DNA of 43,585 nt, taken from assembly GCA_001603685.1 (NCBI GenBank), contig LUZO01000043.1, positions 1 to 43,585 of the forward strand, in the 5' to 3' direction. This document shows positions 1 through 43,585 of the stretch, piece by piece. This DNA comes from Bacteroidales bacterium Bact_23 (GTDB lineage: Bacteria > Bacteroidota > Bacteroidia > Bacteroidales > Lentimicrobiaceae). Positions within the stretch are counted from its first letter, which is position 1, and the number at the start of each line of letters is the position of its first letter. The notes below the pieces were generated by a model. The model worked only from the letters and a program-made list of their open reading frames with translations. It was not told the origin of the DNA and did no database searches. The position numbers and the translations under genes are program-made.

Positions 1-219
1 CAATGGCATACCTTAATCTATATACAGAGTGGAAATTAAGGATAATTCCGCGTATTGATTTGAGAAATAATCGCCGAACAATTGTAACTTTATCAACTTT
101 TTAACATCTAATCAAACAAAACAAGCAGCCGGAAGTATGTCCCTGAGTTCCGGAAAATAAACGGCAGATAAAAAAGAACTGAAACAATTAAACATTAACC
201 CCAATAAAACCAGATTCTT

Positions 220-1989
220 ATGAAACAGTTTTTCAAATTCATGTTTGCATCTATGGCGGGTTTTTCCCTGACACTGATTATCCTGTTTTTCATTTTTGCA
301 GCGATGATGGCATCGTTGATGACTTTTAGCAAGAAGACAGAGGTAACCGTAAAGCCTAACACCGTGCTATATCTAACATTGAAAGAGTCCATTCCTGAGC
401 GTACACTGGCAAATCCGTTTTCTTTTGGCGGCCCCAATTTCTTCAGCACTTCAAATGTTCCCGGAATTCTCGAAACGATTGAGGTAATTGAGAAAGCTGC
501 AGAAGACGACAACATTAAGGGTATCTATATGGAAATGAGCGAAGTTCCTTCGGGGCTGGCCACTTTGGAAGAAATCAGGAACGCCCTTCTGAAATTCAAG
601 GAATCGGGAAAATTCATTATAGCCTACGGCGAGGTTTATTCGCAGAAAGCCTATTATATGTCAACGGTTGCCGATATCATTACCCTTAATCCCGAAGGTG
701 GCATTGATTTCAGGGGTATGTCGGGAGAGCTTGTTTTTTACAAAGGGCTTCTCAACAAACTCGACATCAACGCTCAGATCATCAGGCACGGCAAATACAA
801 AAGCGCCATCGAGCCTTTTATAAACGACAAAATGAGCGAAGCCAACAGAGAGCAGACACTGGCCTATTTCAATTCACTGTGGCAGCACCTCACGGCCGGA
901 ATCAGCGAAACACGGGGAATCGATCCGGCCAGGCTCCAGGTAATTGCCGATTCGCTGCTGGTTCAGACACCGGAAGATGCGCTGAACTATCATTTTGTTG
1001 ACCAGGTAATTTATAAAGATCAGTTGAACGACCTTCTGAGGGGAAAGCTTGGAATCGGAGAAAACGACAAAATAGAGTTAATTACGCCCGGCAAGTACAA
1101 GGATGTAGCTGCAAAGACATCCAAAAAAAGAGCTAAGGATAAGGTTGCCGTGATTTACGCCGTTGGTTCAATCAACGATGGCGAAGGCAGCGATGAATCC
1201 ATAGGTTCGGAACGCATATCGAAGGCAATACGCAAGGCAAGAACCGACAGCACCGTGAAGGCCATTGTGTTCAGAGTCAACTCACCCGGTGGAAGTGCGC
1301 TTGCTTCGGATGTAATTTTGCGTGAAATAAAACTGGCGCACGAGGTAAAACCGGTGGTGGTATCCATGGGCGACTACGCCGCTTCGGGCGGATATTACAT
1401 CTCCTGCGCCGCCGATACCATTCTTGCCCAGCCCACAACCCTGACCGGATCAATCGGCGTTTTCGGCGTGATTCCGGATTTCAGCAAGTTCTTCAACAAC
1501 AAACTGGGCGTTACCTTTGATGTGGCAAAAACCAACAAGCACGCTGATTATATGTCAGTTACCAAGCCGCTGGACCCCTATGCCGAGAAGGTGATTACCA
1601 ACAGCGTTGAGCGCATTTACGCAACATTTATCGGCCATGTTGCCGACGGACGCTCGATGACCGTGGCACAGGTTGACAGCATTGGGCAGGGAAGGGTCTG
1701 GAGTGGCACCGATGGCGTAAAAACCGGCCTTGTGGACAAAACCGGAGGATTGAAGGATGCCATTGCCATTGCTGCAAGAATGGCCGGGCTTGATGATTAC
1801 AGGATAACTTCACTGCCCGAGCAGAAAGACCCCTTCACCCAGATTATGGAAGAACTTTCAGGAAAGCCTTCGGAAACCAGGATGAAAAAAGAATTCGGAC
1901 AGCTTTACCCCTACATTAAGGAGATGCGTTCGGCTGCAGAAATGACCGGTATTCAGGCCCGTCTGCCCTTTTTCCTGAACATCCATTGA
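220..1989 (+). CDS. sppA: Signal peptide peptidase SppA (protease IV, 67K type)
   Basis: 589 aa; N-terminal TM helix; tandem S49 domains with GKYKSA, RVNSPGGSALAS, SMGDYAASGGY (catalytic Ser) and TGSIGV. Confidence 0.95.
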   Translation: MKQFFKFMFASMAGFSLTLIILFFIFAAMMASLMTFSKKTEVTVKPNTVLYLTLKESIPERTLANPFSFGGPNFFSTSNVPGILETIEVIEKAAEDDNIKGIYMEMSEVPSGLATLEEIRNALLKFKESGKFIIAYGEVYSQKAYYMSTVADIITLNPEGGIDFRGMSGELVFYKGLLNKLDINAQIIRHGKYKSAIEPFINDKMSEANREQTLAYFNSLWQHLTAGISETRGIDPARLQVIADSLLVQTPEDALNYHFVDQVIYKDQLNDLLRGKLGIGENDKIELITPGKYKDVAAKTSKKRAKDKVAVIYAVGSINDGEGSDESIGSERISKAIRKARTDSTVKAIVFRVNSPGGSALASDVILREIKLAHEVKPVVVSMGDYAASGGYYISCAADTILAQPTTLTGSIGVFGVIPDFSKFFNNKLGVTFDVAKTNKHADYMSVTKPLDPYAEKVITNSVERIYATFIGHVADGRSMTVAQVDSIGQGRVWSGTDGVKTGLVDKTGGLKDAIAIAARMAGLDDYRITSLPEQKDPFTQIMEELSGKPSETRMKKEFGQLYPYIKEMRSAAEMTGIQARLPFFLNIH

Positions 1990-2093
1990 TTTACTTCGTT
2001 TAATATACAACCATTTTCTTCCGGAGAAGCTGAAGCACCGGCTTTCGCTTCCCGGAAGGTTCGTTTTATAAAAAACAGAAGATATTTTGTGAA

Positions 2094-2678
2094 ATGACAG
2101 AAGACTTAAGAGCCGAAAAGAAAGCTTTCCGCAAAAAGGTAAATCAACTGATAGCGGCACAGACTCCGGAGCAGAACCTGAAAGCATCGGCGGCAATTAT
2201 GGAACGGATTGAGAAGCTGCCTGAATTTCAGAAGGCAAAAGTCGTTATGGCATTCTGGTCGTTTAAGGGTGAAGTGCACACCCACGATTTTGTCAGGAAA
2301 TGGGCAGACAGGAAGCAGATGCTGCTTCCGGTTGTTGATGGCGACGATATGCTGATCAAAGAGTACAAAGACGACAGTTCGATGGCCGAAGGCGGTTCAT
2401 TCGGAATTATGGAACCGGTTGGCGCTCTTTTCACCGAGTACGGCAAAATTGACTTCATCATTGTTCCCGGCCTGGCATTCGACAGGGATTTCAACCGCCT
2501 CGGACGCGGAAAGGCCTATTACGACAAGTTCCTGAGTAAGGTTGACAGCCTGAAGGCCGCCATCTGCTTTGATTTTCAGTTCTTCGACCGGGTTCCGGCT
2601 GATGAACGCGACATCAGAATGGATATGGTCATTGCAGAGTCGTTTCAGAACGAACGAAGCGCTTTGCGGCGCAGCTGA
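2094..2678 (+). CDS. 5-formyltetrahydrofolate cyclo-ligase
   Basis: 194 aa; FGIMEP, IIVPGLAFD, RLGRGKAYYDKFL and DIRMD motifs typical of the YgfA/MTHFS family. Confidence 0.92.
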   Translation: MTEDLRAEKKAFRKKVNQLIAAQTPEQNLKASAAIMERIEKLPEFQKAKVVMAFWSFKGEVHTHDFVRKWADRKQMLLPVVDGDDMLIKEYKDDSSMAEGGSFGIMEPVGALFTEYGKIDFIIVPGLAFDRDFNRLGRGKAYYDKFLSKVDSLKAAICFDFQFFDRVPADERDIRMDMVIAESFQNERSALRRS

Positions 2679-3505
2679 AATTTCACCGAATCGTCTATCC
2701 TGGTGTTGTATCCGTAGATGGCATCTTCCCAATCGCCGTACATGGCATTGGGAAGCACGATAAATCTCTTCCCGAATTCGCCAGCAAAGCGGTCAACGGC
2801 ATCTTTTCTCGGCTTTACAGCCAGACCTTCGAAATCTTCGGCGAAATCGTTGAGGTTATCGCCAAATAGCAGCGAAATGTGATATTTATTCAGCAATTCC
2901 TGTCTGCGCGCCTCCTTGCTTGCCTCGTCGGTACGGGCAATCACATGGTCGGCATCGGCATGGGGGAATCCCTTATCGGCAAGATTTTTTATGGTAATAT
3001 CTTTCAGATACTCTTTCCGGTTGGTGACATAGAAAATGCTTACGCCGTTGGCGCGGGCGTATTTCAGAAATTCTACCGCACCCGGAAGCGGTTCGGCTGA
3101 GGCTTTCTGGCACCACTCATCCCAGTATTTCGGGTAAACCGTGCTTTCGAGAATGCATTTGGCTTCGAAGTCGCTGTTATCCAGCACCGTTTCGTCAATA
3201 TCCAGTACGATAATCCGGTGTTTGTTCACCGTTTTGTCGGCCAGGTCCATGTCGAGCATTACCTTTCCGATATTGAATGCCTGATAACAGAGCGCACGGT
3301 ACTCGGCAGCGGTTTGCTGATAAAGAGTGGACATCACAAGATGTTCGTTTCTCACCATCCGCCTGAAGGCTGAGTCCTTCATCAGCAACATGGCAGTATC
3401 CTGCTTTACAATCTGATAATCAGATTTTTGATCAGTCTGCTTTTGTTTGCATGAAACGATCGACAGTGCGGATATCAGTAAAATGAGCGAAACAATTTTC
3501 TTCAT
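2645..3505 (-). CDS. 5'-nucleotidase / class C acid phosphatase, lipoprotein e(P4) family (HAD)
   Basis: Start moved to ATG 3505 (MKKIVSLILLISALSIVSC, lipoprotein signal); LDIDETVLDNS, YVTNR, GDNLNDF and LPNAMYGDWE motifs; 3' end overlaps the convergent gene by 34 bp. Confidence 0.9.
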   Translation of the reverse strand: MKKIVSLILLISALSIVSCKQKQTDQKSDYQIVKQDTAMLLMKDSAFRRMVRNEHLVMSTLYQQTAAEYRALCYQAFNIGKVMLDMDLADKTVNKHRIIVLDIDETVLDNSDFEAKCILESTVYPKYWDEWCQKASAEPLPGAVEFLKYARANGVSIFYVTNRKEYLKDITIKNLADKGFPHADADHVIARTDEASKEARRQELLNKYHISLLFGDNLNDFAEDFEGLAVKPRKDAVDRFAGEFGKRFIVLPNAMYGDWEDAIYGYNTRIDDSVKFQLRRKALRSF

Positions 3506-3522
3506 GGCTGTATAAATAGGAT

Positions 3523-3550
3523 AAAAAAGAGCCGGGAAAATTCCCGGCTC
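3523..3550 (-). terminator. Intrinsic terminator after PFOR
   Basis: Inverted repeat GAGCCGGGAA / TTCCCGGCTC (3529-3550) followed on the minus strand by T6. Confidence 0.75.
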
Positions 3551-3581
3551 AAAAATACATGTGAACAAAGAAACCTGCAAA
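3550..3581 (-). promoter_or_regulatory. Bacteroidota sigma-A-type promoter for the e(P4) gene
   Basis: Minus strand TTTG (3581-3578) - 20 nt - TATTTTTG (3557-3550), matching the -33/-7 consensus. Confidence 0.5.
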
Positions 3582-6500
3582 TTAATATTTGCTGAAATCC
3601 ATGTCGGCCATGCGGCGATAGCTGTAATAACGCCATTTTGCGTTTTCTTCAGCTGCGGCAAAGAGTTCGTGGGCTTCTTTGGGGAACGATTTCTTCAGCG
3701 AAGTATAGCGTACTTCCGAATCGAGGAATCCCTGGAATTTTGAGAAGTCGGGCTCTTTTGAATCGAGCTGGAACGGGTTTTTGCCTTCCTGCTCGAGCAG
3801 CGGATTATACCTGTAGAGGCTCCAGTATCCTGCTTCAACGGCATCGGCCTGCTGTTCCTGCGCCTTGCCCATTCCCTTGCGGAGGCCGTGGTTGATACAG
3901 GGTGAGTAAGCGATGATGAGTGAAGGTCCGGGATAAGCCTCAGCTTCGCGCAGCGCTTTCAGATACTGGGTCTGGTTGGCTCCCATGGCTACCTGAGCAA
4001 CATATACATAACCGTAGCTCATGGCAATCATACCGAGGTCTTTTTTCCTGATCTTCTTTCCGCTGGCAGCGAATTTGGCAACAGCTCCGACAGGGGTGGA
4101 TTTCGATGCCTGACCGCCGGTGTTTGAATAAACCTCGGTATCAAGAACCAGAATATTTACATCCTCGCCCGAAGCAATCACATGGTCGAGACCGCCGAAG
4201 CCGATGTCATAAGCCCAGCCGTCGCCGCCAAACATCCAGATTGACCTCTTAATGAAGTACTGTTTCAGTGCCAGAAGCTCTTTTGCCAGCTCAGAATTTT
4301 CCGTTTCGAGCAGAGGCAGCACCTTAGCGGATGCTTCGCGTGATTTTCCGGCATCCATGCGGCCATCGATCCACTCCTGGCAGGCTGCTTTCAGGTCGGC
4401 ATTTTTGGTTTCTGCCATCAGGTCGTTCATGCGCAGGGCAATTCTGTCGCGCATTTTCGATACGGCGGTTGCCATTCCGAAACCAAACTCGGCATTGTCT
4501 TCGAACAGTGAGTTTGCCCATGCGGGGCCTTCGCCATTGGCATTAACCGTATAGGGAGTTGAAGGTGCGGAACCGCCATAGATTGATGAACAGCCGGTTG
4601 CATTGGCCACCATCATTCTGTCGCCATAAAGCTGGGTTACCAGTTTAATATAGGGTGTTTCACCGCAACCCGAGCAAGCGCCCGAGAACTCGAACAGCGG
4701 CTGTGCGAACTGGCTGTTCTTGATATTCTGTTCTTTATTGGCGAGGGTGTCTTTGTAAGAAACATTCTTCGAAATGATGTTCCACAGGTTATTCTGCTCC
4801 ATCTGGCTTTCCAGCGGCTCAAGAACCAAAGCCTTGGTTTTGGCGGGGCATACATCAACGCAGTTGCCGCAACCCGTACAATCGAGCGGGCTGAGCTGAA
4901 TTCTGAACTGCAGGCCGTCGAATGTTTTGGGAATGGCTTTCAGTGTGGGTGTTCCTTCGGGTACCAGCTTCATCTCTTCCTCATTGATCAGGAACGGACG
5001 GATACAGGCGTGAGGACAAACATAAGCACACTGGTTACACTGGATACAGTTGTCGGGGAGCCACTGAGGAACGGAAACGGCGATACCGCGTTTTTCGTAT
5101 TCGGTGGTTCCTGCGGGGAAGGTACCATCTTCGCGGCCCTTAAAGGTACTTACCGGAAGGGTATCGCCCTGCATTGAGTTGATGGTCATCACAACATCCT
5201 TAATGAAGTCGGGGGCATCAATCTCAACCCTGGCTTTCTTATCTGAAAGGTTTTTCCAATCTGCAGGAATATCAACTTTGATAACTTCACCGCCCTTATC
5301 GATGGCTGCGTAGTTCATCTTTACAATCTCCTCGCCCTTGCGGCCAAAGTCCTTAACCACGGCATCCTTCATGTAATCCACGGCGGTCTGGTAAGGAATT
5401 ACGCCCGAAATGCGGAAGAAAGCCGACTGCATAATGGTATTGGTGCGTCCGCCAAGTCCGATATCTTCAGCAATCTGAGTAGCGTTGATGATGTAGAAAC
5501 CGATTTCATTATCAGCCATATAGCGTTTCATATGGTCGGGAATGTGCTTTTTGGTTTCTTCTGCATCCCAGATGCTGTTGAGCAGGAATGTGCCGCCCTT
5601 CTTAAGGCCTTTCAGCATATTGTATTTATCGAGGTATGCGGGCACATGGCATGCTACAAAATCGGGGGTATTTACAAGATAAGGCGAGCGGATGGGCTCA
5701 TCGCCGAAACGCAGGTGCGAAGTGGTTACACCGCCCGACTTTTTGGAGTCGTAAGCGAAATAAGCCTGGCAATATTTATCGGTGGTATCTCCAATGATTT
5801 TGATGGAGTTTTTGTTTGCGCCAACTGTTCCGTCGGAACCGATTCCGTAGAATTTACCCTGGAAAGTTCCCTTGGGAGCAAGGTCAATCTCGGGCAGAAG
5901 CGGCAGCGAGGTAAAGGTAACATCATCAACGATACCAACGGTAAAGTGATTTTTCGGCTCGTTGGCTTTCAGGTTGTTGAATACTGAAATCATCATGGCA
6001 GGAGTGGTATCCTTCGAGCTGAGTCCGTAGCGTCCGCCAATGATGAGGGGTTTCTCAGCCTTATCGTAGAACAGCGCCTTTACATCGAGGTAGAGGGGTT
6101 CACCGGTTGCACCGGGCTCTTTTGTACGGTCGAGAACGCAGATGCGCTTAACCGACTTAGGCATTACATTGAAGAAATATTTGGCTGAGAAAGGCCTGTA
6201 GAGGTGTACGGATACAAGGCCCAGCTTTTCGCCCTGAGCATTCAGGTGGTCAATCACCTCCTTAATGGTTTCGGTGATCGATCCCATTGCAATGATGATA
6301 TTTTCAGCATCCTTTGCACCGTAATAGGTAAACGGATGATATTCGCGACCGGTCAGTTTACTGATTTGCTGCATATAGTTCTCAACGATATCGGGAACGG
6401 CATCGTAGAACGGGTTTGCAGCTTCGCGCGACTGGAAATAGATATCGGGGTTCTGTGCGGTTCCGCGGGTAACGGGGCTTGACGGATTGAGGGCACGGTT

Positions 6501-7118
6501 GCGGAATGCCTTCAGTGCTTCCTGATCAATCAGGGGAGCGATATCTTCCTTTTCAGGCATTTCAACTTTCTGGATTTCGTGTGAGGTACGGAATCCGTCG
6601 AAGAAGTGAAGGAAAGGAACCCTTGATTTAATGGCTGCCAGGTGAGCTACTGCAGCAATGTCCATGATTTCCTGAACGCTTCCGGTTGCAAGCATGGCAA
6701 AACCGGTCTGTCGGGTTGCATAAACGTCGGAGTGATCGCCGAAGATTGACAGTGCCTGAGCGGCAAGGCTGCGTGCCGACACATGAAATACGCCCGGGAG
6801 CAACTCACCGGCCATTTTGTACATATTGGGAATCATCAGCAGCAAACCCTGCGAAGCGGTGTAAGTGGTGGTAAGGGCACCAGCCTGAAGTGAACCGTGA
6901 ACGGCTCCGGCAGCACCGGCTTCTGACTGCATTTCGGTAACCTTAACGGTTTCACCGAAAATATTCTTATGCCCGTGGGCAGCCCACTCGTCCACATACT
7001 CAGCCATGGTTGATGAAGGCGTAATCGGATAGATGGCAGCTACTTCGCTGAACATATAAGCGATATGTGCTGCTGCAAAGTTTCCGTCACATGTAACGAA
7101 ATTTCTCTTTTTTGTCAT
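3582..7118 (-). CDS. nifJ: Pyruvate:ferredoxin (flavodoxin) oxidoreductase, homodimeric
   Basis: Start at ATG 7118 (MTKKRNF); YPITPSS, EMQSEAGAAG, two CxxCxxC ferredoxin motifs, FSGACSGCGE, GGDGWAYDIG (TPP binding). Confidence 0.97.
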   Translation of the reverse strand: MTKKRNFVTCDGNFAAAHIAYMFSEVAAIYPITPSSTMAEYVDEWAAHGHKNIFGETVKVTEMQSEAGAAGAVHGSLQAGALTTTYTASQGLLLMIPNMYKMAGELLPGVFHVSARSLAAQALSIFGDHSDVYATRQTGFAMLATGSVQEIMDIAAVAHLAAIKSRVPFLHFFDGFRTSHEIQKVEMPEKEDIAPLIDQEALKAFRNRALNPSSPVTRGTAQNPDIYFQSREAANPFYDAVPDIVENYMQQISKLTGREYHPFTYYGAKDAENIIIAMGSITETIKEVIDHLNAQGEKLGLVSVHLYRPFSAKYFFNVMPKSVKRICVLDRTKEPGATGEPLYLDVKALFYDKAEKPLIIGGRYGLSSKDTTPAMMISVFNNLKANEPKNHFTVGIVDDVTFTSLPLLPEIDLAPKGTFQGKFYGIGSDGTVGANKNSIKIIGDTTDKYCQAYFAYDSKKSGGVTTSHLRFGDEPIRSPYLVNTPDFVACHVPAYLDKYNMLKGLKKGGTFLLNSIWDAEETKKHIPDHMKRYMADNEIGFYIINATQIAEDIGLGGRTNTIMQSAFFRISGVIPYQTAVDYMKDAVVKDFGRKGEEIVKMNYAAIDKGGEVIKVDIPADWKNLSDKKARVEIDAPDFIKDVVMTINSMQGDTLPVSTFKGREDGTFPAGTTEYEKRGIAVSVPQWLPDNCIQCNQCAYVCPHACIRPFLINEEEMKLVPEGTPTLKAIPKTFDGLQFRIQLSPLDCTGCGNCVDVCPAKTKALVLEPLESQMEQNNLWNIISKNVSYKDTLANKEQNIKNSQFAQPLFEFSGACSGCGETPYIKLVTQLYGDRMMVANATGCSSIYGGSAPSTPYTVNANGEGPAWANSLFEDNAEFGFGMATAVSKMRDRIALRMNDLMAETKNADLKAACQEWIDGRMDAGKSREASAKVLPLLETENSELAKELLALKQYFIKRSIWMFGGDGWAYDIGFGGLDHVIASGEDVNILVLDTEVYSNTGGQASKSTPVGAVAKFAASGKKIRKKDLGMIAMSYGYVYVAQVAMGANQTQYLKALREAEAYPGPSLIIAYSPCINHGLRKGMGKAQEQQADAVEAGYWSLYRYNPLLEQEGKNPFQLDSKEPDFSKFQGFLDSEVRYTSLKKSFPKEAHELFAAAEENAKWRYYSYRRMADMDFSKY

Positions 7119-7182
7119 ATCTGTATATTTGAGTTTAATACGCTCATTAAAAACAACTTGCATTTTCGTTCGAAAAGCACGG

Positions 7183-7190
7183 CAAAAATA
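7183..7190 (-). promoter_or_regulatory. Putative -7 promoter box for PFOR
   Basis: TATTTTTG on the minus strand ~65 nt before the ATG. Confidence 0.45.
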
Positions 7191-7564
7191 CTTATTTTAA
7201 AGTATAGCTAATCCATTTCGGAAGCGGATAAACGCCCGAAAAGGCTAATTTATAATGAGTTTAATTAAGCCCGGGGGAAACTTTGCAATCCGTTTGTAAC
7301 ACAAAGATTGCCACTACATATTTTTGCAATTACAATATCTCCGCTCTCGTAAGGCATTAACGGCAGTCAAAAAACGGATCGCGCTTTCGGGTTTTAGAAT
7401 TTTATTCGCAGGCAGATGTTCTCCGATTTTTGCCGAACCGGAGAGCCTGAATACAAAATTTTCATATTTTACAGCATTTATACAGCTTTTTCGGAAACAA
7501 ATATTTGCGGGCTATTGTTAATAGCTATATCTTTACACCAAACTAACAATAAAAAGATACTACA

Positions 7565-8578
7565 ATGGCAAAACTGGCTGTCAATTACATGGGGATTCCC
7601 CTAAAGAACCCGATAGTAGTGGGTTCCAGTAACATGGTGAACAACCCTGAAACTTTGAAAAAACTTCAGGATGCAGGAGCAGCGGCAATTGTTTACAAAT
7701 CGCTGTTTGAAGAGCAGATCCAACTGGAGAGCATTCAGTTTCAGGACGAGATGGAGCTGTACAACGAACGCAACGCTGAAATGGTCAGCCTCTACCCGGG
7801 AATGCAGTATGCCGGCCCGCAGGAGTTTCTGATGAAGCTGGCAGAAGCCAAATCCCTTCTTGACATTCCTCTTATCGGCAGTCTGAATTGCGTTTTTCCG
7901 GAAACCTGGGTAGAGTATGCGGAACTGATCGAAAAAACCGGCGTTGACGGACTTGAGCTGAACTTCTTCGCAATTCCGAGAGATTTTAATACCGAAGCAA
8001 AATCCATTGAAGATGAGCAGGTTTCGGTTGTAGAGCAGGTGTGCAAAAAGGTTAAAATTCCGGTAAGTGTAAAGCTCAGCCCGTTCTACACAAACACCTT
8101 GCAGGTTATCAAAAGGATGGAAAAAGCCGGTGCAAAGGCATTTGTTCTTTTCAACCGCATGTTTGAACCGGACATCAACCTCGATACCCTTCAGCACAGC
8201 ACGCCATTCAATCTGAGCGCCGAAGGCGATTACCGCCTAACCCTGCGCTACACCGGTATTCTGTACGGCAACACTCAGGCCTCGCTTGTGAGCTCGACCG
8301 GAATTTACACCGGCAACGATATTGTAAAAATGGTACTGACCGGCGCCGATGCCGTGCAGATGGTTAGCGCACTGTACAAACACAAACCCGAGCTGATTAC
8401 CAAGGTACTTGCTGACCTCGAGGCATTTATGGACAAAAACGGATATGCCGGCCTGAAAGATTTCAGAGGTAAACTTTCAAAAGCAAGCGTAAAGGATCCG
8501 TACATTTACAAACGGGCACAATACATTGATCTGCTGCTCCATTCTGAAAAGATATTCAGGAAATACCCTGCCGTGTAA
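7565..8578 (+). CDS. Dihydroorotate dehydrogenase-like FMN protein (PFOR-associated family)
   Basis: 337 aa; LKNPIVVGSS, KSLFEEQ, VKLSPF, FNR and GADAVQMVSALY motifs; no SCPN catalytic loop. Confidence 0.85.
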   Translation: MAKLAVNYMGIPLKNPIVVGSSNMVNNPETLKKLQDAGAAAIVYKSLFEEQIQLESIQFQDEMELYNERNAEMVSLYPGMQYAGPQEFLMKLAEAKSLLDIPLIGSLNCVFPETWVEYAELIEKTGVDGLELNFFAIPRDFNTEAKSIEDEQVSVVEQVCKKVKIPVSVKLSPFYTNTLQVIKRMEKAGAKAFVLFNRMFEPDINLDTLQHSTPFNLSAEGDYRLTLRYTGILYGNTQASLVSSTGIYTGNDIVKMVLTGADAVQMVSALYKHKPELITKVLADLEAFMDKNGYAGLKDFRGKLSKASVKDPYIYKRAQYIDLLLHSEKIFRKYPAV

Positions 8579-8600
8579 CTAATTGCGGAAAAACATTCCG

Positions 8601-8632
8601 AAGGCTGTCCCGACGCGGGGCAGCCTTTTTTT
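8601..8632 (+). terminator. Intrinsic terminator
   Basis: AAGGCTGTCCCG-ACG-CGGGGCAGCCTT followed by a T-run, between convergent genes. Confidence 0.8.
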
Positions 8633-8665
8633 ATCGGAAAATTATATGGATTGGAGGCCGGGGAT

Positions 8666-9598
8666 TTAAGCAGCATTCTGCTGAACCGCCCTCTGCTGCA
8701 TGCTCAGCCTGATGATGGCCATTAACATCAGTCCAACACTGATCCACTGAACCAGGCTGAGCGCTTTGCCATGGAACAGATAATCGAACAGGATGGCCGA
8801 CAGGGGAAAGCAGAGTTCACAAATGGTGGCCAGCATGGCGGGAACCTTCTTCAAACCGTAGTAATACAGGAAAATGGCACCCGAACCCACCGTCAGGGAG
8901 ATGATAATGATAATCAGCCAGTTAAAAGGGGTTGCTGCCGCAAATCCGGCCTGACTGCCCGAAATCAGCATCAGAATCATGGTGATTACCGTAGTAAATC
9001 CATATCTGAAAAAGGTGGCCGTCTGAAAAGGGAGATTTTTAATCATGCACTTTCCTAGAACCGTGGAAGCACCGAAGCAGAATGCGGCGATCAGCGAATA
9101 GCCCGCCGCTACAATCGTTTTCGAACCCGTATGAAAATCGGGCAGATTGAGGCCAAAAGTGAGGAAATATCCGGCCACTATGGCGACGGAGGCCCAGAAA
9201 AAGAACCTCCGGTTCATTTTCTCGCCCAGCAGGATTGCCGCGAGCGCAATGGCAAATACCGGCTGAAGCTTTTGCAGCAGCACGACAATTGAAAGGTCTT
9301 TAAACTCGACATAGAAGAGCGCCTTTACAATGGCCAGCGTGCCCAGGGCGCCACCCGTCAGAGCTACCAGCGATAGGTAGATGATCTCACGACGCGACAT
9401 CAGCCTGAAATATCTGTACTCCTTATAGAGAAAGAGATTCATCAGCAAAAACGGGATGGCATGAATGATGAAAACAACAAAAGTGATATCGAGGTTATAG
9501 AGCTGCGGGGTAAGTAATATACCATCAAGTCCCCAGAGCGAAGCCGATATACAAATGGCTAATGAACCAAATACCAGGGATTTGCCGGATTTTGTCAT
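8666..9598 (-). CDS. DMT/EamA family transporter
   Basis: Start ATG 9598; ~10 hydrophobic helices in two repeats; LLQKLQPVFAIALAAILLGEK motif; TAGCTTTG -7 box at 9629-9636. Confidence 0.88.
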   Translation of the reverse strand: MTKSGKSLVFGSLAICISASLWGLDGILLTPQLYNLDITFVVFIIHAIPFLLMNLFLYKEYRYFRLMSRREIIYLSLVALTGGALGTLAIVKALFYVEFKDLSIVVLLQKLQPVFAIALAAILLGEKMNRRFFFWASVAIVAGYFLTFGLNLPDFHTGSKTIVAAGYSLIAAFCFGASTVLGKCMIKNLPFQTATFFRYGFTTVITMILMLISGSQAGFAAATPFNWLIIIIISLTVGSGAIFLYYYGLKKVPAMLATICELCFPLSAILFDYLFHGKALSLVQWISVGLMLMAIIRLSMQQRAVQQNAA

Positions 9599-9944
9599 CT
9601 GATTTGAGTCTGTTGTTGAAAAACAGCGCAAAGCTATGAAAATAAGCGCAATGTTTTGATTAAACTTTTTGCCTACGGAATAGTCCAGCTAATCAACGGA
9701 ATATCAATTATAAGTGCAGGAAAGGATGTCCGGGAACCACCACATTTTCAACAAACCGGAAACGGATCATGCATACTGAATAAAAAAAGCACTGCAGAAT
9801 TACTTCTTCAGCATAAAAGCATTAACTTTAAGTGAATTTTCGTTTACTTGCAGTGTACAAAAAACACTTGAACAATATAGTTCATTTTACTGACAATAAG
9901 CACTTTGCATTTGAATCACCGATACAGTAGTCTGAAGCAAACTT

Positions 9945-11885
9945 ATGAAAAGAAGCATTTTTTTCCTTCTGCTGTGGTTAACCGGACTCTTCATAACCGA
10001 GGTCGGAGCGCAGACCTTTAACAAGGCAGAAGGCATTGCAGCGCCTGCTGCCGAACCGGCCGGAAGTAGTAAGGCAAGGGTGAATAATGCTGTTTCAGGC
10101 AATCTGATTGAGGGTTTTGAAAATTACGATGACTTCAGCCTCGAGTTTCCGCCCTGGACGCTTCTTGATCTGGATGGCGGCCACACCTGGGGAATCGATG
10201 GGGTACAATTCAAGAATCAGTACGCTCCGATGTCATTTATCATTTTCAATCCATCCGCAACCGTGCCGCCCATGACAAACCCGGCTATTGCCCCCTATCA
10301 GGGTTTTAAGTTTGCCGCCTGTTTTGCTTCCAACGGAGTAAAAAACAACGACTGGCTGATATCACCGCCGCTGGAAGCGGGCACCAACACTTCGGTTTCG
10401 TTCAGGGTAAAATCATACACCTCGCAGTATGGCCTTGAGCGCTACAGGGTTGCGGTTTCAACCACCGGAACCAATCCCGCTGATTTCACCTACATTTCGG
10501 GAATTAACTACCTGACCGCCCCCGCCGGCGAATGGGAAAAGAAAACATTCGACCTCAACGCCTATAACGGAAAAACCATTCACATTGCCATTCAGTGCGT
10601 TTCGGATAACGCCTTTATTTTTATGGTTGATGATTTTGTCTATTCAACCATGCTTCCCGAAATCACCCGGATAACCGGGCTGGTTACCGACGCCCTTGAC
10701 GGCAAACCGGTTGCAGGAGCTATGGTGAGCATTGCCGGGCTCAGCACGGTTACCGATGAAAACGGGAACTATACCTTAAACGACATCCCGGAAGGGGAGC
10801 TCAGGGCCGGATTCACCGCGGACATTACCCAGGGAATAGCTCCGATGACTGTCAGTTTCAACGATTTATCGTCAGAAAACAACTATATCCTGACCTGCGA
10901 AAAGGACGGCTACATCACCTACGAGAACGATCAGGTTGTTATCCCGAAAGGGGAAAAGCTGGAATTGAACATCTCTCTGTCGCGCAACCTGCCTGAAGGA
11001 GCCATGCGGTTCGTGCTTAACTGGGGCCCCTACCCCGCCGACCTGGATTCGCACCTCAATACACCGGAAATTGAAGGAGAAGCCTACCATATCTATTATC
11101 ACAACAAGGGAAGTTCCACCTCTGCACCTTACGCAACGCTCGATTACGATGTTACCACCGGATATGGTCCCGAAACCATGACCATTTATCAACTGTTCAA
11201 TGGCACTTACAGGTATTACATCCACAATTACTCCGAAACGCCTGCAATTACCTCATCGCACGCCGTTTTGCAGATCTACAGTTACGACAGCCTGGTAAAA
11301 ACCATTCAGATTCCGCCAACGGGTATGGGACACTATTGGTATGTATGCGATATCAACGGGGCAACCGGACAGGTAAATGTCGTTAACCGGATTCAAAATG
11401 CACCTCCGGGAGGCTTCCATTTTGAATTGCCGGCAAAAAAATCCGCCTCCGGCACTACTTCGCGAAATATCCTCTCATGGCACTGGGATTTTGGCGATGG
11501 AGCAACCTCAGAACAGCAAAACCCCGCACATACTTTTTCCGCGCCGGGAAACTACACCATAACACTTACGGTATCAAACGGTTCTGAAATTGCAATTGAA
11601 ACCAAACCCGCCTATATCCGGGCCGGATCGCTGGGGATAGCTGAAAATGCGCTTTCGCGAAGAATTAAGGTATATCCGGTGCCGGCCGATACCCATATCG
11701 TGATAGATTCGCCGGAACCGATACAAACGGTAAGGATATTGGATATGGCCGGAAATGAAACTGCGGCAATAAAGGATAACCGCTTTAAAACGACGCTGAA
11801 CCTCGGATTTCTGAAAAGCGGCAACTACCTGCTTATCATCGAAACAGAGAAGGGCACCGCCACAAAAAAGATTTCAGTAAACTGA
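9945..11885 (+). CDS. T9SS-secreted multidomain surface protein (cleaved-adhesin/choice-of-anchor-J-like, carboxypeptidase-regulatory-like, DLDSH/GPE domain, PKD, type A CTD)
   Basis: Signal peptide; GFE..PWTLLDLDG, NDWLISP, FMVDD; ITGLVTD..TDENGNY; WG..DLDSH..GYGPE; WDFGDG..NPAHTF; C-terminal VYPVPA..GNYLLII..KKISVN. Confidence 0.82.
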   Translation: MKRSIFFLLLWLTGLFITEVGAQTFNKAEGIAAPAAEPAGSSKARVNNAVSGNLIEGFENYDDFSLEFPPWTLLDLDGGHTWGIDGVQFKNQYAPMSFIIFNPSATVPPMTNPAIAPYQGFKFAACFASNGVKNNDWLISPPLEAGTNTSVSFRVKSYTSQYGLERYRVAVSTTGTNPADFTYISGINYLTAPAGEWEKKTFDLNAYNGKTIHIAIQCVSDNAFIFMVDDFVYSTMLPEITRITGLVTDALDGKPVAGAMVSIAGLSTVTDENGNYTLNDIPEGELRAGFTADITQGIAPMTVSFNDLSSENNYILTCEKDGYITYENDQVVIPKGEKLELNISLSRNLPEGAMRFVLNWGPYPADLDSHLNTPEIEGEAYHIYYHNKGSSTSAPYATLDYDVTTGYGPETMTIYQLFNGTYRYYIHNYSETPAITSSHAVLQIYSYDSLVKTIQIPPTGMGHYWYVCDINGATGQVNVVNRIQNAPPGGFHFELPAKKSASGTTSRNILSWHWDFGDGATSEQQNPAHTFSAPGNYTITLTVSNGSEIAIETKPAYIRAGSLGIAENALSRRIKVYPVPADTHIVIDSPEPIQTVRILDMAGNETAAIKDNRFKTTLNLGFLKSGNYLLIIETEKGTATKKISVN

Positions 11886-11904
11886 TTGCCGGGACTGCAA
11901 CAGC

Positions 11905-12426
11905 CTAAAACAATTCACGCGCCTCTTTCTTCAGGTATTCCAGGGCCTTGTACAGAATGGAGCCCTCACTGCTGAGTTCATCCTCAAAAATCAACTGGGC
12001 GAGGTCGGTGGCCGTTGCTTTTTCATTGAGGTTTTCGGCAGCGGTATTTATGGCGGAAATCAGCGATTCGCGGGTATTTTTCACCAGCTCCCAGGCGTTG
12101 GATGAGATGTAGAGCTGCTGCGAAAGATTGTGATCGAACTCCTGGCGTATGTTATCGATAAGCGCTTTCTGCATCTCCCTGGCGCTCATACCCGCCCCGA
12201 TGTTCCGCATAATAAGCTGCGAAGGGGTAATCCGCTCGAGCAGCAGCACCACCCTTTCGTAAGCCTGAAGCCGAACCGGGCTGATCAGTTTCATCCGTTC
12301 TATTTTGCTTTCGAGTTCTCTTCTTTCAGCTTCCGCCTTTGTGAAGTTTTTCAGCAGAAAATATACCGCGAGGCCAACGAGGGCCGCCGGGACGAGAATA
12401 AGAATCAGATCGCGAAGTAATTCCAT
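11905..12426 (-). CDS. Conserved hypothetical protein with N-terminal membrane anchor
   Basis: 173 aa; hydrophobic N-terminal helix followed by a helical domain (LQAYER..LLERI, EFDHNLSQQLY); fills the intergenic space. Confidence 0.7.
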   Translation of the reverse strand: MELLRDLILILVPAALVGLAVYFLLKNFTKAEAERRELESKIERMKLISPVRLQAYERVVLLLERITPSQLIMRNIGAGMSAREMQKALIDNIRQEFDHNLSQQLYISSNAWELVKNTRESLISAINTAAENLNEKATATDLAQLIFEDELSSEGSILYKALEYLKKEARELF

Positions 12427-12565
12427 AAAGCGCAGTTTTTGTCAGGAAAGCGCAAAGGTCGGAATTTTTCGGATTTTTAATTGATTAAATGCTTGTTTGG
12501 CAAGTTTTAATTTCCTTAAATTTGTCCGAAACAGAATATCCGTGCCGTTAACCAACCTAAACGCT

Positions 12566-13768
12566 ATGAATATACTATCAGAAAGAATCCACAGGCTGGC
12601 AGAATCCGAGACGCTGGCCATGACAAGACGAAGCCGTGAGCTTAAGGAGCAGGGCTTTGATGTTATCAATCTGAGCATCGGCCAGCCTGACTTCAACACC
12701 CCGGAGTACATTAAGGCTGCAGCCCGTGAAGCGCTTGATCAGAACTTCACCTTTTACTCACCGGTGAGCGGATATCCCGACCTGAGGAAGGCCATCTGCC
12801 ATAAGCTGAAGCGTGACAACAACCTCGACTACACTCCGGAGCAGATTGTGGTTTCGACCGGTGCCAAACAATCGCTCGCCAACGCCATGCTGGCCCTGGT
12901 AAATCCCGGTGACGAAGTCATCGTTCCCGCCCCCTACTGGGTTTCGTACAAGGAGATTGTGAAGCTGGCTGAAGGCACACCCGTATTTATCCATGCCGGC
13001 GTGGATACCGATTTCAAGATTACTCCCGAACAGCTTGAGCAGGCCATTACCCCGAAATCGAAGGTTTTCATTTTCAGCAGCCCCTGCAACCCCACCGGAT
13101 CGGTATATTCGCGTGAAGAGCTGGCCGGCCTTGCCGCCGTTTTCAGCAAACATCCGGGGATTTTCATTATTTCGGACGAAATTTACGAGCTGATCAACTT
13201 CAAGGGTAAGCACGAGTCGATTGCACAGTTCCCCGAAATAAGGGAGCGGGTTATTCTGGTAAACGGAGTTTCAAAAGGTTTCGCAATGACCGGCTGGAGG
13301 CTCGGATATTGCGCCACCTCACTTGAGATTGCCAAAGCGTGCGATAAAATCCAGGGGCAGGTTACTTCGGGCACCTGCAGCATCACCCAACGGGCTGCCA
13401 TCGCCGCACTGATGACTGATCCCGCCCAATCGGAGGAACTGCAGCATATGATAGAAACCTTCAGGCAAAGGCGCGAACTCTTTGTAAAACTGCTGAACGA
13501 CATTCCCGGCTTCAGAACCAACCTGCCCGACGGCGCGTTCTACTTCTTCCCCGATGTGACCTCCTACTTCGGAAAATCAAACGGAAGCGTAAAAATCAAC
13601 AACGCCACCGATCTGTGCAACTACCTGCTCGACAATGCCCATGTTGCCATCGTATCGGGCGATGCATTCGGCAATCCCGACTGCATCAGGCTTTCATACG
13701 CCACTTCGAACGAAGAACTGATTGAAGCTGCACGGAGAATCAAGGAAAAACTGGCCTTGCTGCATTGA
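12566..13768 (+). CDS. Class I PLP-dependent (aspartate-type) aminotransferase
   Basis: Start ATG 12566; GQPDF, GAKQS, PCNPTG, SDEIY, SKGFAMTGWRLGY (PLP Lys); TAAATTTG -7 box at 12517-12524. Confidence 0.93.
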   Translation: MNILSERIHRLAESETLAMTRRSRELKEQGFDVINLSIGQPDFNTPEYIKAAAREALDQNFTFYSPVSGYPDLRKAICHKLKRDNNLDYTPEQIVVSTGAKQSLANAMLALVNPGDEVIVPAPYWVSYKEIVKLAEGTPVFIHAGVDTDFKITPEQLEQAITPKSKVFIFSSPCNPTGSVYSREELAGLAAVFSKHPGIFIISDEIYELINFKGKHESIAQFPEIRERVILVNGVSKGFAMTGWRLGYCATSLEIAKACDKIQGQVTSGTCSITQRAAIAALMTDPAQSEELQHMIETFRQRRELFVKLLNDIPGFRTNLPDGAFYFFPDVTSYFGKSNGSVKINNATDLCNYLLDNAHVAIVSGDAFGNPDCIRLSYATSNEELIEAARRIKEKLALLH

Positions 13769-13792
13769 TTTCCGGTTGATTCAGCGAACACC

Positions 13793-13835
13793 AAAAACGG
13801 CTTGTTTTAAAAATCGGAAAACAAGCCGTTTTTTT
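13793..13835 (+). terminator. Intrinsic terminator
   Basis: AAAAACGGCTTGTTTT ... AAAACAAGCCGTTTTT stem ending in a T-run. Confidence 0.8.
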
Positions 13836-14046
13836 ATGGGTTACAAAACACTTCCCGCAGACATTAATCACTGATAGCGGTTAAAAATATCAGGGCATCA
13901 GTAATTTAAATAAAAAGCTACATTCTGATGCAAAATCACAATGGTATAACCTATCTTTGCGCCTTAAAAATTTTCAATCGCTATAAAAAAAGGTTTACAA
14001 CAACCGGGGAAATATCCCGGAATTATAATACAACTCAGGCCTTTAG

Positions 14047-15009
14047 ATGGAAAAGAATAATGAAAAACCGGTAAGATTTGCGCTGGTGGGCGCTGCCGGA
14101 TATATTGCGCCCAGGCACATGAAAGCCATTAAGGATACGGGAAACATTCTGGTGGCTGCCCTCGACAAATACGATGGAATCGGAATCATTGACAGCTATT
14201 TCCCGGATGCAGAATTTTTTACTGAGCCCGAACGCTTCGACCGCCATATCGACAAGCTTCGCCGCGGTAAAGTCAACAAGATTGACTATGTGAGCATCTG
14301 TACGCCCAATTACCTGCACGATGCCCATATCAGGCTTGCGCTCCGGAACGATGCACATGCCATTTGCGAGAAACCCATCGTGCTGAATCCCTGGAATGTG
14401 GATGCGCTGTGTAATGTTGAGCGTGAAACCGGTAAAAACATCTATACCATTCTTCAACTCAGGCTTCATCCGGCCATTATGGCGCTGAAAAAGAAGATAG
14501 AAGAGGGGCCCGAAGACAAGATTTACGATGTTGATCTTACCTACATCACCAGCCGCGGCAGATGGTATTACATTTCGTGGAAAGGCGATGTGGAAAAATC
14601 GGGCGGCGTTGCCACCAACATCGGCGTTCACTTTTTCGACATGCTGACCTGGATTTTCGGCGATGTGGACCAGCAGATTGTGCATGCGCTTGAGCCTTCA
14701 AAAGCGGCCGGATTTATGCAACTGAAAAGGGCAAGGGTGCGCTGGTACCTGAGCCTTGACTCGAAAGACCTGCCCAAAGTTGCCATGGATGCCGGCAAGC
14801 GTACCTTCCGTTCGCTTACCATCGAAGGCGATGAATTTGAATTCAGCGATGGTTTTACCGACCTGCATACCGTTTCGTATCAGGATATCCTCTCAGGAGG
14901 CGGTTTCAGGCTGACCGATGCAAGGCCGAGCATCAAAACCGTTTACGAAATCAGAAACTTCAAGCCGGTTGGTTTTAAAGGCGATTACCATCCCTTTGGA
15001 AAACAATAA
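14047..15009 (+). CDS. wbpB: UDP-GlcNAcA 3-dehydrogenase-like (WbpB/WlbA, Gfo/Idh/MocA family)
   Basis: GAAGYIAPRH, PNYLHDAH, CEKP, SWKGD..KSGGVATNIGVHFFD, FSDGFTDLH; TATCTTTG -7 box at 13952-13959. Confidence 0.85.
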   Translation: MEKNNEKPVRFALVGAAGYIAPRHMKAIKDTGNILVAALDKYDGIGIIDSYFPDAEFFTEPERFDRHIDKLRRGKVNKIDYVSICTPNYLHDAHIRLALRNDAHAICEKPIVLNPWNVDALCNVERETGKNIYTILQLRLHPAIMALKKKIEEGPEDKIYDVDLTYITSRGRWYYISWKGDVEKSGGVATNIGVHFFDMLTWIFGDVDQQIVHALEPSKAAGFMQLKRARVRWYLSLDSKDLPKVAMDAGKRTFRSLTIEGDEFEFSDGFTDLHTVSYQDILSGGGFRLTDARPSIKTVYEIRNFKPVGFKGDYHPFGKQ

Positions 15010-15066
15010 AACCGGGCAACTGTTGCCTTTACTTATTTGAAATATTAATTGCTAAAAAAAAGAACA

Positions 15067-16326
15067 ATGAACGAAACTTATAAAATTGGCGTAATCGGAC
15101 TGGGTTATGTAGGACTGCCCCTTGCCGTTGAGTTTGGAAAAATCCATGATGTTGTCGGTTTCGACATCAATCAGGAGCGTATAAAAGAGCTGGAAGCAGG
15201 ACACGACCGTACACTTGAGACTTCTGACGAAGACCTGGCTGCCGCCGTTCATCTGAAATACACCACCAGCCCCGATGCCCTTAAGAACTGCAATTACTAT
15301 ATCGTTACCGTCCCCACCCCTATTGATAAGAACAAAAGACCCGACCTGACTCCGCTGATCAAGGCATCGGAAACCGTTGGGAAAGTGCTGAAAAAGGGCG
15401 ATATCGTTATCTATGAATCAACCGTTTATCCGGGCGCCACTGAGGAAGATTGCGTACCCGTTCTGGAGAAGTTCTCAGGCCTGAAGTACAACAGCGATTT
15501 TTACTGCGGCTATTCCCCCGAACGCATCAATCCGGGCGACAAGGTGCATACGGTTACCAAAATCATGAAGGTTACTTCCGGTTCCACACCCGAAGTTGCC
15601 GGAAAGGTGGATGCCCTGTATAAGACCATCATTAAAGCCGGAACCTACATGGCAAGCAGCATTAAGGTTGCCGAAGCGGCAAAGGTAATCGAGAACTCGC
15701 AGCGCGATATCAACATTGCCTTTGTAAACGAACTGGCCATGATCTTCAACAAAGCGGGTATCGACACCCAGGAGGTGCTTGCCGCAGCCGGCACCAAATG
15801 GAACTTCCTGAAATTCACCCCGGGCCTGGTTGGCGGGCACTGTATCGGCGTTGATCCCTACTACCTTACCCACAAGGCTCAGGAGCTGGGATACAACCCG
15901 GAAATCATCCTTGCAGGCCGCCGCCTGAACGACAATATGGGCTTTTATGTGGCCAACCGCACCATCAAGCTGATGATTAAAAAGGGAATACCCGTAGCCG
16001 ATAGCCGTATTCTGGTTCTGGGAATCACTTTCAAGGAGAACTGCCCCGATATCCGGAACTCCAGGGTTATTGATGTCATCGAAGAGCTGAAGGATTTCTC
16101 ATGCAAAGTGGAGGTTTATGATCCCTGGGCAAGCCCCGAAGAGGTAAAGCACGAATATGGCATCGACCTGATTGAGAAACCCTCCGGCAAATACGACGCC
16201 ATAGTGCTGGCCGTTTCACACAACGAATTTAAGACCATGGATATCGCAAAAATCAAAAATGGAAGCGCCGTTATTTACGATATCAAAGGACTGCTCGACA
16301 AGAACCTGGCGGATGAGCGGCTGTAG
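15067..16326 (+). CDS. UDP-N-acetyl-hexosamine 6-dehydrogenase (TviB/WbpO family)
   Basis: Start ATG 15067; [39 protein letters not shown] (catalytic Cys), [12 protein letters not shown]. Confidence 0.9.
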
Positions 16327-16406
16327 ATAAGTTTTTGCCTGCAATGCAGCGAAGAGAGCAACTCCAAAACCATCACAACTATTTAAATGCGAATACAATG
16401 CATTTA

Positions 16407-16517
16407 AGCAGTGCAAACAGTGCAACAATCGACACCATAATCAAAGTATTCAAAGCCTTGAAAGCAGAAATAAACTTCAATGTAAAACTTGAAGACAATT
16501 TTATAAAACTCGTCTGA
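16407..16517 (+). pseudogene. C-terminal remnant of an XRE-family HTH (antitoxin-like) gene
   Basis: SSANSATIDTIIKVFKALKAEINFNVKLED resembles the post-HTH tail of Bacteroidota XRE proteins; the upstream part of the ORF shows no HTH. Confidence 0.5.
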
Positions 16518-16609
16518 CAAACAGGTTCGCTGCTACGCATTCCGTTACCTTTCATACTGCCAAATCGTTACTCTTTTTCTTATAGAAACCGCTCTTCACC
16601 CAAAAGCCA

Positions 16610-17140
16610 ATGCCCCTTCAGATAACCTTAAGACAGGAAACCCCGGAAGATTATGAAGAAATCTTTGAACTTAACCGTATTGCTTTTGGGCAGGATAATG
16701 AAGCAAATCTGGTTGAGGCTTTGAGAGAAAATCCTGCGGTTTTCATTCCGGAACTTTCAATTGTAGCGGCTTTAAACAACAAAATAACCGGGCATATTTT
16801 ATTTACCAGAATCAGCGTAAAGGATGAAAGCGGAGCGCTGCACGAAAGTTTAGGACTGGCGCCAATGGCTGTGAGGCCTGAATTTCAGAAAAAAGGAATT
16901 GGCGGCCGGCTGATCAGAAAAGGACTGGAAGCAGCAAAAGAGCTGGGCTTTAAATCGGTAATCGTCCTTGGGCACGAACATTATTACCCGAAATTTGGAT
17001 TTGAACCGGCCGGAAAATGGAACATTAAGGCACCTTTTGAGGTTTCGGACAATGCATTTATGGCAATTGAACTGGTGAATGACGGATTAAAGAATGTATC
17101 GGGGACAGTTATTTACCCGAAAGAGTTTGATGGGATATAG
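16610..17140 (+). CDS. GNAT N-acetyltransferase (YhbS-like)
   Basis: GHILF, LGLAPMAVRPEFQKKGIGGRLI (acetyl-CoA motif A), VLGHEHYYPKFGF. Confidence 0.9.
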   Translation: MPLQITLRQETPEDYEEIFELNRIAFGQDNEANLVEALRENPAVFIPELSIVAALNNKITGHILFTRISVKDESGALHESLGLAPMAVRPEFQKKGIGGRLIRKGLEAAKELGFKSVIVLGHEHYYPKFGFEPAGKWNIKAPFEVSDNAFMAIELVNDGLKNVSGTVIYPKEFDGI

Positions 17141-17169
17141 TAACAAGACCGTGCACTTCATAATTCCAT

Positions 17170-17198
17170 AAAAAAATGCCGGCATTCACCGGCATTTT
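17170..17198. terminator. Bidirectional terminator
   Basis: AAAATGCCGG-CATTCA-CCGGCATTTT between the convergent GNAT and OsmC genes. Confidence 0.75.
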
Positions 17199-17200
17199 AC

Positions 17201-17587
17201 TTACATTACAGCTTCCACCAGCATTACGGGCGGATTGTGCAGGTGCTTTTTCACTGCGCACAGATTTGCGGCATTGATTACTGCATCCTTATATTTCTCA
17301 GGGAATGAAGGGGGCAGCAATATCCTGATCCGGATGGTTCCAATGCGGCGGTTTTCGTGGTCGTATTCCATCTCCTGCTCCAGGCTGATGCCTTCGGTGG
17401 AAATTCCGCGCTGATCGCAGAACGATTTTACATAGATGCCTGCACAGGTTCCCAGCGAAACCAGAAAAAGATCGAACGGAGCCGGTGCGCTACCATCCCC
17501 TCCTCCCCTTACGGGCTGATCGGTTACAATGGTGTATCCGTTAAAATCGGCGATTACCTTCTTTTTTCCTTCAAATGTGATTTTCAT
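17201..17587 (-). CDS. OsmC family protein
   Basis: TDQP..GGDGSAPAPFDLFL.SLGTC and LCAVKK Cys pair. Confidence 0.85.
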   Translation of the reverse strand: MKITFEGKKKVIADFNGYTIVTDQPVRGGGDGSAPAPFDLFLVSLGTCAGIYVKSFCDQRGISTEGISLEQEMEYDHENRRIGTIRIRILLPPSFPEKYKDAVINAANLCAVKKHLHNPPVMLVEAVM

Positions 17588-17621
17588 GAATTCAGTCTGA
17601 AATTTATGGTTATATATTTGG

Positions 17622-18806
17622 TTACATGAATGTTAGCGACACCTCTTTAAGGAACTTCTCTTCGAGCAGGCGGGCTATCCGCTTCACCACCGTACGCCTG
17701 ATTTCAAGTTCCACGGGCAGGCTTGGATCCTGGTGGGCAATATTGATGCGCGTTCCGATAAGAAAGTGGATTTCGTCGCTTTCGAGCAGCATTTTCACAA
17801 TGCGGTCGGCGGGGCCTTTGGTAAGGCGGGTGGTGCTGTTGTACGATTTCAGGATTTCGGTTACCTTACCAAGAGTAAGAATCCCTTCGGTAACCAGATC
17901 AACGCCTTCCATCATCGAGATGGGCGGCAGATCGGGATCGTCGAAGTCGAAAGTATCTTCGATGTTGCGTTTCAACTCCCTGGCAATGATATCGGCGGTA
18001 GTGGCGCCTGAAACAATCTTCTTGCCATCGAACTTTTCAACCACCCGTGCGTACTCGGCATCCTTCTCCTCCTCGAAAGGTGGGCCGGTACAGATCAGCA
18101 TCTTTCTGGGTTCGCGGAAATAGATTACCGCGCAAGAGGTATCGTCCTTGCTCATGTAACCGTCGTTTACATGGGCCATATTCACCACCTTGTGCGCCAG
18201 TTGCTGGGCCGAGATGTTGTATTCGTGGCTCACCAGTTCCTGGACATACTGCAGGGCATTGTCGCGCCCCCATCCGAAAAGGTATTTTCCTCCGCCAAGG
18301 CCCGATTGGGCAACGCCATCGCTGAAAAAGATGATACGGTCTTCCTTTTCGGCAATAAATTCGCAGCTTTTCAGCTCTTTTCCTTCACTTTTCCCCCCTT
18401 CAAGCATCACGCAGGTCCATTCGGGTTCGAAAATCTTCTTTCCACGCATCACAATGGCCTGCGGATTGTCATACTCCAGAATTTTCACCCTCCCGTCCGA
18501 TTCTATATCCACGATGGTAAATGTGGAATAGCTCATCTTTCGCTCGCTGCATACCGGAAGGGTATTCATGATAATTTCGGCAATCCGGTTTGTTTCCTTG
18601 TGTTCGGCTGTAAAACTGAGCGCCATGGTTGCCGTAAGGGTTGCCAGCATATTGGCCTTAACGCCGTGCCCCATCCCGTCGGAGAGCACCGCAATTATCC
18701 TGTTCTCCTCACTGATGCGCCTGAAAAGGAACACGTCGCCGCATATGCGCGACTCGTGATGGAATTTGAATTCCGCATTGACTTCTATATAGAACTTGTT
18801 ATCCAT
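17622..18806 (-). CDS. SpoIIE/PP2C Ser/Thr phosphatase, hydrogenase-associated (HfsC-like)
   Basis: CGD, LSDGMGHG, FSDGV and DDTS metal-binding motifs, plus C-terminal extension (GPP..D, GATT, GVDLVTEGILTL, GTRINIAHQDP). Confidence 0.88.
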   Translation of the reverse strand: MDNKFYIEVNAEFKFHHESRICGDVFLFRRISEENRIIAVLSDGMGHGVKANMLATLTATMALSFTAEHKETNRIAEIIMNTLPVCSERKMSYSTFTIVDIESDGRVKILEYDNPQAIVMRGKKIFEPEWTCVMLEGGKSEGKELKSCEFIAEKEDRIIFFSDGVAQSGLGGGKYLFGWGRDNALQYVQELVSHEYNISAQQLAHKVVNMAHVNDGYMSKDDTSCAVIYFREPRKMLICTGPPFEEEKDAEYARVVEKFDGKKIVSGATTADIIARELKRNIEDTFDFDDPDLPPISMMEGVDLVTEGILTLGKVTEILKSYNSTTRLTKGPADRIVKMLLESDEIHFLIGTRINIAHQDPSLPVELEIRRTVVKRIARLLEEKFLKEVSLTFM

Positions 18807-18815
18807 GCGATGCGG

Positions 18816-20678
18816 TTACTTTTTGGCTGCTTTATGCGATTCGATGATAGAATTGAGCATTTGCTCGGTTTTGGCGGCGCCTTCGCCGAGCAGGAAAGCG
18901 ATTTTCTGAACCAGTTCGAAGTTTTCGTCAATCACTTCGCTTACGCGATGGATAACCTCCTCCTTACGCACTTCGGGCAGGTACATATCGCGCAGCACGG
19001 CGCCGGCAATCTTTCCCTTCTTGATGGCAAATACCGATACATTCAGCAGGCGCTCGCCCAGATGAACATCGCGGTTTACCACACTCTCGTTGGTGGAGAG
19101 TACGCCGGAAAAAAGTTTGTAAAACTGGAAAGGCAGCAGCGTTTTCAGGTCGGCGCCAACCAAACCCGGAATAATTTCGTTGATCTCCTCAGCCTCTTCG
19201 CCCAGAATATTGATAAAACTCTGATTCGACTCGATTACTTTCAGGTTTTCATCCACAATCACCACCGCGCTGGGCAGTTTCTGAAGCATGGTTGAAGTCC
19301 TTTCGAAAGCTTCCTGAACGGCCAGTTGCTCCTGCCTTGCCGACCGCTCCGACTCCATCAGCGCCTCCTGCGTTTTTGCCAGCTTTTCGTTGGTGAGCTT
19401 CAGTGTACGGATGAAATCGTGCTTGCTCCGCAGCGAGTAGGTAATGCACATATCGGTTTTGGTGAGGCCTTTGGCGACATTCTCGGCAAATTCGCGGCAC
19501 GATTCGTAGCCGCAGGCGCCGCAGCCCAGTTTATCCTCATTGCTCGACTTGCCGATGATCTTCAGAATCTCCTCTACCTTTTCCTCAGACGGTTTGGGAA
19601 GCCGCTGGTCGTTTTCGGCAAACGAAGCCCTGAAATCGGTGAGTCGGGCATGATTTGCACACGCCTTTTCCCAGGTATCCAGATTGAAATTCTTCAGTTT
19701 TTTATTGGCATAATCGGTAACCAGGGTTTTGCGCACATATTTCTTTCCGCCTTTCGATGTGCCGGGCCCCATAAGGCAGCCTTCACAGTAGAAGAGGTTG
19801 AAATGTTTGCGGATAAAGTCGATGGAGGTCTCAAATTCACGGATCGATTCCAGGATATTGACCTTACCCTCCGAAGTAATGACACTTCCCTGCATCAGGT
19901 CTTCATCCAGCCGTGCAGCCTGGAGGATTCCGTTGCTGACGGCATAGAGCGACCCCTTGTAACCCAGGGGCGGATCGAAATCGGAGTACTCAACCGTACT
20001 CTCCTTGATGTTAAATTCCGTAAAAAGCTGGCGCAACTCAACAAAAGTAAGCACGGCATCCACCCGGGCATCGCCTTCGTAGCGCAGCGCTTCCTCCTTT
20101 GCACCTATGCAGGGGCCAATGTAAACCACTTTCACCTCCTTGCCATAGAGCTGGCGCGAAATCTGCGCCGAGGCAATCATGGGGCTAACGATGGGTGCAA
20201 GGTTTCCAATCAGGTCGGGATGGAATTTTTCGATAAGCGCCACAATGGGCGGACAGTTTGTGGTGATGTAATACTTGCCGAGGAAATTGGTGAACAGCTC
20301 GCGGTATTCTGCCGCAACCAGGTCAACGCCAAACGAAACCTCATTTACATGAGAGAAACCCAGTTCGCGGATCATCCGCACAAATTTCCGGTAATCGGTA
20401 ATATCGTCGAACTCGCCTGAAATGCTGGGCGCGACGATGGCCACCACTTTCTGATCCGATGCCAGCAACTGCTTAACATCCTCACAGGAATCGCGGTAGG
20501 TAATGGCCTGTGGAGCGCACACCAGCAAGCAGCTTCCGCAGCCAATACAACGATCGTTGTTGACCACCGGGGCTTCCTGGTTCACCTTCACCTGAATGGC
20601 ATTAACCGGACAGGCGCGGACACAGGCATAGCAAATCTTGCATTTGCTTTTATCTATGCTTATAAGCGGAGCTTTCAT
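18816..20678 (-). CDS. Sensory-type (group C, HydS/HfsB-like) [FeFe]-hydrogenase domain protein with FeS and PAS domains
   Basis: 2x[4Fe-4S] N-terminus (CKICYACVRACP, CIGCGSC..CA); TTNCPP / GPCIGAKEE / YCEGCLMGPG; CGACGYESC..MC; PAS-like region; tail QKIAFLLGE. Confidence 0.85.
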   Translation of the reverse strand: MKAPLISIDKSKCKICYACVRACPVNAIQVKVNQEAPVVNNDRCIGCGSCLLVCAPQAITYRDSCEDVKQLLASDQKVVAIVAPSISGEFDDITDYRKFVRMIRELGFSHVNEVSFGVDLVAAEYRELFTNFLGKYYITTNCPPIVALIEKFHPDLIGNLAPIVSPMIASAQISRQLYGKEVKVVYIGPCIGAKEEALRYEGDARVDAVLTFVELRQLFTEFNIKESTVEYSDFDPPLGYKGSLYAVSNGILQAARLDEDLMQGSVITSEGKVNILESIREFETSIDFIRKHFNLFYCEGCLMGPGTSKGGKKYVRKTLVTDYANKKLKNFNLDTWEKACANHARLTDFRASFAENDQRLPKPSEEKVEEILKIIGKSSNEDKLGCGACGYESCREFAENVAKGLTKTDMCITYSLRSKHDFIRTLKLTNEKLAKTQEALMESERSARQEQLAVQEAFERTSTMLQKLPSAVVIVDENLKVIESNQSFINILGEEAEEINEIIPGLVGADLKTLLPFQFYKLFSGVLSTNESVVNRDVHLGERLLNVSVFAIKKGKIAGAVLRDMYLPEVRKEEVIHRVSEVIDENFELVQKIAFLLGEGAAKTEQMLNSIIESHKAAKK

Positions 20679-20705
20679 ACTTCAAAATTTTCCAGTGCTT
20701 TCAGA

Positions 20706-20996
20706 TCACACTCCCGATGAGGTCTTGCCAAAAATGCCATCGAGAATCATGATCACTTTATCTTCATTCAGCCCGGTATATTCCTTACCGTCGATATTGA
20801 TGAGCGGCCCCTTGTCGCAACTGCTGAAACAGTGAGCTCCGTGAAAATAAACCAGGTGCCTCAAGTTGCGTTCGTTCAGGTATTGCTCTATCACCTTCAC
20901 AAGTCTTTTGTTCCCTCTCGAAAAACAGGAACTGCCAAGACAGATCTGAATATCAATTCTGTTGTCCACAAATGTCGGTATTAAATCATTAACCAC
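20706..20996 (-). CDS. Thioredoxin-like [2Fe-2S] ferredoxin (HfsA-like)
   Basis: ICLGSSCFSRG ... HCFSSCDKGP; GTG start is uncertain. Confidence 0.82.
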   Translation of the reverse strand: MVNDLIPTFVDNRIDIQICLGSSCFSRGNKRLVKVIEQYLNERNLRHLVYFHGAHCFSSCDKGPLINIDGKEYTGLNEDKVIMILDGIFGKTSSGV

Positions 20997-21165
20997 CCGG
21001 CAACAGGCCGGATTTATACTTTGTCCAAATAAAGAGAGGCTATTTATATGATACTAAACTAATAATCAGCAGATTAAACCCTTTTTCATTCTTCCGGGGC
21101 ACCCTGTTCCACACTTTTATCCGTCAGTTTCAGCACAATAACCACTCATTTTTATTTGGAAGGAA

Positions 21166-21173
21166 CAAAAATA
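21166..21173 (-). promoter_or_regulatory. Putative -7 box of the leftward sensor operon
   Basis: TATTTTTG on the minus strand in the divergent intergenic region. Confidence 0.45.
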
Positions 21174-21193
21174 ATACATTTTTTAAAAAATAT

Positions 21194-21228
21194 CTGTTAA
21201 AAAATTAACAATGTTAAAAAAATAACAG
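21194..21228. promoter_or_regulatory. Tandem Rex-like operators
   Basis: CTGTTAAAAAATTAACAA (21194-21211) and ATGTTAAAAAAATAACAG (21211-21228) fit TTGTKAA-N4-TTMACAA; rex is encoded in the rightward operon. Confidence 0.7.
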
Positions 21229-21316
21229 TAATTTTATGCCAGAAATCATTTTAAGAAATGGTTTTCGGGTTTTACTCCGGTAAATCTCACATTTACACAA
21301 CCGAACAACGATTTTT

Positions 21317-21787
21317 ATGGCCGATAAGATTGATGAAATCATTGATAAGCACATCAGTGTACAGCGCGACAGTCTGTTACCCATGCTTCAGGATATCCAG
21401 AAGGAGATGGGATATCTGTCGGAGGAGTCGATAAACCGGATAGCCCGTGCGCTTGATATGCCCATCAGCAAGGTGTATGGGGTTGCCACCTTTTACGACC
21501 AGTTTCGTTTCGAAGCCAGGGGGCGCTTCCATATTCAGATTTGCCACGGCACCGCCTGCCACATCAACAACTCCGCCCGCATCATTCACGAAGCGGAACG
21601 GCTACTGAAGATCAGGCAGGGGCAGACCACACGCGACGGGATGTTCAGCATAGAGGTGGTTAACTGCATGGGTGCCTGCGGGTTATCGCCCGTGATGGCG
21701 GTAAACGACACCTACTACCACGGCATCGATCCCAACGACCTGAAAGATATTTTTGATGAATGCAAAGAAAAAATAAACCGGATATGA
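21317..21787 (+). CDS. hydC: HydC/NuoE-like [2Fe-2S] subunit of a trimeric hydrogenase
   Basis: VYGVATFYDQF, CHGTACH, CMGACGLSP. Confidence 0.9.
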   Translation: MADKIDEIIDKHISVQRDSLLPMLQDIQKEMGYLSEESINRIARALDMPISKVYGVATFYDQFRFEARGRFHIQICHGTACHINNSARIIHEAERLLKIRQGQTTRDGMFSIEVVNCMGACGLSPVMAVNDTYYHGIDPNDLKDIFDECKEKINRI

Positions 21788-23730
21788 ACGCACTGACCAC
21801 AACGGATATCAGGGAGCTTGCCGCGCATATTCTGTTGAACCCGCACTCGGACTTCGACACTGCCACCGAAGATTTTATCAGCCGGCTGAGGCGCGATACC
21901 ATTGACAAGCCGGTGATTTATGTCGGTACCGGCACCTGCGGTATGGTGGCAGGATCGCTGAAAACACTGGCTGCCATCAGGCAGTACCTTGCCGAGAAAG
22001 AGATTGATGCCGAAGTAGTTGAAGTGGGATGCATTGGCCTGTGCATTCATGAACCCATGGTGGATGTTCAGTTGCCCGGCAGACGCAGAATCGCCTTTTC
22101 GCGCATCACCGAGTCGCTGGTTGAGCCGCTGCTCGATGAAATTCTGAATTATGAAGTTCCGACGGAAAATGTGCTGGGACAGTATTCGCATCAGAACCAC
22201 GAAGCCTGGGAGAATGTAAGGCAACTGGCCGACCTCCCTTATTTCCGGCTTCAGAACCGGCTGGTTCTTCGGAACTGCGGAATCATAAACCCCTACTCCA
22301 TTGAGGAGTATATTGCACGGGGCGGATACCGCTCACTGGTAAGGGTTCTGCGCAACTACACGCCCGACAAGGTATGCGATATCGTTGAGGAGAGCGGCCT
22401 GCGCGGGCGCGGCGGCGGAGGGTTCCCCACCGGCAGAAAATGGAAAACAGCGCTCAATACCGTTGAGGAAGAGCGCTATCTGATCTGCAACGGCGATGAA
22501 AGCGATCCCGGAGCATTTATGGACAGGGCGATTTTCGAAGGCGACCCCCATAAACTGATTGAGGGAATTGCTATTGCGGCATACAGCATCAATGCAAAGA
22601 AGGCTTATGTATATGTCCGCGCCGAATACACCTTCGCCGTTGAACGGCTGAAACGGGCCATTGAACAGGCCACCGAAGCCGGTCTTCTGGGGCACAACAT
22701 CCTGAACAGCGGATTCAGCCTTCAGGTTTTGGTGAGGGAAGGCGCCGGCGCGTTTGTCTGCGGCGAAGAAACAGCACTGATTGCCAGCATCGAAGGAAAG
22801 CGGGGCACTCCGGGGCCAAAGCCGCCGTTCCCCTCCATCCGCGGGCTGTTCGGCAAACCAACCGTTGTCAACAATGTGGAAACACTGGCCAACATACCGG
22901 CCATCATCGAAAACGGGCCCAGTTGGTTCAGCTCAATGGGAACAGCAACTAGCAAAGGCACAAAGGTATTTGCCCTTGCCGGAAAGATATCCATCACCGG
23001 GCTTGCTGAAGTAACCATGGGCACCTCGCTCAAGGATCTGGTTTATATCATTGCCGGCGGTGTCAGGGATGGCAAAATGCTGAAAGCCATTCAGCTTGGA
23101 GGCCCCTCGGGAAGCTGTTTACCAGAAAAAAGCCTTGATGTACTAATTGATTATGAGTCTCTTAAAGAAGCAGGTACCATTATGGGATCGGGAGGACTTG
23201 TTGTTATGGACGAAGATACCTGCATGGTGGACATCGCCAAATTCTTTACCGATTTTCTGCAGCGCGAGAGTTGCGGAAAGTGCATTCCCTGCCGCGAAGG
23301 CTCAAGGCGAATGCATGAGATTCTGGAAAACATCACCCGAAGGCCGGTAAATGAAACCAGCCACGAAACCCTGCAGCGGTTCAAGGGGGTAATGCAACTC
23401 GAGAATCTTGCCGAGGTTATCAGGGATACCTCCCTCTGCGGACTCGGACAAACAGCGCCAAATCCCCTGCTCAGCGCCCTGAAGTATTTCAGGGAAGAGT
23501 TTGAAGAGCATATCTTCGACCGGAAATGCCGCGCAGGAGTATGTAAGGACCTGAAAGTCTATTACATAGATATTGAAAAATGCACCGGCTGTATGGTTTG
23601 TGCAAAGAAATGTCCAACCACGGCCATTATCGGATCATCGCGCACCCCGCATTTCATTGTGGAAGACAAATGCATCGGCTGCGGCATATGCTTCGATGTG
23701 TGCAAATTTGTTGCCGTTTATGTTAAATGA
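21784..23730 (+). CDS. hydB: HydB/NuoF-like FMN/NAD-binding diaphorase subunit
   Basis: ATG 21784 overlaps the hydC stop (ATGA); GRGGGGFPTG, DESDPGAFMDR, FVCGEETAL, GGPSG, ESCGKCIPCREG, SLCGLG; C-terminal 2x[4Fe-4S]. Confidence 0.92.
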   Translation: MNALTTTDIRELAAHILLNPHSDFDTATEDFISRLRRDTIDKPVIYVGTGTCGMVAGSLKTLAAIRQYLAEKEIDAEVVEVGCIGLCIHEPMVDVQLPGRRRIAFSRITESLVEPLLDEILNYEVPTENVLGQYSHQNHEAWENVRQLADLPYFRLQNRLVLRNCGIINPYSIEEYIARGGYRSLVRVLRNYTPDKVCDIVEESGLRGRGGGGFPTGRKWKTALNTVEEERYLICNGDESDPGAFMDRAIFEGDPHKLIEGIAIAAYSINAKKAYVYVRAEYTFAVERLKRAIEQATEAGLLGHNILNSGFSLQVLVREGAGAFVCGEETALIASIEGKRGTPGPKPPFPSIRGLFGKPTVVNNVETLANIPAIIENGPSWFSSMGTATSKGTKVFALAGKISITGLAEVTMGTSLKDLVYIIAGGVRDGKMLKAIQLGGPSGSCLPEKSLDVLIDYESLKEAGTIMGSGGLVVMDEDTCMVDIAKFFTDFLQRESCGKCIPCREGSRRMHEILENITRRPVNETSHETLQRFKGVMQLENLAEVIRDTSLCGLGQTAPNPLLSALKYFREEFEEHIFDRKCRAGVCKDLKVYYIDIEKCTGCMVCAKKCPTTAIIGSSRTPHFIVEDKCIGCGICFDVCKFVAVYVK

Positions 23731-23756
23731 CCTTAATGCCTTGAAACACTGTAGAT

Positions 23757-25481
23757 ATGAGCTTCCCGATAGAAGTAAACAATAAAACGATTATTGCCCG
23801 GCGCGGTGAAACCATTCTTGAGGCACTTGAGCGCAACGGCATAAAGGTACCCACGCTTTGCCACATGCCGGGACTGAATCCCTCGGGCTCGTGCCGGATG
23901 TGTGTGGTGGAAGTGGAAGGCAAGCCCAACCTTATTACCGCCTGCTCCTACCCCGTTGAAGAGTGGATGAAGATAAAGACGCACTCGCCGCGGGTGGTAA
24001 ATGCCCGGAAAACCAATGTTGAGCTGCTGCTGAGCAACCACCCTGACGATTGCCTCTATTGCGAAAGGAACGGCAACTGCGAGCTTCAGAACTTTGCCGA
24101 GCAACTGAATGTGCGAGAGCGCCGTTTTGTCGGCAAAAAGAACAAATACAAATCCGACCCTTCGGGCTCGAGCATCATCCGCGACCCCGCCAAATGCATT
24201 TTGTGCGGCCGCTGCGTCAGAACCTGCGAAGAGGTGATAGGCGCCGCCACGCTGGGATTTATCGGCAGAGGAAACAAAACCATCATCGGGCCGGCATTCA
24301 ACAAACAGATGAACCTTTCGAGCTGCATAACCTGCGGACAGTGCATTATGGCATGCCCCACAGGCGCCCTGCACGAAAAGCGCCACTCTTCCGACCTGCA
24401 GAATGCACTTCACAACAAGGATATTCATGTGGTTATACAGTACTCCCCCACCATCTCAATCAGCCTGGCCGAAGAGTTTGGACTTAAGGCGGGAAAGGAC
24501 ATCAACGGTCTTTTGAATGCCGCACTCCGCAAAACAGGCTTCGACAAGGTTTTCGATACCGCTTTCGGCGTTGACCTCTACATTATGGAGCTGGCTGCAG
24601 AATTTGAGCACCGTCTGAAGAACAACCTTCAACTGCCTATGTTCAACAGCGACTGTCCCGCCTGGATAAAATACATGGAGCAGTGGCAGCCCGATCTGAT
24701 TCCGAATGTATCCACCTGCAAATCGCCGCAGCAGATGCTGGGCGCCATCATTGCCGGCTATTACAGCAAAACCTACCACATCAACATTGATAACCTCTAC
24801 ACCGTTTCGGCCATGCCGTGCACGGCCAAGAAATTCGAAGCACAGCGCGAACAGATGACCATTAAGGGCATCAGCGATGTGGACGCCGTACTCACCACCC
24901 GCGAAATTGCTCAGTTTATCCGCCTGAATGGCATTGATATCCATCAGGGCGATCACGAGCTACCCGACATTCCGTTCCATGTCCACAGTTCGGCAGGCAA
25001 ACTGGTAAGCGTGAGCGGCGGGGTTACCGAAGCGTTAATCCGCACCCTGCATTACAAGCTAACCGGAAAGGAGTTTGACCACAAACGCATCAGCGAACTG
25101 CGGGTTAACAAGGATTGCAAGGAAGTAAAGCTGAAAATCGGCGATTACAAGCTTGGTTTTGCTGCCGTAAGTACCGTTAATCAGGCGGCACGGCTTATTG
25201 AAGAGATCAAGAACGGCAGAAACGACCTCCATTTCATCGAGGTTATGGCTTGTCCGGGCGGATGCGTAAACGGCGGCGGCCAGCCCATTGTTGACGATCC
25301 TTCAGCCGTAAAAGCCAGAATTAAGGCAATTTACGACCAGGATGACAAGGAACCGATCAGAATGGCTCACAAGAACCCGGCTATCATCGAGCTTTACAGG
25401 GAATTTCTGGGCGAGCCGCTGAGCGAACAAAGCATGAAACTTCTGCACACCTCATACAAAAAGAGGGAAGTGTCGTTGTAA
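23757..25481 (+). CDS. hydA: [FeFe]-hydrogenase large subunit, group A3 architecture with a divergent active site
   Basis: 2Fe-2S, His-ligated 4Fe-4S (HPDDCLYC..C) and 2x[4Fe-4S]; H-cluster motifs FNSDCPAW, MPCTAKKFE, EVMACPGGCVNGGGQP; C-terminal LLHTSY. Confidence 0.9.
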   Translation: MSFPIEVNNKTIIARRGETILEALERNGIKVPTLCHMPGLNPSGSCRMCVVEVEGKPNLITACSYPVEEWMKIKTHSPRVVNARKTNVELLLSNHPDDCLYCERNGNCELQNFAEQLNVRERRFVGKKNKYKSDPSGSSIIRDPAKCILCGRCVRTCEEVIGAATLGFIGRGNKTIIGPAFNKQMNLSSCITCGQCIMACPTGALHEKRHSSDLQNALHNKDIHVVIQYSPTISISLAEEFGLKAGKDINGLLNAALRKTGFDKVFDTAFGVDLYIMELAAEFEHRLKNNLQLPMFNSDCPAWIKYMEQWQPDLIPNVSTCKSPQQMLGAIIAGYYSKTYHINIDNLYTVSAMPCTAKKFEAQREQMTIKGISDVDAVLTTREIAQFIRLNGIDIHQGDHELPDIPFHVHSSAGKLVSVSGGVTEALIRTLHYKLTGKEFDHKRISELRVNKDCKEVKLKIGDYKLGFAAVSTVNQAARLIEEIKNGRNDLHFIEVMACPGGCVNGGGQPIVDDPSAVKARIKAIYDQDDKEPIRMAHKNPAIIELYREFLGEPLSEQSMKLLHTSYKKREVSL

Positions 25482-25499
25482 GATTAAAAAACCAATGCT

Positions 25500-27518
25500 A
25501 TGAGTATCGAAGAAATAACCCCGAAACGCCAGCTGGTTACCACCATCAGAGAACGGTGCCGGGTATGTTATACCTGCGTGCGCGAGTGTCCTGCCAAGGC
25601 CATCAAAATTATAAACGGCCAGGCGGAAGTTATTGCCGAACGATGCATTGGATGCGGGAACTGTGTAAAGGTCTGCAGTCAGAATGCCAAGGTTTTCCGC
25701 AAAGAGATTGATAAGGTTAAAGAGCTGATTGGCAGTGGCAATAAAGTGGCCGCCATTGTCGCTCCCAGTTTTCCGGCCGAGTTTGCCGAGATTAAGAATC
25801 ATCGCCTGCTGGTTTCCATAATCCGGGAGCTTGGATTCCACTATGTAGCCGAGGTTTCATTCGGCGCCGACCTGGTTGCCGGCGAATACAAAAAGATCCT
25901 TCAGTCGAAGCAGTTGCCGCCTGCCATTTCATCCGATTGTCCGGCAATCGTAAAATACATCGAGTATTATCATCCCAATCTGGTGGATTCGCTGGCGACC
26001 ATCGTTTCGCCTATGGTGGCCATGACCCGGGTAATGCGCAAAAAGTACGGCAGCAACCTTAAGGTTGTATTTATCGGCCCCTGCATTGCGAAAAAGGATG
26101 AATCGCCCGAAGTGGATGCTGCCCTCACCTACCGGGAACTCAGGGAGATGATCAGTCAGCATGGTCTGAAACCGGCGGATGTAATCCCAACCGACTTCGA
26201 TCCGCCAATGGGCGGCAGGGGCGCCATTTTTCCGGTGAGCAGGGGGCTGCTGAATACCGTGGGCGTGAAGGAGGATATTTTTGAGCGGAATGTCATTGTT
26301 GCCGAAGGAAGAAGCGACTTTCAGGAAGCCATCCGTGAATTTGAGAACGGCCAGATCTCGCAGGAGCATCTGGAACTGTTGTGCTGCGAAGGCTGCATCA
26401 TGGGGCCGGGAATGTCGCCCTATCCGTTTCTTTCATCACTCAGCCGGAGATTCAGAAAACGCGCCAGCGTTAGCGACTATGTCATCCACAAACTGGAGGA
26501 GATGGATATGGAGCAATGGGAGAAAGATTATGAACTCTACTCCACCATCGACCTGTACTGCGAATTTACCAGACGCGATATGCGCCTCGACCGGCCGGTA
26601 AGCAAGGAGATTGAAGAGGTACTGAATAAAATGGGAAAATTCGGCCCTCAGGATCACCTCGATTGCGGCGCCTGCGGCTATGAATCGTGCGAGGAGCACG
26701 CCATCGCCATCATCCGCGGCCTGGCCGAGCATGAAATGTGCCTCCCCTACACCATCGAAAAACTGCACAACTACATCGACGAGCTGAACATATCGAACGA
26801 GAAACTGGCCAGCGCCCAGGAGGCATTGCGGCAATCGGAGAAACTGGCCGGAATGGGACAGCTCTCGGCCGGAATTGCCCACGAACTGAATAACCCACTG
26901 GGGATCATCACTATGTACAGCAACATCCTGAAGGATGAAGCCGCACCCGACGACCCGATCAGAAACGACCTTGAGCTGATAGCCGAGCAGGCGGAACGCT
27001 GCAAGAAAATCGTGGGCGGACTGCTGAACTTTGCACGCAAAAACCAGGTAAATTATGAGGAAAACGACATAAACCGCCTGATGGAACACTCGATCAGCTC
27101 GGTGGTACTACCCGAAAATATTAAGATATCACTCGAATCCAACATTATGAATCCTGTAATCAGGCTCGATTTCGACCAGATGACACAGGTATTCACCAAC
27201 CTGCTGAAAAACGCCGGCGAAGCAATGCCCGAAGAGGGAGGCACCATCAGCATAATCATGAGTGATACCGACGACAATGTGACCATAAACATAGCCGATA
27301 CCGGATCGGGAATTGAGGAGGAGAACCACAACAAGCTGTTTACGCCGTTTTTCACCACCAAACCCATTGGTAAAGGCACCGGACTGGGGCTGCCTATTAT
27401 ATATGGTATAGTAAAGATGCACAAAGGCAAAATCTCATTCAACTCGAATGCTGACAAATCCAGAGGACCAACCGGCACCACCTTCACCATTGTACTTCCC
27501 AGATATGGGATGAGTTAA
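25500..27518 (+). CDS. [FeFe]-hydrogenase-like sensor fused to a histidine kinase (group C, kinase-linked)
   Basis: 2x[4Fe-4S]; SSDCPA / GPCIAKKDE / ELLCCEGCIMGPG; CGACGYESC..MC; AHELNNPL H-box, NLLKNA, DTGSGI, FTPFFTTK, GTGLGL; no TM segment. Confidence 0.9.
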   Translation: MSIEEITPKRQLVTTIRERCRVCYTCVRECPAKAIKIINGQAEVIAERCIGCGNCVKVCSQNAKVFRKEIDKVKELIGSGNKVAAIVAPSFPAEFAEIKNHRLLVSIIRELGFHYVAEVSFGADLVAGEYKKILQSKQLPPAISSDCPAIVKYIEYYHPNLVDSLATIVSPMVAMTRVMRKKYGSNLKVVFIGPCIAKKDESPEVDAALTYRELREMISQHGLKPADVIPTDFDPPMGGRGAIFPVSRGLLNTVGVKEDIFERNVIVAEGRSDFQEAIREFENGQISQEHLELLCCEGCIMGPGMSPYPFLSSLSRRFRKRASVSDYVIHKLEEMDMEQWEKDYELYSTIDLYCEFTRRDMRLDRPVSKEIEEVLNKMGKFGPQDHLDCGACGYESCEEHAIAIIRGLAEHEMCLPYTIEKLHNYIDELNISNEKLASAQEALRQSEKLAGMGQLSAGIAHELNNPLGIITMYSNILKDEAAPDDPIRNDLELIAEQAERCKKIVGGLLNFARKNQVNYEENDINRLMEHSISSVVLPENIKISLESNIMNPVIRLDFDQMTQVFTNLLKNAGEAMPEEGGTISIIMSDTDDNVTINIADTGSGIEEENHNKLFTPFFTTKPIGKGTGLGLPIIYGIVKMHKGKISFNSNADKSRGPTGTTFTIVLPRYGMS

Positions 27519-27562
27519 AAATCAATTAATTAACTAAAGAAAAATCTGAATTTCCATACAAA

Positions 27563-27958
27563 ATGACCAAAATGAAAAAGACTGTTTTAATTGTTGACGA
27601 TGACATGGATTATCTGTTCCAGATGAAGCTGAAAGTGGAACAGTTTGGTTTCGAAACGATTACGGCTGATGGCCAGAAAGAGGCAGAATCCATTATCGAA
27701 ACCGTCAGGCCCGACCTTGCCATTCTCGACCTGATGATGGAGAGCGAAGACAGCGGTTTTATCCTGGCCTACAAAATCAAGCGTAAATATCCGGATGTGC
27801 CCATCATTATTGCAACAGCGGTAACTGCCGAAACCGGAATGAATTTCGATATCAAGTCGGATGAAAACAAACAGTGGATCAAGGCCGACCTTTTTCTCGA
27901 CAAGGGAATCAGGGCCGATCAACTGCAGAGAGAAATCAATAAATTGTTAAAAATCTGA
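27563..27958 (+). CDS. Single-domain response regulator (receiver only)
   Basis: VDDD, ILDLMME (phospho-Asp), ATA, LDK; no output domain; alternative start at 27572. Confidence 0.88.
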   Translation: MTKMKKTVLIVDDDMDYLFQMKLKVEQFGFETITADGQKEAESIIETVRPDLAILDLMMESEDSGFILAYKIKRKYPDVPIIIATAVTAETGMNFDIKSDENKQWIKADLFLDKGIRADQLQREINKLLKI

Positions 27959-27961
27959 GAA

Positions 27962-29098
27962 ATGGCGTCGTATAAAGTGCTGGTAGTTGACGATGAACCG
28001 GGAATCCGCATGGGTACCAGGCGAATTCTTCAAAACTTCAAGGTTGACTATCCGTTTATGGATGAATTTATAGAGTACATTGTTCTGGAGGCGGCCACAG
28101 GCGAAGAGGCCATCGAGATTATCGACAGCGAAATGCCCGATATCATCCTCCTCGACAATAAACTGCCCGGCATTCAGGGCATTGAGGTGCTGGAGTATGT
28201 CAAGAAAAAGCTTTACGACATTGTGGTTGTGATGATTACCTCATACGCATCGCTTGAACTTGCCGTAAAAGCCACCCGCGACGGAGCTTACGACTTCATC
28301 CCGAAACCGTTTACCCCGCAGGAGCTGAGAGGCTCGCTCGAAAACATCACCAAACAGCTCTTCCTGAAGCGGATGACTCAAAAGCTGAATAAGGAAGGCA
28401 AACTTATCCGCTTCCAGTTCCTTTCGGTACTGTCGCACGAACTGAAAGCCCCGCTGAATGCCATTGAAGGCTACCTTAACATCATGAAGGAGAAGCAGTT
28501 TGGCGATAATGTGGACAGCTACAAAGATATGATCGACCGCTCGCTAGAAAGGATAAGCGGCATGCGCGGGCTGATTATGGACCTGCTCGACCTCACGAAA
28601 ATCGAATCGGGGAAACCCACCCAGAACCTGCAGAAAGTTGACATCACCAAAATTGCCGGAACCTCCATTGATACCATGCGCCCCTACGCCATTCAGAAAG
28701 ATGTGGATGTCTATCTGAACACCAAAGAGAGCGTTATTATGGAGGCTGATGCAAAAGAGATTGAAATTATTTTCAACAATCTGATATCCAATGCGATAAA
28801 ATACAACAAACAGGGCGGGCGCGTGGATGTTTTCATCCATCGGGACGATAAAAACATCAGGCTCCAGGTGTCAGATTCAGGCATCGGCATGTCGGAAGAA
28901 GAGCAGAGTTCGCTTTTCCAGGATTTCGTACGCATTAAAAATCCAAAAACCAAAAACATCACCGGTTCCGGACTGGGGCTTTCAATCATCAAAAAGATTA
29001 CAGAGATGTATCATGGTGATATTGAAGTGAATAGCGTACCTGATCAGGGAACAACCTTTACTATAATCCTCCCGCTGGAACGAACTGCAATAAACTGA
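27962..29098 (+). CDS. Hybrid receiver-histidine kinase (REC-HisKA-HATPase)
   Basis: VDDEP, LLDNKLP, IPKPF; SHELKAPL, NLISNAIKY, DSGIGM, GSGLGL. Confidence 0.9.
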   Translation: MASYKVLVVDDEPGIRMGTRRILQNFKVDYPFMDEFIEYIVLEAATGEEAIEIIDSEMPDIILLDNKLPGIQGIEVLEYVKKKLYDIVVVMITSYASLELAVKATRDGAYDFIPKPFTPQELRGSLENITKQLFLKRMTQKLNKEGKLIRFQFLSVLSHELKAPLNAIEGYLNIMKEKQFGDNVDSYKDMIDRSLERISGMRGLIMDLLDLTKIESGKPTQNLQKVDITKIAGTSIDTMRPYAIQKDVDVYLNTKESVIMEADAKEIEIIFNNLISNAIKYNKQGGRVDVFIHRDDKNIRLQVSDSGIGMSEEEQSSLFQDFVRIKNPKTKNITGSGLGLSIIKKITEMYHGDIEVNSVPDQGTTFTIILPLERTAIN

Positions 29099-29109
29099 AA
29101 CACTGAACA

Positions 29110-29730
29110 ATGAAAAAACTACCCGATAAAACAGTAGAAAGGCTGAGCCAGTACCGCCGGGCGCTGATGAACTATTACTCCGGCGGCAAGCACCACATCT
29201 TTTCGCACGAAATAGCCAACCTGCTTCATATCACGGCTGTACAGGTACGGCGCGACATCATGCTGATCGGTTACACCGGTACCCTGAGGCAGGGCTACGA
29301 TGTAAAGGAGCTGATCGACATCATCGGCAAGATCATCGACACCCGCGAAGGACAAAAGGTTGCCGTAATCGGCATTGGTAACCTCGGGAGGGCCATTATC
29401 GGTTACTTTAGCGGAAAACGCACAAAACTTTCGATAGTAGCCGCTTTCGACAGCAATCCCGAAAAGGTTGACCGCATCTATGCGGGAGTCCACTGCTACC
29501 ACAGCAGCCAGATGGCGGAAGTTATCAGGCGCGAAGATATCTCCATCGCGGTAATCTCGGTGCCCGGCGATGCGGCCGGACAGGTGGCCGAAGAGCTGAT
29601 TATGGCCGGAATCAGGGGAATTCTGAACTTCTCGCCCAAGGCACTGAATGTTCCTGCGCATGTCTATCTGCAGGAGTACGATATGATTACCAGTCTGGAA
29701 AAAATTGCCTATTTCGTGAAAAAACCGTAA
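29110..29730 (+). CDS. rex: Redox-sensing transcriptional repressor Rex
   Basis: TVERLSQY, QVRRD..G.TG..GYDV, GIGNLGRA, GIRGILNFSP. Confidence 0.92.
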   Translation: MKKLPDKTVERLSQYRRALMNYYSGGKHHIFSHEIANLLHITAVQVRRDIMLIGYTGTLRQGYDVKELIDIIGKIIDTREGQKVAVIGIGNLGRAIIGYFSGKRTKLSIVAAFDSNPEKVDRIYAGVHCYHSSQMAEVIRREDISIAVISVPGDAAGQVAEELIMAGIRGILNFSPKALNVPAHVYLQEYDMITSLEKIAYFVKKP

Positions 29731-29751
29731 AACTTCTGTCAGGATAGAGCG

Positions 29752-30693
29752 ATGAAGATATATTATGATCTGGATTCCATCACTTCAATCCGCAATCCGG
29801 TAGTGACTACCGGCTCGTTCGACGGTGTCCACATCGGTCATAAAACCATTTTGAACCGGTTGCGCGAAATCGCTTCCAGCATTGGCGGCGAATCGGTACT
29901 CATCACCTTTCACCCGCATCCGCGAAAAGTGCTGTTTCCCGACACCGCCGGCAAAACGCTGCTGCTGATCAATTCACAGCGCGAAAAGGTGGAGTTGCTC
30001 CGCAAAACGGGGCTCGACCACCTGATCATCCTGAAATTCACCCGGGAATTCTCGCAGATAAGCTCCATCGACTTTATCCGGAACATTCTGGTCGGGAAAC
30101 TGAATGCGAGGAAGGTGGTAATCGGCTTCAACCACCATTTCGGCCACAACCGCGAAGGAAATTTCGACTACCTGTACGAGCTGGGGCAATATTACAATTT
30201 TGGCGTCGAAGAGATTCCCGAGCAGGACATCCACAACGAAACGGTCAGCTCAACGCTGATACGCAAGGCGCTGCTCGAAGGCAAAATACAAAGGGCAAAC
30301 GCCTACCTCGACCATCACTACATCATTGTCAGCGAGCTGTTTCCAGGCAGCGAAACCTGCCGCAGCATCAACTTCCCGACATTGCGCGTAAAGATAACCG
30401 AAGAGAACAAGCTCGTTCCCTGCGACGGGGTTTATGCCGTGAATGTGCTGGTTGACGGCGAATTCTACAAAGGCATTCTGAATATCAAAAACTCGCTTCC
30501 GCTCGAAATCAGGGACATCAACGCGATAAACATCGACATCCATCTGTTTGGCTACGACAGCGATCTTACCGGAAAAACGGCAACCGTATTCTTTGCCAAA
30601 CGGATCAGAGAGGAGTTGCAGTTCAACGATGCAGACTCTATGGTCAAACAGCTTCAGTCCGACCTGGCCGAAGTGGAAGAACTAATATACTAA
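29752..30693 (+). CDS. ribF: RibF-like FAD synthetase (adenylyltransferase domain intact, riboflavin kinase domain degenerate)
   Basis: GSFDGVHIGH, TFHPHP, VSSTLIR present; kinase half reads FPTLR (normally PTAN) and IDIH (normally EVH). Confidence 0.78.
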   Translation: MKIYYDLDSITSIRNPVVTTGSFDGVHIGHKTILNRLREIASSIGGESVLITFHPHPRKVLFPDTAGKTLLLINSQREKVELLRKTGLDHLIILKFTREFSQISSIDFIRNILVGKLNARKVVIGFNHHFGHNREGNFDYLYELGQYYNFGVEEIPEQDIHNETVSSTLIRKALLEGKIQRANAYLDHHYIIVSELFPGSETCRSINFPTLRVKITEENKLVPCDGVYAVNVLVDGEFYKGILNIKNSLPLEIRDINAINIDIHLFGYDSDLTGKTATVFFAKRIREELQFNDADSMVKQLQSDLAEVEELIY

Positions 30694-30703
30694 GACCATC
30701 ATT

Positions 30704-31486
30704 ATGAGCAGTTCAGGCCCCATAAAACTCACCTTTCTCGGAACCGGAACCTCCATCGGGGTGCCGGTAATCGCCTGCAACTGCCCGGTGTGCAAATCAT
30801 CTGACCCGCGCGATAAACGCTTTCGTACTTCGGCAATGGTAAATGTTGACAATCAGAACATTGTGATTGACTGCGGCCCCGATTTCCGGTTTCAGATGCT
30901 GAAGCAGAATGTGGAAGATATAGAGGCGGTGGTTTTCACGCACGAGCACCGCGACCACATTGCCGGACTCGATGATGTACGCGCATTCAACTACATCCTG
31001 AACAAAAACATCCCCATATACGGATCGGCGAATGTGATGGAAGCGATAAAAACGGAATTCCCCTATATTTTTACCGAAACCCGTTTTTTCGGCGCGCCTC
31101 AGCTTACCATTCATGAAATCGACGATCAGGCATTCAGCATCGGCCCTACTGAAATTTTACCCATCAGGGTATTGCACAACAAACTGCCGGTTTTTGGCTA
31201 CCGCATCGGCGGCCTCACCTACATCACCGATGCCAGCATGATTCCCGACGAGGAGAAACACAAGATTTACAAGTCGAAGGTGTTGGTTCTTAACGCGCTG
31301 CGAAACTCAAAGCATATCTCGCACCTTTCGCTGAGCGAAGCCCTTCAGTTGATCGAAGAACTGAAACCCGAACGGGCGTACCTTACCCACATCAGCCACT
31401 TTCTGGGGCTTCATGCCGAAGTGGAGAAAAAGCTGCCCGGGCATATCAGGCTCGCCTACGACAACCTGATTGTTGAAATAAGCTGA
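30704..31486 (+). CDS. PhnP/YycJ-like metallo-beta-lactamase-fold hydrolase
   Basis: LGTGTSIGVP..C.C..C, IDCGPDFR, THEHRDH, YITD, LTHISH. Confidence 0.9.
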   Translation: MSSSGPIKLTFLGTGTSIGVPVIACNCPVCKSSDPRDKRFRTSAMVNVDNQNIVIDCGPDFRFQMLKQNVEDIEAVVFTHEHRDHIAGLDDVRAFNYILNKNIPIYGSANVMEAIKTEFPYIFTETRFFGAPQLTIHEIDDQAFSIGPTEILPIRVLHNKLPVFGYRIGGLTYITDASMIPDEEKHKIYKSKVLVLNALRNSKHISHLSLSEALQLIEELKPERAYLTHISHFLGLHAEVEKKLPGHIRLAYDNLIVEIS

Positions 31487-31544
31487 TTGCGTTATTTAGA
31501 CGATATTTATAAAGATGGATATGATTTTCAAGGCCGGAAAATAC

Positions 31545-31552
31545 TATCTTTG
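31545..31552 (+). promoter_or_regulatory. Putative -7 box for hydG
   Basis: TATCTTTG 45 nt upstream of the ATG. Confidence 0.5.
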
Positions 31553-31597
31553 CAGTAGAAAATCCACTCAGTATAAACCACTGAAAATCAATATATA

Positions 31598-33034
31598 ATG
31601 ATATTTACACCTGAAAAATGCCGCATTCCGGATCAGAGGATGAAGCCTTTTATCGATCCTGATGAATTGTGGGACATCCTGAATGAAACTAAACCGGATA
31701 AACAGGCAGTCCGCGATGTGATTGCCAAATCGCTTGAGAAAAACAGGCTGACCCTCAGGGAGACAGCCATGCTGATCAATGCCAACGACCCTGAACTGAT
31801 TGAAGAGATTAAGGAAGGTGCCCGCGAGCTGAAGAAGCGCGTTTATGGTAACCGTATTGTGTTGTTTGCTCCGCTTTACATCGGAAATAAATGCACCAAC
31901 AACTGCAAATACTGCGGATTCAGGGCATCGAACAAGGAGGCCATCCGCAAAACCCTGACCGACCAGGAGATTGTGCGCGAGGTTGAGGCGCTGGAAGATA
32001 ACGGCCAGAAGCGCCTTATCCTCGTTTACGGCGAACATCCCGAATACAATGCCGAATACATTGCCGATAATGTAAGGCTGGTGTACGGAATCAAGAAAGG
32101 TCCGGGCGAAATCCGCAGGGTAAACATCAATGCCGCTCCTCTCGATATCGACGGATTCCGTATCGTGAAAGAGGCCGGCATCGGCACCTACCAGATTTTC
32201 CAGGAAACCTACCACCCCGAGATTTACAAAACCTACCATCTGGGCGGCAAGAAAAGGGATTTCAACTACAGGCTCACTTCGCTCGACCGTGCTCAGGAAG
32301 CCGGCCTCGACGATGTGGGAATCGGCGCTTTGTTCGGACTGTACGACTGGCGCTACGAGGTAATGGGCCTCATCCGCCACACCAACCATCTGGAAGCCTG
32401 CTATCATGTCGGTCCGCACACCATCTCCTTCCCGCGCATTCAGAACGCCTCAATGCTTGATCTTGGGAAAGATTATACGGTTAACGACGAAGATTTTGCA
32501 CGGCTGGTTGCCATTCTCAGGCTTGCAGTCCCCTACACCGGTATGATTCTTACGGCAAGGGAGAATCCCAAACTCAGGCACGAAGTAATTCAGTTCGGCG
32601 TATCGCAGATCGACGGCGGCACCAAACTGGAGCTGGGCGCCTATTCCGACTCGCTGAATCAGGAGCAGGACCTCAACCGCGAGCAGTTCCAGATCAACGA
32701 CGACCGCTCACTCAATGAGGTAATCGATGAGCTCCTCGAAAACGATTACCTCCCATCCTTCTGCACCGCATGTTACCGCCGTGGCAGAACCGGTGAGCAC
32801 TTCATGGAGTTTTCGGTTCCCGGATTCATCAAGCGCTTCTGCTCACCCAATGCCATGCTTACCCTGGCCGAATACCTCGAAGACTACGCTCCCGCCGATA
32901 CAAAAGCTGCCGGATGGAAGGTAATCGAAAAGAACCTGAACGACCTGCGAGAGCAAACCGATGAGAAAAATGCAGCCGAACTGAAAAGCAGACTCGACAG
33001 GGTGAAGGCAGGCGAACGCGACATCTATTTCTGA
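31598..33034 (+). CDS. hydG: [FeFe]-hydrogenase H-cluster radical SAM maturase HydG
   Basis: FAPLYIGNKCTNNCKYC, FQETYH, GPHTISFPR, C-terminal SFCTACYR..RTG..FC auxiliary-cluster motif. Confidence 0.95.
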   Translation: MIFTPEKCRIPDQRMKPFIDPDELWDILNETKPDKQAVRDVIAKSLEKNRLTLRETAMLINANDPELIEEIKEGARELKKRVYGNRIVLFAPLYIGNKCTNNCKYCGFRASNKEAIRKTLTDQEIVREVEALEDNGQKRLILVYGEHPEYNAEYIADNVRLVYGIKKGPGEIRRVNINAAPLDIDGFRIVKEAGIGTYQIFQETYHPEIYKTYHLGGKKRDFNYRLTSLDRAQEAGLDDVGIGALFGLYDWRYEVMGLIRHTNHLEACYHVGPHTISFPRIQNASMLDLGKDYTVNDEDFARLVAILRLAVPYTGMILTARENPKLRHEVIQFGVSQIDGGTKLELGAYSDSLNQEQDLNREQFQINDDRSLNEVIDELLENDYLPSFCTACYRRGRTGEHFMEFSVPGFIKRFCSPNAMLTLAEYLEDYAPADTKAAGWKVIEKNLNDLREQTDEKNAAELKSRLDRVKAGERDIYF

Positions 33035-33059
33035 TTCATCACGACTTAATTAACAGGAT

Positions 33060-33317
33060 ATGAAAGAAACCAGAATCATCGGACTACTCATCAGAGATAG
33101 GATTAAAGAAGCAGGTAAACTGCAGCTCGCCCTGAACAAATACGCTCACCTGATAAAATCAAGGCTCGGTTTTCATGAGCTGAGCGAAGACACATGCAGC
33201 AGAATGGGTTTCATCATTCTTCAGCTTACCGGTAAAAGTGATGAATGGCAAGCCTTTGAAACCGAGATTTCAGAAATTGGCGGAGTAGAAATGCAGAAAA
33301 TGTCGTTTGAACTTTAA
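33060..33317 (+). CDS. Small ACT-like hydrogenase-associated protein (TM1266-like), copy 1
   Basis: IIGLLIRDR..LQ.AL..Y..IKSRLGFHE..G.IIL pattern; directly after hydG. Confidence 0.7.
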   Translation: MKETRIIGLLIRDRIKEAGKLQLALNKYAHLIKSRLGFHELSEDTCSRMGFIILQLTGKSDEWQAFETEISEIGGVEMQKMSFEL

Positions 33318-33329
33318 TACGAAAACAAA

Positions 33330-33587
33330 ATGAAAAGGCGTATTCTTGGCATCAATGTGGGCAACCGTGACGAAGTTGCCGAAAAAGTTCAAAAGGTGCT
33401 GACTACTTTTGGCTGCTCCATTCGCACCCGTCTCGGACTTCATGAAACGGATGACGACCACAGCGAACCGGGCGGATTGATTCTGCTTGAGCTGATCGGC
33501 GATGAAAACGAATGGAACAAGCTCGAAAAAGAGCTTTCAGCCATTGAGCACTGCGAAACAAAAAGAATGGATTTCAGCGGAAAGTGA
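33330..33587 (+). CDS. Small ACT-like hydrogenase-associated protein (TM1266-like), copy 2
   Basis: ILGINVGNR..VQKVLTTFGCSIRTRLGLHE..GLILLEL; paralog of the previous ORF. Confidence 0.75.
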   Translation: MKRRILGINVGNRDEVAEKVQKVLTTFGCSIRTRLGLHETDDDHSEPGGLILLELIGDENEWNKLEKELSAIEHCETKRMDFSGK

Positions 33588-33592
33588 TAACG

Positions 33593-33620
33593 GAATAGTT
33601 CCTGTTTCAGGAATTATTTC
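33593..33620. terminator. Hairpin between convergent genes
   Basis: AATAGTTCCTG-TTT-CAGGAATTATT imperfect inverted repeat. Confidence 0.45.
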
Positions 33621-34900
33621 CTGTTTCCGCGAAGAATGGTTACCGCACCTTTGTAGCTTTCATTTTTGAAATAGCCAAAGGTGTTTAGCCTGTAATAATA
33701 GGTACCGTCGGGTACATTGCCACCGTCCCAGTCGTTTTTATAATTGCTGTCGTCGAACACTTTCCGGCCCCAGCGGTCGAACACCACCAGTTCAAGGCGT
33801 AAAAACTCCAGCGTTACCGGAATGTAGTTGCTTCCGCTGCTGCTTCCCCCATCGTTCACCTTGGCAATCTTGAACTGATCATTAATGTTATCGCCATTTG
33901 GCGTAAACACATTGGGAATAAACAACTTAGTTTCACTCACCGGTATTCTGAAGATAATCAGGGTATCGCAGCCGTGGTTGTTCACAACGCGCAGTTTTAT
34001 TTCATAAGCTTCAAGGTCGGGAGTTGTTGCAGTAGAATAGGTATGCATAGGATTCCTTTCCCTCGACTTCGGAGAGCCGTCGCCAAAATCCCACAGCCAC
34101 TCCACAACACTCTGATCTTCAGTAAATGAAAACCTGACCGTCGGATTCTGGATATAAACCGTATCGGGATGGGTTTCCACTTCAACCTTTGTAGAAGGCA
34201 GTTCCGACACCCTGAAGTTGGTATCCAGCACGCACCCGTTGGCATCGGCGACATTAAGATTGTTGTAGCCGCTGCATGCACCGGTTTTAATGCTGTCGAA
34301 CGGTACCGGCTCGCCATTCCACAGATACTGATACGGTTTGGCACCACCGGTCACGAATGCGGCAATATTGGCATCGCAGCGGCCGGAACAGGTTGCATCA
34401 ATCTCCTCAATCTCAACATACAGCGAGGGGAACAGCTCTATGTCGGCATTCACATACTCCGACGGCATCTGTCCGCCATCCGCCTGCCTGTAGTAACACA
34501 CCGGTTCATCCCAGGCAATTGTTCCCGGCTGTGTGCCGGTTCTGAAAACCAGTTCCAGCAGCTTATCATTGGCAATGCTTATGGGAGCGGATGATTTCCA
34601 GGTAAATACGATTTTCGAGTCGCTCAGTTCCACATTCGAGAAACCGGTCAGCAACATGGGATGCAGTTGGCGATAGGTAAGATATGCAGCCGTTTGGGGC
34701 GGGAAAGTAAGGGTAAGTGAAATGGAATCCACATTTTCGACCGAAGTAACCATCACAGGCAATACCAACTGCGATTTCGGACACTCCAGCCCGCCGGGGA
34801 TTCCGGTAACATTAATCTGGCTGCGGACGGTGTTTCCGGCAATCAGCAGAAAAACCGCAACCATTGTGAATATAATTCTGAATAAAACTGGTCTCTTCAT
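33614..34900 (-). CDS. T9SS type B (gliding-motility-associated CTD) protein with cohesin-like, SprB-like and PKD domains
   Basis: Signal peptide; GGAKPYQYLW..DANGC (SprB-like); WDFGDGS..NPMHTY (PKD); IPNVFTPNGDNINDQF..FDRWG..WDG..GTYYY..G.VTILR. Confidence 0.85.
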   Translation of the reverse strand: MKRPVLFRIIFTMVAVFLLIAGNTVRSQINVTGIPGGLECPKSQLVLPVMVTSVENVDSISLTLTFPPQTAAYLTYRQLHPMLLTGFSNVELSDSKIVFTWKSSAPISIANDKLLELVFRTGTQPGTIAWDEPVCYYRQADGGQMPSEYVNADIELFPSLYVEIEEIDATCSGRCDANIAAFVTGGAKPYQYLWNGEPVPFDSIKTGACSGYNNLNVADANGCVLDTNFRVSELPSTKVEVETHPDTVYIQNPTVRFSFTEDQSVVEWLWDFGDGSPKSRERNPMHTYSTATTPDLEAYEIKLRVVNNHGCDTLIIFRIPVSETKLFIPNVFTPNGDNINDQFKIAKVNDGGSSSGSNYIPVTLEFLRLELVVFDRWGRKVFDDSNYKNDWDGGNVPDGTYYYRLNTFGYFKNESYKGAVTILRGNRK

Positions 34901-35041
34901 TAAGCTGGTTAAATTCCGTAATCAGCGGCCTGCAGGCGTGAACTGTGTAGTTACTTTATCAGCGGGCTAAATTACTGAAAAATCTTTTTATCAGCCTGAT
35001 AACGGAAAAACTAATGTTTTCGTGTGATGAAAGCCTAATTA

Positions 35042-35416
35042 TCAGTAATAACCGCCTGAAATCATCATCAGGGTGCATTTCCGCTCCGTTGCTATTCCCT
35101 GTTTTTCAACCAGTTCGGCCAGCTCCGGATTCCATGTCCCCGGATTAAAAATGATGCGTTCCGGTTTCAACCGGAGGATGTAATCGTAGAAGCGCACCTG
35201 ATTTTCGGGGCCCAGGTATAAGGTTACGGTGTGAATTCCGTTAAACTCCGGTTCTCCCGTTTTTATCTCCACGCCAGCCACCTCGCCTGTGCGCAGCCCC
35301 ACCGCCGACACCGGAAATCCGTAAGCAACCAGTTCGTTGATGCAGATGTTCGAATATCGTGATGGATTGAGGCTTGCACCCAGTACCAGCGTGTGTTTCA
35401 GTGATTTTGAAGTCAT
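35042..35416 (-). CDS. CoA-binding protein (Rossmann-like)
   Basis: TLVLGASLNPSRYS, TVTLYL, RIIFNPGT, CTLMM. Confidence 0.85.
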   Translation of the reverse strand: MTSKSLKHTLVLGASLNPSRYSNICINELVAYGFPVSAVGLRTGEVAGVEIKTGEPEFNGIHTVTLYLGPENQVRFYDYILRLKPERIIFNPGTWNPELAELVEKQGIATERKCTLMMISGGYY

Positions 35417-35480
35417 GGCAGTTATAACGGCGGCTTCCCGCCCTATGCGGATAGTTTCCTGATTTTATGAAACCGGATGG

Positions 35481-36152
35481 CTATACTTCCGAAAGCATGG
35501 AATCGAGGTTCTCGAACTTCATGCGATAGTCGTCAATTGATGCTTCTATCACCTCACGCGCCTCCTTGGCATTGTAGGTGTGGGTAATCTCCACATTGAG
35601 CTCTTCGCCCGGCAACCCCTTGTAAGTCAGGAAGTAATGCTCAAGGCGCTTGACTATCTGAGCGGGCAGTTCTTCCACATCGGAATAGTTACCGTAAACG
35701 GCATCATTCTTCAGAACGGCAATGATCTTGTCGTCGGCCTGGTTACCATCGAACATCCTGAAACCGCCAATCGGAATGGCATGAACCAGGATATCGCCGT
35801 GTACAATGCTTTTCTCGGTGAGGATGCAAACATCAAGCGGATCGCCGTCACCAACAATATCCTTTTTGCCGGATTTGGAAGTTGCATATTCGGCTACCTT
35901 TTTTGCACATAATGTCTGGGGAATGAATCCGTAAAGCGCCGGAAGAACATTGGAATATTTCTGCGGCCGGTCGAGCCTCAGATACCCCGACACTTTGTCA
36001 ACCTCATACTTAACCGTATCGGTTGTAACCATTTCAACAAAACAAGTAAGAACATCAGGTGCATTCTCACCTATATCCACACCATGCCAGGGATGCGATT
36101 TGTAGCGAAGCCCCATCAGCCGGCCGATGGGATCCATGAGTCTGTTTGCCAT
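35481..36152 (-). CDS. ppa: Family I inorganic pyrophosphatase
   Basis: Start ATG 36152; HPWHG, KYEVDK, LDRPQ, YGFIPQT, DGDPLD, DDKIIAV, YFLTYK; TACCTTTG -7 box at 36186-36193. Confidence 0.92.
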   Translation of the reverse strand: MANRLMDPIGRLMGLRYKSHPWHGVDIGENAPDVLTCFVEMVTTDTVKYEVDKVSGYLRLDRPQKYSNVLPALYGFIPQTLCAKKVAEYATSKSGKKDIVGDGDPLDVCILTEKSIVHGDILVHAIPIGGFRMFDGNQADDKIIAVLKNDAVYGNYSDVEELPAQIVKRLEHYFLTYKGLPGEELNVEITHTYNAKEAREVIEASIDDYRMKFENLDSMLSEV

Positions 36153-36235
36153 AACCTTTGTATTAATCGGTTTGCTTTGAAAGCACAAAGGTAAGAGGCT
36201 TTTTCGGTATTTGCACCAATATAAAAAAAAAGTAT

Positions 36236-36319
36236 TATGTCATTCCGGCAAACAGGAAGAGTTAGATATGTCATTTTGTCGTATATGTAACCGTTTTTTA
36301 ACATGGCAGGACTTTTGTA
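36236..36319 (+). promoter_or_regulatory. Candidate sigma54-like promoter and upstream repeated sites for clpB
   Basis: TGGCAGGACTTTTGTA (36304-36319; GG-N10-GT); TATGTCATT repeated at 36236 and 36267. Confidence 0.45.
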
Positions 36320-36366
36320 ATTTACCTGTCCGCTATCAAATAGCATGAAAGGAGAAAAAAAAAGAT

Positions 36367-38955
36367 ATGAATCTGAACAATTTTACCATAAAATCACAAC
36401 AGGCCATTCAGGCGGCAGGCGAACTGGCTGCCGGTCAGAATCAGCAGGCAATTGAAACTGCACATCTGCTGAAAGCGCTGATGATGACCGATGAGAACAT
36501 CGTAAACTTTCTTTTCGGTAAGCTGGGGGTAAACACCACCAACATAGGCCGCACGCTCGATGCAATGATACAGCGCTTTCCGAAAGTAAGCGGCGGTGAA
36601 CCCTATCTGGGCAATGCCGCCTCAAGGGCTTTGCAAAATGCCATTTCGGCAGCACAGGCGATGAAGGATGAGTATGTTTCCATTGAGCACATAATGCTTG
36701 GGCTGCTTTCGGCAGGTGATCAGGTTTCGGATATGCTGAAACAGGCCGGTATGAACGAAAAAGACCTGAAATCGGCCATTGCCGACCTTCGCAAAGGCTC
36801 AAAGGCAAATACCGCTTCGGCAGAAGACTCGTTCAACGCCCTGAACCGCTATGCCCTGAACCTCAACGAGCAGGCGCGAAACGGCAAGCTCGATCCGGTA
36901 ATCGGCCGTGATGAGGAGATCAGAAGGGTGCTGCAGATTCTTTCGCGACGCACCAAAAACAACCCCATTCTGATCGGAGAGCCGGGCGTAGGTAAAACCG
37001 CCATCGCCGAAGGGCTTGCACACCGCATCATCAACAGCGATGTGCCGGAAAACCTGAAAACGAAGAAGATATTCTCGCTCGATATGGGGGCTCTGATTGC
37101 CGGCGCCAAATACAAGGGCGAATTTGAAGAGAGGCTGAAAAGCGTCATCAAAGAGGTGATCGAATCCGACGGAGAGGTTATCCTGTTTATCGACGAAATC
37201 CACACCCTGGTCGGAGCCGGAGGCGGCGACGGCGCCATGGATGCCGCAAACATCCTGAAACCGGCGCTTGCCCGCGGCGAACTTCGCGCCATAGGAGCAA
37301 CCACGCTGAATGAATATCAGAAGTACTTTGAAAAGGACAAGGCCCTCGAGCGCCGTTTCCAGATCGTAATGATTGACGAACCGGATACGCTGAGCGCCAT
37401 CTCCATCCTTCGGGGACTTAAGGAGCGTTACGAAACCCACCATCAGGTGAGAATCAAGGACGAAGCCATCATCAGCGCCGTGGAACTGTCGCACCGTTAC
37501 ATCAGCGACAGATTCCTTCCCGACAAGGCAATCGACCTGATTGACGAAGCCGCCGCAAGACTCAGGCTGCAGATCAATTCGGTACCAGAAGAGCTGGACG
37601 AGGTGGAACGCCACATCAAACAACTGGAGATAGAACGCGAGGCGATGAAGCGCGAAGGCGACGAACAGAGGCTGAAAGCCATCGGCAGCGAACTGGCTAA
37701 CCTGCAGGAAGAGCGGAATACCATTGCCGGAAGGTGGAAAGCCGAAAAAGAGGTGGTTGATGCCATCCAGCAGACCAAGAAATCGATTGAGCAGTACCGT
37801 TTCGAAGCCGAACGGGCCGAACGCGAAGGCGATTACGGCCGCGTAGCCGAAATCCGCTACGGACTGATAAAATCAGCAGAGCAGAAACTAAGTGAGCTGA
37901 ACAAACAGCTCGCCGAAATGCAGTCGGTTTCGGCGCTGATCAAGGAAGAGGTTGGCTCGGAAGAGATTGCCGAGGTGGTTTCGCGCTGGACGGGCATACC
38001 GGTAAACCGGATGCTGCAGAGCGAAAGAGAAAAACTGCTGAACCTGGAAGATGAACTTCACAAACGGGTAATCGGCCAGGATGAGGCGATAGAGGCCATT
38101 TCGGATGCCATCCGCCGCAGCCGTGCCGGACTGCAGGACAGCCGCCGGCCCATCGGCTCATTTATCTTTCTTGGCACAACCGGAGTAGGTAAAACCGAGC
38201 TGGCAAGGGCGCTGGCAGAGTTTCTGTTCGACGACGAAAACTCCATGGTGAGAATAGATATGTCGGAGTATCAGGAGCGGCACACCGTATCAAGGCTGAT
38301 CGGAGCGCCTCCGGGATATGTGGGCTACGACGAAGGCGGACAGCTTACCGAAAAGGTAAGGCGCAAACCATACTCGGTGGTGCTGCTCGATGAAATAGAA
38401 AAGGCTCACCCCGATGTGTTCAACATTCTGCTTCAGGTGCTTGACGACGGCCGGCTGACCGACAACAAAGGAAGGACCGCCGATTTCAGAAACACCATCA
38501 TCATCATGACTTCGAACCTCGGATCGCACATCATCAGCGAACGCACATCCGACCTCGGAGAAAAAGACAGAGAAAAGGTGTTTGAAAGCACAAAGGCAGA
38601 GGTTCTCGAACTTTTGCGAAAAACCATCCGCCCCGAATTCCTGAACCGAATTGACGAAATCATTATGTTCAGGCCGCTGACCGAGGAAGAGATCCATGGC
38701 GTAGTAAAGCTCCAGCTTGATCATCTGAAGGATATTCTTGCCGGCAACGGAATCAGCCTGAAATACACCGAAGCCGCGGCTGCACTGATAGCCGAAATGG
38801 GCTTCGACCCGCAGTATGGCGCCCGCCCCGTAAAAAGGGTAATTCAGCGCGAAGTACTGAACGAGTTGTCGAAGAAAATCCTGAAAGGCGAAGTCAGCAA
38901 AGAGGTGGATATCACCCTCGACAGAGCCGGCGACGGACTCGTTTTCAGAAACTAA
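36367..38955 (+). CDS. clpB: ATP-dependent chaperone ClpB
   Basis: 862 aa; two AAA+ modules (GEPGVGKT, GTTGVGKT), coiled-coil M domain, GAPPGYVGY. Confidence 0.97.
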   Translation: MNLNNFTIKSQQAIQAAGELAAGQNQQAIETAHLLKALMMTDENIVNFLFGKLGVNTTNIGRTLDAMIQRFPKVSGGEPYLGNAASRALQNAISAAQAMKDEYVSIEHIMLGLLSAGDQVSDMLKQAGMNEKDLKSAIADLRKGSKANTASAEDSFNALNRYALNLNEQARNGKLDPVIGRDEEIRRVLQILSRRTKNNPILIGEPGVGKTAIAEGLAHRIINSDVPENLKTKKIFSLDMGALIAGAKYKGEFEERLKSVIKEVIESDGEVILFIDEIHTLVGAGGGDGAMDAANILKPALARGELRAIGATTLNEYQKYFEKDKALERRFQIVMIDEPDTLSAISILRGLKERYETHHQVRIKDEAIISAVELSHRYISDRFLPDKAIDLIDEAAARLRLQINSVPEELDEVERHIKQLEIEREAMKREGDEQRLKAIGSELANLQEERNTIAGRWKAEKEVVDAIQQTKKSIEQYRFEAERAEREGDYGRVAEIRYGLIKSAEQKLSELNKQLAEMQSVSALIKEEVGSEEIAEVVSRWTGIPVNRMLQSEREKLLNLEDELHKRVIGQDEAIEAISDAIRRSRAGLQDSRRPIGSFIFLGTTGVGKTELARALAEFLFDDENSMVRIDMSEYQERHTVSRLIGAPPGYVGYDEGGQLTEKVRRKPYSVVLLDEIEKAHPDVFNILLQVLDDGRLTDNKGRTADFRNTIIIMTSNLGSHIISERTSDLGEKDREKVFESTKAEVLELLRKTIRPEFLNRIDEIIMFRPLTEEEIHGVVKLQLDHLKDILAGNGISLKYTEAAAALIAEMGFDPQYGARPVKRVIQREVLNELSKKILKGEVSKEVDITLDRAGDGLVFRN

Positions 38956-38960
38956 GCTTC

Positions 38961-38994
38961 AAAAAGGCTGCCTTCAAAACGGGCAGCCTTTTTT
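38961..38994. terminator. Bidirectional terminator
   Basis: AAAAAGGCTGCC ... GGCAGCCTTTTTT between the convergent clpB and dnaX. Confidence 0.85.
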
Positions 38995-40854
38995 CTATAT
39001 CTCAATATCGAGATTCAACTGGTTTTTCAGCAGAATAATATCCGGATTCTCCTCAGCCAGCCGCTGGAACTTCTCTTTTCCGGAATAAGGCATTTTGACT
39101 GTTATCGTTTGTTCTTCAACGGTAACTTCAAGGGTTATCCCCCAGTTTTTCAATTCTTTGCGCAGACGCTCCAGAATCCCCGGCCGGTTTGCAACAAGTT
39201 CTCCTTCCTGAATTTTGTTGCCCACAGCCACCTGAACCCTGTAATCGTCATTTACCTGCGGTATTCTGAATGCCATGGTATTGGACAAACTGGGCGACTC
39301 TTCTTCAAAGGAGGCCGCCACTGTTTTCCAGGCCGCCTCCAGCCTTGCCTGACTAAAAGCTTCCCGGTCCGGTGGCAGTTTCTCCCCCGCCACTCCCGCT
39401 GGCTCGCTGCTCTCTTCGGCTTTGGCTGCGCCGCCGGTTTTCATCAGATCGCCAACATTGATGCCGGTAAATGAACTTTTCTTTTCAGCCGGTTTTTTCT
39501 CTTCTTCTGCCGGTTTCTGATAAGTTGTTTCCGGCTCGGCTGCCCGGTTTGCCGGCTGTGGTTCCGGCACCGGAACCGGCTGCTGAATGGGTATCACCGG
39601 TGTTGGCTCCGCTTTTGCCTGAGGCTCAACCGGAGGCTGAGGCCGAACCTGAGCAGGGGGCTGTACGGGTTGCTGTGCCGGTGGCTGAGCAGCAGTTGCC
39701 GGCTTTTCAGGCATTTTGGCCGCGACGGGCGCTGCTGCCGGATTGGACGGCGGCTGAATCGGCGAAGCCAGATTGCAAAGCTGCAGCATAGCAATTTCAA
39801 GGTGAAGCCGCTTGTTGTTGCTGATCTTATAGTTCAGGTCGCACTCGTTGGTTATGGTGAGTGCCTTCAGCAGAAAAGCGGGATGGCACGATTGAGACTG
39901 CTGAAGATAGAGGTTACGGATGTTTGCACTGGTTTCGAGCAGGTTAACCGTTTCAGGATCACGGCTTACCAGCAGGTTGCGGAAATGCTCGCCCAGTCCC
40001 GTAACAAAGTGCTGGCCGTCGAAACCATTGTCGAGCACCTCATTTACAAGCAACAGCGTCTGGCTCACATCGCCCTGAAGAATGTAACTGGTGACTTTGA
40101 AATAATAGTCGTAATCAAGCACATTCAGGTTTTCGATCACCTGGCTGTAGGTAAGCTCATTTCCGGCAAAACTTACCAGCTGATCGAACATGGAGAGGGC
40201 ATCGCGCAGACCGCCATCCGCTTTCTGAGCTATGATGTGGAGCGCATCCGGATCGGCTGTAACCTGCTCGCTCTCAGCCACCCAGGCAAGGTGATGGGCG
40301 ATATCCTCCACCCCTATCCTGCGGAAATCGAACACCTGGCAACGCGAAAGAATGGTGGGCAGAATTTTATGCTTCTCCGTAGTGGCAAGAATGAACTTGG
40401 CATAAGCGGGCGGCTCTTCCAGCGTTTTCAGAAACGCATTGAAGGCTGCCGTTGACAACATGTGCACCTCATCGATGATATATACCTTGTATTTTCCCGT
40501 TTGCGGCGGAATGCGCACCTGCTCAACCAGGCTGCGGATATCGTCAACCGAATTGTTCGAAGCGGCATCAAGTTCGTAAATATTGAATGAAGAGGATTTA
40601 TTGAACGATACGCACGATTCGCACTGATTGCAGGCTTCGCCTTCGGGTGTCAGAGCCGTGCAGTTAATGGTCTTGGCCATGATACGGGCGCAGGTGGTCT
40701 TCCCTACCCCCCGCGGACCGGTAAATAAAAATGCCTGTGCAATCTGGTTGTTGCGGATTGCATTCTTCAGGGTATTGGTAATCGACGGCTGTCCGATAAC
40801 GGTGGCAAAGGAAGCCGGGCGGTATTTTCGGGCTGATACAATAAAATTATCCAT
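38995..40854 (-). CDS. dnaX: DNA polymerase III subunit gamma/tau
   Basis: Start ATG 40854 (SARKYRP); GPRGVGKTT, zinc Cys, ELDAASN, IDEVHML, KTLEEPP; Pro/Gln/Ala linker; TAAGTTTG -7 box at 40882-40889. Confidence 0.95.
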   Translation of the reverse strand: MDNFIVSARKYRPASFATVIGQPSITNTLKNAIRNNQIAQAFLFTGPRGVGKTTCARIMAKTINCTALTPEGEACNQCESCVSFNKSSSFNIYELDAASNNSVDDIRSLVEQVRIPPQTGKYKVYIIDEVHMLSTAAFNAFLKTLEEPPAYAKFILATTEKHKILPTILSRCQVFDFRRIGVEDIAHHLAWVAESEQVTADPDALHIIAQKADGGLRDALSMFDQLVSFAGNELTYSQVIENLNVLDYDYYFKVTSYILQGDVSQTLLLVNEVLDNGFDGQHFVTGLGEHFRNLLVSRDPETVNLLETSANIRNLYLQQSQSCHPAFLLKALTITNECDLNYKISNNKRLHLEIAMLQLCNLASPIQPPSNPAAAPVAAKMPEKPATAAQPPAQQPVQPPAQVRPQPPVEPQAKAEPTPVIPIQQPVPVPEPQPANRAAEPETTYQKPAEEEKKPAEKKSSFTGINVGDLMKTGGAAKAEESSEPAGVAGEKLPPDREAFSQARLEAAWKTVAASFEEESPSLSNTMAFRIPQVNDDYRVQVAVGNKIQEGELVANRPGILERLRKELKNWGITLEVTVEEQTITVKMPYSGKEKFQRLAEENPDIILLKNQLNLDIEI

Positions 40855-41043
40855 TGCGGCCAATTGCTGTTTTTGGGAGGTCAAACTTACAGGAAAATTC
40901 AATTGCCCTGACAGCAATTCCCGATTTTGGACGCTTTTTCAGGCAGTTTTTATAAACAGCAGATTAGAAGAGGCTAAAACACAACAAATGAAGTATTCCG
41001 CTCCGTCTGTTACTAAAACCGCTTGTCTGGTAAAACCGGTTTA

Positions 41044-43107
41044 TCAAAGCTTTATATCCTGGGGGCTGGTTATTTCAATCAGGTTGGCGGATTCTTTAAA
41101 ATCAACCCCGGCCAATGGGTCATATTCTTTGAACTTATCAAATGCAAGTCCTGTCAGGCTGGCTATTTTCTGTATAGGCAACTGATAAGTTTTAAACTGC
41201 CCGAAGCCATCTTCCCGTATTCCTTCTGCTATTCTGAAATCTTCAATATTATCAGGTTGTTTTAGCATATAACCGGTTACCGACGGCTCCCCGTTTTCCT
41301 TGATTACTGCAGCCACTTTCCAGAACTCCAGCGGCAAAAGCACGCCACGGTAGGGAATATCATCCTCGCTAAAAACGGGGCCGGTAAATACGGAAACCTT
41401 AACTCCTTCCTTTCCGGCATTTTTCAGGATATAATCTTCCAGGCTAAGCCAGGTTTTCCGGTTAAGGTTCATATGCTGCGGAGCAGAGTTCGTAAAATGG
41501 AAGGTATCATCATTTGCAGCATCCGCATTGGCACCCCAAACCGGATCGAGTCTCCGTACCATATGGCCACGGTCCAGATCGTTTTTATCATACACCTCCG
41601 GCCCGGTCTGGTATTTCTCATCCATTCTCGGATCAAGAATCCATTTTGTATTTTCCCGTTTATTGCTTTCCAGCTTCTCTCCATGGATATTCACCGCCGT
41701 CAGGACACATAATTTACGGTGTTTATGAATGGCTACTGAAAAATTGAAGTAGTGTAAGAGATGCTTATTCTTTGATGTCGGGTTACAGATCGGGGCTAAA
41801 ACATCTGCCTGCTTTTTTACCAGGTCTTCAATCTTTATCCTGAATTTGGATGTTTTAACAAAGCTTGCATCGTAACCCTTGCGGTCGCCATACTTCTGAT
41901 TCACTGCAGGATCAATTGTGTAGGAGGTTTTCTGTTCTTCTTCAATTGCCGTAAAATTGCCTGCACTTAACTGCAGTCCGCTTCCCAACCCAACCGAGAT
42001 TTCCAGAGGTATGTGAAATGTAATTTTGTTGTTAATTATGGATATAAGTTTCCTGCCATCAATATTTTTCGGGTCAAAAATCAGCGACTGTCCCGACACT
42101 GTATCGTCAGCCTTAAAGGCCGGCAGTGTAAATATCTCATTTACAAGACTATTTGGCATATTATTGCTTTTTAAATCCGCCAGAATGGCACTAATATTTA
42201 TTCCTTCGTTCGAAATCCAATCAATAAATGAATCATCCATGCCTGGCTGAAAAACACCCCCGTCCTTGCATAAATAGTTACCGTTGTCATCCTTTTTAGG
42301 AACACCGCTATGGTGCAGCGCCACTACCTGCCACTGATCATTAAACACGGGCGAACCGGACGACCCCTGAGCAGTATCAGTCATATAGGTAATATAGTTC
42401 TCATCTTTGGTTAAAACCTCATTTTCCCTGATGGCTATTTGTTTATAACCGCCACCCGGATGCTGGATTATGGAAACAAACTCAGAAACCACAACTGTAT
42501 TCCGTTCTTCAGAAAGCTTCAAATATCCAAACTCACTGATGCTCCGATTTCTGGTTTTCGAGGTAGATTTAATTGCAACAACAGTGTAATCAAGTTCTGC
42601 ATTTGTGTAGAAGTACTTTTCCGGATCAAGATCGAATAATATGCTGGTTGCTGGGGTTCCCTTCAGGTTATATTCATAATTGAACTCGGCAAAACTGTTC
42701 GCTGCAGACCCGCTATCCGCAAGTATATGGTTATTTGTCAGTAATAAATCAGGAGTTATCAAAAAGCCGGTGCCATACCCTTCATTACCTCCTTTAATGT
42801 TTTTAACATGTATTCTGCAAACAGCTCTGGAAGCTATATAACCCAATGTCAGGTAATTAATGCTCACCAAATCATTATTGCCGATAATTCTCTCTTTTGC
42901 AAAATCAAAAGGTTCGGCTTTGTTTACCGAAAGAGTGCCTAACCTTTCATTTAGATTTCTTTCTCTTTCCTCCTTCTTTAACTTTTCTTCCTTCTTTTGT
43001 GCTTCCAACGAACTGTCGGTTGCCGTTTTTTCGGTAAAAGCCATCCTTTCTATTGGACTTTGACGCCTTTCCGTCTTTTCAATAAAATCCAGATTAAATA
43101 GTTTCAT
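41044..43107 (-). CDS. Trypsin-like serine protease fused to a DNA/RNA non-specific (NucA/EndoG-type) endonuclease
   Basis: GTGFLI, LTNNH, LDY, GSSGSPV (His-Asp-Ser triad); C-terminal DRGHM, NSAPQ..LN..W..LE, P.EFWKV; no signal peptide. Confidence 0.88.
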   Translation of the reverse strand: MKLFNLDFIEKTERRQSPIERMAFTEKTATDSSLEAQKKEEKLKKEERERNLNERLGTLSVNKAEPFDFAKERIIGNNDLVSINYLTLGYIASRAVCRIHVKNIKGGNEGYGTGFLITPDLLLTNNHILADSGSAANSFAEFNYEYNLKGTPATSILFDLDPEKYFYTNAELDYTVVAIKSTSKTRNRSISEFGYLKLSEERNTVVVSEFVSIIQHPGGGYKQIAIRENEVLTKDENYITYMTDTAQGSSGSPVFNDQWQVVALHHSGVPKKDDNGNYLCKDGGVFQPGMDDSFIDWISNEGINISAILADLKSNNMPNSLVNEIFTLPAFKADDTVSGQSLIFDPKNIDGRKLISIINNKITFHIPLEISVGLGSGLQLSAGNFTAIEEEQKTSYTIDPAVNQKYGDRKGYDASFVKTSKFRIKIEDLVKKQADVLAPICNPTSKNKHLLHYFNFSVAIHKHRKLCVLTAVNIHGEKLESNKRENTKWILDPRMDEKYQTGPEVYDKNDLDRGHMVRRLDPVWGANADAANDDTFHFTNSAPQHMNLNRKTWLSLEDYILKNAGKEGVKVSVFTGPVFSEDDIPYRGVLLPLEFWKVAAVIKENGEPSVTGYMLKQPDNIEDFRIAEGIREDGFGQFKTYQLPIQKIASLTGLAFDKFKEYDPLAGVDFKESANLIEITSPQDIKL

Positions 43108-43440
43108 ATCTCTTTGAATTAAAATAAGTTAACTGATTAACTTTAATTTCACAGGAATTTCCGGCAATGACCAATAACATTTCACCAGAATGCGATACTC
43201 ATATTTGATGATCTGCCTTCAGTCAGATTGCCATATTCATTAACAAGAATTATGGAAGTCGGTTTATAGTTAACAATAGAACAAAGGCAGTTTTTCAGTT
43301 TATTGACAGTACCAAATGTACTGAATATATTTTTAACATCATTGCATTCCAGAGCTATCAGGGATTAAATCCTTGCACTTCATTCATTTCACCGAACAAA
43401 ATTTCTGAAGTAGGCTGAAATGGTTTCTTTTTTTATGCAT

Positions 43441-43584
43441 CTAATCAAATATCCTATCCTTGCCTATCATATCCTTAATGTTCTCAGTATGCCTGGTTTG
43501 AATTTCTTTGTTGGCCCCATTTTCAACGGCCTTTTGTAAAACACTCAGCATTTCTTCTTTATATGAATAATGGATTGGCTCATT
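43441..43584 (-). CDS. Probable 3' end of an upstream gene (partial, function unknown)
   Basis: Open minus-strand frame from the window edge: NEPIHYSYKEEMLSVLQKAVENGANKEIQTRHTENIKDMIGKDRIFD-stop (TAG at 43443-43441). Confidence 0.45.
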   Translation of the reverse strand, partial: NEPIHYSYKEEMLSVLQKAVENGANKEIQTRHTENIKDMIGKDRIFD

Positions 43585-43585
43585 A

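Follow-up and report, generated by a model that had tools for sequence, protein, structure and literature searches.

A predicted Rex-regulated locus of Bacteroidales pairs an H-domain histidine kinase with a HydABC homologue of altered proton relay

The 43,585-nucleotide stretch of DNA analysed here (the window; contig LUZO01000043.1 of Bacteroidales bacterium Bact_23) contains a divergently transcribed locus in which three H-domain proteins are encoded together with a kinase relay, a phosphatase and Rex. All three deviate from the group A pattern, in keeping with an earlier sequence-only reading that had called them non-canonical. The regulatory role proposed in that reading is supported, and we regard the chances as evenly balanced that, as its sequence suggests, the locus is a signalling module under Rex repression that reports on H2 and the NADH/ferredoxin state and is not the H2 producer of the cell. 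The H2, ferredoxin and NADH signals may be integrated in one circuit.

Table 1. Features of the locus, with positions in the window
Feature	Positions	Strand	Remarks
OsmC	17201-17587	-	
PP2C/SpoIIE-type Ser/Thr phosphatase (HfsC-like), conserved unannotated C-terminal domain	17622-18806	-	Pfam SpoIIE
HydS-PAS: 2x[4Fe-4S], degenerate H-domain, Cx2Cx4Cx16C cluster, coiled coil, weak PAS	18816-20678	-	
Thioredoxin-like [2Fe-2S] ferredoxin (HfsA-like)	20706-20996	-	
Two abutting 18-bp palindromes, predicted Rex operator	21194-21211 and 21211-21228		Divergent intergenic region
HydC (NuoE-like, 2Fe-2S)	21317-21787	+	
HydB (NuoF-like FMN/NADH subunit)	21760-23730	+	
HydA (M3-type group A H-domain protein)	23757-25481	+	
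HydHK: group C-type H-domain sensor fused to HisKA/HATPase	25500-27518	+	
Single-domain receiver, REC-only (Asp56)	27563-27958	+	
REC-histidine kinase (Asp65, His159)	27962-29098	+	
Rex, NADH/NAD+-sensing repressor	29110-29730	+	NCBIfam 197.9 bits vs cut-off 126
RibF (FMN/FAD synthesis)	29752-30693	+	
MBL hydrolase	between ribF and hydG	+	
hydG maturase and two TM1266/CPF_0552-like ORFs	31598-33587	+	hydG NCBIfam 509.6 vs cut-off 312

Domain and family profiles found every gene named in the sequence-only reading at the place given for it. A 320-bp gap separates the minus-strand ferredoxin gene from plus-strand hydC, and the plus-strand genes follow in the order of Table 1, with hydG starting 111 bp past the MBL gene. 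Conservation of gene order in relatives, on which the reading had staked its proposal, was borne out: the core hydB-hydA-kinase-REC-REC/kinase recurs in 94 of the 100 Bacteroidales loci that hold the kinase fusion, so that the gene order is not due to chance. The full layout, with two sensors and Rex, is present in 51 of the 100, and there ribF is the usual gene after rex. The ribF, MBL, osmC, hydG and TM1266-like genes lie outside the fixed core. Thus hydG, which had been counted as part of the locus, does sit there but is only loosely linked, falling within the ∼19.5 kb compared in 29 of the 51 loci of full layout (outside the genus, 12 of 34). Searches of Rfam, and of plasmids for a copy of HydHK at E≤1e-100, returned no match, and a scan for sigma-70 promoters and terminators gave counts no better than chance (22 vs 20.9; 14 vs 22.5). 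In three soil metatranscriptome contig sets, all from one study, coverage of the locus is thin and patchy, as is that of its neighbours, and such contigs show neither transcription nor its level.

HydA aligns 1:1 with CpI, with identical residue numbering, and carries the substitutions C299D, E279L, F417V, G418S and M424T. The group A proton relay C299-E279-S319-E282 is therefore replaced by Asp and Leu at positions 299 and 279, with S319 and E282 kept. The four H-cluster cysteines (C300/C355/C499/C503), K358, M353, M497, S323-P324-Q325 and every accessory Fe–S ligand are retained; K358 is needed for the 2Fe site. Purifying selection on hydA is strong, and a dN/dS of 0.02–0.04 within the genus rules out a decaying pseudogene.

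Across loci of the Hnd/Rex type the pocket is far from constant. Parsimony over 22 pocket positions gave 287 changes among 47 Hnd/Rex-type loci versus 13 among 32 others, whereas the 19 Fe–S cysteines and His95 of HydA show no change in either set. Tree length in the Hnd/Rex type exceeds that in the others 3.1–3.4-fold for HydA, HydB and HydC, but only 1.5–1.6-fold for the two kinases. The type forms one clade on the HydB tree, and rex, HydS, the HydB substitution G248S and HydA decay all mark this same clade. The intact relay is the ancestral state, since E279, C299, K358 and HydB G248 are all kept in each of the 12 more distant loci that have an upstream hydA.

Elsewhere the genome encodes an HndABCD with intact motifs, a non-bifurcating-type HydABC, a group B enzyme and hydE/F/G, so that the divergent HydABC does have canonical paralogues in the genome, for which the sequence-only reading had proposed to look (catalytic motifs of Hnd paralogues were read in this genome alone). 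The HydA relay is broken in 51 of 56 loci whose genomes have an HndD-type paralogue and intact in 32 of 33 whose genomes have none; five Hnd/Rex-type loci have an intact relay. Because the loci form a single clade on the HydB tree, with only four changes on the kinase tree, and an independent-pairs test cannot reach significance, this association counts as one event and not as statistical proof. One genome (G003; 95% complete, 10 contigs) has a D299/L279 HydA, retains hydE/F/G and has no H-domain genes other than the three of this locus type. It counts against our explanation.

The same genome, in which no other group A hydrogenase was seen, favours the alternative that HydABC is a working, bifurcating hydrogenase with its proton path rewired from Asp299, regulated by the sensors and Rex as in ordinary hyd operons. 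The strong purifying selection and the retained K358, M353, M497 and S323-P324-Q325 agree with this, as does C299D alone in CpI keeping 30–80% activity in the published data available to us. All of the 49 closest homologues share D299/L279 and M353 and are basic at residue 358, a pattern that also fits a redesigned active enzyme, and other proton paths are described for TamHydS (available text of PMC10407848). HydB, too, carries the full set of bifurcation marks of Losey 2020 (A/E232, M234, F367, GGPSG) as A252, M254, F332 and 447–451. We nevertheless consider a working hydrogenase unlikely. E279A/Q in CpI has <1% activity (PMC6226526, as far as available), and the homologous loci suggest no common replacement path: position 279 takes nine other residues and position 299 eight, and residue 358 is non-basic in 11 of 96 loci. 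A group D-type relay through position 423 was rejected, this residue being Val here and Glu in only 3 of 96.

The hydC, hydB and hydA genes form one operon with the NuoE, NuoF and M3 domain sets of a group A3 HydABC. The four cysteines of HydC are invariant, and the C-terminal 2x[4Fe-4S] of HydB is present (C608–C648). The N-terminal thioredoxin-like domain of HydB has three cysteines (60, 91, 95) versus the four of a [2Fe-2S] site, as also seen in some solved homologues and intact-type loci. Across the clade, invariance is confined to the Fe–S ligands and core FMN residues, the clade-specific G248S introduces a NuoF-like Ser at the peptide-flip position, and lineages without K358, M353 and P354 could hardly hold a 2Fe site. 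These features favour a second alternative, in which HydABC is a metabolic, non-signalling and H2-independent NADH/ferredoxin electron conduit (diaphorase-like, 4Fe-4S only) left in an ancestral operon. This seems improbable given that hydA immediately precedes the kinase gene in almost every locus, that neither a new acceptor domain nor a partner gene was seen, and that the 2Fe-pocket residues are kept in this genus.

HydHK has the architecture of group C proteins: 2x[4Fe-4S], an H-domain without C299/E279 (D146 and Y130) and HisKA/HATPase domains. Asp146 occupies the C299 position, and in its own numbering the H-cluster cysteines C147, C195, C296 and C299 are present in 99 of 99 loci and the CN-binding Lys198 in 98 of 99. 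The Cx2Cx4Cx16C cluster corresponds to C389/392/397/414, the last two H-cluster cysteines are spaced CX2C, and His461 is the candidate phosphoacceptor, all kinase boxes being kept. Downstream, D56 and K114 of the REC-only protein, and D65, H159 and the N and G boxes of the REC-kinase, are conserved in 97 of 97 loci. The REC-kinase is without a DNA-binding domain, and a search within the locus yielded no output regulator. Complex prediction for HydA with the HydHK sensor half scored 0.00 and was counted neither for nor against an interaction.

The claim that both sensor types sense H2 was not supported. The lysine of the 2Fe site is kept only by the kinase fusion; HydS-PAS has Ala193 at the K358-equivalent position, where at least 56 of 57 loci have no lysine. 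Because this lysine is absent and the H-cluster cysteines vary (C298 in 42 and C190 in 53 of 57 loci), HydS-PAS is a poor candidate for an H2 sensor. Its Fe–S motifs are present. An H-domain protein is present as had been reported, but the 'PAS-type' label is weak, Pfam PAS scoring 21.5 bits vs a cut-off of 22.6 (E 2.5e-4 for the C-terminal part alone). HydS-PAS matches the kinase fusion over 473 profile columns (42% identity), and its sequence makes it likely a degenerate duplicate of the sensor half of the kinase. In the phosphatase, the metal-binding Asp 24, 43, 163, 221 and 222 are present in 54 of 54 loci. The ferredoxin, the true start of which probably lies downstream of the listed GTG, has its four cysteines in 50 of 50.

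Ser/Thr phosphatases do not act on His or Asp phosphoryl groups. This is one reason to ask whether the kinase relay, the ferredoxin-HydS-PP2C arm and Rex are co-located and co-regulated parts that remain separate, with no integrated circuit. In 33 of 96 loci the kinase core is accompanied by neither rex nor HydS, several loci have rex without HydS within the compared stretch, and the genome has a second ferredoxin-HydS-PP2C set, on C104. Separate parts are nonetheless an unlikely explanation: HydS-PAS clusters with the Bacteroidales kinase sensors, with which it shares the coiled coil, and not with the C104 HydS (tree support 85/95), and rex, HydS, G248S and HydA decay coincide in one clade.

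The Rex-like boxes of the sequence-only reading were recovered as tandem palindromes, 17 bp apart, that precede hydC and differ at two symmetric positions from the textbook Rex box. Rex itself has DNA- and NADH-binding motifs, its helix and GxGxxG motifs being conserved in 61 loci. When a matrix was trained on 55 sites, all of them at loci outside the genus, it exceeded 15 bits in 20 of 20 rex loci of the genus vs 2 of 33 loci that have neither rex nor HydS, so that the motif tracks with rex. Genome-wide, seven of its best 13 matches lie in four intergenic regions that precede hydrogenase-linked operons; with 30 shuffled matrices no match lay there. The same motif thus marks the other hydrogenase operons of this genome, a candidate Rex regulon. 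A palindrome count of 8 vs 2.4 carries no weight, as the pattern was chosen post hoc.

In the mechanism that we propose for the signalling module, HydHK would bind a full H-cluster with slow H2 turnover like that of TmHydS, and a redox change would pass through the coiled coil to His461. Phosphate would then move to two acceptors, the REC-only protein and the REC domain of the second kinase, whose partner regulator would be encoded elsewhere. HydABC, with its whole Fe–S chain, may still bind FMN and NADH, and in this genus it probably holds a 2Fe site with the proton exit cut; by equilibrating with NADH and ferredoxin it could poise the sensor's redox state, either directly or via a ferredoxin. 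HydS-PAS would be an H2-blind Fe–S copy of the sensor coupled to the PP2C phosphatase, and from the motif data high NADH is expected to lift Rex repression here and at other hydrogenase operons. A more specific version is tentative and somewhat doubtful: HydABC would be a pseudo-enzyme sensor arm, catalysis having passed to a second hydrogenase, with the flavin and Fe–S wire feeding the NADH/ferredoxin potential into the H-cluster kinase and the H2-blind duplicate driving the opposing phosphatase, allowing the cell to weigh H2 against its internal redox state. The C-terminal cluster of TamHydS gave no response to H2 (available text of PMC13104023), which is a point against the proposed route from H-cluster to kinase.

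The suggestion that the combination might be undescribed does not stand. Zheng et al. 2024 (PMC11406978) report bfuT-bfuCBA-bfuT clusters in Bacteroidota, with two bfuT genes in Perlabentimonas gracilis, Tenuifilum thalassicum and Williamwhitmania taraxaci. As here, their BfuABC sub-type V has bfuC-bfuB-bfuA followed by a histidine-kinase group C protein, and in its two-bfuT form one bfuT lies upstream of bfuC and one downstream of bfuA. BfuABC is regarded there as a bifurcating hydrogenase; the main text mentions neither 'Rex' nor 'proton transfer', and the accessible parts of the report do not include a decayed HydA pocket, a lysine-less second sensor or an operator. Its motif logos (Fig. 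S7) may show altered BfuA motifs. Kinase-fused group C proteins also occur with a trimeric group A enzyme and Rex in Elusimicrobia lineage V, Ignavibacterium and Caldithrix (bioRxiv 10.1101/765248), for which the available text describes no second sensor, phosphatase arm or HydA decay. The layout is thus already in print; what is added here is relay loss with Fe–S ligands kept, the clade marking, the lysine-less second sensor and the operator motif. A literature search covering few subscription journals found nothing on a Bacteroidota HydABC that lacks the relay, nor on a Rex/hydrogenase regulon in Bacteroidota. The 'C1 + Hnd' pair of Petrimonas mucosa was rejected as an example of this locus, its gene count appearing to fit a C166-type operon.

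The group C sensory [FeFe]-hydrogenases TmHydS (M2f) and HydDB subtypes C1/C3 (PMC8163306, PMC10055695, PMC5037454, as far as available) have the same 2x[4Fe-4S], H-domain without C299/E279 and Cx2Cx4Cx16C cluster, and their genes likewise adjoin a group A hydrogenase, their role there being listed as undetermined. HydHK differs from them in having Asp in place of Ala at the C299 position, the CX2C spacing and a direct kinase fusion with no PAS, and HydS-PAS in missing the K358-equivalent lysine. Kinase-linked proteins are C1 in HydDB, and such fusions are filed under C3 by Zheng 2024. The row of ferredoxin-like, PAS-type H-domain and Ser/Thr phosphatase genes is that of hfsABCD of Thermoanaerobacterium and HydS-HydA2 of Ruminococcus albus (PMC11837493, in part); the hfsD-type hydrogenase after the phosphatase is replaced by osmC here but present on C104, which is the closer match. 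The bifurcating HydABC of T. kivui (8A6T), A. woodii (7Q4V) and T. maritima (7P5H) share the subunits, Fe–S and FMN/NADH motifs and bifurcation marks, and differ from the present complex in its altered HydA relay and gas pocket, three-Cys HydB N-terminus and G248S.

The way in which group C [FeFe]-hydrogenases transmit a signal is stated as unknown in the available text of PMC11376134, and an H-domain-kinase fusion with two neighbouring relay partners offers a direct read-out of group C signalling through autophosphorylation with and without H2. Since the fusion is present in 118 of the 301 Bacteroidales genomes searched, it may matter for switching between H2-producing routes in common anaerobic fermenters. 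The clade also spans HydA pockets that range from intact to stripped on an unchanged Fe–S chain, a natural series with which to test what the HydABC scaffold does without H2 catalysis.

The locus lies on contig C39 of a 3.7 Mb genome that is 97.9% complete, and every gene named in the sequence-only reading was confirmed by Pfam and NCBIfam. A 320-bp gap separates its two divergent arms, within which intergenic gaps are no longer than 44 bp as far as the MBL gene, followed by 111 bp to hydG. What is shown directly is which genes and residues are present, the selection on them and how the motif is distributed. The reading we propose, at about an even chance, is a Rex-controlled signalling module. 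The H-domain/histidine-kinase fusion (HydHK) would sense H2, the hydrogenase trimer (HydABC*) would report the NADH/ferredoxin state, and the signalling relay (a receiver-only protein and a REC-kinase) and phosphatase arm would carry the output, the likely targets being the other hydrogenase operons. For this module we infer that cofactors are bound, that electrons pass to the kinase and that phosphate is transferred, as well as what the targets are.

HydA* has numbering identical to that of the reference hydrogenase CpI, and among CpI sequences it matches the C299D variant best. It retains C300, C355, C499, C503, K358, M353 and M497 and carries D299, L279, V417, S418 and T424, the first two replacing the C299/E279 proton relay. 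These replacements bear on the alternative that HydABC* is a rewired active enzyme: according to PMC6226526, C299D leaves 30-80% of CpI activity and E279A/Q less than 1%, and we consider this alternative unlikely. Among 96 locus HydA proteins (four that were split, cut or absent being excluded) the four cysteines are invariant, with E279 in 40, C299 in 53 and K358 in 70. Locus genes are under strong purifying selection within the genus, and all 49 of the closest homologues in the database, among them the window's own HydA, have D299/L279, so the pocket has been altered and then held rather than left to decay.

A search of 92 genomes with the HndD of the source genome found an orthologue at 73% or above in 56. 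The proton relay is broken in 51 of the 56 loci of Hnd-bearing genomes (the source genome included) and, where Hnd is lacking, intact in 32 of 33, an association for which the kinase tree, with 4 changes, offers too few independent pairs. It is also broken in all 7 genus loci outside this search and intact in 12/12 more distant loci. With the same query, the locus HydA was the sole match in 18 genomes with an intact relay, so it is presumably the working enzyme there. The Hnd/Rex type, which has rex and a separate HndABCD paralogue, forms one clade on HydB trees, a further limit on the association. Pocket positions show 287 changes among 47 Hnd-type loci versus 13 among 32 others, with no change in Fe-S ligands, and the HydA, HydB and HydC trees are 3.1-3.4 times longer in the Hnd type, whereas the kinase trees are only 1.5-1.6 times longer.

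The genome contains eight H-domain genes, including the canonical hydABC that the sequence-only reading had suggested looking for: an HndABCD-type operon on C166 with canonical HydA motifs, preceded by a kinase/DRTGG/HydS-like set. A second HydABC on C166 has a short HydB with the non-bifurcating marks of Losey 2020. On C104, a Rex-like gene and another ferredoxin-HydS-PP2C set precede a group B enzyme, a close equivalent of hfsABCD; this HydS has the canonical lysine and CX3C. With these enzymes present, the genome does not depend on the window's HydABC alone for H2 metabolism. Of the maturase genes, hydE lies on C313 and hydF on C224. A 95% complete member of the genus (G003) has HydA*, only the locus's three H-domain genes were found in it, and hydE/F/G are kept (L020, L113-L115); this too limits the link between HydA* and Hnd.

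Features of the window (C39) and of other contigs of the same genome
Contig	Position	Feature
C39	3582-7163, 7565-8578	Pyruvate:ferredoxin oxidoreductase and divergent gene
C39	17622-18120	PP2C C-terminal region
C39	21194-21228	Two abutting Rex-like palindromes
C39	33060-33587	Two TM1266/CPF_0552-like proteins
C39	41044-43107	Peptidase-endonuclease fusion
C104 (L009)	28-6106	NuoE/NuoF-like pair; 1281-aa subunit (2Fe-2S, DPD-II/FAD, molybdopterin-oxidoreductase-like)
C104 (L009)	7349-15302	Iron-type alcohol dehydrogenase-like ORF, NfnA-like ORF, Rex-like gene, ferredoxin, HydS, PP2C, ferredoxin, group B hydrogenase
C104	15284	Rex-like site
C166 (L010)	2941-16600	Tandem operons: non-bifurcating-type HydABC, then DRTGG/anti-sigma-type kinase/HydS-like/DRTGG/PHP/ATPase/hndBCDA (non-hydrogenase labels read from the sequences)
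C166	16532/16574, 12745/12762	Rex-like palindromes, two upstream of each operon
C132	19828	Rex-like site ahead of a phosphate acyltransferase-like ORF (sequence-read label)
C237	1583	Rex-like site ahead of a glutamate dehydrogenase-like ORF (sequence-read label)
C322	4922	Rex-like site ahead of an ORF resembling a 2-oxoacid dehydrogenase subunit (sequence-read label)

In HydB* the motifs for FMN/NADH and the marks of bifurcation are kept, as is every C-terminal cysteine. That HydABC* acts as an H2-independent metabolic conduit is an alternative we think quite improbable. Position 248 of HydB is Ser in 60/63 Hnd-type loci and Gly in 31/31 others, and Ser248 lines up, counting by offset from Cys91, with S96 of Aquifex NuoF, where, according to PMC6560083, a redox-dependent flip of the E95-S96 bond gates NAD+ release. 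By this analogy we conjecture that G248S could have a functional effect in HydB*.

The sequence-only reading had both sensor types responding to H2; in that form it is not supported. HydHK keeps its four cluster cysteines in 99/99 loci, Lys198 in 98/99 and Asp146 (the C299 position) in 95/99, and all kinase boxes are kept in both layouts. The second H-domain protein, HydS-PAS, matches HydHK across 473 columns, coiled coil included, and clusters with Bacteroidales kinase sensors, not with the C104 HydS (85/95, rough bootstrap). It is without the lysine in at least 56/57 loci, and its H-cluster cysteines are variable while the accessory Fe-S cysteines are nearly fixed. We therefore take HydHK as the candidate sensor of H2 and regard HydS-PAS as probably a copy that is blind to it. 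Phospho-sites of the signalling relay are kept in 97/97 loci and phosphatase metal ligands in 54/54; no DNA-binding regulator was found in the window's relay. At the C-terminus of the PP2C, ~165 residues match nothing in Pfam but carry motifs that are invariant in 54/54 loci; they are possibly a sensor-docking domain.

The Rex boxes claimed earlier correspond to the palindromes ahead of hydC, which are putative Rex sites. With a seed pattern from the window's own site, such sites were found ahead of hydC at 3 mismatches in 53/58 rex loci versus 10/33 loci without rex or HydS; a matrix trained on loci outside the genus matched 20/20 genus rex loci versus 2/33. Of its 13 best hits in the genome, seven lie ahead of this locus, the two C166 operons or adh-rex-hydS on C104, versus 0 such hits for 30 shuffled matrices.

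The kinase fusion was matched in 22/24 other genus genomes, 118/301 of the order and 14/201 of the phylum; a named-genome scan returned one relative, from a Lentimicrobium MAG (83% identity), so the source is likely a Lentimicrobium (Bacteroidales). The comparison drew on 20 genus loci plus 80 out of 116 further hits in the order, long contigs being preferred. The order hydB-hydA-kinase-REC-REC/kinase occurs in 94/100 fusion-bearing stretches (the window counted), so the objection that it might not be conserved in relatives fails, and the complete layout, in which HydS, PP2C and rex are also present, in 51/100 (34/79 outside the genus), all three being lower bounds owing to contig ends. That the parts are merely co-located we consider rather improbable. 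In a second layout rex and HydS are absent; upstream there are often additional receivers, and downstream hydG-hydF-hydE.

The combination is not undescribed, as had been thought possible: the layout is already known from Zheng 2024 (PMC11406978; a two-bfuT cluster in three Bacteroidota) and bioRxiv 765248 (kinase fusion with trimer and Rex). HydDB lists the role of group C enzymes linked to kinases or phosphatases as undetermined. In the literature, incompletely covered, we found no published account of a HydA relay lost across the clade while the Fe-S chain stays frozen, of the duplicate sensor without the lysine, or of the operator.

Several loci depart from these layouts. In L016, hydB and hydA form a single 1178-aa frame and in L054 they are fragmented, both possibly assembly errors; in L039 and L041 other genes separate hydA from the kinase, and those of L039 make up a four-gene ABC transporter of phosphate-binding type. 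In a more distant class (L116, L118-L125, L128) a second REC comes after the signalling relay, together with all or the beginning of a HydABC of non-bifurcating type, which hints that the relay may act as a switch between bifurcating enzymes and NADH-only ones. The 28-6106 complex on C104 is another Bfu-family member.

Within the window, 10 kb off the locus, the pyruvate:ferredoxin oxidoreductase and a dihydroorotate dehydrogenase-like gene diverge, and nothing ahead of the former scores above 9 bits as a Rex-like site. The two small proteins 3' of hydG are in tandem and 37% identical to each other. A 687-aa protein fuses a trypsin-like peptidase to a non-specific endonuclease domain, an architecture known from defence-associated proteins.

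Follow-up and report, generated by a model that had tools for sequence, protein, structure and literature searches.

What is a group A [FeFe]-hydrogenase subunit for when residues 299 and 279 of its proton path have been replaced? The window, by which we mean the whole 43,585-nucleotide stretch analysed here, holds such a gene, hydA*, as an unbroken frame of 574 aa (Table 1). An earlier note on this DNA, made from its letters alone, had reported Asp in place of the proton-transfer Cys and proposed either a natural variant with altered rate, bias or O2 tolerance, or a sensory or electron-relay subunit rather than a bulk H2 producer.

Table 1. Features of the hydA* locus, in window coordinates
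Feature	Position	Strand	Basis
Divergently oriented hfs-like genes for a [2Fe-2S] protein, another group C-type sensor and a SpoIIE phosphatase	17622..20996	-	
Rex-like palindrome, divergent promoter region	21194..21211	.	assumed consensus, pattern tuned on site
hydC, NuoE-like [2Fe-2S]	21317..21787	+	domain/profile searches
hydB, NuoF-like; flavin/NADH and FeS motifs conserved	21760..23730	+	domain/profile searches, motifs
hydA*, M3-type group A [FeFe]-hydrogenase subunit, altered proton path and pocket	23757..25481	+	profiles, alignment, fold
Tyr275 replacing Thr; 30/31 in clade; only candidate substitute relay	24579..24581	+	alignment
Leu279 replacing second relay Glu, codon CTG	24591..24593	+	sequence, CpI alignment
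Asp299 replacing proton-relay Cys, codon GAC	24651..24653	+	sequence, alignment
Stretch with F417V, G418S, M424T, A427L, A431L	24995..25049	+	sequence, alignment
Group C-type hydrogenase domain fused to histidine kinase; SDCP and Tyr at 279 position	25500..27518	+	
Single-domain response regulator	27563..27958	+	domain search
Receiver-histidine kinase hybrid	27962..29098	+	domain search
Rex NADH/NAD+ sensing repressor	29110..29730	+	profile search
hydG maturase	31598..33034	+	profile search

Architecture and active site of HydA*

By sequence, HydA* appears to be built as a group A3 HydABC subunit minus the proton path, and not as a group C/D HydS. Its closest matches are group A3 HydABC structures (E 1e-152), and a Foldseek search with its AlphaFold model (pLDDT 78, residues 121–208 below 50; informative on fold only) ranks T. 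kivui HydA first (8a6t, 42% identity). TIGR02512 recognizes the protein with 420 bits (cut-off 406), and NF040763 scores it at 715 against a cut-off of 765 that both normal paralogues exceed (917 and 898). The H-domain aligns to CpI (chain 6glz) with identical numbering, confirming Asp at 299, and the architecture is M3 rather than M2, with no PAS, kinase or other signalling domain and with the M3 ligand sets for a [2Fe-2S], a His-ligated [4Fe-4S] and two [4Fe-4S] clusters. L2, L3 and the accessory ligands are intact, as the earlier note held: M353-P-C355-x-x-K358 and E495-x-M497-x-C499-x-x-x-C503 are unchanged, none of the 16 F-cluster ligands checked is missing, and the H-cluster cysteines 300, 355, 499 and 503 are all in place. 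One public-run contig matches 24189–24781 with 0 differences, from a run that is possibly the window's own source.

The motifs FNSDCPAW, QYSPTIS and SSAGKLVSVSGGVTEA are present as first described and the GAC codon of Asp299 is verified; that description had overlooked E279L, T275Y, A272V, A427L and A431L, and Ala230 is also replaced (Ser230). Along the proton path C299-E279-S319-E282-R286, positions 299 and 279 are lost, and S319, E282 and R286 retained. CpI C299D and HydA1 C169D retain 30–80% of H2 release, whereas CpI E279A and E279Q fall below 1% activity, the gap in E279A being bridged by no water (PMC6226526, excerpt). Saturation mutagenesis of CaHydA Cys298 left Asp as the sole active substitute, with S, N, H, A and V inactive at this position; C298D has a kcat of 242 versus 456 per s and an identical half-life in air (PMC3485046, excerpt). 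Judged from these engineered enzymes, Asp299 would be mild by itself and the main lesion would lie elsewhere, loss of Glu279 being the more damaging change, and the canonical proton path should be cut at Leu279. The emphasis of the earlier note on Asp299 was to this extent misplaced, and its suggestion of O2 tolerance finds no ground in residue 299, since CaHydA C298D is inactivated at an unchanged rate in air. Residues 275, 427 and 431 presumably line a gas channel in CpI; a literature search on such a role for A427 and A431 found nothing relevant. Phe417, Ala230, Ser232 and Lys358 belong to the active-site pocket (PMC10147833, excerpt), Phe417 being located in the gas path (PMC11023054, excerpt).

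With the group A3 HydABC enzymes of T. kivui (8a6t), A. woodii (7q4v) and T. maritima (7p5h), HydA* shares four accessory clusters, four H-cluster Cys, the hydC-hydB-hydA order and an adjacent NuoF-like HydB and NuoE-like HydC with intact motifs; unlike them, it is without Cys299 and Glu279 and has Phe417, Gly418, Ala230, Thr275, Ala427 and Ala431 replaced. Asp next to the [4Fe-4S]H ligand Cys300 is a feature of the engineered CpI C299D, HydA1 C169D and CaHydA C298D, but these keep Glu279 where HydA* has Leu. A non-Cys 299 and a hydrophobic 279 recall the putative sensory hydrogenases of group C/D (TmHydS; TamHydS A137, F119), from which HydA* differs in being phylogenetically and architecturally group A (M3), in keeping Met353 and Met497, in having no signalling domain and in a pocket far less constrained than that of the kinase. 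Neither a C299D+E279L double variant nor a natural Asp299 or Glu279-less group A enzyme in Bacteroidales was found in our full-text literature search, which covered the main texts of open-access articles and also included excerpts of PMC6288185, PMC4284687, PMC5506873 and bioRxiv 10.64898/2026.07.22.740055.

Conservation of the Asp299 clade and its wider lineage

Asp299 is found in 33 of 80 GTDB loci and in 51 of the best 120 protein hits, each of the 51 with Leu279 and Tyr275. Thirty of these loci form, with the window, a Lentimicrobium-like clade of 31 rows with Leu279 (support 100); the remaining three are a separate group with Ile279. Clade frames are intact (571–577 aa), Asp299 is encoded by GAT in 23 rows and GAC in 8, and there is synonymous variation at the fixed D299 and L279. 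Ratios of dN/dS are 0.005–0.021 in the F-domain (7 unsaturated of 10 pairs) and 0.022–0.043 in the H-domain (5 unsaturated of 10 pairs), and the clade is under purifying selection: HydA* is a natural variant, as the earlier note supposed.

The two domains are conserved to different degrees. Of the positions that never vary among 27 intact rows, the clade retains 44/45 in the F-domain versus 56/88 in the H-domain (Fisher p 3.7e-6, the sites not being independent), and F-cluster ligands are invariant in 31/31 rows. Mean pairwise identity is 90% for the F-domain and 71% for the H-domain, the corresponding values for normal paralogues from 27 of the same genomes being 90% and 89%. Many [2Fe] contacts, including most of those to cyanide and CO, are nevertheless kept (S323, P324, M353 and P354 in 31/31, Q325 in 30/31, M497 in 28/31), as are E282 and R286 in every row; K358 stands in 22 of the 31, with Arg in the others. 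Together with these contacts, the fixed D299, L279 and Y275 look like selection on a working pocket. Gene conversion from the SDCP of the adjacent kinase finds no support on inspection by eye, the flanks matching those of Cys-bearing sister rows.

Across the order, the operon-HydA lineage occurs in 113 of 301 genomes, of which 100 were examined (left out were the window's own genome, seven taken as already sampled and five close kin). Glu279, Cys299 and Lys358 are jointly retained in 52 of these 100 loci, and the four cysteines in all of them. A 178-row FastTree, made without the trait columns and after removal of four duplicate genomes, contains a clade of 104 rows (support 96) with every Glu279-less and every Asp299 row; the 74 rows outside it are all canonical. 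Asp299 needs 7 changes on this tree, at least 6 of them forced and each two base changes from Cys. A single origin of Asp299 is modestly rejected by this count and by an AU test of one clade (p 0.033) on a 47-row tree from which four short rows were left out. Asp299 together with Leu279 marks the 31-row clade; Asp at 299 arose about seven times in the larger one.

Position 299 in the 104 relaxed rows reads C 46, D 40, S 8, N 4, H 3, A 2 and V 1. Retention there is 11 for E279, 46 for C299, 75 for K358, 22 for F417 and 1 for A427, each of which is 50/50 in intact rows, and H-domain identity across the order is 65% for intact versus 44% for relaxed HydA. The four Cys, E361, G421, G422, E425 and E495 are invariant in 104/104: the proton path and the [2Fe] pocket are free to vary, and what stays invariant is the [4Fe-4S]H cluster shell. 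With 8 independent pairs, loss of E279 was not significantly associated with change at F417 or at C299.

Operon, sensor kinase and second hydrogenase

The operon runs hydC-hydB-hydA*-sensor hydrogenase/histidine kinase-receiver-receiver/kinase-rex, with intergenic gaps of 3–44 bases from hydB onward. After rex come ribF, a hydrolase and then hydG; HydE and HydF are encoded elsewhere in the genome, so that all three maturases are present. HydB and HydC carry motifs (AFM, FVCGEE, Zn ligands) that we take to be of the bifurcation type. Rex-like palindromes occur upstream of hydC (window 21194–21228) in 29 of 53 loci versus 1.35 in shuffles, the pattern being tuned on the site and built on a Rex-site consensus that we assume. 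The same site-tuned pattern finds two upstream of the normal hydrogenase locus (G000 C166, 16532 and 16574). Contigs from RNA libraries reach some stretches of the operon at low depth, which by itself does not demonstrate transcription.

Other features of these loci may be recorded here. Two tandem 85-aa TM1266-like proteins follow hydG (33060–33587) and are kept in most clade loci, and a trypsin-like protease fused to a non-specific endonuclease domain lies at 41044–43107 (minus strand). In locus L026 (1019–4555), hydB and hydA* form a single frame of 1178 aa, either a fusion or an assembly error. In locus L082 (G000 C104), the protein encoded after hydC-hydB has 1281 aa and an N-terminus like that of HydA; the locus has another hfs-like cluster as well, which includes a hydrogenase-like protein of 481 aa and a Rex-like gene.

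The sensor kinase lies downstream of hydA* in 32 of 33 Asp299 loci (the remaining locus stops at a contig edge) and downstream of hydA in 88 of 100 Bacteroidales loci. Bacteroidales copies of the kinase have Asp at the 299 position in 82/85, Tyr or Phe at 279, and equivalents of Lys358 in 84/85 and Phe417 in 82/85; those of Planctomycetota and Hydrogenedentota have Thr, Ser or Asn at 299. HydA* appears to have drifted towards, and to converge on, the residue signature of the kinase. Identity within the kinase H-domain is the same, to within one point, whether the neighbouring HydA is intact (56%) or relaxed (57%), and the kinase therefore looks like the constrained H2 sensor. It does not need a crippled HydA, since the operon with fully intact HydA is widespread (52/100 Bacteroidales loci, and other phyla). 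HydDB has a putative class for kinase-linked enzymes, group C1 (PMC5037454, excerpt). In most of 39 copies, the second group C-type sensor (18816–20678, minus strand) carries Asn at 299 and Ala in place of Lys358, and it may for this reason not hold [2Fe].

Contig C166 of the same genome encodes two HydA of the normal group A kind, one of them within a hydBAC cluster. An orthologue of the C166 type is present in 33/33 Asp299 genomes, and the 30 inspected all have E279, C299, K358 and F417. Scored by identity alone (77–86%), it occurs in 50 of 51 relaxed-clade genomes and in none of the 49 with an intact operon copy (best match 60%), groups that were defined by the HydA tree and not by presence of the normal HydA; a similar clustering is seen in the tree of the kinase (5 changes). 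Among the intact-copy genomes, 23/49 gave a single match and 26/49 hold another group A-like HydA. As the families are disjoint, the split is probably one evolutionary event and has no statistical weight. In locus L081 (9828–13388, minus strand), a second normal HydA has Ser at ligand position 300 and a short NuoF-like partner of 388 aa.

Possible roles of HydA*

The residues, their conservation, the operon and the co-occurring normal enzyme are all observed, and the reading that we hold to be somewhat better than an even bet is that a slow or silent HydA* is kept as the iron-sulfur electron relay of an NADH-linked HydABC within an H2- or redox-sensing operon, with a normal HydABC doing the bulk chemistry. 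A second HydABC would have taken over H2 flux, after which the operon HydA would have lost fast turnover. Protons would be stopped at Leu279 and turnover would collapse, as the CpI mutants suggest, and Asp299 could still hydrogen-bond the bridgehead amine. The pattern of conservation points to electrons passing from HydB/HydC through the four accessory clusters to [4Fe-4S]H; the gene context suggests that the neighbouring sensor kinase receives, or is set by, the redox state of HydABC*. By analogy, low activity is likely; loading of [2Fe]H has about even chances. The proposal of a sensory or electron-relay subunit rather than a bulk producer gains sequence-level support from the F- versus H-domain conservation and from the co-occurring normal HydA. 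A presumably low-activity hydrogenase tied to a histidine kinase recalls the regulatory [NiFe]-hydrogenase HoxBC with HoxJ, in which bulky residues occupy the gas channel (PMC11023054, excerpt); that system is, however, of another enzyme class, and the kinase of the present operon already has a fused sensor domain of its own.

HydA* may, more tentatively, be a pseudo-hydrogenase with no H2 chemistry and perhaps no [2Fe], an NADH/ferredoxin-driven wire setting the redox state of the sensor kinase. Group C/D enzymes, which have neither Cys299 nor Glu279, still reach slow turnover along other routes (PMC10407848, PMC11803613 and PMC8163306, excerpts) and this, with the pocket fixation in the clade and the low H-domain dN/dS, counts against a slow or silent HydA* in the relay reading too. 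If the pseudo-hydrogenase did exist, one two-component system would integrate H2 and NADH, and about a fifth of the sampled Bacteroidales genomes would have a 'bifurcating hydrogenase' that makes no hydrogen.

A rewired, competent hydrogenase is rather doubtful: Asp299 would take the amine proton and hand it through water or Tyr275 to Ser319, Glu282 and Arg286, with a shifted pH optimum or uptake bias. Asp, the sole active Cys substitute (PMC3485046, excerpt), arose about seven times despite the two base changes, but residue 299 is also S, N, H, A or V, all inactive in CaHydA. D299, L279 and Y275 are fixed in 51/51 Asp299 sequences among the best 120 protein hits, yet Tyr275 is missing from 9 of the 40 Asp299 rows of the wider tree, in which K358 is replaced by Arg in 11 and the F417 position takes eight residues. 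E282, R286 and S319 are retained and HydE, HydF and HydG all encoded; however, the 104-row relaxed clade has gained no conserved protonatable residue, its only newly conserved residue being Val53, and there is no clade-wide new Glu of the group D relay type (an acidic residue stands at 230 in 9/104 rows and 0/31). Ser230 and Thr268 are as in the uptake-biased CpII (PMC5506873, excerpt), Thr268 being also usual in intact rows.

It is unlikely that HydA* is the scaffold or wire of a metabolic HydBC oxidoreductase, NADH:ferredoxin or with another acceptor, and that the sensor genes are ancestral leftovers. The conserved F-domain and HydB motifs would suit such an enzyme, and the kinase genes do predate the relaxation, because intact copies have the same neighbours; but no conserved acceptor gene adjoins hydA* in the loci compared against the window's genes, and the conserved downstream neighbours are all regulatory or maturation/flavin genes. 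A decaying gene or a sequencing error, which the relaxation of the H-domain relative to normal paralogues might have suggested, is highly improbable and we discard it, together with a change confined to this strain, on the strength of the relatives, the intact 571–577 aa frames, the low dN/dS and the synonymous codons at D299 and L279.

Within a single operon context, the lineage offers a natural series of group A active sites from intact to fully rebuilt, a natural C299D+E279L enzyme among them, and this lets the residue needs of [2Fe] loading and of proton transfer be tested directly. It also suggests how, with another enzyme at hand, a catalytic hydrogenase may become a regulatory component. 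Source records name these proteins group A hydrogenase or HndD; should their turnover be slow or absent, gene-based surveys of sediments and digesters are wrong to count them among the bifurcating H2 producers. Two Asp299-clade sequences (L028 and P0045) stand in records labelled Omnitrophica and Chloroflexota, through mis-binning or transfer.

Follow-up and report, generated by a model that had tools for sequence, protein, structure and literature searches.

A soluble [FeFe]-hydrogenase-histidine kinase fusion beside a remodelled HydABC module in Bacteroidales

Background

Can a bacterium read H2 with one soluble protein, in which an [FeFe]-hydrogenase domain leads directly into a histidine kinase, and what is then the part of the hydrogenase subunits encoded just before it? 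The locus which raises this question lies in a stretch of 43,585 nucleotides from Bacteroidales bacterium Bact_23 (Lentimicrobiaceae; assembly GCA_001603685.1, contig LUZO01000043.1), the whole of which is called the window in the following. A single soluble chain with its own kinase read-out makes signalling by [FeFe] sensors directly testable. The fusion is catalogued and common, so that the window copy is in itself no discovery; the less expected part is its probable partner, a HydABC module with a remodelled active site.

The kinase gene and its product

The gene order around the fusion is hydC-hydB-hydA-kinase-receiver-REC/kinase-rex-ribF-MBL-hydG (Table 1). The first-pass annotation of this DNA had described the kinase as a succession of two [4Fe-4S] clusters, an H-domain, a further FeS module, a coiled coil and a complete HisKA/HATPase pair, soluble and starting 18 bp behind hydA. 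This description was borne out on every count: the Pfam matches, the motif positions (SSDCP at 144, GPCIAKKDE at 193, ELLCCEGC at 292, HELNNPL at 461) and the helices of an AlphaFold model give the same chain of domains, the hydA stop at 25481 leaves a gap of 18 bp, and the protein has no transmembrane helix, its best 19-residue Kyte-Doolittle mean being only 1.35.

Table 1. Features of the locus, with positions in the window
Feature	Position	Strand	Basis and remarks
SpoIIE-type Ser/Thr phosphatase	17622..18806	-	Pfam
Second HydS-like protein	18816..20678	-	620 aa, 41% to kinase sensor part; divergently transcribed
Small thioredoxin-like [2Fe-2S] protein	20706..20996	-	Pfam
Two tandem palindromes TGTTA-N6-TAACA, candidate Rex operators	21195-21210 and 21212-21227	.	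Between divergent operons, upstream of hydC
HydC of the remodelled module (BfuC), thioredoxin-like [2Fe-2S]	21317..21787	+	Pfam, conservation
HydB of the remodelled module (BfuB)	21760..23730	+	FMN/NADH and FeS motifs largely kept; clade-typical G248S in NADEGDPG loop
HydA of the remodelled module (BfuA)	23757..25481	+	All FeS ligands kept; alignment to CpI
H2-sensor-type kinase gene (group C3-type [FeFe]-hydrogenase-histidine kinase fusion, BfuT-like)	25500..27518	+	672 aa, ATG to TAA
Kinase, 2x[4Fe-4S] ferredoxin domain (C20-C59)	25557..25676	+	Pfam Fer4 dicluster 17-63; 8 Cys invariant in 122/122
Kinase, H-domain	25743..26408	+	Pfam Fe_hyd_lg_C 82-303, E 4e-48
Kinase, C-terminal FeS module C389-x2-C392-x4-C397-x16-C414	26658..26747	+	Pfam FeS 387-416; root of signalling helix
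Kinase, coiled-coil linker	26748..26879	+	AlphaFold helices; C414-to-H461 spacing
Kinase, HisKA (H461, HELNN) and HATPase_c	26856..27503	+	Pfam HisKA 453-515, HATPase_c 558-668; N, G1, F, G2 boxes
Single-domain receiver protein (D56)	27563..27958	+	Pfam; in 119/121 loci
REC-HisKA-HATPase hybrid kinase (D65, H159)	27962..29098	+	Pfam; in 118/121 loci
Rex, NADH/NAD+-sensing repressor	29110..29730	+	Above NCBIfam cut-off; in 64/121 loci
HydG H-cluster maturase	31598..33034	+	Above cut-off; then two TM1266-like/CPF_0552 proteins, 33060-33587

In the H-domain, the ligands of the [4Fe-4S] cluster are C147, C195, C296 and C299, and the pocket is lined by A88-P89-S90, P171, K198, E201 and F244, with D146 at the position of C299 in CpI. 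The P3 motif, C296-x2-C299, is one residue shorter than in group A, and the neighbouring C295 varies, being present in 90 of the 122 kinases. The kinase part is of the HisKA type and its boxes are complete (N box at 567, G1 at 600, F at 614, G2 at 626); the HELNN motif carries both the kinase and the phosphatase motifs. The AlphaFold model, calculated from an alignment of 57 rows, has a pLDDT of 81.6 and a pTM of 0.65 and displays long helices at 415-451, in the stretch leading from the FeS module to the H box; Foldseek matches it to solved [FeFe]-hydrogenases with E ~1e-20. The fusion is no assembly artefact, because a contig from a related strain covers the whole locus with no indel listed in the kinase gene. 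The closest named relatives are Lentimicrobium proteins (75-83%). One study offers three RNA runs in which the locus is represented by short contigs of even, low depth; only one of these runs covers the kinase gene, DNA may be present in them, and such contigs do not demonstrate transcription.

A catalogued type of fusion

Kinases of this type have already been catalogued, in 2016 as group C3 of HydDB and in 2024 as the BfuT of sub-type V bfuABC clusters. HydDB lists group C3 as "Fusion with histidine kinase", with rows for Caldithrix abyssi (WP_006928132.1, 670 aa) and Ignavibacterium album (WP_014559402.1, 659 aa) (PMC5037454). As far as these rows go, the window kinase is alike in length and in domain order, and by eye it agrees with them in the N-terminal ferredoxin, in GPC-x-AKK, in the C-x2-C form of P3 and in CGxCG; the Ignavibacterium row closely resembles, also by eye, the kinase of one of the loci that we fetched (L030), and a group A3 HydA stands two accessions away from the Caldithrix protein. 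The same rows differ from the window kinase in the P1 residue, which is Asp here, Thr in Caldithrix and Ala in Ignavibacterium. PAS is listed there for the C3 class, whereas the window kinase has no Pfam match to PAS, its FeS module leading straight into the coiled coil and HisKA, and the adjacent HydA is remodelled at the window locus, unlike in the HydDB C3 entries. We rejected the label of group C1, as HydDB files the matching records under C3.

In the passages of PMC11406978 which bear on this type, Zheng and Huang (2024) separate the C3 type with a kinase domain from the PAS type, place a group C3 BfuT with a His-kinase domain downstream of bfuA, and name three Bacteroidota in which another bfuT precedes bfuC, an arrangement whose meaning they call unclear; the window has the layout of these three. 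One finds in the window kinase the features of C3 and BfuT, namely the four H-cluster cysteines, the equivalents of K358 and E361, both FeS modules, a kinase on the same chain and a place downstream of bfuA. It is a further member of the catalogued type, and the cluster with its remodelled HydABC is a variant of a known sub-type. The same passages treat BfuABC as bifurcating hydrogenases, whereas the HydABC of the window has lost residues of the proton path and of the diiron pocket, and they make no mention of such a loss in Bacteroidota, of Rex boxes or of receiver genes. Our literature search, with most subscription papers outside its reach, found neither a biochemical study of the kinase fusion nor a description of a degenerate or remodelled HydA(BC) in Bacteroidales.

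Conservation of the putative sensor

The kinase has matches at E <= 1e-130 in 153 of 401 genomes of the order, and at 1e-100 in 24 of 401 of the phylum. We fetched 121 loci, namely L001, 20 of the 22 full-length matches in other genomes of the phylum and 100 of the 152 in the order, the latter picked by flank length and family spread; with the window copy, this gives an alignment of 122 kinases. The 16 metal cysteines and the phospho-His H461 are invariant throughout. K198, which corresponds to K358 of CpI, is kept in 121 kinases, as are E201 and A88, and P89, P171 and an aromatic F/Y at 244 are kept in all 122. The proton relay of group A is missing: by local alignment mapping, the E279 column is variable, S319 is mostly Ala and C299 is replaced by D146, this last position holding Asp in 100 of the 103 closer kinases; the 19 distant ones all have Pro, Ala or Ser there. 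The M353 position is Gly and the M497 position Leu.

The spacing between the last FeS cysteine (C414) and H461 is 47 residues in 101 of the 122 kinases and 40 in the other 21. The linkers from sensor to His thus differ by one heptad only, as would be expected for a coiled coil which signals in register. It is likely, judging from this conservation, that the kinase carries an H-cluster and reports H2 to a phosphorelay. The reading of the protein as an H2-gated soluble kinase fits because the H-cluster pocket is invariant, the linker is quantised in heptads, and hydE, hydF and hydG are present, each above cut-offs in the genome, with hydF and hydE outside the cluster.

The two characterised putative sensors, TmHydS (group C, M2f) and TamHydS (group D, M2e), as the sections on them in PMC8163306 and PMC10407848 describe them, share with the kinase an N-terminal 2x[4Fe-4S] domain, the lack of a group A proton path and the fact of being encoded with group A enzymes. 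A C-terminal Cx2Cx4Cx16C cluster is common to the M2e/M2f enzymes and to our kinase (PMC8163306), which has Gly at M353 as in TmHydS and Leu at M497 as in TamHydS. They carry PAS or no output domain, whereas in the window protein the output kinase forms part of the chain itself and Asp stands at the C299 position. The signalling route of these two proteins is stated there to be an open question (PMC8163306).

One could suppose that the kinase senses the redox state of ferredoxin or NADH, through its own FeS clusters or through HydABC, the H-domain being a scaffold which possibly holds only [4Fe-4S]H. Three accessory FeS clusters in the kinase, one of them at the root of the signalling helix, as well as the NADH-coupled FeS wire kept next door and Rex in the same operon, would suit such a sensor. 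Yet the APS, P171, K198 and E201 which hold the diiron site are nearly invariant in the kinase and drift in the two neighbouring H-domain proteins. We consider a pure redox sensor decidedly unlikely. That an inhibitor gas (O2, CO or NO) is what the H-cluster detects, with a relay protecting oxygen-labile hydrogenases, seems to us very improbable. As far as the sections concerned tell, TamHydS is quickly converted by O2 into a stable state (PMC8163306) and a carboxylate at 299 alters which H-cluster states accumulate (PMC6226526), but group C/D sensors have a raised CO tolerance (PMC8163306), and the context is one of H2 metabolism under a redox repressor, with no oxidative-stress regulator seen in the 121 loci with the reference set used.

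The remodelled HydABC module

A hydA gene lies directly upstream of the kinase in 113 of the 121 loci and hydCBA upstream in 114; at least three loci have phosphate-ABC genes between hydA and the kinase, and two (L035, L042) have no hydABC upstream. In 53 loci the same kinase adjoins a fully canonical HydABC. The frequencies of the genes downstream are given in Table 1.

By its composition, the window module is of the A3 kind, with HydC, a HydB having the FMN/NADH motifs and the B-cluster cysteines, and a HydA with F-clusters. The HydB keeps 209 of the 233 sites which are conserved in canonical copies, and most flavin and NADH motifs are present. When HydA is compared with CpI (whose numbering it follows from 218 to the 430s), one finds A230S, S232T, T275Y, E279L, C299D, F417V, G418S, M424T, A427L and A431L. 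The proton path C299-E279-S319-E282-R286 and the diiron pocket are hence no longer intact (D299, L279, S230, V417, S418). A427L, A431L and T275Y may fill a gas channel; the literature search found no paper on gas-channel residues. All the cysteines, K358, M353, E361 and M497 are kept, and the protein scores above the group A cut-off. In CpI, E279A/Q leaves less than 1% of the activity and C299D keeps 30-90%, being the one tolerated substitution according to the portion of PMC6226526 dealing with these variants. The window HydA may thus be a slow but real hydrogenase, because K358, M353, E361 and M497 are kept and C299D alone is 30-90% active in CpI.

Remodelled HydAs occur in 65 of the 101 Bacteroidales-group loci examined, and the remodelling goes with the Rex-linked type of cluster. 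The 64 rex-type HydAs all keep C300, C355, C499, C503 and every F-cluster ligand, and retain E279 in 11 cases, C299 in 33, K358 in 35, M353 in 33, F417 in 16 and A230 in 8; the 37 non-rex HydAs retain E279 in 35, C299 in 35, K358 in 36 and F417 in 36, and these 37 and the 17 distant ones are almost wholly canonical. (The HydA counts leave out L070, where hydA and hydB are in pieces, L091, where hydA is off the contig, and the two loci with no upstream hydA.) Over the 65 remodelled copies, K358 is absent in 30 and E279 in 55, and every FeS ligand is kept in all.

The mean pairwise identities of rex versus non-rex loci are 42 versus 67% for the H-domain of HydA, 52 versus 70% for HydB and 44 versus 67% for HydC. 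The internal control is given by the signalling proteins of the same loci, with 57 versus 57% for the kinase sensor, 61 versus 63% for the kinase core and 62 versus 62% for the receiver. The three Hyd subunits thus diverge much more quickly where rex is present, whereas the kinase and the receivers do not. Likewise, the sites conserved in canonical copies are retained in the remodelled loci at 0.76 for HydA (cysteines excluded), 0.79 for HydB and 0.75 for HydC, as against 0.97-0.98 for the three signalling proteins. The dN/dS of remodelled HydA is 0.02-0.12 in 5 of 10 pairs, dS being saturated in the other 5; on this measure, the remodelled HydA is under purifying selection. In HydB, G248S is found in 62 of the 65 remodelled copies, the canonical ones having Gly in 52 of 52. 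No newly conserved position appeared at a 96% threshold in the remodelled HydAs or in the adjoining kinases, so that the sequences point to no new interface.

These results bear on a reading in which the kinase senses H2 on its own and the HydABC is either a real bifurcating hydrogenase of low rate or a dispensable paralogue under relaxed selection, co-regulated with the kinase but not in a complex with it. The residues kept in the window HydA and its score, the tolerance of CpI for C299D (in the same portion of PMC6226526), which is also the commonest replacement at 299 in the clade (10 of 65), the lack of newly conserved sites and the occurrence of the kinase beside canonical HydABC are all consistent with it. 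But so extensive a loss of K358 and E279, joined to the retention of all FeS ligands and a dN/dS not above 0.12, is hard to account for by catalysis or by decay alone, and we hold the stand-alone sensor to be unlikely. The remodelled HydA is likely, from its pattern of substitutions, to be a redox partner of the sensor kinase and not the main H2 producer of the cell. A precedent exists in the Type 2 Bfu complex of Acetomicrobium mobile, NiFe-HydABCSL, in which, as stated in the part of PMC9304861 describing it, a HydA without H-cluster serves as electron wire for another subunit; however, the window HydA retains its H-domain and four cysteines, and its proposed partner is the kinase.

Conventional paralogues and trees

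The genome has eight H-domain genes, including two conventional group A HydAs on another contig (C166), with TSCCPGW and TSCSPGW respectively and both with the TIMEE glutamates. An orthologue of the C166 HydA (73-89%) is found in 62 of 63 rex-type genomes, the single exception, a genome 79% complete, having a canonical HydA beside the kinase. Just one group A match was obtained in 24 of the 38 non-rex genomes, and only two of the 38 have a C166 orthologue, both of them with a remodelled HydA. When the changes at 19 pocket sites are counted, all 64 loci with a C166a-type HydA orthologue in the genome have at least two, and all 36 without have at most one. The sites were taken from CpI papers and from recall, the threshold of two was chosen after viewing the data, and L001 and the 19 distant loci are left out of this comparison; moreover, kin are not independent, so that the split does not amount to 100 separate tests. 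Independent contrasts between remodelling and paralogue gave four supported pairs on the kinase tree, all in the same direction (p 0.125, not significant). The paralogue link rests on few independent events.

The trees were built by FastTree with smaller IQ-TREE runs. The remodelled HydAB form one clade in a tree of HydB and the HydA N-terminus (SH 99-100), whereas a single clade for the kinases beside them is rejected (35 rows, p-AU 0.0009). This conflict would mean either that the modules have recombined or that the HydAB clade partly reflects convergence.

Rex and the divergent operon

The Rex consensus of Firmicutes is TTGTGAA-N4-TTCACAA; we rejected it as the window operator, as its matches in the window are at chance level. 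The tandem palindromes at 21195 and 21212 match the Clostridial Rex consensus TTGTTAANNNNTTAACAA, as given in the relevant part of PMC8457756. By a search pattern set after seeing the window palindromes, 47 of 62 rex loci have a perfect Rex-like box upstream of hydC (about 0.24 being expected by shuffling for the 62), against 3 of 37 non-rex loci and 0 of 17 distant ones. The genome has 20 such sites in total, with two tandem pairs upstream of both C166 hydrogenase operons. The kinase operon bears the marks of a Rex-regulated operon, a rex gene and an upstream palindromic predicted operator.

On the other side of the palindromes, the divergent operon is made of the small [2Fe-2S] protein, the second HydS-like protein and the SpoIIE phosphatase. 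A divergent HydS is found in 56 of the 121 loci; in this protein the K358 equivalent is absent in 57 of 57 copies and the H-cluster cysteines are often lost.

Proposed mechanism

We favour, with a little better than even confidence, a model drawn from the comparisons above, in which the soluble kinase and its group C3-type module form an H2-gated phosphorelay and the HydABC acts as its slow redox partner. HydEFG would load the diiron site of the kinase. Binding of H2 would then lead to a long-lived reduced state with little turnover, because the group A relay is absent and Asp146 provides no more than a local proton acceptor; such a state is reported for TmHydS and TamHydS in the parts of PMC8163306 and PMC10407848 on their properties. 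The electrons would be distributed over the FeS clusters, among them the one held by C389-C414 at the base of the coiled coil, and a rotation or sliding of the helix could switch H461 between kinase and phosphatase activity. The phosphate might pass to the single-domain receiver (D56), to the REC of the hybrid kinase (D65) or to both, and H159 would relay it to a target beyond the cluster, given that neither the window cluster nor the conserved neighbours in the 121 loci include a DNA-binding response regulator. The HydABC, as a slow or non-catalytic redox module, would probably link the NAD(H) and ferredoxin pools to the sensor and reset it, the bulk of H2 turnover presumably being left to the two conventional HydAs on C166. 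Rex probably represses the kinase operon and both C166 hyd operons via the tandem boxes, which would add an NADH input.

A bolder form of this model seems to us doubtful. The HydABC would make no H2 at all: with its FeS wire kept, and docked on the kinase as a signalling part, it would feed it electrons from NADH and ferredoxin. The H-cluster of the kinase, whose diiron pocket is in many genomes the sole complete one in the three H-domains encoded by the cluster, would compare reducing power with ambient H2 and convert the difference into His phosphorylation, and many genes annotated as A3, in a large branch of Bacteroidales, would be pseudo-hydrogenases. If the module is indeed non-catalytic, genome inventories count too many anaerobic Bacteroidales as H2 producers, and a machine known for energy conservation has been put to a new use in signalling.

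The aspartate shared by HydA and the kinase

Finally, the first-pass annotation, which read the kinase as directly gated by H2 and possibly docking on HydABC and which overlooked the remodelling of HydABC and the Rex-like boxes of the operon, had drawn attention to an SDCP variant common to HydA and the kinase. The motif is indeed present in both here (NSDCP in HydA, SSDCP in the kinase), and in the alignments with CpI each Asp falls on Asp299 of the C299D variant 6GLZ. The idea that it marks a special link between the two proteins had to be given up: SDCP is not co-conserved with the kinase because only 10 of 118 adjacent HydAs have the Asp, as against 100 of 103 closer kinases and 0 of 19 distant ones. 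In HydA, the Asp belongs with the many other replacements of a relaxed active site. In CpI, as the portion of PMC6226526 on these variants describes, C299D (6GLZ) and E279A/Q were engineered singly, whereas the window HydA naturally combines D299 with a non-protonatable residue at 279 and the kinase has Asp at 299. Natural variants at C299 (to Asp) and at E279 are thus a ready set for H-cluster chemistry.

Residues associated with the remodelled HydABC

The two small residues A427 and A431 (numbering of the reference [FeFe]-hydrogenase CpI) are replaced by the bulky L, V, I or F in nearly all remodelled HydAs, that is, those whose proton path and diiron pocket are changed while the FeS ligands are kept. 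We take these two positions to line the gas channel in CpI; no paper supporting such a role of these HydA residues in CpI was found in the literature searched. In the receiver of the hybrid kinase, D111 is conserved next to remodelled HydABC and is found in 2% of the copies next to canonical HydABC.

The divergent HydS-like protein, which resembles sensory-type H-domain proteins, lacks H-cluster cysteines in many copies, C298 being retained in 38 of the 57. This protein is likely a pseudo-sensor, placed before the SpoIIE phosphatase.

Coordinates of the features discussed (contigs C166 and C104 belong to the same genome as the window)
Feature	Location	Strand	Remark
HydA	window 23757-25481		codons of note: 275, 427, 431
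Hybrid kinase receiver residue D111	window 27962-29098, residue 111		
Divergent HydS-like protein	window 18816-20678	-	K358 equivalent (CpI numbering) absent in 57/57 copies
Trypsin-like protease + DNA/RNA non-specific endonuclease fusion, 687 aa	window 41044-43107	-	
Pyruvate:ferredoxin oxidoreductase	window 3582-8578		divergent from dihydroorotate dehydrogenase-like gene
Two conventional hydABC sets flanking a central module	L003 (G000:C166) 4286-16472		
HydC/HydB pair with 1281-aa Nfn/NuoG-like subunit	L002 (G000:C104) 28-13061		

Hydrogenase loci and gene order

An extra hydA/hydC, oriented toward SpoIIE, lies just past the SpoIIE gene in 12 related loci (L064, L069, L075, L076, L080, L086, L099, L112, L120, L121, L133 and L134), so that in these genomes the conventional hydrogenase operon and the remodelled one belong to a single supercluster. 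In the distant relatives L035-L048, relay genes are followed by a second hydCBA with TSCSP; in L035 and L042 the kinase has no other hydABC nearby. In L057, L058 and L060 an insertion of four genes, labelled by eye from their sequences as phosphate ABC transporter-like, separates hydA from the kinase gene, and the gap is the same in L090.

Within the genome of the window, the central module of L003 comprises two kinase-like ATPases, a PHP-like protein and a HydS-like protein of 458 aa that lacks PAS (names assigned by eye), and tandem Rex-like boxes, candidate operators, precede each operon. L002, whose genes were named partly by eye, also encodes a group B-like hydrogenase of 481 aa, another HydS-SpoIIE pair and a Rex-like protein. 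Upstream of hydC in L125 and L126, where the receiver order is rearranged, there are three to four Rex-like boxes, yet no rex nearby.

In the window itself, roughly 10 kb separates the pyruvate:ferredoxin oxidoreductase and dihydroorotate dehydrogenase-like pair from the hydrogenase cluster.

Follow-up and report, generated by a model that had tools for sequence, protein, structure and literature searches.

This locus raises the question of why a protease and a nuclease should be joined in a single chain, and whether the one might control the other. The window analysed is the whole contig LUZO01000043.1 of Bacteroidales bacterium Bact_23 (43,585 nucleotides), its end lying 478 bp beyond the start codon of the gene, on the upstream side. 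The gene is real and intact, was gained recently, and belongs to a family that has been predicted but hardly tested. Judged from its sequence, the product is probably a self-processing pro-nuclease keyed to glutamate; given that chemistry, a role in cell death or conflict is likewise probable by association, and there is an even chance that the two hold together. The parts of the protein are located as follows.

41044..43107, minus strand: trypsin-like protease fused to a NucA/EndoG-type nuclease, 687 aa (open reading frame and Pfam)
42892..43107, minus strand: helical N-terminal region, residues 1–72, a predicted propeptide ending in Glu72 (42892–42894)
42127..42891, minus strand: V8/Spl-like serine protease, residues 73–327 (Pfam, Foldseek and alignment)
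42727–42729, 42589–42591 and 42358–42360, minus strand: codons of the catalytic triad, H127, D173 and S250
42373–42375 and 42313–42315, minus strand: codons of the S1 pocket residues T245 and H265 (alignment to solved structures)
41983..42045, minus strand: beta motif of the linker, residues 355–375, including ITFHIPLEISV (AF2 strands)
41935..41943, minus strand: candidate protease/nuclease release site E389–E391, in a disordered segment
41122..41910, minus strand: NucA/EndoG His-Me finger nuclease, residues 400–662, with DRGH at 41563–41574
41461–41463 and 41437–41439, minus strand: codons of the nuclease residues N549 and E557
41203..41256, minus strand: loop C, acidic and flexible with low pLDDT, residues 618–635, with Glu628 at 41224–41226
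41047..41121, minus strand: C-terminal tail D, residues 663–687, with Glu672 at 41092–41094

Both domains are recognized by Pfam, as Trypsin_2 (residues 112–264, E 8e-23) and Endonuclease_NS (residues 442–657, E 2e-43). A preliminary description had noted a complete triad and a DRGH site in one chain, and the family bears this out: in an alignment of 173 fused homologues (the query, 119 from the homologue search and 53 from fetched loci) H127, D173 and S250 are invariant, and D512, G514, H515, N540, N549 and E557 of the nuclease are each kept in 173/173. The absence of a signal peptide, also noted, agrees with the N-terminal sequence. No export signal is found by hydropathy, the highest 15-residue hydropathy within the first 45 residues being −0.28, and Cys is absent from the first 40; a hydrophobic N terminus occurs in just one of the 173 fused homologues. 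Strain variation in the gene amounts to 13 silent codons and 8 residue changes, with none at the catalytic residues or the proposed sites. In the AF2 models both domains are folded and their mutual arrangement is not fixed (pTM 0.53 and 0.56). The best Foldseek matches are FAM111A, Esp, V8 and the Spl proteases, followed by EndoG. Human FAM111A, a dimer-forming trypsin-like protease, is the top match of the protease (model m347979726833); the likeness is at the level of the fold only, with 22–23% identity. PADLOC and NCBIfam gave partial matches confined to the protease domain (RT-Protease_XI, LmuA and PDC-S45 in the case of PADLOC), and no catalogued PADLOC defence-system model matches the protein over its full length.

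Cleavage after glutamate is the predicted specificity of the protease. In the solved structures of V8 and the Bacillus glutamyl endopeptidases, Thr190 and His213 are the counterparts of T245 and H265, which are present in 171 and all 173 of the fused homologues, respectively. Thr190 and His213 are named as S1 elements of glutamyl endopeptidases in a review, where His213 is also described as common to Gln-specific proteases (PMC5508998). The fold, the pocket and the position of the mature N terminus are shared with V8, Esp and BIGEP; these are however secreted single-domain enzymes, whereas the present protein is fused to a nuclease and lacks an export signal.

AF2 places helices at residues 6–20, 33–61 and 67–74 of the N-terminal region. 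Residue 2 of mature V8 protease is matched by I74, which puts the propeptide junction at E72|R73; E72 and R55 are found in 171 and 167 of the 173 fused homologues. The Streptomyces griseus enzyme is described as processing itself at Glu(−1) (PMC5508998), and E72|R73, at the position of the V8 mature N terminus, is the predicted site of self-cleavage here. E72 lies within a confidently modelled helix, so cutting at this point would require local unfolding. No second protease of the same type was found in this genome, where Trypsin_2 exceeds the cut-off at three places: this gene, a 488-aa frame that we read as DegP-like, and a secreted-type protein. Elsewhere the same protease domain is joined to endonuclease I, EEP, GDSL lipase or lipoxygenase.

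Within the nuclease, E628 in loop C (site C) and E672 in tail D (site D) are the predicted gating cut sites. Both lie in segments of low AF2 confidence and are conserved and covarying, with Glu672 nearly invariant in 116 sequences. The sites were compared between 180 protease-fused and 128 protease-free nucleases (one truncated row left out), using residue-calling rules written post hoc, after the sequences had been seen; the fused set includes seven members with a divergent protease (one unrecognised by Pfam) and one fragment, and the protease-free, or solo, class includes fragments and split genes. Among the fused proteins site C is Glu in 157 and Arg or Lys in none, and site D is Glu in 170 and Arg or Lys in six. 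Among the protease-free proteins Arg or Lys occupies C in 71, D in 82 and both in 61, and the proteins with basic residues at both fall in five clades made up of solo nucleases only. The residue following the site stays small, E-G/S/A being replaced by R-G/S or K-A/G/D, which fits a change of P1.

The same glutamates might never be cut, and could be acidic, DNA-mimicking or structural dampers of the nuclease, with the protease-free forms having taken basic residues to bind DNA. Acidic inhibitors are known for NucA-type enzymes, loop C is strongly acidic, and replacement of Glu by Arg or Lys is equally expected of a charge switch. Phylogeny-aware tests are weak, with 3.4 of 6 independent pairs changing the same way and none oppositely for C with D (median p 0.125, not significant), and p of 0.5–1 for solo versus fused state with site (not significant, with few events). 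We nevertheless consider damping by charge improbable. Neither six other Glu-rich columns nor the net charge of the nuclease core shifts between fused and protease-free forms, the small following residue is retained, E72 is distant from the nuclease, at a junction known for processing, and other replacements accompany other fused proteases (C25-type).

A second set of sequences comprises 140 of 141 new 50%-cluster representatives (one truncated row left out). Glu is present in both windows in 94/100 members with an intact His213 protease versus 29/40 without, and in neither window in 0/100 versus 5/40 (Fisher p 0.001, with lenient windows and kinship not corrected for). All 100 of the intact His213 proteases have Thr or Ser at 190. 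In P0391, where the trypsin-like region is without a catalytic motif, both site glutamates are lost. As separate observations, P0334, P0377 and P0386 have a C25-like region and no trypsin, with no Glu in loop C and Asp in the tail; their C25-like relatives P0326 and P0358 also hold a trypsin domain and keep the loop Glu. The members of a large clade (L027:1123-2190, P0136-P0188) begin with a transmembrane segment, after which come basic residues, and their sites are occupied by Arg/His.

The linker element ITFHIPLEISV (residues 362–372) had been described as conserved-looking. It is a real motif but not a universal one, occurring in 77 of the 173 fused homologues. AF2 strands at 355–358, 361–366 and 368–373 (pLDDT about 54–65) suggest a small beta-meander, predicted with moderate confidence, which may be an unnamed interaction module. 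An Atlas search with the linker gave no usable match. The motif is also seen in a trypsin–endonuclease I fusion, an archaeal fusion and the N termini of solo nucleases (L142:1258-3441, L022:8016-9041, L091:8106-9194, L161:256-2394). Ten protease-free nucleases bear it at the N terminus, none of them in the Arg/Lys clades; they may have split off recently, or may act in trans while tethered to a separate protease. Beyond the linker motif, E389–E391 is the weakest of the proposed cut sites. A Glu lies 5–13 residues ahead of the nuclease start in 155/164 fused proteins versus 49/79 basic-site solo nucleases, and where close relatives have the aligned Glu, this protein has D399.

Taken together these features suggest a sequence of events. 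The protease would first activate itself at Glu72, and would then cut near Glu389–391, Glu628 and Glu672, by which the nuclease would be freed and switched on. The freed nuclease would destroy the DNA of the same cell, making the protein a stand-alone death or conflict effector. Candidate triggers are the conserved helical N terminus (R15, R55) and clustering via the linker motif. Protease-gated activation of the nuclease, as earlier proposed, is supported by the Glu-type S1 pocket and the matching glutamates; we infer the Glu specificity, each of the cleavages, inhibition of the uncut nuclease and its toxicity.

The surroundings of the protease-free nucleases fit a change of protease partner for those with basic sites. 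Caspase genes are present in 4/9 Arg/Lys-type solo loci versus 2/56 fused loci, where the caspase profile was built from the caspases of those four loci (Pfam confirms three of them), a single archaeal family accounts for four of the nine, and site C of L095 is ambiguous. The nucleases adjoin or lie near caspase (Peptidase_C14) genes in both archaea and bacteria (L169:6135-8227, L061:6719-11887, L167:5034-6886, L095:7977-12343), the L167 caspase being split over two frames in the record. Metacaspases cut after Arg/Lys, and these may possibly be caspase-activated EndoG-like pairs. A Glu-type solo nuclease (L158/L168) adjoins a Glu-type protease gene, located 10 bp upstream in L168, and the Lys-type locus L063 has a trypsin-like gene without His213. 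The protease domain is matched in 0/5 genomes with Arg/Lys-type solos and in 3/4 with Glu-type or unclear solos, all being incomplete genomes. One genome with a Glu-type solo encodes caspases as well, and caspase presence per genome does not separate the Glu from the Arg/Lys types. In a search of the family Saprospiraceae 2/151 genomes have a match, with a caspase beside the nuclease in neither. A wider reading, which we hold only tentatively, is of a widespread, sensor-less, single-chain death module in which an EndoG-like nuclease is shut by two self-cut segments, the sites being re-keyed from Glu to Arg/Lys at each hand-over to a caspase-type protease. Such nucleases would make up a further protease-gated family, independent of the known one, with prokaryotic metacaspase–EndoG pairs from bacteria and archaea among its members.

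Protease gating is already in print as a prediction for the NucA-trypsin conflict system (‘System 3’ of Kaur et al. 2020), a trypsin–NucA core, fused or separate, for which proteolytic deployment was proposed (PMC7159879). The present gene shares both core features, an intact Endonuclease NS and a fused trypsin-like peptidase, and the core is also described without EAD1. The published system is mostly alphaproteobacterial, often with TM, EAD1, S8 or STAND partners, whereas none is present here in the protein or the reconstructed insertion; in the published account such accessories (EAD1, TM, S8, STAND with a death-like domain) occur in subsets only, and its section 32 gives neither protease specificity nor cut sites (PMC7159879). 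No open-access report of Glu specificity or of these cut sites was found, and supplements may list family members. What is new here is the glutamyl-endopeptidase pocket, the proposed mechanism at the level of sites and the proposed re-keying from Glu to Arg/Lys. The system has been an untested prediction since 2020, and in the only protein of such architecture to have been tested the nuclease seemed idle; predictions for individual residues (P1 = Glu; E72, about E390, E628 and E672) make the whole family testable.

The closest parallel to the gating itself is found in the metallo-beta-lactamase (MBL) pro-nucleases, which trypsin-like or caspase partners switch on by cutting twice within flexible loops (PMC12799240, PMC12642450). 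As described there, HamM, Avs1 and Canu have two flexible nuclease segments with conserved protease sites, and trypsin-like and caspase-like partners are swapped; our protein would work likewise, with putative sites in its two segments. However, they have an MBL fold, separate genes, Ile/Gly sites and a protease fused to a phage sensor, whereas the present protein has a His-Me finger fold, one chain, Glu sites and no sensor. The words ‘NucA’ and ‘endonuclease’ are absent from the main texts of both reports. If the paired switch from Glu to Arg/Lys marks a change of partner, then a second nuclease fold shows co-evolution between cut sites and protease partners. If true, caspases and EndoG-like nucleases, both components of eukaryotic cell death, would also be paired in prokaryotes. 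In comparison with Anabaena NucA–NuiA there is no export signal here, and a NuiA search matched neither this genome nor any control genome. No link to a protease-activated nuclease of Streptomyces was found in the literature.

LypC of Caulobacter LypABC resembles this protein by description, with an N-terminal trypsin-like peptidase, a flexible linker, a C-terminal NucA-like endonuclease and a similar length, and it too lies outside defence islands (PMC13236601). According to that report S296 of the peptidase is essential and lysis is unaffected in nuclease mutants. By extension the protease here could be the working effector on other cell targets, signalled by a partner elsewhere in the genome, the nuclease being secondary. 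We judge this very unlikely, since the nuclease catalytic residues are conserved in 173/173 fused homologues and the nuclease persists alone in many lineages. Moreover LypC needs the CARD protease LypA and the NLR ATPase LypB (PMC13236601), but no sensor, NLR or CARD partner is present at this locus, nor was a candidate found in the 97.9% complete genome. No NLR/STAND ATPase is found at the locus, and an AAA_16 search of the genome (677 contigs) gave weak P-loop matches, 2/17 of them over the cut-off and one of these being clpB. The CARD-NLR anti-phage operons described by Wein et al. also include trypsin-fused effectors, but they comprise three or four genes with a CARD protease and an NLR, and the effector tested was a phospholipase–endonuclease (PMC10312443).

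The preferred role, in death or conflict, is the best guess by association, based on conflict-type operons and the other effectors carried by the same protease. A minority of family members lie in conflict-type STAND/EAD/CHAT operons, with an EAD5-trypsin and AAA_16 ATPases in L091, a trypsin and an NLR-sized ATPase in L171, and CHAT-AAA proteins in L031 and L035 (Rhodococcus). Killing of phage-infected cells would be a plausible function. The specific suggestion of abortive infection fared less well, in view of the lack of a sensor or partner at the locus, the dispensable LypC nuclease (PMC13236601) and the surroundings of the homologues. Around 53 fused loci PADLOC gave no defence-island signal: 13/191 ORFs match at E≤1e-8 (with crude ORF calls and no background control), and in nearly every case the match is to a generic domain (subtilase, kinase, ABC or AAA ATPase, helicase). 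No partner gene is shared among 80 homologous loci, and the neighbours are mostly metabolic or unrelated genes. S8 subtilase genes were observed beside the fusion in five loci (L030, L055, L066, L070 and L179); recurrence of S8 is noted for the NucA-trypsin system (PMC7159879).

Such neighbourhoods would also suit the same self-cutting chemistry put to another use, the disposal or recycling of DNA when cells lyse under stress, in stationary phase or during development, or once lysis has released the protein, and not directed against invaders. Many homologue hosts are soil, filamentous or spore-forming taxa, a homologue on a Bacillus plasmid lies among peptidoglycan-binding, SpoIID and S8 genes, no match was found in 50,697 phage records, and LypABC is reported to serve programmed lysis for release of gene transfer agents (PMC13236601). 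Against this, the protease domain bears many other effector domains, several members are in STAND operons, and a very patchy distribution with recent insertion suits conflict genes; we consider DNA disposal rather unlikely.

The distribution is indeed patchy. The fusion is present in 0/38 same-genus genomes, and 8/400 genomes of the phylum match at E≤1e-30, three of them over the full length. Matches occur in 80 plasmid records, 29 at 80% coverage or more; a pattern scan of viral contigs found none, and a metagenome scan gave one locus. The gene was described as richer in AT than its neighbours dnaX and clpB, and the GC profile agrees: its GC content is 41.7% (GC3 42.4%), compared with 52.4% for dnaX, 53.5% for clpB and 48.2% for the genome, placing it at the 5.5th percentile for GC and the 7th for GC3 among 1576 long ORFs. 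Horizontal gain, also part of the preliminary description, is supported by the patchy distribution, including its absence from the same-genus genomes, and by the insertion site, which is flanked in the window as follows.

38995..40854, minus strand: dnaX, a host core gene, the downstream flank of the insertion
43441..43584, minus strand: last 47 codons of an upstream 347-aa TM-SH3-TM-NERD protein (P0122)

Of 29 dnaX loci from the genus, 20 have a T9SS plug gene no more than 1.5 kb away, usually about 130 bp upstream, and in this genome the plug gene is on contig C446. The T9SS genes point to a Bacteroidota host. Contigs of three other runs bridge the window and C446, with a gap of 2010–2011 bp, and the start of P0122 is at the end of contig C346 (L138:1052-1170), preceded by a lipoprotein-like gene that matches no Pfam family. 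Members of the P0122 cluster are on contigs equal in length to the bridging ones. The bridging contigs and the genes of C346 thus indicate an insertion of roughly 5 kb and three genes between the plug gene and dnaX. The start of C346 (L138:1-20) we take to be Nextera adapter sequence, an assembly artefact. In the reconstructed insertion there is neither an ATPase nor a second protease, nor a conserved gene of inhibitor size. An NLR/CARD partner beyond the contig end was considered and dismissed, the gap consisting of the lipoprotein gene and the SH3-NERD gene. These two were considered as conserved partners and rejected, having no match in the other fetched loci save one SH3 hit; P0122 has no match in the 38 same-genus genomes save one SH3 hit, and none in PADLOC. 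Flanking repeats, promoters and terminators occur at chance level only. In RNA run X17 the gene, dnaX and intergenic DNA are covered alike, so this run carries no information on expression. At L132:1730-1736, on the outer margin of the insertion, run X14 is interrupted, leaving a loose end to either side with 7 bases of overlap, the pattern expected of an insertion element. Elsewhere in the window (31598–33587) a radical SAM/BATS gene is followed by two small TM1266-like genes; we read this as an iron-only hydrogenase maturation cluster in which the radical SAM/BATS gene is HydG-like.
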